Positions 1 to 32,205 of a DNA stretch of 32,205 nucleotides are shown piece by piece. The stretch is from Octopus bimaculoides (lineage: Eukaryota). The position numbers and the translations under genes are program-made. Numbering within the stretch: the stretch's first letter is position 1; every line of letters begins with the position of its first letter. The notes below the pieces were generated by a model, which did not search any database, was not told where the DNA came from, and worked only from the letters and a program-made list of their open reading frames with translations. Location: NCBI RefSeq assembly GCF_001194135.2, contig NC_069008.1, positions 6,284,420-6,316,624 of the forward strand. Direction: 5' to 3'.

Positions 1-507
1 TCGAAATAAGACAATTTTTTACATGAAATAAATTCGAATACAAAAATATTTTTCTGTTCTATAACACAAAATAGATAAGTATACGAAGTTTGAAAGTCTT
101 TCCATACCAAAAACACTACGTAAAACATTAATGAAAAATGTGGCTCCCGTTTTAAAATAGATCTGCGGGTGCTATTTACGTGCCACTGGCACGAGGGCCA
201 GTCAGGTGGTACTGGCAACGGCCACGCTCAAAGTATATATGAACATATGCAAATATATGCATGAGAAGACATACATAAAACAAAACATATAAATCTGCAT
301 GTATACATACAAAAATACCCTGTTGTTGATGTTGAAATTCCAATGAAGGAGCCTTGGATTTAGGGGAGAAACTGTCTCTTTCTCTATTGGTAAGAAATCT
401 TGAAACAAAACTGAATAACAACATACGTATATATTAATACCAACATTTAATATTTGATCATGTATCTGCTTCGAACACTTTCTTACAAACCTACTTCTAT
501 GTTAAAG

Positions 508-579
508 GGTTTTGAGAAATAATAAAATCAAGAAAATTGATAAACGAACATTCAAAAACCTTACCAATTTAAAAAAACT
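508..579 (+). CDS. LRR exon 1 (first in window): VLRNNKIKKIDKRTFKNLTNLKK(L)
   Basis: 72 nt, AAG acceptor and GTAAGT donor, phase 2-2, fits xLxxNxIxxIxxxxFxxLxxLxxL. Confidence 0.85.
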
Positions 580-852
580 GTAAGTTAAATTACTCTTTTT
601 AGCACCGTTTCATTGACGATATACATGTGTATTTCTAAATATCAAAAATCTTCCACTTCTCCTTCGGATTTTCTTCGAATTTGTCTCTACGAAAGAGCGT
701 GTATAATGGTGTATGCCTCTCTCTCTCTCTCTGCAGCGTTCAGTTCTTGTCTTTTTTCCAATCTCCATTCTCCGATTTTCCTTGTCTACGTATTCTCCGC
801 TTCTATTCCTTCATTTTTGACAATTCCCTTTTTCCTCTTCTTCTCTTTTGTC

Positions 853-879
853 TACTACCACCACCACCACTACTACTAC

Positions 880-914
<35 letters not shown>

Positions 915-957
915 CACTACCACCACTACAACCATACTACTACTACCACTACAACCA

Positions 958-990
<33 letters not shown>

Positions 991-1075
991 AACCATACTA
1001 CTACTACCACTACCATCACTACTACTACTACCACCTACTACTACTACTACCACCACTACTACTACTGCCACCTCC
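853..1075. repeat. (ACT/CAC)n compound microsatellite
   Basis: Direct reading; explains the poly-T/Y/L ORFs. Confidence 0.9.
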
Positions 1076-1143
1076 ACCTCTTTCGTTGACTTCACAACTC
1101 CAGCCCCAAAACAATTTCTTACAAACTCACTTTCATTTCACAG

Positions 1144-1215
1144 AGATCTGAGTAAAAATGAAATCAAGGAGATAGAAGATCGCACTTTTAAAAACCCGAC
1201 CAACTTAGAGCAATT
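1144..1215 (+). CDS. LRR exon 2: DLSKNEIKEIEDRTFKNPTNLEQ(L)
   Basis: 72 nt, CAG/GTAAGT; forms the tail of ORF 848..1219. Confidence 0.9.
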
Positions 1216-1320
1216 GTAAGTTAGTTTGCTTATGCAATTTCTTGAACCAGACACGTTCTCCTCTCGCCCCTCCTTTACCTTTATGTGTGTGTAGGTACCT
1301 ACCTCCTTGTCTATCACCTC

Positions 1321-1503
1321 TGACTGGCCCTCGTGCCGGTGGCGCGTAAAAGCACCCACTACACGTTAGGAAGGGCATCCAGCTGTAGAAACTCTGCCAA
1401 ATCAGATTGGAGCCTGGTGTAGCCATCTGGTTTTCACCAGTCATCAGTCAAATCGTCCAACCCATGCTAGCATGGAAAGCAGACGTTAAACGATGATGAT
1501 GAT
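1321..1503 (+). mobile_element. Family C retroposon 3' segment with (GAT)n tail
   Basis: GTAAAAGCACCCACTACAC...GGAAGGGCATCCAGCTGTAGAAAC...GGACGTTAAACGATGATG; a short reverse piece lies at 167-231. Confidence 0.72.
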
Positions 1504-2130
1504 ATATATATAAAGAGACATAGATATAGACAGACAGATTCATAGATTCATATATACATACATACATATGTATATAAGTCCCCTTCAGCTTTGTTCACTA
1601 GTGGTGGCTCAGCATGGCCACAGCCTTAGGGCTAACCTTCTCCAACTACAGTTCTCATATTCGGTTAAAATGTCTTACGTTTAAGCTGGCTCCCATGCAT
1701 TTCCCTGAAGAGAAGATTACATTTTTAACATCGCCGATTCCTATGGAAGGTATAATTTGTAATCTTCGAAACATATGTTGGAAATAAAAGTATGCAGTTA
1801 ACATATGCGTTTTACTCCATTCACTAAATTGATATATACTCAAGTACCCAAAATAACAAGGAGTTTCTACCTCATAAACAGGAGTTACACCACAGTCATT
1901 TTGTGATCTTTGCTACCCTGGTATCTATTAACCAATTTANNNNNNNNNNNNNNNNNNNNNNNNNNNNNNNNNNNNNNNNNNNNNNNNNNNNNNNNNNNNN
2001 NNNNNNNNNNNNNNNNNNNNNNNNNNNNNNNNNNNNNNNNNNNNNNNNNNNNNNNNNNNNNNNNNNNNNNNNNNNNNNNNNNNNNNNNNNNNNNNNNNNN
2101 NNNNNNNNNTATATATATATATATATATAT

Positions 2131-2256
2131 GCAGCTGTAAAAACTCTGCCAAATCAGATTGGAGCCTGGTGTAGCCATCCGGTTGCACCAGTCCTCAGTC
2201 AAATCGTCCAACCCATGCCTGCATGGAAAGCGGACGTTAAACGATGATGATGATGA
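2131..2256 (+). mobile_element. Family C 3' segment
   Basis: Same sequence with (GAT)n tail. Confidence 0.7.
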
Positions 2257-2591
2257 AGATGATGATTCATGGAAAATTCTTATTTTCAATGGATGTCACT
2301 TCAATTCATTTTATAGGAAACATACAGGGACTGGACAAAATCGTGATGCTATGATGCTAGGTGTTTCCATTATTTCCCCAACCCTTGTAATTGTCTGCCA
2401 GGAAAAAGGCTTAACGGCATTTCATCTGTCTTTAGATTCTGGGTTTAAATTCCGCCATAAAATAAGCATCCTTTCGATACAAGGGTCGATGTAAGCAACT
2501 TACTCCCGCTCTGAAATGTCTGGCCTTGTGCCAAAATTTATTACAGGTCTGTTTTATACACTTTCTTAGCAAACTCATTGTTATGTTACAG

Positions 2592-2663
2592 AAATTTGAG
2601 AAATAATGGAATCCAGAAAATTGATGTCCAAACCTTCCAAGATCTTACCAATTTAAAAGAATT
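2592..2663 (+). CDS. LRR exon 3: NLRNNGIQKIDVQTFQDLTNLKE(L)
   Basis: 72 nt, TTACAG/GTAAGT, LRR consensus. Confidence 0.9.
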
Positions 2664-2801
2664 GTAAGTCAAATCACTCTTGTTAATGCTATTTCATTGA
2701 CGATGTACGTTTGTATTTCTAAATATTAAAAGTCTTCTTTCTCTTATCACTCTCTTTGTTTCTATGTAAGGGTGTGTATGATGTATCTGTCTCTTTCTAC
2801 A

Positions 2802-3007
2802 GGAGGCGCAATGGCCCAGTGGTTAGGGCAGCGGACTCGCCGTCATAGGATCAAGGTTTCGATTCCCAGATTGGGCGTTGTGAGTGTTTATTGAGCGAAA
2901 ACACCTAAAGTCCCACGAGGTTCCGGCAGGGGATGGTGGCAAACCCTGCTGTACTCTTTCACCACAACTTTCTCTCACTCTTACTTCCTGTTTCTGTTGT
3001 GCCTGTA
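2802..3007 (+). mobile_element. tRNA-derived SINE family A, 5' half (part repeated at 3522-3636)
   Basis: Head GGAGGCGCAATGGCCCAGTGG (A box) ... GGTTTCGATTCC (B box); same body as the other family A copies. Confidence 0.75.
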
Positions 3008-3636
3008 AACACACCAGCAACGGTTGTCAAGCGAAGTTGGGGGGACAAATACAGACACACAAACATACATATATATACGACGGGCTTCTTTCAGTTTCCG
3101 TCTACCAAATCCACTCACAAGGCTTTGCTCGGCCCGATNNNNNNNNNNNNNNNNNNNNNNNNNNNNNNNNNNNNNNNNNNNNNNNNNNNNNNNNNNNNNN
3201 NNNNNNNNNNNNNNNNNNNNNNNNNNNNNNNNNNNNNNNNNNNNNNNNNNNNNNNNNNNNNNNNNNNNNNNNNNNNNNNNNNNNNNNNNNNNNNNNNNNN
3301 NNNNNNNNNNNNNNNNNNNNNNNNNNNNNNNNNNNNNNNNNNNNNNNNNNNNNNNNNNNNNNNNNNNNNNNNNNNNNNNNNNNNNNNNNNNNNNNNNNNN
3401 NNNNNNNNNNNNNNNNNNNNNNNNNNNNNNNNNNNNNNNNNNNNNNNNNNNNNNNNNNNNNNNNNNNNNNNNNNNNNNNNNNNNNNNNNNNNNNNNNNNN
3501 NNNNNNNNNNNNNNNNNNNNNGAGCGAAAACACCTAAAGCCCCACGAGGTTCCGGCGGGGGATGGTAGCAAACCTTGCTGTACTCTTTCACCACAACTTT
3601 CTCTCACTCTTACTTCCTGTTTCTGTTGTGCCTGTA

Positions 3637-3870
3637 AACACACCAGCAACGGTTGTCAAGCGAAGTTGGGGGGACAAATACAGACACACAAACATACATA
3701 TATATACGACGGGCTTCTTTCAGTTTCCGTCTACCAAATCCACTCACAAGGCTTTGCTCGGCCCGATGCTAGAGTAGAAAACACTTGCCCAAGGTGCCAC
3801 GCAGTGGGACTGAACCCAGAACCATGTGGTTGGTAGGCAAGCTACTTACCACACAGCCACTCCTGCGCCT
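3637..3870 (-). mobile_element. SINE family B, 5' portion (part also at 3008-3138)
   Basis: Reverse complement of the head GGCGCAGGAGTGGCTGTGTGGTAAG...GGTTCAGTCCC and the GGCACCTTGGGCAAGTG stem. Confidence 0.75.
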
Positions 3871-4039
3871 GCACATAATTGACGGTTATAATTGATATTT
3901 TCAGAGCAACACTTGTATTGAGGCCTTTAGTACTCCTGTTAACATCAATATTCATAATAATTTCTTATTTTCTGTAAAAATGACTTTATTCTATATTTTA
4001 TCCGAAATCTGCTCCGATAACCTCACTTTGATGTAACAG

Positions 4040-4111
4040 AGACCTGAGCAAGAATAAAATCACAAGCATTGACGTACAAACCTTCCAAACGCTTTTGAAA
4101 TTGTGGAAATT
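4040..4111 (+). CDS. LRR exon 4: DLSKNKITSIDVQTFQTLLKLWK(L)
   Basis: 72 nt, CAG/GTAAGT, LRR consensus. Confidence 0.9.
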
Positions 4112-4416
4112 GTAAGTTGGATTAGTTTTTCTGATAGCATTTAGTTAACGATATATTTCTAAACACTAAATATTTACCACCATTCTCTTCTTCACTTCTG
4201 TCTCTGCTTTGTTTTTATGTAAGACAAGAAAACTATTAAATGGGAGAGGGAAAGAAGAAAGAAGACTTTGTATGTATCACTTTCTCTCTCTCTCTCTCTT
4301 TTACTCTTACTCTCTATATTATATGTTGAGCGCGTGATCGATGTGTAAGAACGCCGGAACAGGTAGAAGGGAAGGAATATAAAATTTGCTAGAAACAACA
4401 GCCAAATCTCCCTTAA

Positions 4417-4635
4417 CACTTTAGTATTTAAACCGGCCATATCCGGCCAAGATGTTTAATCTGTTTTATGTTCAAACTGACCAGATCGAGGCTCTCACAC
4501 CTGCACTACATTGTTATTCTACATTAAGTAATTACACCATCAAGATCTTGAAGATATGAGATAATGCATGATTAATTCAAATCAATGTGAATCAAAAAGC
4601 ATTATGTTTGATAAAATAATCTGAACACTAAAGGG
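4417..4635. mobile_element. piggyBac-like MITE copy 1 (~220 bp)
   Basis: TTAA|CACTTTAG...CTAAAGGG|TTAA; internal sequence matches the copy at 21528. Confidence 0.75.
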
Positions 4636-5003
4636 TTAAATCGCACAAAGTAAACAGAATTTTAAAAATCTAATTACTGCACTGGAAAGTTCACATCGAG
4701 GAAATTCCATTGATGTAAAAACTTTTACAAAAAAGTGGAAAACGTGGATTTCTATAAAAGGCTTCACGCAGATCCACAACTTCACGTTTATTATATATAA
4801 GACGGTGGATGAGGATTATGTTTTTGTCTCTACTATGTTCAGTGTTTGCCCTTCTTGTCTTCATCTTCCATATCTTCTTCCTCCCATCATCATCATGATC
4901 ACCATCATTATCTTTTGCATATTCAGTTCTTTTTTTCTTCTTCTTCTTCTTACTATTATTATCATCAATATTCTTATTATTATCAATGTTCATTTAACTA
5001 TTG

Positions 5004-5383
5004 TGGAGGTGCAATGGCCCAGTGGTTAGGGCAGCAGACTCGCGGTTGGAGGATCGCGGTTTCAATTCCCAGTGTGTGTTTATTGAGCAAAAACACCTAA
5101 AGCTCCACGAGGCTCCGGCAGGGGATGGTGGCAAACCCTGCTGTACTCTTTCACCACAACTTTCTCTTACTCTTACTTCCTGTTTCTGTTGTGCCTGTAA
5201 TTCAAAGGGTCAGCCTTGTCACGCTTTGTGTCACGCTGAATCTCCCCGACAACTACGTTAAGGGTACACGTGTCTGTGGAGTGCTCAGCCACTTGCACGT
5301 TAATTTCACGAGCAGGCTGTTCCGTTGATCGGATCAACTGGAACCCTCGACCGTCGTAAGCGACGGAGTGCTAACACACAACA
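5004..5383 (+). mobile_element. tRNA-derived SINE family A, full length
   Basis: Pol III A/B boxes, ~380 bp shared body, CA-rich tail; head resembles tRNA-Arg (octopus OR-type SINEs, subfamily not confirmed). Confidence 0.8.
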
Positions 5384-5500
5384 TTTAAATATCACTTAAT
5401 TTTATACTTAATGCTAAACCTTACCTCTTAGCCATGTTATTTAATATTTTATCAATAATCTCTACGATAAATTTCTTATGATCTCACTTTAATTCCACAG

Positions 5501-5572
5501 ATATCTGAATAATAATAAAATAACGAATATCAAAGAACAAACCTTCCGAAACCTTTCTAAATTAGCATATTT
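5501..5572 (+). CDS. LRR exon 5: YLNNNKITNIKEQTFRNLSKLAY(L)
   Basis: 72 nt, CAG/GTAAGT, LRR consensus. Confidence 0.9.
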
Positions 5573-6139
5573 GTAAGTTGGATCTATCTCTTTTTTATGT
5601 TATTTGTTTTTAGACTATTCCATTGACGATATATTTCCAAATAATAGATGCCTTCCCATTCTTCTATATCCCTATATTCAACATCATCTCTACGTAAGTG
5701 TGTATGTCTATGTCTGTATGATATTTAATCTTCCACTCTTTTTTTTTTCTCACAACTATTTTCCCCCCCTTCGCTTCTCATCCATTTTCTCGTTTTCTTA
5801 CTCCTCCACCACCACCACCACTACTACTACCACCACTACTACGACTACTACTATTCGGTACAATAACATAAAACCCACAAGCCAAAAGATTTAGCAAAAG
5901 TTATATAAATTGTAAAAAAAACTATGGGAGAACCAGGAACACTTATTTTTCGGTAACAATTGACATTTTCAAAAGTACACATTCATATTCACGTATTGAA
6001 ATTCCTTTAATATCCATTTTCGTTACAACCTCATTTAATTTTATACTTTATTTCAAACCCAGTTGCGTAGCCGACCTATTTCATATTTTATTACAAATCT
6101 GCTCCATACAGTTTCTTATAATTTCCTGTTGTATTTCAG

Positions 6140-6211
6140 ATATCTGAGTGACAATAAAATCACGAATATTAAAGAAGGCAGTTTCCAAAATCTTATCAAT
6201 TTGCTGCATTT
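6140..6211 (+). CDS. LRR exon 6: YLSDNKITNIKEGSFQNLINLLH(L)
   Basis: 72 nt, TTTCAG/GTAAGT, LRR consensus. Confidence 0.9.
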
Positions 6212-6303
6212 GTAAGTTGACGCCATTTTATTCACAATAAGTTCCTAAATATTAAGTCTTAGCACCCTTTTCTTTTCTCAATAAATAAACAAAGAAAATT
6301 TGA

Positions 6304-6342
<39 letters not shown>

Positions 6343-6707
6343 NNNNNNNNNNNNNNNNNNNNNNNNNNNNNNNNNNNNNNNNNNNNNNNNNNNNNNNNNN
6401 NNNNNNNNNNNNNNNNNNNNNNNNNNNNNNNNNNNNNNNNNNNNNNNNNNNNNNNNNNNNNNNNNNNNNNNNNNNNNNNNNNNNNNNNNNNNNNNNNNNN
6501 NNNNNNNNNNNNNNNNNNNNNNNNNNNNNNNNNNNNNNNNNNNNNNNNNNNNNNNNNNNNNNNNNNNNNNNNNNNNNNNNNNNNNNNNNNNNNNNNNNNN
6601 NNNNNNNNNNNNNNNNNNNNNNNNNNNNNNNNNNNNNNNNNNNNNNNNNNNNNNNNNNNNNNNNNNNNNNNNNNNNNNNNNNNNNNNNNNNNNNNNNNNN
6701 NNNNNNN

Positions 6708-6758
<51 letters not shown>

Positions 6759-6813
6759 TTGTGTGTCTATGTTTGTCTCCACCCCCCCAACATCGCTTGA
6801 CAACCGATGTTCA

Positions 6814-6852
<39 letters not shown>

Positions 6853-6949
6853 TCTATTTATTTTAAATAGACTAATTTTATTTTAAATGTAACCCAATTT
6901 TTAATCAATAAATAATACAATTTCTTATAAACTCCATTTCATGTTACAG

Positions 6950-7021
6950 GGATTTGAGGGGTAACGAAATCACTATTATTGAAGAACATATGTTCAACAA
7001 TCTGAACAGCTTGAATCACTT
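6950..7021 (+). CDS. LRR exon 7: DLRGNEITIIEEHMFNNLNSLNH(L)
   Basis: 72 nt, TTACAG/GTAAGT, LRR consensus. Confidence 0.9.
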
Positions 7022-8253
7022 GTAAGTCGGATGAGTCTTGTTGATTTTATTCGATTGTGTTGGCCAAGGGCCCCAAATTCCCAAACATTACAGGTTTTCC
7101 CCCTCGTTCTCTTTTCTCCGCTTTGTCTCTATTGTGAACGACACTAATGTCTCCGTCTCAGCCACATTCAATCCTCTTCGTCCTCCACCTCTATTCTCTC
7201 ATCTCCTAGTTTGCCGCTTTCCTCCCCTTCACACACACTACTACTACTCCTCATCCTTCTCCTCCTTCATTTCACTTTACTGTCCTTCTTTCATCACTTG
7301 TCCTCTTTCTACATATTTGTATTTTATTTCTTCTGCATCTTAATGATGATGATGATGATGATCGTCATCATCATCATCATCGCCACCATCAACTTGTGGA
7401 CGGGGAAATGATTACGCCGGTTCCAGTGCTCAACTGGTATTTCTTTTATTGACCCGGAAAGGACGAAAGTGGACACCAGTAGAATTTGAACTCAGAACAT
7501 AAAGTCAGAAGAAATGCCTCTAAGCACTNNNNNNNNNNNNNNNNNNNNNNNNNNNNNNNNNNNNNNNNNNNNNNNNNNNNNNNNNNNNNNNNNNNNNNNN
7601 NNNNNNNNNNNNNNNNNNNNNNNNNNNNNNNNNNNNNNNNNNNNNNNNNNNNNNNNNNNNNNNNNNNNNNNNNNNNNNNNNNNNNNNNNNNNNNNNNNNN
7701 NNNNNNNNNNNNNNNNNNNNNNNNNNNNNNNNNNNNNNNNNNNNNNNNNNNNNNNNNNNNNNNNNNNNNNNNNNNNNNNNNNNNNNNNNNNNNNNNNNNN
7801 NNNNNNNNNNNNNNNNNNNNNNNNNNNNNNNNNNNNNNNNNNNNNNNNNNNNNNNNNNNNNNNNNNNNNNNNNNNNNNNNNNNNNNNNNNNNNNNNNNNN
7901 NNNNNNNNNNNNNNNNNNNNNNNNNNNNNNNNNNNNNNNNNNNNNNNNNNNNNNNNNNNNNNNNNNNNNNNNNNNNNNNNNNNNNNNNNNNNNNNNNNNN
8001 NNNNNNNNNNNNNNNNNNNNNNNNNNNNNNNNNNNNNNNNNNNNNNNNNNNNNNNNNNNNNNNNNNNNNNNNNNNNNNNNNNNNNNNNNNNNNNNNNNNN
8101 NNNNNNNNNNNNNNNNNNNNNNNNNNNNNNNNNNNNNNNNNNNNNNNNNNNNNNNNNNNNNNNNNNNNNNNNNNNNNNNNNNNNNNNNNNNNNNNNNNNN
8201 NNNNNNNNNNNNNNNNNNNNNNNNNNNNNNNNNNNNNNNNNNNNNNNNNNNNN

Positions 8254-8390
8254 AATATCCCCGAGAACTACGTTAAGGGTACACGTGTGTGTGGAGTGCT
8301 CAGCCACTTGCATGTTAATTTCACGAGCAGGCTGTTCCATTGATCGCATCAACTGGAACCCTCGACGTCATGACCGATGAAGTGCCAATA
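8254..8390 (+). mobile_element. SINE family A, 3' part
   Basis: CCCCGAGAACTACGTTAAGGGTACACGTG... matches 5245-5370; 5' part hidden in the gap. Confidence 0.75.
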
Positions 8391-8510
8391 TTCATAACGA
8401 TATCAGTTAATTTTATTTTATTTAAAAACCAATTGCTTAACCATAACATTTAATATTTTTACAGCAAATCTGCTCTATGGTATTTTTCATGGACTCATTT
8501 TGACTTTCAG

Positions 8511-8582
8511 AAACTTAAATAATAATAATGTGACGAGTATTGAAGAACGAGCCTTGAAAAATCTTACCAAATTAAAGAATTT
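8511..8582 (+). CDS. LRR exon 8: NLNNNNVTSIEERALKNLTKLKN(L)
   Basis: 72 nt, TTTCAG/GTAAGT; Leu replaces the consensus Phe. Confidence 0.88.
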
Positions 8583-8644
8583 GTAAGTTGGATCTGTTTT
8601 CATTATACTATTTCCTTCAAGATATATTTTCTTTTTTCTTTTAT

Positions 8645-9445
8645 TCATTTCAGTCATTTGACTGCGACCATGCTAGAGCACCGCCTTTAGTCGAACAAAT
8701 CGCCCCCAGGACTTCTTCTTTGTAAGCCTAGTACTTATTCTATTTGGGTCTTTATGCCGAAGCACTAAGTTACGGGGACGTAAGCACACTAACATTGGTC
8801 GTCAAGCGATGGTGGTGGGGACAGAGACGCACAAACATATATATATATATATATATACGATGAATTTATTTCAGTTTCCATCTGCCAACTTATAAAAGTT
8901 CTTAGGGTTTGGTGACAAACTACTATAGGGGGAGGGTTCCCTACTAGCAGACCAGTTTATAATGGAACAGGGGAAGTCTTATCATATAGCACTTAGGTCA
9001 AACGTATATAAAAATAAAGTTCCTATATTGTGTACAGATACAGTAAATGGTTAGTCATAGCTTTCATNNNNNNNNNNNNNNNNNNNNNNNNATATATATA
9101 TATATATATATGTTTCTGTCTACCCAATTCACTCACAAGGCTTTGGTCGGCCCGAGGCTATAGTAGAAGACATTTGTTCAAGGTCTTACGCAGTGGGACT
9201 GAACCCAGAACCATGGGGTTGGGAAACAAGCTTATTACCACACAGCCACACCTGCACCCATATGTATATATATATATATGAATACATGAAAGGCTTCTTT
9301 CAGTTTCCGTCTACTAAATCGACTCACAAGGCTTTGGTCGGCTCGAGGCTATAGTAGACGACACTTGTCCAAGGTGCCACGCAATGGGACTGAACCTAGA
9401 ACCACATGGTCGGGAAGGAAGCTTCTTAAAACATAGCCACACCTG
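8645..9445 (-). mobile_element. Cluster of SINE family B fragments (about 8645-8890, 9113-9260, 9290-9445)
   Basis: Matches to the 18636-19238 copy; boundaries approximate. Confidence 0.65.
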
Positions 9446-9702
9446 GACACATCAAAAACATGCATGAAGCATAATTCCAAAACACTCAAATAAATTTTGT
9501 TGCAAGATTTCTGAGAAATTATCTTTGCTGAAAACATCATAAATCACCAAAGTTGACAGGTATTGCAACATAAATTGTGTTGCCTTTCACCACAATCCAT
9601 CAGAAATTAAACATAAAAATTTTTTGCCCATTTGATATTCTTTGTGTCCTGCCTCCCAAATAGATATTGCATCTATAAAATTACAGGTAAATGATTCAGT
9701 GT

Positions 9703-10111
9703 TGTTGACAGACTTACCTGTCTTGCCTCCCTAATTGTTGTTGGCACTCCGTAGCTTACGACAATGAGGGTTCCAGTTGGTCTGATCAACAGAACAGCCT
9801 GCTCGTGAAATTAACGTGCAAGTGGCTGAGCACTCCACAGACACGTGTAGCCTTAACGTAGTTCTCGGGGATACTCAGTGTGACAAGGCTGACCCCTTTG
9901 AATTACAGGCACAACAGAAACAGGAAGTAAAAGTGAGAGAAAGTTGTGGTGGAAGAGTACAGCAGGGTTCGCCACAATCCCCTGCCGGAGCCTCGTGGAG
10001 CTTTAGGTGTTTTCGCTCAATAAACACTCAGAACGCCAGGTCTGGGAATCGAAACCGTGATCCTAGGACCGCGAGTCCACTGCCCTAACCACCGGGCCAT
10101 TGCGCCTCCAC
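9703..10111 (-). mobile_element. SINE family A, full length, with an extra 3' segment
   Basis: Reverse-complement copy flanked by a 10-bp direct repeat GATTCAGTGT (9693-9702 and 10112-10121). Confidence 0.8.
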
Positions 10112-10371
10112 GATTCAGTGTAATAACATATGATATGAGTAAGACAAAACATTAACTTAAAAAAAACTATGGGAGATTTAAAAACACACTTTTTCGTCAC
10201 AGCAAACATTACCAAGTGTACACGTCAGGACCCACACATTGGAATTATATCAATATCTATTTCGAATACAATATCATATAATTTTATATCTTATTTTAAG
10301 CTAAATTACTTAGTCCTAACATCTAAAACCTGCTCCATGCAATTCCATATTAAGTCGCATTCGTGTTACAG

Positions 10372-10443
10372 GTACCTGAATGATAACAAAATCCTGAAAA
10401 TTGAAGAAGGTACCTTTGAAAACCTCAACGATTTGGAATATTT
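10372..10443 (+). CDS. LRR exon 9: YLNDNKILKIEEGTFENLNDLEY(L)
   Basis: 72 nt, TTACAG/GTGAGT; tail of ORF 10169..10447. Confidence 0.9.
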
Positions 10444-10772
10444 GTGAGTTGACGATTTCAGATATTAAATATTTTCTTCTTCTCGACTTTGTCTCTGCGT
10501 AAGCAAGTTTATGCGGTTGTGCATCTTTCTCTCAATTACTTTCAGTTTTTGTCTTCATTCTACCCTTCACCTTCTCCTTCTCCGCTGGTTGTTCCTCTTT
10601 CCGCTTTTCTTTTTCCTAATCCTCATCCCCACTCCCACCATTCTTCTTTCTCTATTTTTCTTCAGCGTATTCTTTTTCCATCTGGAACTAAAATAAATTT
10701 TTTTTTCTCCATCCGACGTCCTGACTCTCAAATAAATACTCTTTATGAAATTACATGTAATTATTCAATTCA

Positions 10773-11385
10773 GTCGTTGAGTTAACGGTTCCTCATGAAG
10801 ATAATATGGACGCCATGTGGGCTCGAAAGATGGACCGTTATGAAAACCTCCTCGAGAAATGTCAAGACGCAGGCTGGAAAGCGGAGCATTTTCCAATCGA
10901 AGTCGGATGAAGAGGATCTGTAGGACACAGTGTGAGATGACTGCTGTTATCGTTAGGCCTAACTCATCGTAAGGTAAATATTACCATGACCGATATCCAA
11001 AATACAGTGGAGAAGGCTAGCCACTGGATTTGGTTAAAAAGAGACGATGAGCGATGGCTAGAGAAATATTCAGCTTTGTTTTTAATAACCAGTTGATCTA
11101 GCAAGCGGGGCCTCATATCAGTGAGGTNNNNNNNNNNNNNNNNNNNNNNNNNNNNNNNNNNNNNNNNNNNNNNNNNNNNNNNNNNNNNNNNNNNNNNNNN
11201 NNNNNNNNNNNNNNGGGGGGGGGGCGGTGCGCATTGATGCCGTCGAGAGGTAGGCCCCGAAACGGCGTGCATTCTCTCCTGATGACCCCATACACTTGCT
11301 GGCTTCCGGTATGCGGAGTTCTTGACTGGTAGCACTTGCATGTGCGAGTTGTTTGCAAGGCATAATGTCCACAAGCAAAAAAATA
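10773..11385 (+). mobile_element. 3' fragment of an RLE-type non-LTR retrotransposon (HERO/NeSL-like), pseudogenised, sense to the host gene
   Basis: Translates VVELTVPHEDNMDAMWARKMDRYENLLEKCQDAGWKAEHFPIEVG*RG...EKASHWIWLKR, the ELTVP/KY/EVGxRG endonuclease C-terminus, with stops; then a 3' UTR and A-rich end. Confidence 0.7.
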
Positions 11386-11603
11386 TTAAAAAAGCTATTT
11401 AATATTAAAAGTCATTAGAGAATCAGAAACACAATCTTCCATTGCAATTGGTGCATTTTCAGGAATACACATTCGTATCCACGCACTGGAATTCAATTAA
11501 TATTGAGTTTCATTACCTTGTCACTTAAGACCATATTTTTGTAACCTAATTAATATTTAATATTTTATCACGACTCGGCTCTACGTAAAACTTTATCTTA
11601 CAG

Positions 11604-11675
11604 AAAGCTGGGTAATAATAAAATCCAGAATATCGAAAACGGAACCTTTCAAGACCTTACCAAATTGCAGTATTT
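11604..11675 (+). CDS. LRR exon 10: KLGNNKIQNIENGTFQDLTKLQY(L)
   Basis: 72 nt, TTACAG/GTAAGT, LRR consensus. Confidence 0.9.
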
Positions 11676-12157
11676 GTAAGTTAGATCGGTCTTGCTTCAT
11701 TAACGATATATTTCTAGATTTTAAATGTTTTCTACTACTTCACTCTCTCTGCGTTTTGTATCTATGTAAGCATGTGTCGGTCTCTCTCTATTATTTACAG
11801 TTCTTGTTCTTTTGCTGTTCATCACCATCATCATCATCAACAGCAACAGGTGCAGCAGTAACAACATTAGAAAAATTGCAGTTAGATTATTCAATACAGT
11901 TATTAAATAAAATTCATAAGCCACACAATTTAAGTAATTGAAAGAAGCTTTCAAAAAATATGGGGAAATCAGGATCACCTAATTTATGGTTACAATTGAC
12001 ATTTTCAGGTTTACATGTTATCCCGTATTGGAATTTTATTAATATCAATACTCGTTGCAACATCCGTTAGTTTTATATTTTATTTGAAACCTAATTGCTT
12101 CGGCTCAGCTAATATTTTAACGCATATCTGCTTTATACATTTCCTTATGAACTACAG

Positions 12158-12229
12158 ACTTCTGAACCAGAACGGAATCACGGACATTGGAGAAGGAATT
12201 TTCCAAAACCTCACCAAATTGTATGATTT
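12158..12229 (+). CDS. LRR exon 11: LLNQNGITDIGEGIFQNLTKLYD(L)
   Basis: 72 nt, CTACAG/GTAAGT; tail of ORF 12015..12233. Confidence 0.9.
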
Positions 12230-12284
12230 GTAAGTCGAATCAGTCTCGTTACTCTCTCATTGACAATATGTTTCTGAACTTTAA

Positions 12285-12506
12285 CCCTTTAGTGTTCGCA
12301 TTATTCTGCCAAAATTAATGCTTTTTTTATCCACATTGTTTTAAACTAATCATGCATTATCTTGTAGCTATGAGATTTTGATGAGGTAGCTGTTAATTTT
12401 TAAAACGATATTGTAGGGCTGGTGTGAGAGACCAGATCTGGCCAGTTTGAACATAAAACAGGCAAAATACTTTTGGCCGGATTTGGCCGGTTTAAATGCT
12501 AAAGGG
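12285..12506. mobile_element. piggyBac-like MITE copy 2 (opposite orientation)
   Basis: TTAA|CCCTTTAG...CTAAAGGG|TTAA; terminal inverted repeat plus TTAA target duplication. Confidence 0.8.
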
Positions 12507-13139
12507 TTAAACGTCTCCGTTTCATTTTCTCTGTTTTGTTTCTCTGTGTGTGTATGTCTCTGTCTCAACAGCCTTCAGTCCTTGTTCATCTTCTCTTTTA
12601 GCCGTTAGTACTTACTCTTCTTTTCCCCATCTTCTTCCCTTCAACCTACTTTTCCCTCTCTCTCTCTCTCTCTCTGCTTATTCTTCACTCTATTCTCTCT
12701 GAAATTCCTCCTCATCCTCATCAACCTCCTCATCTTGTTTTCTTCATCTTTTTTCCTTTTCTTTTTAGTTTTATTTGCCGCCTTTTTTGGTTACTCTTTG
12801 TATTGTCACTATTCTTGTCATTATTGTTGTTGTTGTCATGCTCGTTTACTTCCATATTTTCATGCTCGTTTACTTCCTTTCCCTTCATCACTTTTTCTTT
12901 TCTTCTATATTTTGTTGTCTTTTTTATCTCTGTTTTCTTCCTCCAACTTCTTCGTCTCCATTTTTCCTTCTTTCTCTCTACTTCTTCAATTCATTCAACA
13001 TGCCATCAGTTGCAACTTCTTTTTCCTACTTCGACCTTTCTCCTCTCCTCTTTCTTCCTATTGTTTTTCTTTCCTTAATGTACATCATGTTCTCTTGTTT
13101 CTTTTACCTTCTCTGACTCAATTTTTAACACCACCACCG

Positions 13140-13172
<33 letters not shown>

Positions 13173-13965
13173 TTACTACCTCCTTTTATTAATCATCAAA
13201 ACCTTCTAATTTATTTACTTTCTTCTCCCTTTCTATCACCTTCATATTCTTGTTGCTCTTGTCTTCCTCCCCGGTCAGCTCTTCTATCTCTACTTCCTGT
13301 TCTTCCACTTTATCCTTTGATTGTTTGTTTGTTTGTTTCTTCTTCTTCTTCTTCTTCTTCATATTCTCAGCCTTTAATGTATTACATCACTCTTTCTTCC
13401 TCTTTCCTTCTCCTCCATATATGTATATACAGGTACATATACATAAAGAATAATTCCAAAACATCCCAAAAGATTTTTACAGCAAATTTTCCGGGAAATA
13501 TCACTGCTAAAAAATTACACAACACCAGGAGTATGACTGGCACTACCTTTAAGATATTGTTATACACCATCACAATCCATGTGAAACTAAACATCTGAAA
13601 AATGCATGGTGGTTCTGAAATCAAACATATTCTATCAGCCCTGCTTCCCGACAGATAGTGCCTTTGTAAAATAGTGGTTCATAAATAAATTACATTCTAA
13701 AAATTGCAGGTAAAATATAATCTAAAAGTCAGAAAAATTAAACAAAATATTAAAAATAATGGACTTATTAGAAATGCATAATTAATGAATACAATATATA
13801 GTTTCTAGAGTACCTAATTGCACTGGAATTTTATTAATATCAATATTGATTACAATTCCACATAACTGTATATTTTATGTCAAACCTGATTGTTTAACCA
13901 TAATAATTAATATTTTCTCAAATTTCGGCTCCATACAATTTCTAATGAATCCATTTTTGTTACAG

Positions 13966-14037
13966 AGATTTGAGTGAAAATAACATCACGGATATCAAAA
14001 GAGGAACCTTTCAAGACCTGCCCTATATTGTTTTTCT
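13966..14037 (+). CDS. LRR exon 12: DLSENNITDIKRGTFQDLPYIVF(L)
   Basis: 72 nt, TTACAG/GTAAGT, LRR consensus. Confidence 0.9.
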
Positions 14038-14551
14038 GTAAGTTGTATCAGCCTTGTTGATATTTCATCAACGAAATACTTCCAAATATTAAATGTTTAC
14101 CCCATAATCTCCACCACTCTTACCCCTTTGTCTGTGTGTGTCTGTGTATGTAGGTGTGTGTCTATCATTACTTAATTCTTCTTCTTGCAAAATTTCTTTT
14201 AATCCCCATTCTATTCTGCTTCTTTGTTTTCCTTTTCAAATTATTCTAATTGTTTGCCGTTTAATTTTCTTCTTCTTCTTCCTCTTTCCATTCCAAATAT
14301 GCTCATACAAATTCTTACACACAAAGTACAATTTCAAATAACCAAAATAGTTTGATACAACAGTGTTTCAGAGAAATATCATTGCACAATACATGAAAGT
14401 ATGACGTTCCATATTGCAATGTCTTTTTAAGGCAAAACTTTCTATTCGTAATATTTAAAATATTTTAAACCTAATTGCTTAGGCATAATTGATTTGATTT
14501 GATTTATTCTCATCTCATGAGCTGTGGCCATGCTGGGACACCGCCATTTAC

Positions 14552-14607
14552 CTAATATCTAATATCTAATATTTAATATCTAATATCTAATATCTAATAT
14601 CTAATAT
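14552..14607. repeat. (CTAATAT)8 tandem repeat
   Basis: Eight 7-bp units, one of them TTAATAT. Confidence 0.9.
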
Positions 14608-14662
14608 TTTATCACAAATCTGCTTTGCTTTATACTCTTTCAATCTCATTTTCCTGTTACAG

Positions 14663-14734
14663 ATCTCTGAACCTTAATAATATCACACATATCGAAGAAG
14701 GGGCTTTCCAGAATCTTCCAAGATTGAGTATACT
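14663..14734 (+). CDS. LRR exon 13: SLNLNNITHIEEGAFQNLPRLSI(L)
   Basis: 72 nt, TTACAG/GTAAGT, LRR consensus. Confidence 0.9.
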
Positions 14735-14963
14735 GTAAGTTGGACAAGTCTTATTGATACTGTCCCATTGATAGAATATCTTCAATACAAGATATCCTCC
14801 CTTTTCATTCAGTCACTTGTTTCCACTTTGCATGTATACTGTGACGGAAACAGTGTCTTCGTAACTATTACATTTTGCTATTATTCTTCTCCTATTCTTC
14901 ATTATTTTCCCATCATCATCATCATCAACATCAATCATCATCATCATCATCATCATCAACATC

Positions 14964-14995
<32 letters not shown>

Positions 14996-15369
14996 GTCGA
15001 TATAATCAACTTACCTCCTCCCTCATAAATTTCAGGCCTTGTGCCTATTGAAGAAATTATTATTGTTGTTGTTGTTATTATTATTATTGTTGTTGTTATT
15101 ATTATTATTACCATTACCAGTGCTCATTGCCTTCATAAATGTATACACAGACATCTATGAATAATGCATAATTATAAAACACCCAATCCCTGCGTCAGGT
15201 CACATTTTCTGGAAAATGTCTCTGCTCAATACTTTACACATCACAAAATGTATGAAAGTCGCTACGACTCAGTTGTTGCACATCTCCACAGGACATGTGA
15301 GACTAGAGATCAGAAAAGAAGAGGCATTGCGTACCTCCAGGCATACTTATCTGTCTTGCCTCCCTAATT

Positions 15370-15756
15370 GTTGTTGGCACTCCGTCGCTTACGACGTCGG
15401 GGGCTCCAGTTGATCCGATCAACGGAACAGCCTGCTCGTGAAATTAACGTGCAAGTGGTTGAGCACTCCACAGACAAATGTACCCTTAACGTAGTTCTCG
15501 GAGATATTCAGCATGACACAGTGTGACAAGGCTGGCCCTTTGAAATACAGGTACAACAGAAACAGGAAGTAAGAGTAAGAGAAAGTTGTGGTGAAAGAGT
15601 ACAGCAGGGTTCGCCACCATCTCCTGCTGGAGCCTCGTGGAGCTTTTAGGTGTTTTTCGCTCAATAAACACTCACAACGCCCGGTCTGGGAATCAAAACT
15701 GCGATCCTATGACCGCGAGTCCGCTGCCCTAACCACTGGGCCATTGCGCCTCTACA
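15370..15756 (-). mobile_element. SINE family A, full length
   Basis: Reverse-complement copy flanked by a 13-bp direct repeat TGCCTCCCTAATT (15357-15369 and 15757-15769). Confidence 0.82.
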
Positions 15757-16038
15757 TGCCTCCCTAATTAAATGCTGATAATATATTTGAAAGAGAAACT
15801 AATTTAGATAATTAAATTTTTCAAACTTTTCGACAATTCGAAATACCCGATTGGTGGATTCATTTGATATCTTACAAGTTTACACACTGGAACTGCTGTG
15901 AATGTCAACGTTTATCACAAGTACTTTGTACACAAAATTTCACACGTATTTTACACGAAATTGCTTATCCATAATATCTGATCTTCATCGCAAAAAATTC
16001 TGCGTGCAATTTCTTATGAAGTCACTTTAATATTACAG

Positions 16039-16110
16039 ATACCTGGATCACAATAATATCTCGAGTATTAAGAAAGGGACCTTCGTAAACGTTTCCAGTC
16101 TAATTACACT
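16039..16110 (+). CDS. LRR exon 14: YLDHNNISSIKKGTFVNVSSLIT(L)
   Basis: 72 nt, TTACAG/GTAAGT, LRR consensus. Confidence 0.9.
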
Positions 16111-16413
16111 GTAAGTATTCCTGAGACTATTTCATCGACGCTGTATTTCTTAATATGAAACGCCTCTCCTTCTTTCTTACTTTCCTCTCGTCCATCCCTA
16201 TTTTGTTTGTCAGGTTGAGTGGGTATATCTCTCTAACGACATTTTCCCATTCTTCTTCTTCCATACAATTTTTTCATTTCCTCCTTCATCTTTATTTTCT
16301 GGTACTACTCCCACTTCCTCATTTTCCCTTCTCTTACCCTGGACTCCCTTTTCTCTTTCTTTTTCCACCTTTTTCTACATTCATTTCTTTCCTTTTGTAA
16401 TTCTCATCCTCGA

Positions 16414-16583
16414 CTACACTCTCGGAGTGGTTGGCGTTAGGAAGGTCATCCAGCTGTAGAAACTCTGCCAGATCAGATTGGAGCCTGGTGTAGCCATCTG
16501 GTTTCACCAGTCCTCAGTCAAATCGTCCAACCCATGCTAGCATGGAAAGCGGACGTTAAACGATGATGATGATGATGATGATG
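16414..16583 (+). mobile_element. Family C 3' segment
   Basis: Same sequence with (GAT)n tail. Confidence 0.75.
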
Positions 16584-17147
16584 ACTTCACCCTTTTCCTT
16601 TTCTGTTCTTCTATTACAATTTCCTTTTCTTCTTTAGCCCTTTTCTCTATTTTGTATTCCTTATCATTACCATCATCATCACCTTCTGCTTCACCATCCT
16701 CATCACCACCCCTCCTCCCCATCACCATCATCATATCCGTTTTCTACATCTGCTTTCTTACGTTTATCTTCCTCTTCCTCTTCACATTCAATTTCTATTT
16801 CCCTTCTACCCCTCCTTTCTCATTCCATCTTCTTCTTCTTCTATTCACTTCCTTTTCTCTTTCACTTCAACCTTCTCTCCTTCTAATTCCATCCTTCTTC
16901 TATCTACTTCTCCTCCTCTTCATCATTTCCCCTTTACCCTTCCTTATTCCCTTATTCTTCCGCATCTTTTCCTTTCCTCTTACCTCTACTCTAGTTTCTC
17001 TTCATTTTCTTCTTATGCTGCTTCTTTCATTTCTCTTATTCTTTTTCTACCACCATCACCGCCACCACCACCACTTTCCTCTTCCTTTTCTCCTACATCT
17101 GATTTCCTTGTCTTCTTCTCCCGCCATCTCATATGTGTGTCCTGCTT

Positions 17148-17330
17148 CGCGGGCATGGCTGTGTGGTTAGGAAGCTTGCTTTTCAGCTACATGGTTTCGG
17201 GTTCAGTCCCACTGTGTGGCACCTTGGGCAAGTGTCTTCTGCTATAGCCCCGGGCTGACTGAAGCCTTGTGATTGAATTTGGTAGGCGGAAGTTACTGCC
17301 GCGTGTGTATATGTCTGTGTATGTGCTTGT
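17148..17330 (+). mobile_element. SINE family B, 5' portion
   Basis: GGCTGTGTGGTTAGGAAGCTTGC...GGCACCTTGGGCAAGTGTCTTCTGCTATAGCC. Confidence 0.7.
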
Positions 17331-17564
17331 GCCTCTCTTCCAGAGAGTGAGAGGGGGAATATATTGTCTTCAAACGATATAATTTACATTGCAAAAGCTT
17401 GAGGTAAAATACAATCCAAACGCCAGATAAATTAAATAATGGATGTTTTTAAAAATGATGGATACCTTTGATATTTTCAGGAGTATGCAGTTTTCGTCAT
17501 AATATATTATTTTCTCAAAAATCTGCTCTATCCAATGTCTTATCAACTGACATTTACGTTACAG

Positions 17565-17636
17565 AGGCCTGAGTCACAATAATATCATGAATATCGAAAC
17601 AGAAATCGTCCCAAATCTTCCCTATGTAGGACAATT
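17565..17636 (+). CDS. LRR exon 15 (divergent): GLSHNNIMNIETEIVPNLPYVGQ(L)
   Basis: 72 nt, TTACAG/GTAAGT; lacks the consensus Phe. Confidence 0.85.
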
Positions 17637-17670
17637 GTAAGTTGGATCAGTCTAATTAATAACATTTCAT

Positions 17671-18013
17671 TACTCTTTTACTTGTTTCAGACATTTGACT
17701 GCAGTCATGCTGGAGCACCACCTTTAGTCGAGAAAATCGACCCCAGGACTTATTCTTTGGAAGCCTAGTACTTATTCTATCGGTCTCTTTTGCCGAACTG
17801 CTAAGTTACGGGGACGTAAACACACACACATATATATATATACATATATACGACGGGCTTCTTTCAGTTTCTGTCTACCAAATCCACTCACAAGGCTTTG
17901 GTTGGCCTGAGGCTATAGTTGACAACACCTGCCCAAGGTGACACGCAGTGGGACCGAACCTGGAACCATGTGGTTGGTAAGCAAGCTACTTACCACACAG
18001 CCACTCCTGCGCC
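17671..18013 (-). mobile_element. SINE family B, near full length
   Basis: Reverse complement of 18636-19238 with an internal deletion. Confidence 0.78.
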
Positions 18014-18084
18014 TCCATTATTACATAATGAATTTTAAATATCTAATGTCTTCCTCATTTTGTCTTTTCTTCGTCTCAGTGTGT

Positions 18085-18345
18085 GTATATGTTTATGCGT
18101 AATTGTGTGTTATTTCTTTACTACCCACAAGGGGCTACACACAGAGGGGACAAACAAAGACAGACAAACGGATTAAGTCGATTATATCGACACCCAGTGC
18201 GTAACTGGTACTTATTTAATCGACCCCGAAAGGATGAAAGGCAAAGTCGACCTCGGCGGAATTTGAACTCAGAACGTAGCGGCAGACGAAATACTGCTAA
18301 GCATTTCACCCGGCCCCCTAACGTTTCTGCCAGCTCGCCGCCTTA
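18085..18345 (-). mobile_element. SINE family D (MetaSINE-like central domain)
   Basis: Reverse complement contains GAGGTCGACTTTGCCTTTCATCCTTTCGGGGTCGATTAAATAAGTACCAG, recalled as Meta-domain-like; related pieces at about 7400-7528, 28305-28490 (+) and 32080-32205. Confidence 0.65.
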
Positions 18346-18635
18346 ATGCCTTTATGCGTAATTGTGTGTGTCTTTCGCTACTATAATCAGTGTTTCCCAT
18401 TCTCGAAATCTCCATTTTCCTTCTTCCACTGCTATTACTTGTTCTTTATGATTCATCACATTTTCCTTCTGCCACCTCTCATTTCCTTTTGCTCCTCGTT
18501 TTCTACACTTTCTTTCCTCCTACCTTCCATTTACTTCTTCCTCCTACTCATATCTTCTTCTTCCCCTACCTCCTCCAGCTCTTCTCCTTCGTCTGCTTCT
18601 TCCCCCTCTTTATTTTTGTTGCTTTAGTTGTTGTA

Positions 18636-18806
18636 GGCGCAGGAGTGGCTGTGTGGTAAGTAGCTTGCTTACCAACCACATGGTTCCGGGTTCAGTCCCA
18701 CTGCGTGGCACCTTGGTCAAATGTCTTCTACTATAGCCTCGGGCCGACCAACGCCTTGCGAGTGAATTTGGTAGACGGAAACTGAAAGAAGCCTGTCGTA
18801 TATATG

Positions 18807-18837
<31 letters not shown>

Positions 18838-18913
18838 TTGTGTGTGTCCCCCCACCATCGCTTGTGAGTGGATTTGGTAGACAGAAACTGAAAGAAGCCC
18901 GTCATATATATAT

Positions 18914-18957
<44 letters not shown>

Positions 18958-19238
18958 GTGTATGTATATATTTGTGTGTCTGTGTTTGTCCCGCCCACCA
19001 TCGCTTGACAACCGATGCTGGTGTGTTTAGGTCCCCGTAACTTAGCGGTTCAACAAAAAGAGACCGATAGAATAAGTGCTAGGCTTACAAAGAATAAGTC
19101 CTGGGNNNNNNNNNNAAAAGAGACCGATAGAATAAGTGCTAGGCTTACAAAGAATAAGTCCTGGGGTCAATTTGCTCGACTATAAAGGCGGTGCTCCAGC
19201 ATGGCCGCAGTCAAATGACTGAAACAAGTAAAAGAGTA
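18636..19238 (+). mobile_element. SINE family B, full length, with an internal duplication and internal (TA)n/(TG)n
   Basis: tRNA-like head, body and 3' end CAAATGACTGAAACAAGTAAAAGAGT; spans a small gap. Confidence 0.78.
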
Positions 19239-19601
19239 CTTCTTTATCATAATGCTTCCCTTAATTATAACCCTCTTGCTCCACTTCCTTCGTTTACTCT
19301 TTCTAATTATTCTAGTCGTTCGTCGCTGTATTTATCATCTCTTCTTTCTTCCCTTCCAAATATGCTCTGACGGATTCCATACGTAAAGCATTCTTCCCAA
19401 AACCTAAGATATAATATCACTGCACAAAAAATGAAAAAAAAATTCGACCCCACATAAATCAATATTTTTTGTTAAACAAAATTGTTCGTCCAAAATACTT
19501 GAAATATTTCATTTTAAATCTACTTGCCCAATCATGATATTTAATATTTTCTCACAAATCTGCTACATAAAAATTTTCATGAATTCGCTTTCTTGGTACA
19601 G

Positions 19602-19673
19602 GTACCTGAGTCATAATCATATAACAGATCTTAAGGAGGGCACTTTCCAAACCCTTCTCACAACATGGTCATT
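19602..19673 (+). CDS. LRR exon 16: YLSHNHITDLKEGTFQTLLTTWS(L)
   Basis: 72 nt, TACAG/GTAAGT. Confidence 0.88.
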
Positions 19674-19727
19674 GTAAGTTAATTAGAAAGCATTTTTTTC
19701 CATGATCTTTGAAAACAATATCTGGTC

Positions 19728-19885
19728 TTATTATTATTGTTGTTGTTATTGTTACTATTATTATAATTCAGTCGTCTCATATTCATCACGTGCTTTCACT
19801 GCACTACCGAGCGCAGCTCTGTGTGCCTTGGGTATGTGTTGTGGTTTGTTGTGATGCTCTTATTTTCACTGTAGTGAAATTGTTT
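19728..19885 (-). mobile_element. 3' UTR and (TAA)n-like tail of the LINE family seen at 31020-31875
   Basis: Reverse complement matches 31775-31860 (CACAGCACATACCCAAGGCACACAGAG...GTGAAAGCA). Confidence 0.65.
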
Positions 19886-19895
19886 TATGTAGGAA

Positions 19896-20352
19896 CCCCC
19901 TGTTTCTGTTGTGCCTGTAATTCAAAGGGGTCAGCCTTGTCACAGTCTGTGTCACGCTGAATCTCCCCGAGAACTACGTTAAGGGTACACGTGTCTGTGG
20001 AGTGCTCAGCCACTTGCACGTTAATTTCACGAGCAAGCTGTTCCTTTGATCGTATCAGCTGGGACCCTCGTCATCATAACCGATGGAGTGCTTTCCGGCA
20101 GGGGATGGTGGCGAACCCTGCTGTACTCTTTCACCACAACTTTCTCTTACTCTTACTTCCTGTTTCTGTTGTGCCTGTAATTCAAAGGGATCAGCGTTGT
20201 CACACTCTGTGTCACGCTGAATCTCCCCGAGAACTACGTTAAGGGTACACGTGTCTGTGGAGTGCTCAGCCACTTGCACGTTAATTTCACGAGCAGGCTG
20301 TTCCATTGATCGGATCAACTGGAACCCTCGACGTCATAAGCGACGGAGGGCC
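19896..20352 (+). mobile_element. SINE family A, two tandem 5'-truncated copies
   Basis: The body segment CCTGTTTCTGTTGTGCCTGTAATTC...GGAGTG occurs twice in tandem. Confidence 0.75.
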
Positions 20353-20469
20353 AACCAACTTCATTTTATATTTAATATTGAACAAAATATTCCTTGTCTA
20401 TAACATTTAATATGTAACATAAATTCGCTTTATACTTCTTTTTTTATGAACCCACTTTCATATTTCCAG

Positions 20470-20541
20470 GGACCTGAATCACAATAATATAACACACATT
20501 GAGGGAGGGGCCTTTCGAAACCTCAACGGATTGCGCAAACT
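20470..20541 (+). CDS. LRR exon 17: DLNHNNITHIEGGAFRNLNGLRK(L)
   Basis: 72 nt, TTCCAG/GTAAGC, LRR consensus. Confidence 0.9.
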
Positions 20542-20759
20542 GTAAGCTCCATCAGTCATTTTCGTACCATTTAATTGCCGATTGAGGGTCTTCCCTCCTT
20601 CCCTGCCTGCCACCTCTTCTATTCGTCTCTGTAATGACCCTTTGTACGGATGAACACAGAGTTTAGAAATTGTCGTCCTCAAACTCTCCATTCTTTTCTG
20701 CTTTCGTTCACTTTCATCATCATCATCATCATCAGCCTTCCGTCCCTCCTCCCCTGTTT

Positions 20760-21055
20760 CTACTTCTACTACTTCTACTATTACTACTACTACTTCTACT
20801 ACTACTACTACTACTTCTACTACCTCTCTACTTCTACTACTACCACTACTTACTACTACTACTTCAACTACTACTACTACCACTACCTCTCTACTTCTAC
20901 TACTTACTACTACTCCTACTACTACTTACTACCACTACTTCTACTACTACTACTTACTACTTCTACTACTCCACCTACCACTACTACTACTACCTCTCTA
21001 CTTCTACCACTACTACTTACTACTCCTACCACTACTACTACTACTACCTCTCTAC
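20760..21055. repeat. (ACT)n compound microsatellite
   Basis: Direct reading. Confidence 0.9.
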
Positions 21056-21277
21056 TTCTTGTTCCTCTTCATCACCCTTCAAATCTTACAAAAAAGATAC
21101 CCTCAGGTGTACACACTTGCATCGATCCGTTAGTATTTCTTTTTCATTACCCAAAATTCTATTGTCATCTAATTCCATATCTTATGTGAAATCTCATCGG
21201 CTTTCCACAGTATTTAATATTCTATCACAGATCTACTCCAATATAGTCCGTTATGGCCTCTCTCTTCCATATTACAG

Positions 21278-21349
21278 AGATTTGAGTAATAATACAATTA
21301 CGAATATTGAAGAAGGCGCCTTCGAAATCCGTAACAGGTTGGAAGAACT
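21278..21349 (+). CDS. LRR exon 18: DLSNNTITNIEEGAFEIRNRLEE(L)
   Basis: 72 nt, TTACAG/GTAAGT; tail of ORF 20670..21353. Confidence 0.9.
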
Positions 21350-21527
21350 GTAAGTTGGATTACCCTTGTTGATATTCGTTCATTAACGATATATTACTGA
21401 ATATTAAATGTCTTTCTTTATTCCCCCACCTTCCCATTTTCACATCCATTCTTCACCTTCTCTTTTTTCTTCTCCCCTTTTCATTTTCTTACCCCCCCCC
21501 TTTTTTTTATCTCATCTACTTGCTTAA

Positions 21528-21747
21528 CCCTTTAGTGTTTAAACCGGCTGTATCTGGCCCAAATATTCTACACATTTTATGCTCAAACTGGCCAGAACCA
21601 GCCTCTCATACCTACCCTACAATGTCATTCTAAAAATAAGTAATTACATCTTTCCTATCTTGAAGCTACAAAATAATATCAGATAAATTTTTTTAAATGT
21701 GAATAAATAAGGATTACTTTTGACAAATTAATCTGAACGCTAAAGGG
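21528..21747. mobile_element. piggyBac-like MITE copy 3
   Basis: TTAA|CCCTTTAG...CTAAAGGG|TTAA. Confidence 0.8.
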
Positions 21748-21849
21748 TTAAATTTTCTAAAATTTCTTCTTCTTAGCGGTTCGGCAAAAGAGGCTGATAG
21801 AATAAGTACTAGGCTTACAAAGAATAAGTCCTGGGGTCGATTTGCTCGG

Positions 21850-22260
21850 CTAAAGGACAGACAGAGCGTAACGACGCCAGTGCGTGACTGGTACTTAATT
21901 TATCGACCCCGAAAGGATGAAAGGCAAAGTCGACCTCGGTGGAATTTGAACTCAGAACTTAACGGCAGACGAAATACCGCGAAGCATTTCGCCCGGCGTG
22001 CTAACGTTTCTTATTTCTTTATTGCCCACAAGGGGCTAAACATAGAGGGGACAAACAGTGCATAACGACTCCAGTGTGTAACTGGTACTTAATTTATCAA
22101 CCCCGAAAGGATGAAAGGCAAAGTTGACCTCAGTGGAATTTGAACTCAGAACTTAACGGCAGACAAAATACCATTAAGCATTTCGCCCAGCGTGCTAACA
22201 TTTCTTATTTCTTTATTGCCCACAAGGGGCTAAACATAGAGGGGACAAACAAGGACAGAC
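21850..22260 (-). mobile_element. SINE family D, two tandem copies
   Basis: The block from GACCCCGAAAGGATGAAAGGCAAAG to GAGGGGACAAAC occurs twice. Confidence 0.7.
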
Positions 22261-22278
22261 TGTGCATAACGACTCCAG

Positions 22279-22411
22279 TGGTTGGCATTAGGAAGGGCAT
22301 CCAACAGTAGAAACTCTGCCAGATCAGATTGGAACCTGGTGCAGCCTTCTGGCTTGCCAGTCCTCAGTCAAATTGTCCAACCCATGCTAGCATGGAAAGC
22401 GGACGTTAAAC

Positions 22412-22443
<32 letters not shown>
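22279..22443 (+). mobile_element. Family C 3' segment
   Basis: Same sequence with (GAT)n tail followed by (TA)n. Confidence 0.72.
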
Positions 22444-22444
<1 letters not shown>

Positions 22445-22512
22445 ATATATATATATATATATATATAATATAATTACTATATAAACTTTATGAATTCACT
22501 TTCATATTACAG

Positions 22513-22584
22513 ACATTTAAGTAATAATAGCATCACAAGCATTACAGAAGAATCCTTCCAGAACCTTCGCATGTTGCGCCTATT
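22513..22584 (+). CDS. LRR exon 19: HLSNNSITSITEESFQNLRMLRL(L)
   Basis: 72 nt, TTACAG/GTAAGT, LRR consensus. Confidence 0.9.
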
Positions 22585-22693
22585 GTAAGTAGAATCAGTC
22601 TTTTTGGCACAATTTCTTTCTTTCTCTATCACTCGTCTCCATTTTGTATCTGTGGAAATGAATGGATGAAGCTGCATGTCTGTGTAATTGCTA

Positions 22694-22890
22694 CATTTTC
22701 GTTGCCCTCCTGCACTTTCGCTGCCCTCCTGCACTTTCGTCGCCCTGCTGCACTTTCGTCTCCATCCCGCACTTTCGTTGCCCTGCTGCACATTCATTGC
22801 CCTCCTGCACTTTCGTTGCCCTGCTGCACTTTTGTCGCCCTCCTGCACTTTCGCTGCCCTCCTGCACTTTCGTCGCCCTCCTGCACTTTT
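22694..22890. repeat. 19-bp minisatellite, consensus CACTTTCGYYGCCCTSCTG, 10 full units plus a partial unit
   Basis: Units counted directly. Confidence 0.9.
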
Positions 22891-23574
22891 GACTCCGTCC
22901 TCTTCTTCTTGTTCTTTTCGTCTATTTTCTTCTTTGCCTTTTTTTCCCCTAATTTTCTAAAATTGGCTCTTGTAGAATACTGAATTGCACTTTCCGAGGC
23001 CAACAAAGCGAGTCTCAANNNNNNNNNNNNNNNNNNNNNNNNNNNNNNNNNNNNNNNNNNNNNNNNNNNNNNNNNNNNNNNNNNNNNNNNNNNNNNNNNN
23101 NNNNNNNNNNNNNNNNNNNNNNNNNNNNNNNNNNNNNNNNNNNNNNNNNNNNNNNNNNNNNNNNNNNNNNNNNNNNNNNNNNNNNNNNNNNNNNNNNNNN
23201 NNNNNNNNNNNNNNNNNNNNNNNNNNNNNNNNNNNNNNNNNNNNNNNNNNNNNNNNNNNNNNNNNNNNNNNNNNNNNNNNNNNNNNNNNNNNNNNNNNNN
23301 NNNNNNNNNNNNNNNNNNNNNNNNNNNNNNNNNNNNNNNNNNNNNNNNNNNNNNNNNNNNNNNNNNNNNNNNNNNNNNNNNNNNNNNNNNNNNNNNNNNN
23401 NNNNNNNNNNNNNNNNNNNNNNNNNNNNNNNNNNNNNNNNNNNNNNNNNNNNNNNNNNNNNNNNNNNNNNNNNNNNNNNNNNNNNNNNNNNNNNNNNNNN
23501 NNNNNNNNNNNNNNNNNNNNNNNNNNNNNNNNNNNNNNNNNNNNNNNNNNNNNNNNTATACATATATATATATT

Positions 23575-23595
<21 letters not shown>

Positions 23596-23608
<13 letters not shown>

Positions 23609-23782
23609 CATACATATATACGACGGGCTTCTTTCAGTTTCCGCCTACCAAATCCACTCACATGGCTTTGGTCAGCCCGAGGCCATAGTAGAAGACACTT
23701 GCCCAAGGTGCCACTCAGTGGGACTGAACCCGGAACCACGTGGTTGGTAAGCAAGCTACTTACCACACAGCCACTCCTGCAT
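23596..23782 (-). mobile_element. SINE family B, 5' portion
   Basis: Reverse complement of the head and stem. Confidence 0.72.
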
Positions 23783-24219
23783 CCGTACTAACAGTGTCTT
23801 CTCCGCTTAATAATCCTCTCTCTCTTTCCTTTCTTCAAAGATAGAGCCTGTCGGTAATAATTACAGAATTGCGTGCATTGTGAGTCGTGAGAAGCTTCCC
23901 AGTTTTTTAAAGTTCTGTAGCTCAATCTTTCTCCGTTTTATAAAAGAACATCTTAATTCTGACATAACCCATATATCTCTTGTTTTAATGATGTTCTCAG
24001 TATTTCATTTTCTTTCTATCACCTTTCTAATTTGTGTTTTGTACTCTTTTCTCTCTCATGTCTCTTTTCATTATCGTCTTGCTGTACCCAGAGTTATTTT
24101 TATCCCTAGATTTCTAGCTCGTAATATTTCTTTTAATCATACGTTCCTCTTACTCCAATTTTGCTTTTAAATTCTTGTAATTGTACCTCATTCAAAATTC
24201 ACCCTTTCCTTTTCCCCTC

Positions 24220-24261
<42 letters not shown>

Positions 24262-24441
24262 ATAAAAGCACCCACTACACTCTCGGAGTGGTTGGCGTTA
24301 GGAAGGGCATCCAGCTGTAGAAACTCTGCCAGATCAGATTGGAGCCTGGTGTAGCCATCTGGTTTCACCAGTCCTCAGTCAAATTGTCCAACCCATGCTA
24401 GCATGGAAAGCGGACGTTAAACGATGATGATGATGATGATG
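24262..24441 (+). mobile_element. Family C 3' segment
   Basis: Same sequence, adjacent to (TA)n. Confidence 0.75.
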
Positions 24442-24624
24442 ACTGATGCAAGTAGAAAATGCGTAATTCGAAGACACCCAAATAGTTTGGGCCTGTAGAG
24501 TTTCATACTTCATCAAAATATGACTTCACATAAGTCAATATTTCATGTGTAACGACGGTGTATATTTGATGCTTATTGCAAATCTGCTTGGGATTATTTT
24601 TATGAACGCATTTTCATGTTTCAG

Positions 24625-24693
24625 AGACTTAAGTCACAACGGTATCACGACCATTGAAGAAATCTTCCCGGATCTTCCTAATTTACAGAAACT
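24625..24693 (+). CDS. LRR exon 20 (69 nt, one codon short): DLSHNGITTIEEIFPDLPNLQK(L)
   Basis: TTTCAG/GTAAGT, phase 2-2 preserved, 23-aa repeat. Confidence 0.88.
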
Positions 24694-25600
24694 GTAAGTT
24701 GGACAAGCATTCTTCTTCTACTCCTCCTCCTCCTTCTTCATTTCTTCCAACTTTTCCAACATCGCTCTACTCACCTTTGTGTCTTTCTAATTCTCATTTT
24801 CCATCTTGTCAATCTTCTTTCACTTTGCGTTTTCTTCTTTACTTCTTTCATCGTTTCTAGGACAATTCTTATCTCACTTCTTCACCACCACCACCACCAC
24901 CACCACCACCATCACCGCCACCACCACCAACAACTTCTTTTTCCTTTCTCTTGTTCTTCTTGACACTCATCCAATTCGTCTTTATTCTGTTTCTGCTTTT
25001 TTAGTCCACATCCTCCTTTGAATAGATTTTCATAATAAATTGGTTCTTATTTTCTTTAAAACTTTGTTGCAACCTTCCATTCCCCTTTCATCTAAGTTCC
25101 CGAGTCCCTTACCATCGTTTAACTCAATCAGTTCCTTGGAAATGACCTATAACATCGGAGTGTGTTACTACAGATTTTTTTGGAAAATGTCACCGCTTAT
25201 TACATCACACCTAAAGTATGACAACAGCATTACTACTCAAATGTTACACATCACAGCAATGCACGTGAGACTAGACACGAGAAAATAAGAACAATTTTCA
25301 ACACCAGACATACCTTACCTGTCCAGACATATCTTGCCTCGTTAACAGATATTGTCTCAAAAATAGTGTATGTTAAGTCATCTACATTATAAAAAATTAC
25401 AGGTGAATCGTTCAATCAGAGAAAAATCTACAAGTTGCAAAATAATTCAGAGCATTTCAATTTTAAAAGCTATGGGACATACAGCAACACATAATTGATA
25501 GATGGGTGATATTTTCAGGACTACACACATGAATGTTCGCATTGAAACTCCTATCAATATTTGTCAGAATTCGAAATTTTATGTTAATTGAAATTGTTTC

Positions 25601-25992
25601 ATCATCATCGTTTAATGTCCGCTTTCCATGCTAGCATGGGTTGGACACTTTGACTGAGGACTGGTGGACCAGATGGTTACACCAGGCTCCAATCTGATTT
25701 GGCAGTGTTTCTACAGCTGGATGCCCTTCCTAACGCCAACCACTCCAAGAGTGTAGCGTATACTTTTACGTGCCACTGGCACGAGGGCCAGTCAGGCGGT
25801 ACTGGTGACGGCCACACTTGAAATGGTGTATTATTTATGTGCCACCTACACAGGAGCCAGTCCAGCGGCACTGGCAACGATCTCGCTCGAATGTCTTACT
25901 GTCAACGGTCACACTCGAAATGGTGTATTTTACGTGCCACCTGCACAGGAGCCAGTCCAGCGACACTGGCAACAATCTCGCTCGAATGTCTT
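25601..25992 (-). mobile_element. Family C copy with an internal ~85-bp duplication (25813-25897 and 25910-25992)
   Basis: Reverse complement with (ATC)n tail; the segment GAAATGGTGTATT...CTCGCTCGAATGTCTT occurs twice. Confidence 0.7.
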
Positions 25993-26052
25993 TTCACGTG
26001 CCATGAACACAAATCTGCTCTCACAACTTCTGAATTCGCTTTCCCTTTACAG

Positions 26053-26124
26053 AGACCTGACACATAATAATATCACGAACTTTAGAGAAGCAACCTTCCA
26101 GCACCTTAACTATTTAAAGGAAAT
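26053..26124 (+). CDS. LRR exon 21: DLTHNNITNFREATFQHLNYLKE(I)
   Basis: 72 nt, TTACAG/GTAAGT; the split codon AT+T gives Ile when joined to the cap exon. Confidence 0.9.
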
Positions 26125-26317
26125 GTAAGTTGGCTCAGCCTTCTTCTTACTATTTCGTTGACTATATTTCTTAAATATCAAATGTCTTTTTCTCTCTCTT
26201 TCTTCATTATCTTGCACTTGCTTCTTATACTTCCTTCGCTTTTTATCTTCTTAATTCGTGGTTGTCCTTGCATCCCTTTCCAGTTGAGCAATCCTAATCT
26301 TGCGGGTTCCTGGGTGC

Positions 26318-26501
26318 TGGCGCTACGTAAAAGCACCCAGTACACTCTGCAATGTGGTTGGCATCAGGAAGGGCATCCAGCTGCAGAAACCATGCGAAAA
26401 TAGACACGGAAGCTGGGCAGCTCTTCAACAGGCCAGCTCCTGTCGAACCATCTAACTCATGCCAGCATGGAAAATGGATGTTAGACGATGATGATGATGA
26501 T
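26318..26501 (+). mobile_element. Family C-related diverged copy
   Basis: GTAAAAGCACC...GGAAGGGCATCCAGCTG...(GAT)n. Confidence 0.6.
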
Positions 26502-26544
26502 GTTTAACATAGTAGGAAATAGCAATTTAGGACCAAAGGCAAAA

Positions 26545-26641
26545 AGATATTTTCGATCCAGTTTGGATTCTTTCGCATCAAATTTGAATTCTTTGCCATC
26601 AAATTTGATGCCAAAGAATCCAAACTGGATCGCAAACATCT
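26545..26641. repeat. Inverted repeat / hairpin, ~43-bp arms and 11-nt loop
   Basis: The 34-bp cores 26554-26587 and 26599-26632 are reverse complements with one mismatch. Confidence 0.85.
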
Positions 26642-26722
26642 CTATAATCTTTGTTTCTTGTCAAATTAAAGAGGAGTTCCTGCAATTTCATTCAGAGCTT
26701 CTTTTTTCTTTCACAATTACAG

Positions 26723-26892
26723 TAACTTCAGAGGCAACAACGTGTCGATGTGTGGCTGTCAGCTGACAGCCGTTGTCAACAATATGACAAGAACATACAA
26801 CAGAAATGTGGACATCCTGGGCGAGTGTCAGACAGATTCAGACAATAACGAAAGCAAAGTAATAACAACACTGGAATATCCGCAATGTAAAA
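26723..26892 (+). CDS. LRR C-terminal cap (LRRCT-like) exon: NFRGNNVSMCGCQLTAVVNNMTRTYNRNVDILGECQTDSDNNESKVITTLEYPQCK
   Basis: 170 nt open frame, TTACAG acceptor, GTTAGT donor, phase 2 in and phase 1 out; four Cys in a CxC...C...C pattern typical of extracellular LRRCT caps. Confidence 0.85.
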
Positions 26893-27121
26893 GTTAGTCA
26901 ACTCTTCTATTGTTATTTTCGTATTACTACTAACTCTTTCAACTGCTCACATTAAAATAATAAACATTATATAATGTAGCAATGCAACCACGTGTGCCGT
27001 TGGCGATTTCTTGTTCCCTTTCACCGAGCGTCAAGCTAACACACTTCTGGGTTCACGTCCTCACATTCGTTGTATTTCTTTTTCGTTCGTTTTGTATCCA
27101 TTTATTTTTTATTTGAATTGA

Positions 27122-27160
<39 letters not shown>

Positions 27161-27707
27161 CTAGCATATTCAAACTGGTAATAACCTTTGTATTTAAATA
27201 CAGATAACTGCTTAGCGCTGCTACCTCGCAATTTGTTTACGGTTAACCACTAATTAGCGCTACCAGTCATTGTACGATGACGGGAATAGCATAAGAGAGA
27301 CAATCTCTCTTATCACTTTGCAGCGCACCCTGTCCGATTTCTGTGACTGAAGAGGAGACAACCACTTCGAAATGCTTGCATATCACAGTCTGGGTAGGTG
27401 GCACTGCAAACTGATTTTGGTGTATTTACACCCTTTGTCGACAGCGAGAAATTTTCTCCATGACAAAACACGGTGAATGGCATTGTTACGAGTTTGAATA
27501 TTCCAGAAACATATCTGAACTAGTAATAACCTTGTATCGAAAATTTTCAGTATAAACTGTATTGTTCATCCATGCCTCTTCTGCAGACAAATCTTTTCTC
27601 GAATGAGGAAACGGTAAATGACAATTGGAGCTGTACATAAAATATAGGGCCCATGGATTACTGAGTTTTAAAAAATACTTCATAACAATTTCTCATTATA
27701 TTTGCAG

Positions 27708-27772
27708 ATTCAAGTTCTGGCAATGAAATAAATGTCGAAAACAGCAGGAGTGAACTTACGGATGAAAAGTAA
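27708..27772 (+). CDS. Probable next exon, Ser-rich linker: (N)SSSGNEINVENSRSELTDEK*
   Basis: TTTGCAG acceptor after a pyrimidine-rich tract, open in phase 1; ends either at TAA 27770-27772 or at a weak GTAAAA donor at 27769. Confidence 0.55.
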
Positions 27773-27879
27773 AAGAAAAATAATGTCTTCTAGAATCACC
27801 CATAACGTTTAAGACCATATTTATGAGTTATAAAACTCAATTTTCTTCTTATTTTTATCTTTTACTTTATTCGGTCATT

Positions 27880-28255
27880 AGCTCATGGTCATGCTGGGGC
27901 ACAGCCTTGAAGCATTTTAAGTACAATGAATCAACCTCAGTGCTTAATTTTTTTTGTAAAGTCTGGTACTTATTCTATCAGTTTCATGGATGTAGATATA
28001 CCAACACCGGTTGTCAAGCGATATGAGGACAAACTCAGACACAAAGATACACATGCACTTGATACACACACACACACACACACACACATATACGACGGGC
28101 TTTTAATTTCTGTCTACCAAATAGAAAATTCGATCGCAAGGGTTTGGTCGGCCCAAGGCTATAGTAGAAGACATTTTCTGCAGGTGCCACACAGTGGGAC
28201 TGAACCCAGTACTATGTGGTTGGGAAGCAAGCATCTTACCACAAAACCATGCCTA
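27880..28255 (-). mobile_element. SINE family B-related, diverged copy
   Basis: Same order of blocks as 17671-18013. Confidence 0.65.
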
Positions 28256-29469
28256 CATTTACATTACATCACAAATAACGAGGCGGTGATCTCGCAGAAT
28301 CATTAGCACACCGGTTAAAAAGCTTAGTGTTTCATCCGGCTTTACGTTCTGAGTTCAAAGCCAACTTAGCCTTTTTATCTTTACACGGTTGATAGAATGA
28401 TAGAATAAGTACCAGTTGAACACTGTGGTCTATGAAATTGACTTTTCCTCTTCTACGAAACTGCTGGCCTTGTGCTAAAATTTGGAACCGGTAATATTCT
28501 ATTCATTCTTCTATAAGAACATTCTATTTTTACCTATGATTACAATGCTACGCAACTGCGAGCCTTTATAATCTGCAATAATCTAACTGAAGCAACGTTC
28601 TGTGCCTGACTATCGGCTGAAACAGAGAAAACCTAAAAATCTTTCTCGATTTGAAAGTTTATAAACATTTTAATCTCCTGGCTATTTTATTGTTAATGTT
28701 TTACAATGTAATAATTAACTTTTTTGAATTAAGGAATAAAACTGGTTTTTATTAATGCAATGTATCGTTGAGTTGGTGCAATGTGACATTGGTAAATGAG
28801 AATATGTTTTTTTTTGTTGGTTGCGTGAATAATACCTAAAACACATTTGCAAACATTTAACTGAAATATTTCTTGCAGGACGAACGACATAAATGTTTGC
28901 TGGCTNNNNNNNNNNNNNNNNNNNNNNNNNNNNNNNNNNNNNNNNNNNNNNNNNNNNNNNNNNNNNNNNNNNNNNNNNNNNNNNNNNNNNNNNNNNNNNN
29001 NNNNNNNNNNNNNNNNNNNNNNNNNNNNNNNNNNNNNNNNNNNNNNNNNNNNNNNNNNNNNNNNNNNNNNNNNNNNNNNNNNNNNNNNNNNNNNNNNNNN
29101 NNNNNNNNNNNNNNNNNNNNNNNNNNNNNNNNNNNNNNNNNNNNNNNNNNNNNNNNNNNNNNNNNNNNNNNNNNNNNNNNNNNNNNNNNNNNNNNNNNNN
29201 NNNNNNNNNNNNNNNNNNGGGAAGAGAGGGGGAGAGGGAGAGAGAGAGAGGAGAGATAGAGGGGGAGAGAGAGAGAAACAGCTTTGAAATTAACTGTGTG
29301 ACAACATGCAGTCGATCCCAATACATACGGAGTCCACTGTGCAAATCTTCATAGTGACAGAAGTCCTTGGCCCGTGTGCTTTTGACAATCTACCAGTAAG
29401 ATTGGAGGCACATGTCACTCAGCTACCTTTCAAGAATCTGTGAGAAACTTAGCAGCAGAACGGTCTTTT

Positions 29470-29755
29470 ATAGCGTGCAAAACCAATACATGTGATACCA
29501 ATAGTAATTGGTGCACTTGGAAGTATCAGCACTCAACTAGCAACATGGATGAAAAAGATTGGTACTAGTGTGAAGGTAGAACATCTACAAAAATCAGCAT
29601 TGCTTGGAACTGCAAGAAATCTTTGCAGAGTTCTTGAAGCATGACCAGTAAACAAATGTCGCCTTAGTCTGCTGGCTGTGATGGACAGCTGACACTTTCC
29701 ATCATACCCAGCAAAATATGCACCCATTCTGAAATGGACACAAGCAGAAATAAAC
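29470..29755 (+). mobile_element. RLE-LINE 3' end fragment 1
   Basis: Translates KPIHVIPIVIGALGSISTQLATWMKKIG...LQKSALLGTARNLCRVLEA*. Confidence 0.65.
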
Positions 29756-29765
29756 CAACTCAATC

Positions 29766-30945
29766 ATATTATCCAAAAGACACTGACAATGCATAGTGCC
29801 CTTCATGCTAAGGCGAATGTACAGAGGCTCTGCTTGAAGAGGGCAAAGGTGGATGTGGGCTGATTAGTATACTGGAGTGCATTAACAGTGAAAGAAGAAC
29901 CATGGCAGAATATTTGGTAAACAGCAATTAATACCTGCAACAATATGCTGCTAACACAGAAGGATTTACCAAAAATGGACTTGAAAGTGCTCATGAATTC
30001 CAATCACAAACAGCCAACGAGAGAGAAGAAACCCTACACTGCACTGAATTACAGTCAGTTCCACCTTGAAACTAACAACTTAAAAGACCAGGAAGAATCA
30101 TGGAGGTGGCTCGCAAGGGTGACCTAAAAAAGAATACTGAAAGCCTAATCATCGCGGCCCAGGGTCAGGCATTGAATAGCAACTCAGTGAAAAGGGATAT
30201 ATGCTACACAGGTGCAATGAACCTCCGCAGAATGTGCAGGAAGAGTGTCGAAAGCGTGACTCACATTGTTAGTGTTTGTGGAAGTCTTGCACAGAAAAGG
30301 TACAAGCGCAGACGCGACAAGGTCACCCAAAACTTTCATTGGCTACTACTATGCCGGAAGTATGGATATGAGGTAACGGGTGCTTGGTACCAACATACAC
30401 AGGAAAAGGTAATGAACGAAAAGGGGAAGGCAAAATCCTCTGGGACTTTGACTTCCAGATGGACATGGTGTCAGAGCCCCAAAAGCCAGACATAGCAAAC
30501 TGTAGGAGGAACAAACATGAGTGCCTAATAATCGACATGGCAGTGCCAAGAGATCAATATGTTATCATGAAAGAAAGAGAAAAGATCGATAAATATGGAG
30601 ACTTGAGAATTGAGATCGCTAAGAGGTGGCAACTACGAGAGTCAAACATGAAGGTTGTCCTTATTGTCATCGGAATGTTGGCTTCAATACCATTTAACAT
30701 GAAGAAACATCTAGAATCTTTAGAAATACCCTACAGTCTAGGTGTATTGCAAAAATCAGCAGAATCTGGAACTACATGCATATTACGTAAAGTACTGTCT
30801 GAGGTCCTTCTTGTGACTCGACAAACAGTACAAAGCCCCGGTAGACACAGTAAGTTCTATCAACAACATCACAATACTATGGGTCGTCATAATAAATAAC
30901 AACAACAACAGTAACAATAATCATAATGATAATAATGAGGATTTT
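29766..30945 (+). pseudogene. RLE-LINE fragment 2 (R4/Dong/NeSL-like): RT thumb, degenerate zinc knuckle and restriction-like endonuclease, frameshifted
   Basis: KTLTMHSALHAK..RLCLKR/KGGCGL; IIAAQGQAL; MCRKSVESVTHIVSVC; ILWDF..KPDI..EKIDKYGDL (ORFs 30100..30495 and 30384..30899); AAC/TAA-rich tail. Confidence 0.8.
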
Positions 30946-31019
30946 TAATTGCAGCACAGAATCAATGCCATCCCACCTGAAATGACCAAAAACATATAAT
31001 GAAAAGAAACATAACAAGA

Positions 31020-31875
31020 AGATGGAGAAGAAACAATGAATCATATCGTCTCTGGCTGCCCAGTCCTGGCTAAGAAGGAATATATTCACAGACACGACAG
31101 AGTTTGGACCTATATATACACTGGAAGCTATGCCAACACTATGGAATAACAACAGGAAAAAGATGGTATAGGCACACGCCAGAAAAGGGCACAGAAAACG
31201 AGAAAGCAACCACGACCTGGGATATGCCAATACCACACAGATTGAGAAATTGAGGCCAAAATGCTGGAGACCACCAAGAAAAACTATTTTCTAATCAATA
31301 TATCAATAACGATAGATGACAATGTTTCTCTAAAAGAAAGGGAGAAACTTTCATGATACAAAGACCTGGAAATAGAGGTAACTCGAATGTGGAGCCTAAA
31401 AGCAGAAACAATTCCTATCATAATAGGTGCCTTAGGTATAATAAAAAAAATATTCAGACAAATACATAACAAAAACACCAGGACATACTAATATATATAT
31501 ATATATATATATCGTGCGGGTGACACGTAAAAGCACCCACTACACTCTCGGAGTGGTTGGCGTCAGGAAGGGCACCCAGCTGTAGAAACTCTGCCAAATC
31601 AGATTGGAGCCTGGTGTTGCCATCCGGTTTCACCAGTCCTCAGTCAAATCGTCCAACCCATGCTAGCATGGACAGCGGACGTTAAACGACGATGATGATG
31701 ATGATGATGAACACAGAGAAAATGGCACTAATTGGAATCACACACACCCTATGTAAAACACTTTCAATACACTGAAAATAAGAGCACCACAACAAACCAC
31801 AGCACATACCCAAGGCACACAGAGTTGCCCTCAGTAGTGCAGTGAAAGCATATGATAAAAATAACACTTTGCTGA
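31020..31875 (+). pseudogene. RLE-LINE fragment 3, interrupted by a family C insert
   Basis: DGEETMNHIVSGCPVLAKKEYIHRHDRVWTYIHWKLCQHYG..WYRHTPEK, then YKDLEIEVTRMW and PIIIGALG, then a 3' UTR. Confidence 0.78.
31516..31710 (+). mobile_element. Family C 3' segment inserted in a LINE
   Basis: Interrupts the LINE fragment at a (TA)n run; the LINE resumes at about 31711. Confidence 0.75.
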
Positions 31876-32205
31876 GTTGGTTACATCAACTGTCTCGGGT
31901 ANNNNNNNNNNNNNNNNNNNNNNNNNNNNNNNNAAAAAAAAAAAAAAAATAGGGGAGATAATTCTTAATGATCTATTCACGAACAAGGGAGATTACTCTT
32001 GAAATTTTGCAAATTCAAATATTGATTTCAAATTTTGGTACAATACTTGCAATTTCGGAGGAGGGGTAGGTACATTTCCATCGACTCGATTACTCAACTG
32101 GTACTTATTTCAGCAACCCTAAAAGGATGAAAGGCAAAGTCGAACTCGGCGGAATTTGAACTCAGAACGCGGAGTATGTTGTCCAGTGTGCTAACGATTT
32201 TGTGA

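What the first reader, a model, noticed from the sequence alone, without database searches (positions are those of the whole stretch)
508..26892. Array of at least 21 interchangeable single-LRR cassette exons ahead of one LRRCT cap: candidate combinatorial LRR receptor
Seen: 21 intact phase 2-2 exons (72 nt, one 69 nt). Exons 1-20 end in TT or CT and every LRR exon starts with A or G, so any downstream join among them rebuilds Leu, keeps frame and creates no stop. Established: 72-nt one-LRR exons are ordinary in Slit and LGR/glycoprotein-hormone-receptor genes, so the exon size is not new. Lamprey VLRs assemble LRR cassettes somatically, Dscam diversifies by exon choice, and LRR-exon shuffling is described in brown-algal ROCO genes. 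Inference: the number of exons, their lineage-recent duplication and their variability suggest a diversifying recognition molecule (immune or neural) built by exon skipping or copy-number change.
Basis: partly seen in the sequence, partly recalled or inferred. Interest (0 to 1): 0.8.

Follow-up and report, generated by a model that had tools for sequence, protein, structure and literature searches.

The report
Octopus adhesion-GPCR LRR exon array
The window holds a real run of 21 one-repeat exons plus a cysteine cap that encode the long leucine-rich-repeat ectodomain of an unannotated member of an octopus-only adhesion-GPCR family, and mix-and-match splicing of these exons is possible (database isoforms of sister genes suggest it) but not shown for this gene.

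Summary
There are 21 intact LRR exons on the + strand (20 of 72 nt, one of 69 nt). All are phase 2-2 with YAG/GTAAGT-type splice sites, and a 170-nt LRRCT exon follows. Spliced together they give 559 codons without a stop. No assembly gap lies within 132 nt of an exon.

The gene is not Slit, LGR or VLR. Its LRRCT cap carries a signature found only in Octopus proteins among 1.84 billion representatives. Members of that family also carry GPS and 7tm_2 domains, matching the octopus-specific LRR adhesion-GPCR expansion described in 2019. Three paralogous loci have the same one-LRR-per-exon design.

This copy has the most repeats (at least 21, against 3-15 in paralogs). Its exons are old duplicates: 60% mean identity, saturated synonymous sites, and no sign of positive selection.

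Combinatorial use is unproven here. RefSeq and GenBank isoforms of paralogs form 24-residue ladders (one gene has 13 isoforms of 409/385/361/337 aa), but some of those models look like alignment artefacts. Somatic VLR-like assembly and Dscam-like exclusive choice are not supported.

Verdict: a new member of a known kind, of moderate interest.

The parts
508..579 (+). LRR exon 1 (72 nt, phase 2-2), xVLRNNKIKKIDKRTFKNLTNLKK; acceptor AAG; array may continue upstream of the window
1144..1215 (+). LRR exon 2 (72 nt)
2592..2663 (+). LRR exon 3 (72 nt); closest pair with exon 1 (78% nt identity)
4040..4111 (+). LRR exon 4 (72 nt)
5501..5572 (+). LRR exon 5 (72 nt)
6140..6211 (+). LRR exon 6 (72 nt); nearest gap starts 132 nt downstream
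6950..7021 (+). LRR exon 7 (72 nt)
8511..8582 (+). LRR exon 8 (72 nt)
10372..10443 (+). LRR exon 9 (72 nt; donor GTGAGT)
11604..11675 (+). LRR exon 10 (72 nt)
12158..12229 (+). LRR exon 11 (72 nt)
13966..14037 (+). LRR exon 12 (72 nt); from here on most repeats carry an N-x-[ST] sequon (N-I-T/N-I-S in five) just after the conserved Asn
14663..14734 (+). LRR exon 13 (72 nt)
16039..16110 (+). LRR exon 14 (72 nt)
17565..17636 (+). LRR exon 15 (72 nt)
19602..19673 (+). LRR exon 16 (72 nt)
20470..20541 (+). LRR exon 17 (72 nt; donor GTAAGC)
21278..21349 (+). LRR exon 18 (72 nt)
22513..22584 (+). LRR exon 19 (72 nt)
24625..24693 (+). LRR exon 20 (69 nt, one codon shorter in the convex loop)
26053..26124 (+). 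LRR exon 21 (72 nt, ends AT); cap-adjacent repeat, counterpart of the 'YEDGAFLFLPSI' repeat of paralogues
26723..26892 (+). LRRCT cap exon (170 nt, phase 2 in, phase 1 out): NFRGNNVSMCGCQLTAVVNNMTRTYNRNVDILGECQTDSDNNESKVITTLEYPQCK; holds all four Cys of the 559-aa product

Best explanation
What it is. The window carries the middle of one protein-coding gene on the + strand. It encodes the LRR ectodomain of a previously unannotated member of an Octopus-restricted family. The family architecture is: signal peptide, LRRNT, a variable number of 24-residue LRRs, a family-specific LRRCT, a Cys-rich Ly6/uPAR-like module, a hormone-receptor-like module, GAIN/GPS, and a 7TM domain. That makes it an adhesion GPCR.

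How it arose and works. Each LRR sits on its own 72-nt phase-2 exon, the design shared by the whole family. This copy grew to at least 21 repeats by old tandem duplications of an exon plus about 100 nt upstream and about 65 nt downstream of flanking intron. The default product is the in-order splice of all the exons: a long, heavily N-glycosylated LRR solenoid closed by the 4-Cys cap, presumably a ligand- or adhesion-binding surface of the receptor. Because the exons are phase-symmetric, skipping any of them yields a shorter but foldable solenoid. Some such skipping probably occurs, as annotated for paralogues, but a programmed combinatorial repertoire is not shown.

Shown: the exon anatomy, the ORF, family membership through the LRRCT, the shared exon design, the age of the duplicates, and purifying selection on the scaffold codons.

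Inferred: that the missing 3' part of this gene encodes GAIN/7TM, that the gene is expressed, and how it is spliced.
For: - Exon anatomy and ORF.
- LRR identity: LRR_8 E=2.3e-120. The per-position profile is LxLxxNxIxxIxxxxFxxLxxL.
- Extracellular features: 17 N-x-S/T sequons, and Cys residues only in the cap, spaced CxC...C...C.
- LRRCT exon against 1.84e9 representative proteins: 11 hits, 10 of them Octopus bimaculoides, O. sinensis or O. vulgaris proteins, best 62% identity. An alignment shows the shared CGCxLxAxVN...GEC...QC signature at 37-58% identity.
- Family search: 48 clusters, every one carrying a source name is Octopus, several with GPS, GAIN or 7tm_2. Checked here: P0168 has LRR_8, the same LRRCT signature and GPS (54.5 bits). 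P0184 has LRR_8 and 7tm_2 (39.6 bits).
- Three paralogue loci (L001, L002, L003) have 72-nt (one 69-nt) exons starting with A and ending TT (a few CT or GT), with YAG acceptors and almost all GTAAGT donors. The intronic flanks are visibly homologous to those in the window.
- Published context: an octopus-specific adhesion-GPCR expansion, some members with LRRs, co-localised, expressed in axial nerve cord, suckers and skin (PMC6408891).
- Selection: dN/dS is 0.05 at scaffold codons and 0.54-0.58 at variable codons, and pS is 0.54-0.63. This fits old, functional repeats.
- Isoform ladders in paralogues.
Against: - No LRRNT exon lies in positions 1-507, and no Ly6-like, HRM or GAIN exon lies in 26893-32205. 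The GPCR part of this gene is therefore unseen, and it could be a secreted or otherwise truncated family member.
- No protein or transcript of this gene, or of a close orthologue, was found. Expression is unproven.
- Pfam's LRRCT model does not score the cap.
- The protein-search tool listed no hit longer than about 980 aa, so a long annotated orthologue could have been missed.
- Exon order depends on scaffolding across gaps.
Confidence: 0.72

Rival explanations
1. Programmed combinatorial receptor. The 21 cassette exons are included or skipped in regulated or stochastic combinations, so that cells or tissues express many different LRR surfaces. This would be a Dscam- or protocadherin-like identity or recognition code built by exon skipping.
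For: - All joins are frame- and Leu-preserving.
- Paralogues have database isoform ladders in 24-aa steps. In one gene, four N-terminal exons are used in different combinations across 13 isoforms.
- P0001 and P0012 differ by one LRR, and P0030 and P0089 differ by three.
- The O. vulgaris model P0151 skips one genomic exon.
- The variable positions differ widely between repeats.
Against: - No transcript data exist for this gene.
- The isoforms are computed gene models. Several (X2, X7, X13) contain chimeric exons joined inside near-identical sequence, and one exon in that locus is 73 nt because of an A8 run. These are signs of alignment, reverse-transcription template-switch or assembly artefacts.
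- All 21 exons here have strong consensus splice sites, which favours constitutive use.
- No intron-end pairing rises above shuffled controls.
- dN/dS is below 1.
Confidence: 0.2
2. Non-GPCR family member. The gene ends soon after the cap (LRR-LRRCT with or without the Ly6-like module) and encodes a secreted or GPI-anchored LRR protein, not a 7TM receptor.
For: - Many annotated family members are short and lack 7TM, for example P0001 (600 aa), P0133 (456 aa) and P0194 (409 aa, which ends after the Cys-rich module).
- Nothing GPCR-like is found in the 5.3 kb downstream of the cap.
Against: - Those short models may be fragments of poorly assembled or poorly annotated genes. Several start inside the LRRCT.
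- Introns in paralogue loci are long: the genes span 40-62 kb.
- The cap exon ends in an open phase-1 donor, so more coding exons must follow.
Confidence: 0.25
3. Unexpressed relic or pseudogene. The array is a decaying duplicate that escaped annotation because it is not transcribed.
For: No protein or ORF of this locus is in any collection searched.
Against: - There are 22 consecutive intact exons, 559 codons without a stop, every splice site is intact, and no degenerate copies are present.
- Strong purifying selection has acted on the scaffold codons since duplication (dN/dS 0.05).
Confidence: 0.06
4. VLR-like somatic assembly, or an orthologue of a classical LRR gene such as Slit, LGR, LRIG, chaoptin or IGFALS.
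For: - The resemblance is only superficial: many LRR modules ahead of one cap.
- Database names of paralogues include 'slit-like', 'chaoptin' and 'IGFALS-like'.
- PDB sequence hits are to IGFALS, LRIG1, TLRs and LGR4/5.
Against: - Every cassette has canonical splice sites, lies in one orientation and is in order, so the germline gene is already complete.
- Best identity to any named LRR protein is about 30-44% and generic.
- The cap signature occurs only in the Octopus family.
- Slit has four capped LRR blocks, not one run of 21.
Confidence: 0.02

Closest known systems
Octopus-specific adhesion-GPCR expansion ('group 3' of Ritschard et al. 2019, PMC6408891); RefSeq/GenBank models named 'adhesion G-protein coupled receptor G6-like', 'slit homolog 1-like', 'chaoptin', 'LRRC15-like', 'decorin-like' in O. 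bimaculoides, O. sinensis and O. vulgaris
   Same: It shares the same LRRCT signature, the same 24-residue LRR type, and the same one-LRR-per-72-nt phase-2 exon design with homologous intron flanks.
   Different: - At least 21 LRRs, against 3-15 by motif count in the members examined.
- Its exons are much more diverged from one another than the near-identical alternating A/B exons of paralogues.
- The LRRCT is at most 62% identical to any member.
- The GAIN/7TM part is not in the window.
Vertebrate ADGRA2/ADGRA3 (GPR124/GPR125)
   Same: These are adhesion GPCRs with N-terminal LRRs plus LRRCT, a hormone-binding domain and GAIN (PMC9539791). Family members hit Pfam PF26588, which a UniRef entry names the 'ADGRA2/3 GAIN domain'.
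   Different: ADGRA proteins have only a few LRRs and an Ig domain. The octopus family has a Cys-rich Ly6/uPAR-like module instead, and up to at least 21 LRRs. Orthology was not tested.
Slit, LGR4-6 / glycoprotein-hormone receptors, NLR genes: exon-modular LRR domains
   Same: One LRR per short, phase-symmetric exon, which makes exon skipping frame-neutral. This is described as a general precondition for LRR alternative splicing (PMC6642158). That LRR exons are 72 nt in Slit and LGR is from my own knowledge.
   Different: The cap, the downstream domains and the family are different. Sequence similarity is only generic LRR similarity.
Dscam1 / clustered protocadherins (isoform diversity for cell identity)
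   Same: The only likeness is conceptual: many similar cassette exons in tandem that could diversify an extracellular recognition surface.
   Different: Dscam picks exactly one exon per cluster through docking-selector RNA pairing, and protocadherins use promoter choice. Here exons are additive solenoid units, and no flank complementarity rises above shuffled controls.
Lamprey/hagfish VLR
   Same: An LRR solenoid of variable length capped by an LRRCT.
   Different: The VLR germline gene is incomplete, and its cassettes lack splice sites and are copied in somatically (my own knowledge). Here the germline gene is complete and spliceable.
Brown-algal ROCO LRR exon shuffling (PMC11378527)
   Same: 72-bp-type LRR exons, exon duplication and alternative splicing proposed as a source of receptor diversity (listed; the paper was not read in detail).
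   Different: That system is an intracellular ROC-COR GTPase family in a different kingdom. No homology is implied.

Membership tests
Octopus LRR adhesion-GPCR family | Family-specific LRRCT: x-M-x-C-G-C-x-L-x-A-x-V-N ... Y-N-R-x-V-x-V-x-G-x-C ... Y-x-Q-C, with four Cys | tested here: met
   A phmmer search with the cap exon hits only Octopus family proteins, plus one spurious bacterial repeat protein. The alignment shows 37-58% identity with all four Cys aligned.
Octopus LRR adhesion-GPCR family | One 24-residue LRR per 72-nt phase-2 exon, with YAG acceptor and GTAAGT donor | tested here: met
   Window. Paralogue loci L001, L002 and L003.
Octopus LRR adhesion-GPCR family | Cap-adjacent last LRR followed by the LRRCT on a separate exon that ends in phase 1 | tested here: met
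   Exon 21 'ITNFREATFQHLNYLKE|INFRGNN' aligns with 'IEKYEDGAFLFLPSIVEINLENNN' of paralogues. The cap exon ends ...CAATGTAAAA|GT.
Octopus LRR adhesion-GPCR family | LRRNT with signal peptide upstream of the array | not testable with these tools
   No match in window 1-507. It must lie upstream of the window.
Adhesion GPCR (class B2) | GAIN/GPS domain followed by a 7tm_2 domain in the same polypeptide | not testable with these tools
   Not present in 26893-32205. Shown only for family members P0168 (GPS, 54.5 bits) and P0184 (7tm_2, 39.6 bits).
Extracellular 'typical' LRR domain with LRRCT cap | LxxLxLxxNxL core repeated in tandem | tested here: met
   LRR_8 E=2.3e-120, 10 stretches. Invariant L1, L3 and N6, with I8, I11 and F16 in at least 19 of 21 repeats.
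Extracellular 'typical' LRR domain with LRRCT cap | Match to the Pfam LRRCT model (PF01463) | tested here: not met
   No Pfam hit for the cap at E<=1. The cap is recognised only by its Cys pattern and its homologues, one of which UniRef names 'LRRCT domain-containing protein'.
Lamprey VLR-type somatic assembly | Incomplete germline gene, with donor cassettes that lack splice sites and lie in both orientations | tested here: not met
   All 21 cassettes have canonical splice sites, the same strand, and are collinear and in frame.
Dscam-type mutually exclusive splicing | Docking/selector RNA complementarity in the flanks of each alternative exon | tested here: not met
   Mean duplex energy between downstream and upstream flanks is -10.6 kcal/mol, against -10.5 for shuffled sequences. 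Adjacent pairs are no better than others.
Slit / LGR / LRIG / chaoptin / IGFALS orthologue | Closest homologues and domain order of that family | tested here: not met
   Best hits are Octopus family members at about 40% identity. Named families score 26-34% and generically. PDB hits spread over IGFALS, LRIG1, TLRs and LGR4/5 without a specific cap match.
Alternatively spliced LRR cassette gene | Transcripts of this gene that differ by whole LRR exons | not testable with these tools
   No transcript or protein of this locus is in the collections. There is only indirect evidence from the isoform ladders of paralogues, some of it doubtful.

The most novel reading that the evidence does not exclude
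An octopus-specific adhesion-GPCR family uses arrays of phase-symmetric single-LRR exons as a splicing-based diversity generator. Different cells would include different subsets of LRR cassettes, up to 2^21 forms for this gene. That would give sensory or neuronal cells a combinatorial surface code comparable in purpose to Dscam1 or clustered protocadherins, built on an LRR solenoid attached to a GPCR. The 13-isoform, 24-residue ladder annotated for one O. sinensis paralogue would then be the first glimpse of it.
Probability: 0.2. Interest if true: 0.8.

Novelty: new member of a known kind. Interest (0 to 1): 0.42.

Why it matters
Cephalopods built large nervous and chemotactile systems partly through lineage-specific receptor and adhesion-gene expansions, such as protocadherins, GPCRs and chemotactile receptors. 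This locus adds an unannotated and unusually long member (at least 21 LRRs) to the octopus-only LRR adhesion-GPCR expansion. It also shows that the whole family is built from frame-neutral single-LRR exons that are gained, lost and, according to database models, skipped.

This makes a concrete question testable: do octopuses diversify an adhesion-GPCR ectodomain by LRR-exon choice? The window gene is the best test case. Its exons are only 44-78% identical, so long-read cDNA can assign each one without the mapping ambiguity that affects the near-identical exons of its paralogues.

If the answer is no, the locus is an ordinary multi-exon LRR gene and a useful correction to current octopus annotations.

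Tried and rejected
- Intron-end RNA pairing (Dscam-like or looping). Duplex energies between downstream and upstream flanks equal shuffled controls, and adjacent pairs are no better. Rejected.
- 'Intron flanks are more conserved than synonymous sites, hence selected splicing elements'. A first MAFFT-based estimate suggested this. A gap-penalised measure with shuffled controls gives 0.42-0.46 against 0.30 for shuffles. That is about the same as synonymous or third-position identity (0.37-0.50). The claim is dropped, and only short blocks remain as a lead.
- Positive selection on the variable LRR positions. dN/dS is 0.54-0.58 and dS is saturated. No support.
- A 1448-nt higher-order tandem unit, suggested by equal exon spacing. 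There are no HSPs at that offset beyond the exon flanks, and both intervals contain gaps of estimated length. It is treated as coincidence or artefact.
- Extra or decayed exons in long introns. None found.
- Searching for the gene's own protein or an orthologue:
  - the full spliced product;
  - the last three LRRs plus the cap (essentially empty);
  - the cap exon against 1.84e9 representatives;
  - exact look-up of the two unspliced cap ORFs.
  No hit exceeded 62% identity.
I assumed structure prediction, which has the same input rule, would refuse it too, so no structure was predicted.
- The look-up of encoding contigs failed for P0012 and P0030 because they are not the longest isoforms.
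- Downstream Ly6-like/HRM exons and an upstream LRRNT were sought in the window. None found.
- The window shares only interspersed repeats with L001-L003, so there is no orthology with those loci.
- Other genes in the introns or on the minus strand. Only repeat-derived or gap-spanning ORFs were found, and no tRNA.

Full report
OBSERVATION

The window is 32,205 nt long, 38.5% G+C, with ten N runs. Twenty are 72 nt and one (24625-24693) is 69 nt. All are on the + strand.

- Twenty of 21 acceptors are YAG; exon 1 has AAG.
- Nineteen of 21 donors are GTAAGT. Exon 9 has GTGAGT and exon 17 has GTAAGC.
- Exons 1-20 end in TT or CT and every exon starts with A or G. The split codon is therefore always Leu, whichever downstream exon is joined.
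- Exon 21 ends in AT and joins the T that opens a 170-nt cap exon (26723-26892), giving Ile.
- The cap exon ends in phase 1 before GTTAGT, so more coding exons must follow.

Spliced in order, the 22 exons give 559 codons without a stop. Pfam LRR_8 scores E=2.3e-120. A profile of exon plus flanks finds the 21 units at E=1e-25 to 1e-31 and nothing else. There are no decayed copies in the long introns.

GAPS

No gap touches an exon. The nearest begins 132 nt after exon 6. The reading frame is carried by splice phase, so the estimated gap lengths do not matter for it.

- Gap 3139-3521 is flanked by the same 246 nt on both sides at 98.4% identity.
- Gap 19106-19115 is flanked by the same ~50 nt.
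- Both look like unmerged contig overlaps, so intron 3 is probably about 629 nt shorter than written.
- Three gaps (6343-6707, 7529-8253, 23019-23556) are long enough to hide a ~250-nt exon unit.

The array also runs to within about 500 nt of the window start with no LRRNT exon in sight. 'At least 21' is therefore correct. Exon order relies on scaffolding of nine contig pieces. No two exons are more than 78% identical, so none is an assembly duplicate.

WHAT THE PROTEIN LOOKS LIKE

The repeats are 24-residue 'typical' extracellular LRRs. Positions L1, L3 and N6 are invariant, and I8, I11, F16, L19 and L22 are nearly invariant. All other positions vary, most of all the two residues before L1. 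The product has 17 N-x-S/T sequons. Its only four cysteines lie in the cap, spaced C-x-C...C...C. Solved structures give only generic LRR matches: IGFALS, LRIG1, TLR3/7/13, LRRC15 and LGR4/5.

WHICH GENE FAMILY

The whole product finds nothing closer than about 40-44% identity. The best animal hits are Octopus bimaculoides and O. vulgaris models named 'IGFALS-like', 'chaoptin isoform X4' and 'adhesion GPCR G6-like'. These share the window's cap sequence.

The cap exon alone was searched against 1.84 billion representative proteins. It gave 11 hits, ten of them Octopus proteins (O. bimaculoides, O. sinensis, O. vulgaris and one unnamed Logan contig) and one spurious bacterial repeat protein. 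The alignment shows a shared signature..MxCGCxLxAxVN..TYNRxVxVxGEC.TD..N..K.I.IL.Y.QC, at 37-58% identity to the window.

A search with the non-LRR part of one member returned 48 clusters, every one with a source name being from Octopus. Several carry GPS, GAIN ('ADGRA2/3 GAIN') or 7tm_2. I checked two members directly:

- P0168 has LRR_8, the same cap and GPS (54.5 bits; cut-off 22.5).
- P0184 has LRR_8 and 7tm_2 (39.6 bits; cut-off 20.6).

The family architecture, read from the sequences, is: signal peptide, LRRNT, a variable number of LRRs, a cap-adjacent LRR, LRRCT, a 10-Cys module, a hormone-receptor-like module, GAIN/GPS and 7TM. NCBI calls the 10-Cys module Ly6/PLAUR-like; it is sometimes absent and once triplicated. 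The hormone-receptor-like module scores only weakly against HRM (E=0.0035).

This matches the octopus-specific adhesion-GPCR expansion of Ritschard et al. 2019. Those authors found LRRs in 5 of 22 members, genomic co-localisation, signs of positive selection, and expression in axial nerve cord, suckers and skin (PMC6408891). The nearest vertebrate architecture is ADGRA2/3 (LRR-Ig-HBD-GAIN-7TM; PMC9539791).

SAME EXON DESIGN IN PARALOGUES

I examined three paralogue loci:

- L001: O. sinensis VCDQ01005700.1.
- L002: O. vulgaris OX597815.1.
- L003: O. sinensis VCDQ01004985.1.

All carry 72-nt (one 69-nt) LRR exons that start with A and end in TT (a few CT or GT), with YAG acceptors and almost all GTAAGT donors. 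Their flanking intron sequence is visibly homologous to the window's. For example..TATCACAAAT.. lies about 50 nt upstream, and GTAAGTT.G.TCAGT.T.TTGATACTATTT lies downstream.

In those loci the exons occur as two alternating, nearly identical types. Duplication or homogenisation there is therefore recent. In the window it is old:

- Exon-exon identity averages 60% (range 44-78%).
- pS is 0.54-0.63, which is saturated.
- dN/dS is 0.05 at scaffold codons and 0.54-0.58 at variable codons.
- Flank homology is detectable only from about -100 to +65 nt (0.42-0.46 identity, against 0.30 for shuffled controls).
- Beyond that, the introns share only interspersed repeats.

LRR motif counts in family members range from 3 to 15. 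The window has at least 21.

MECHANISM

Shown: the gene encodes a long LRR solenoid with a family-specific cap, made from phase-symmetric single-repeat exons. These arose by tandem duplication of exon-plus-flank units and have been kept under purifying selection.

Inferred: it continues into the Cys-rich, HRM, GAIN and 7TM exons outside the window, and it is expressed as a surface receptor whose LRR face binds a ligand or partner.

Splicing is the open question. Strong consensus sites on all 21 exons suggest in-order inclusion by default. Phase symmetry makes skipping harmless to the fold, a principle already described for NLR and Slit genes (PMC6642158).

Indirect evidence for skipping comes from database isoforms of paralogues.

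- One O. sinensis gene has 13 RefSeq isoforms of 409, 385 (four isoforms), 361 (five) and 337 (three) aa.
- A second gene has isoforms of 525, 501 and 477 aa.
- O. vulgaris GenBank models have 489, 465 and 441 aa.
- Mapping the 13 isoforms onto the genomic exons of L003 shows four N-terminal exons used in different combinations, five exons that are mostly constant, and two unused.
- P0001 and P0012 differ by exactly one LRR. P0030 and P0089 differ by three.

Against taking this at face value:

- Isoforms X2, X7 and X13 contain chimeric repeats joined inside the identical 'NNISTIKEG' stretch.
- The corresponding genomic exon is 73 nt because of an A8 run.
- These are typical symptoms of read mis-assignment, reverse-transcription template switching or assembly error among near-identical repeats.
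- I could not inspect reads.

For the window gene itself no transcript or protein exists in the collections.

ALTERNATIVES CONSIDERED

- VLR-like somatic assembly is contradicted by a complete, collinear, spliceable germline gene.
- Dscam-like exclusive choice is implausible for additive solenoid units, and no flank complementarity exceeds shuffled controls.
- Orthology to Slit, LGR, LRIG, chaoptin or IGFALS is contradicted by the Octopus-only cap and by merely generic LRR similarity.
- A pseudogene is unlikely given 22 intact exons and dN/dS of 0.05 on scaffold codons.
- A secreted, non-7TM family member cannot be excluded, because the 3' end is outside the window.

VERDICT

Recent duplication, an immune or VLR-like role, and combinatorial use of this gene do not, or remain untested.

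It is a new, unusually long member of a known octopus-specific LRR adhesion-GPCR family with a known type of exon architecture. I found no paper describing LRR-cassette splicing in cephalopods. The combinatorial idea therefore remains an open, directly testable hypothesis, at roughly 0.2 probability for a biologically meaningful repertoire.

Noticed in passing
window 2893-3138 vs 3522-3767; 19056-19105 vs 19116-19165: The sequence on the two sides of gaps 3139-3521 and 19106-19115 is the same (98.4% over 246 nt; about 50 nt identical). These are probably unmerged contig overlaps, not missing sequence, so intron 3 is likely about 629 nt shorter than written.
   Followed up: partly
window exon starts 1144, 2592, 4040 (also 5501 to 6950): Exon-to-exon spacing is exactly 1448, 1448 (and 1449) nt, although the first two intervals contain gaps of different estimated size (170 and 383 nt). 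There is no homology at that offset beyond the exon flanks. It is a coincidence or a gap-sizing artefact, and remains unexplained.
   Followed up: partly
window ~1331-1514, 2110-2265, 16398-16584, 22277-22434, 24259-24445, 26325-26509, 31512-31710: Seven copies (73-99% identical) of a short interspersed element ending in a (GAT)n tail lie in introns and downstream of the array. ARAGORN finds no tRNA in the window.
   Followed up: no
window 3673-3866, 9062-9446, 17817-18010, 23587-23780, 28063-28256 (also matches in L002 ~61000-61220): This is a second ~190-nt interspersed repeat family (65-89% identical), often next to (TA)n tracts and assembly gaps. It is shared with the O. vulgaris locus at 81-89% identity.
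   Followed up: no
window 852-1066, 5774-5861, 20760-21047, 24854-24936 (also 13108-13180, 17028-17074): (CTA/CCA)n trinucleotide tracts recur 160-260 nt downstream of exons 1, 5, 17 and 20. They may have been part of the ancestral duplicated unit or may be a microsatellite-prone spot.
   Followed up: no
window 22697-22889 (intron 19): A 19-nt tandem repeat (TTTCGTTGCCCTCCTGCAC, about 10 copies, 84% matches). There is also a 194-nt two-copy tandem at 21855-22251 and a 95-nt two-copy tandem at 25808-25992.
   Followed up: no
window ~29490-30900, + strand: Overlapping ORFs (for example 30384-30899, containing 'KILWDFDFQMD') resemble, from memory, the C-terminal region of invertebrate retrotransposon polyproteins. 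Pfam gives no hit, so this is an unverified impression of a decayed mobile element downstream of the cap exon.
   Followed up: partly
window, about -50 to -36 and +7 to +30 relative to each LRR exon: Short intronic blocks are present in at least 70% of the 21 units and recur next to 'type A' LRR exons of the O. sinensis and O. vulgaris paralogues. The upstream block is ..ATCACAAATCTGCTC.. and the downstream block is GTAAGTTGGATCAGTCTTGTTGATACTATTTCATTGACGAT. They could be splicing signals for these small exons or simply residual homology. Overall flank identity is no higher than synonymous-site identity.
   Followed up: partly
window exons 1-11 vs exons 12-21: The array has two halves. Exons 1-11 mostly read N-[KEG]-I after the conserved Asn and are 58-78% identical to each other. 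Exons 12-21 mostly read N-N-I-[TS], creating an N-glycosylation sequon, with His before the Asn. This suggests two separate rounds of block duplication.
   Followed up: no
L003 (O. sinensis VCDQ01004985.1) 11130-11202; exons at 28668 and 31667: One LRR exon of this paralogue is 73 nt because of an A8 run, which is a frameshift or a homopolymer assembly error. RefSeq isoforms X2, X7 and X13 carry chimeric repeats at that position. Two further intact genomic LRR exons are used by none of the 13 isoforms.
   Followed up: partly
P0149 (O. sinensis 'protein slit-like, partial', locus L001): This family member has three tandem copies of the 10-Cys Ly6/uPAR-like module after the LRRCT. Other members (P0127, P0130, P0131) lack it altogether, so this module also behaves as a cassette.
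   Followed up: no
output as a whole: None of the 120 best hits of the first protein search is longer than 978 aa. That is odd for LRR proteins and suggests the tool may not return long proteins. A full-length (>1000 aa) orthologue could therefore have been missed.
   Followed up: no
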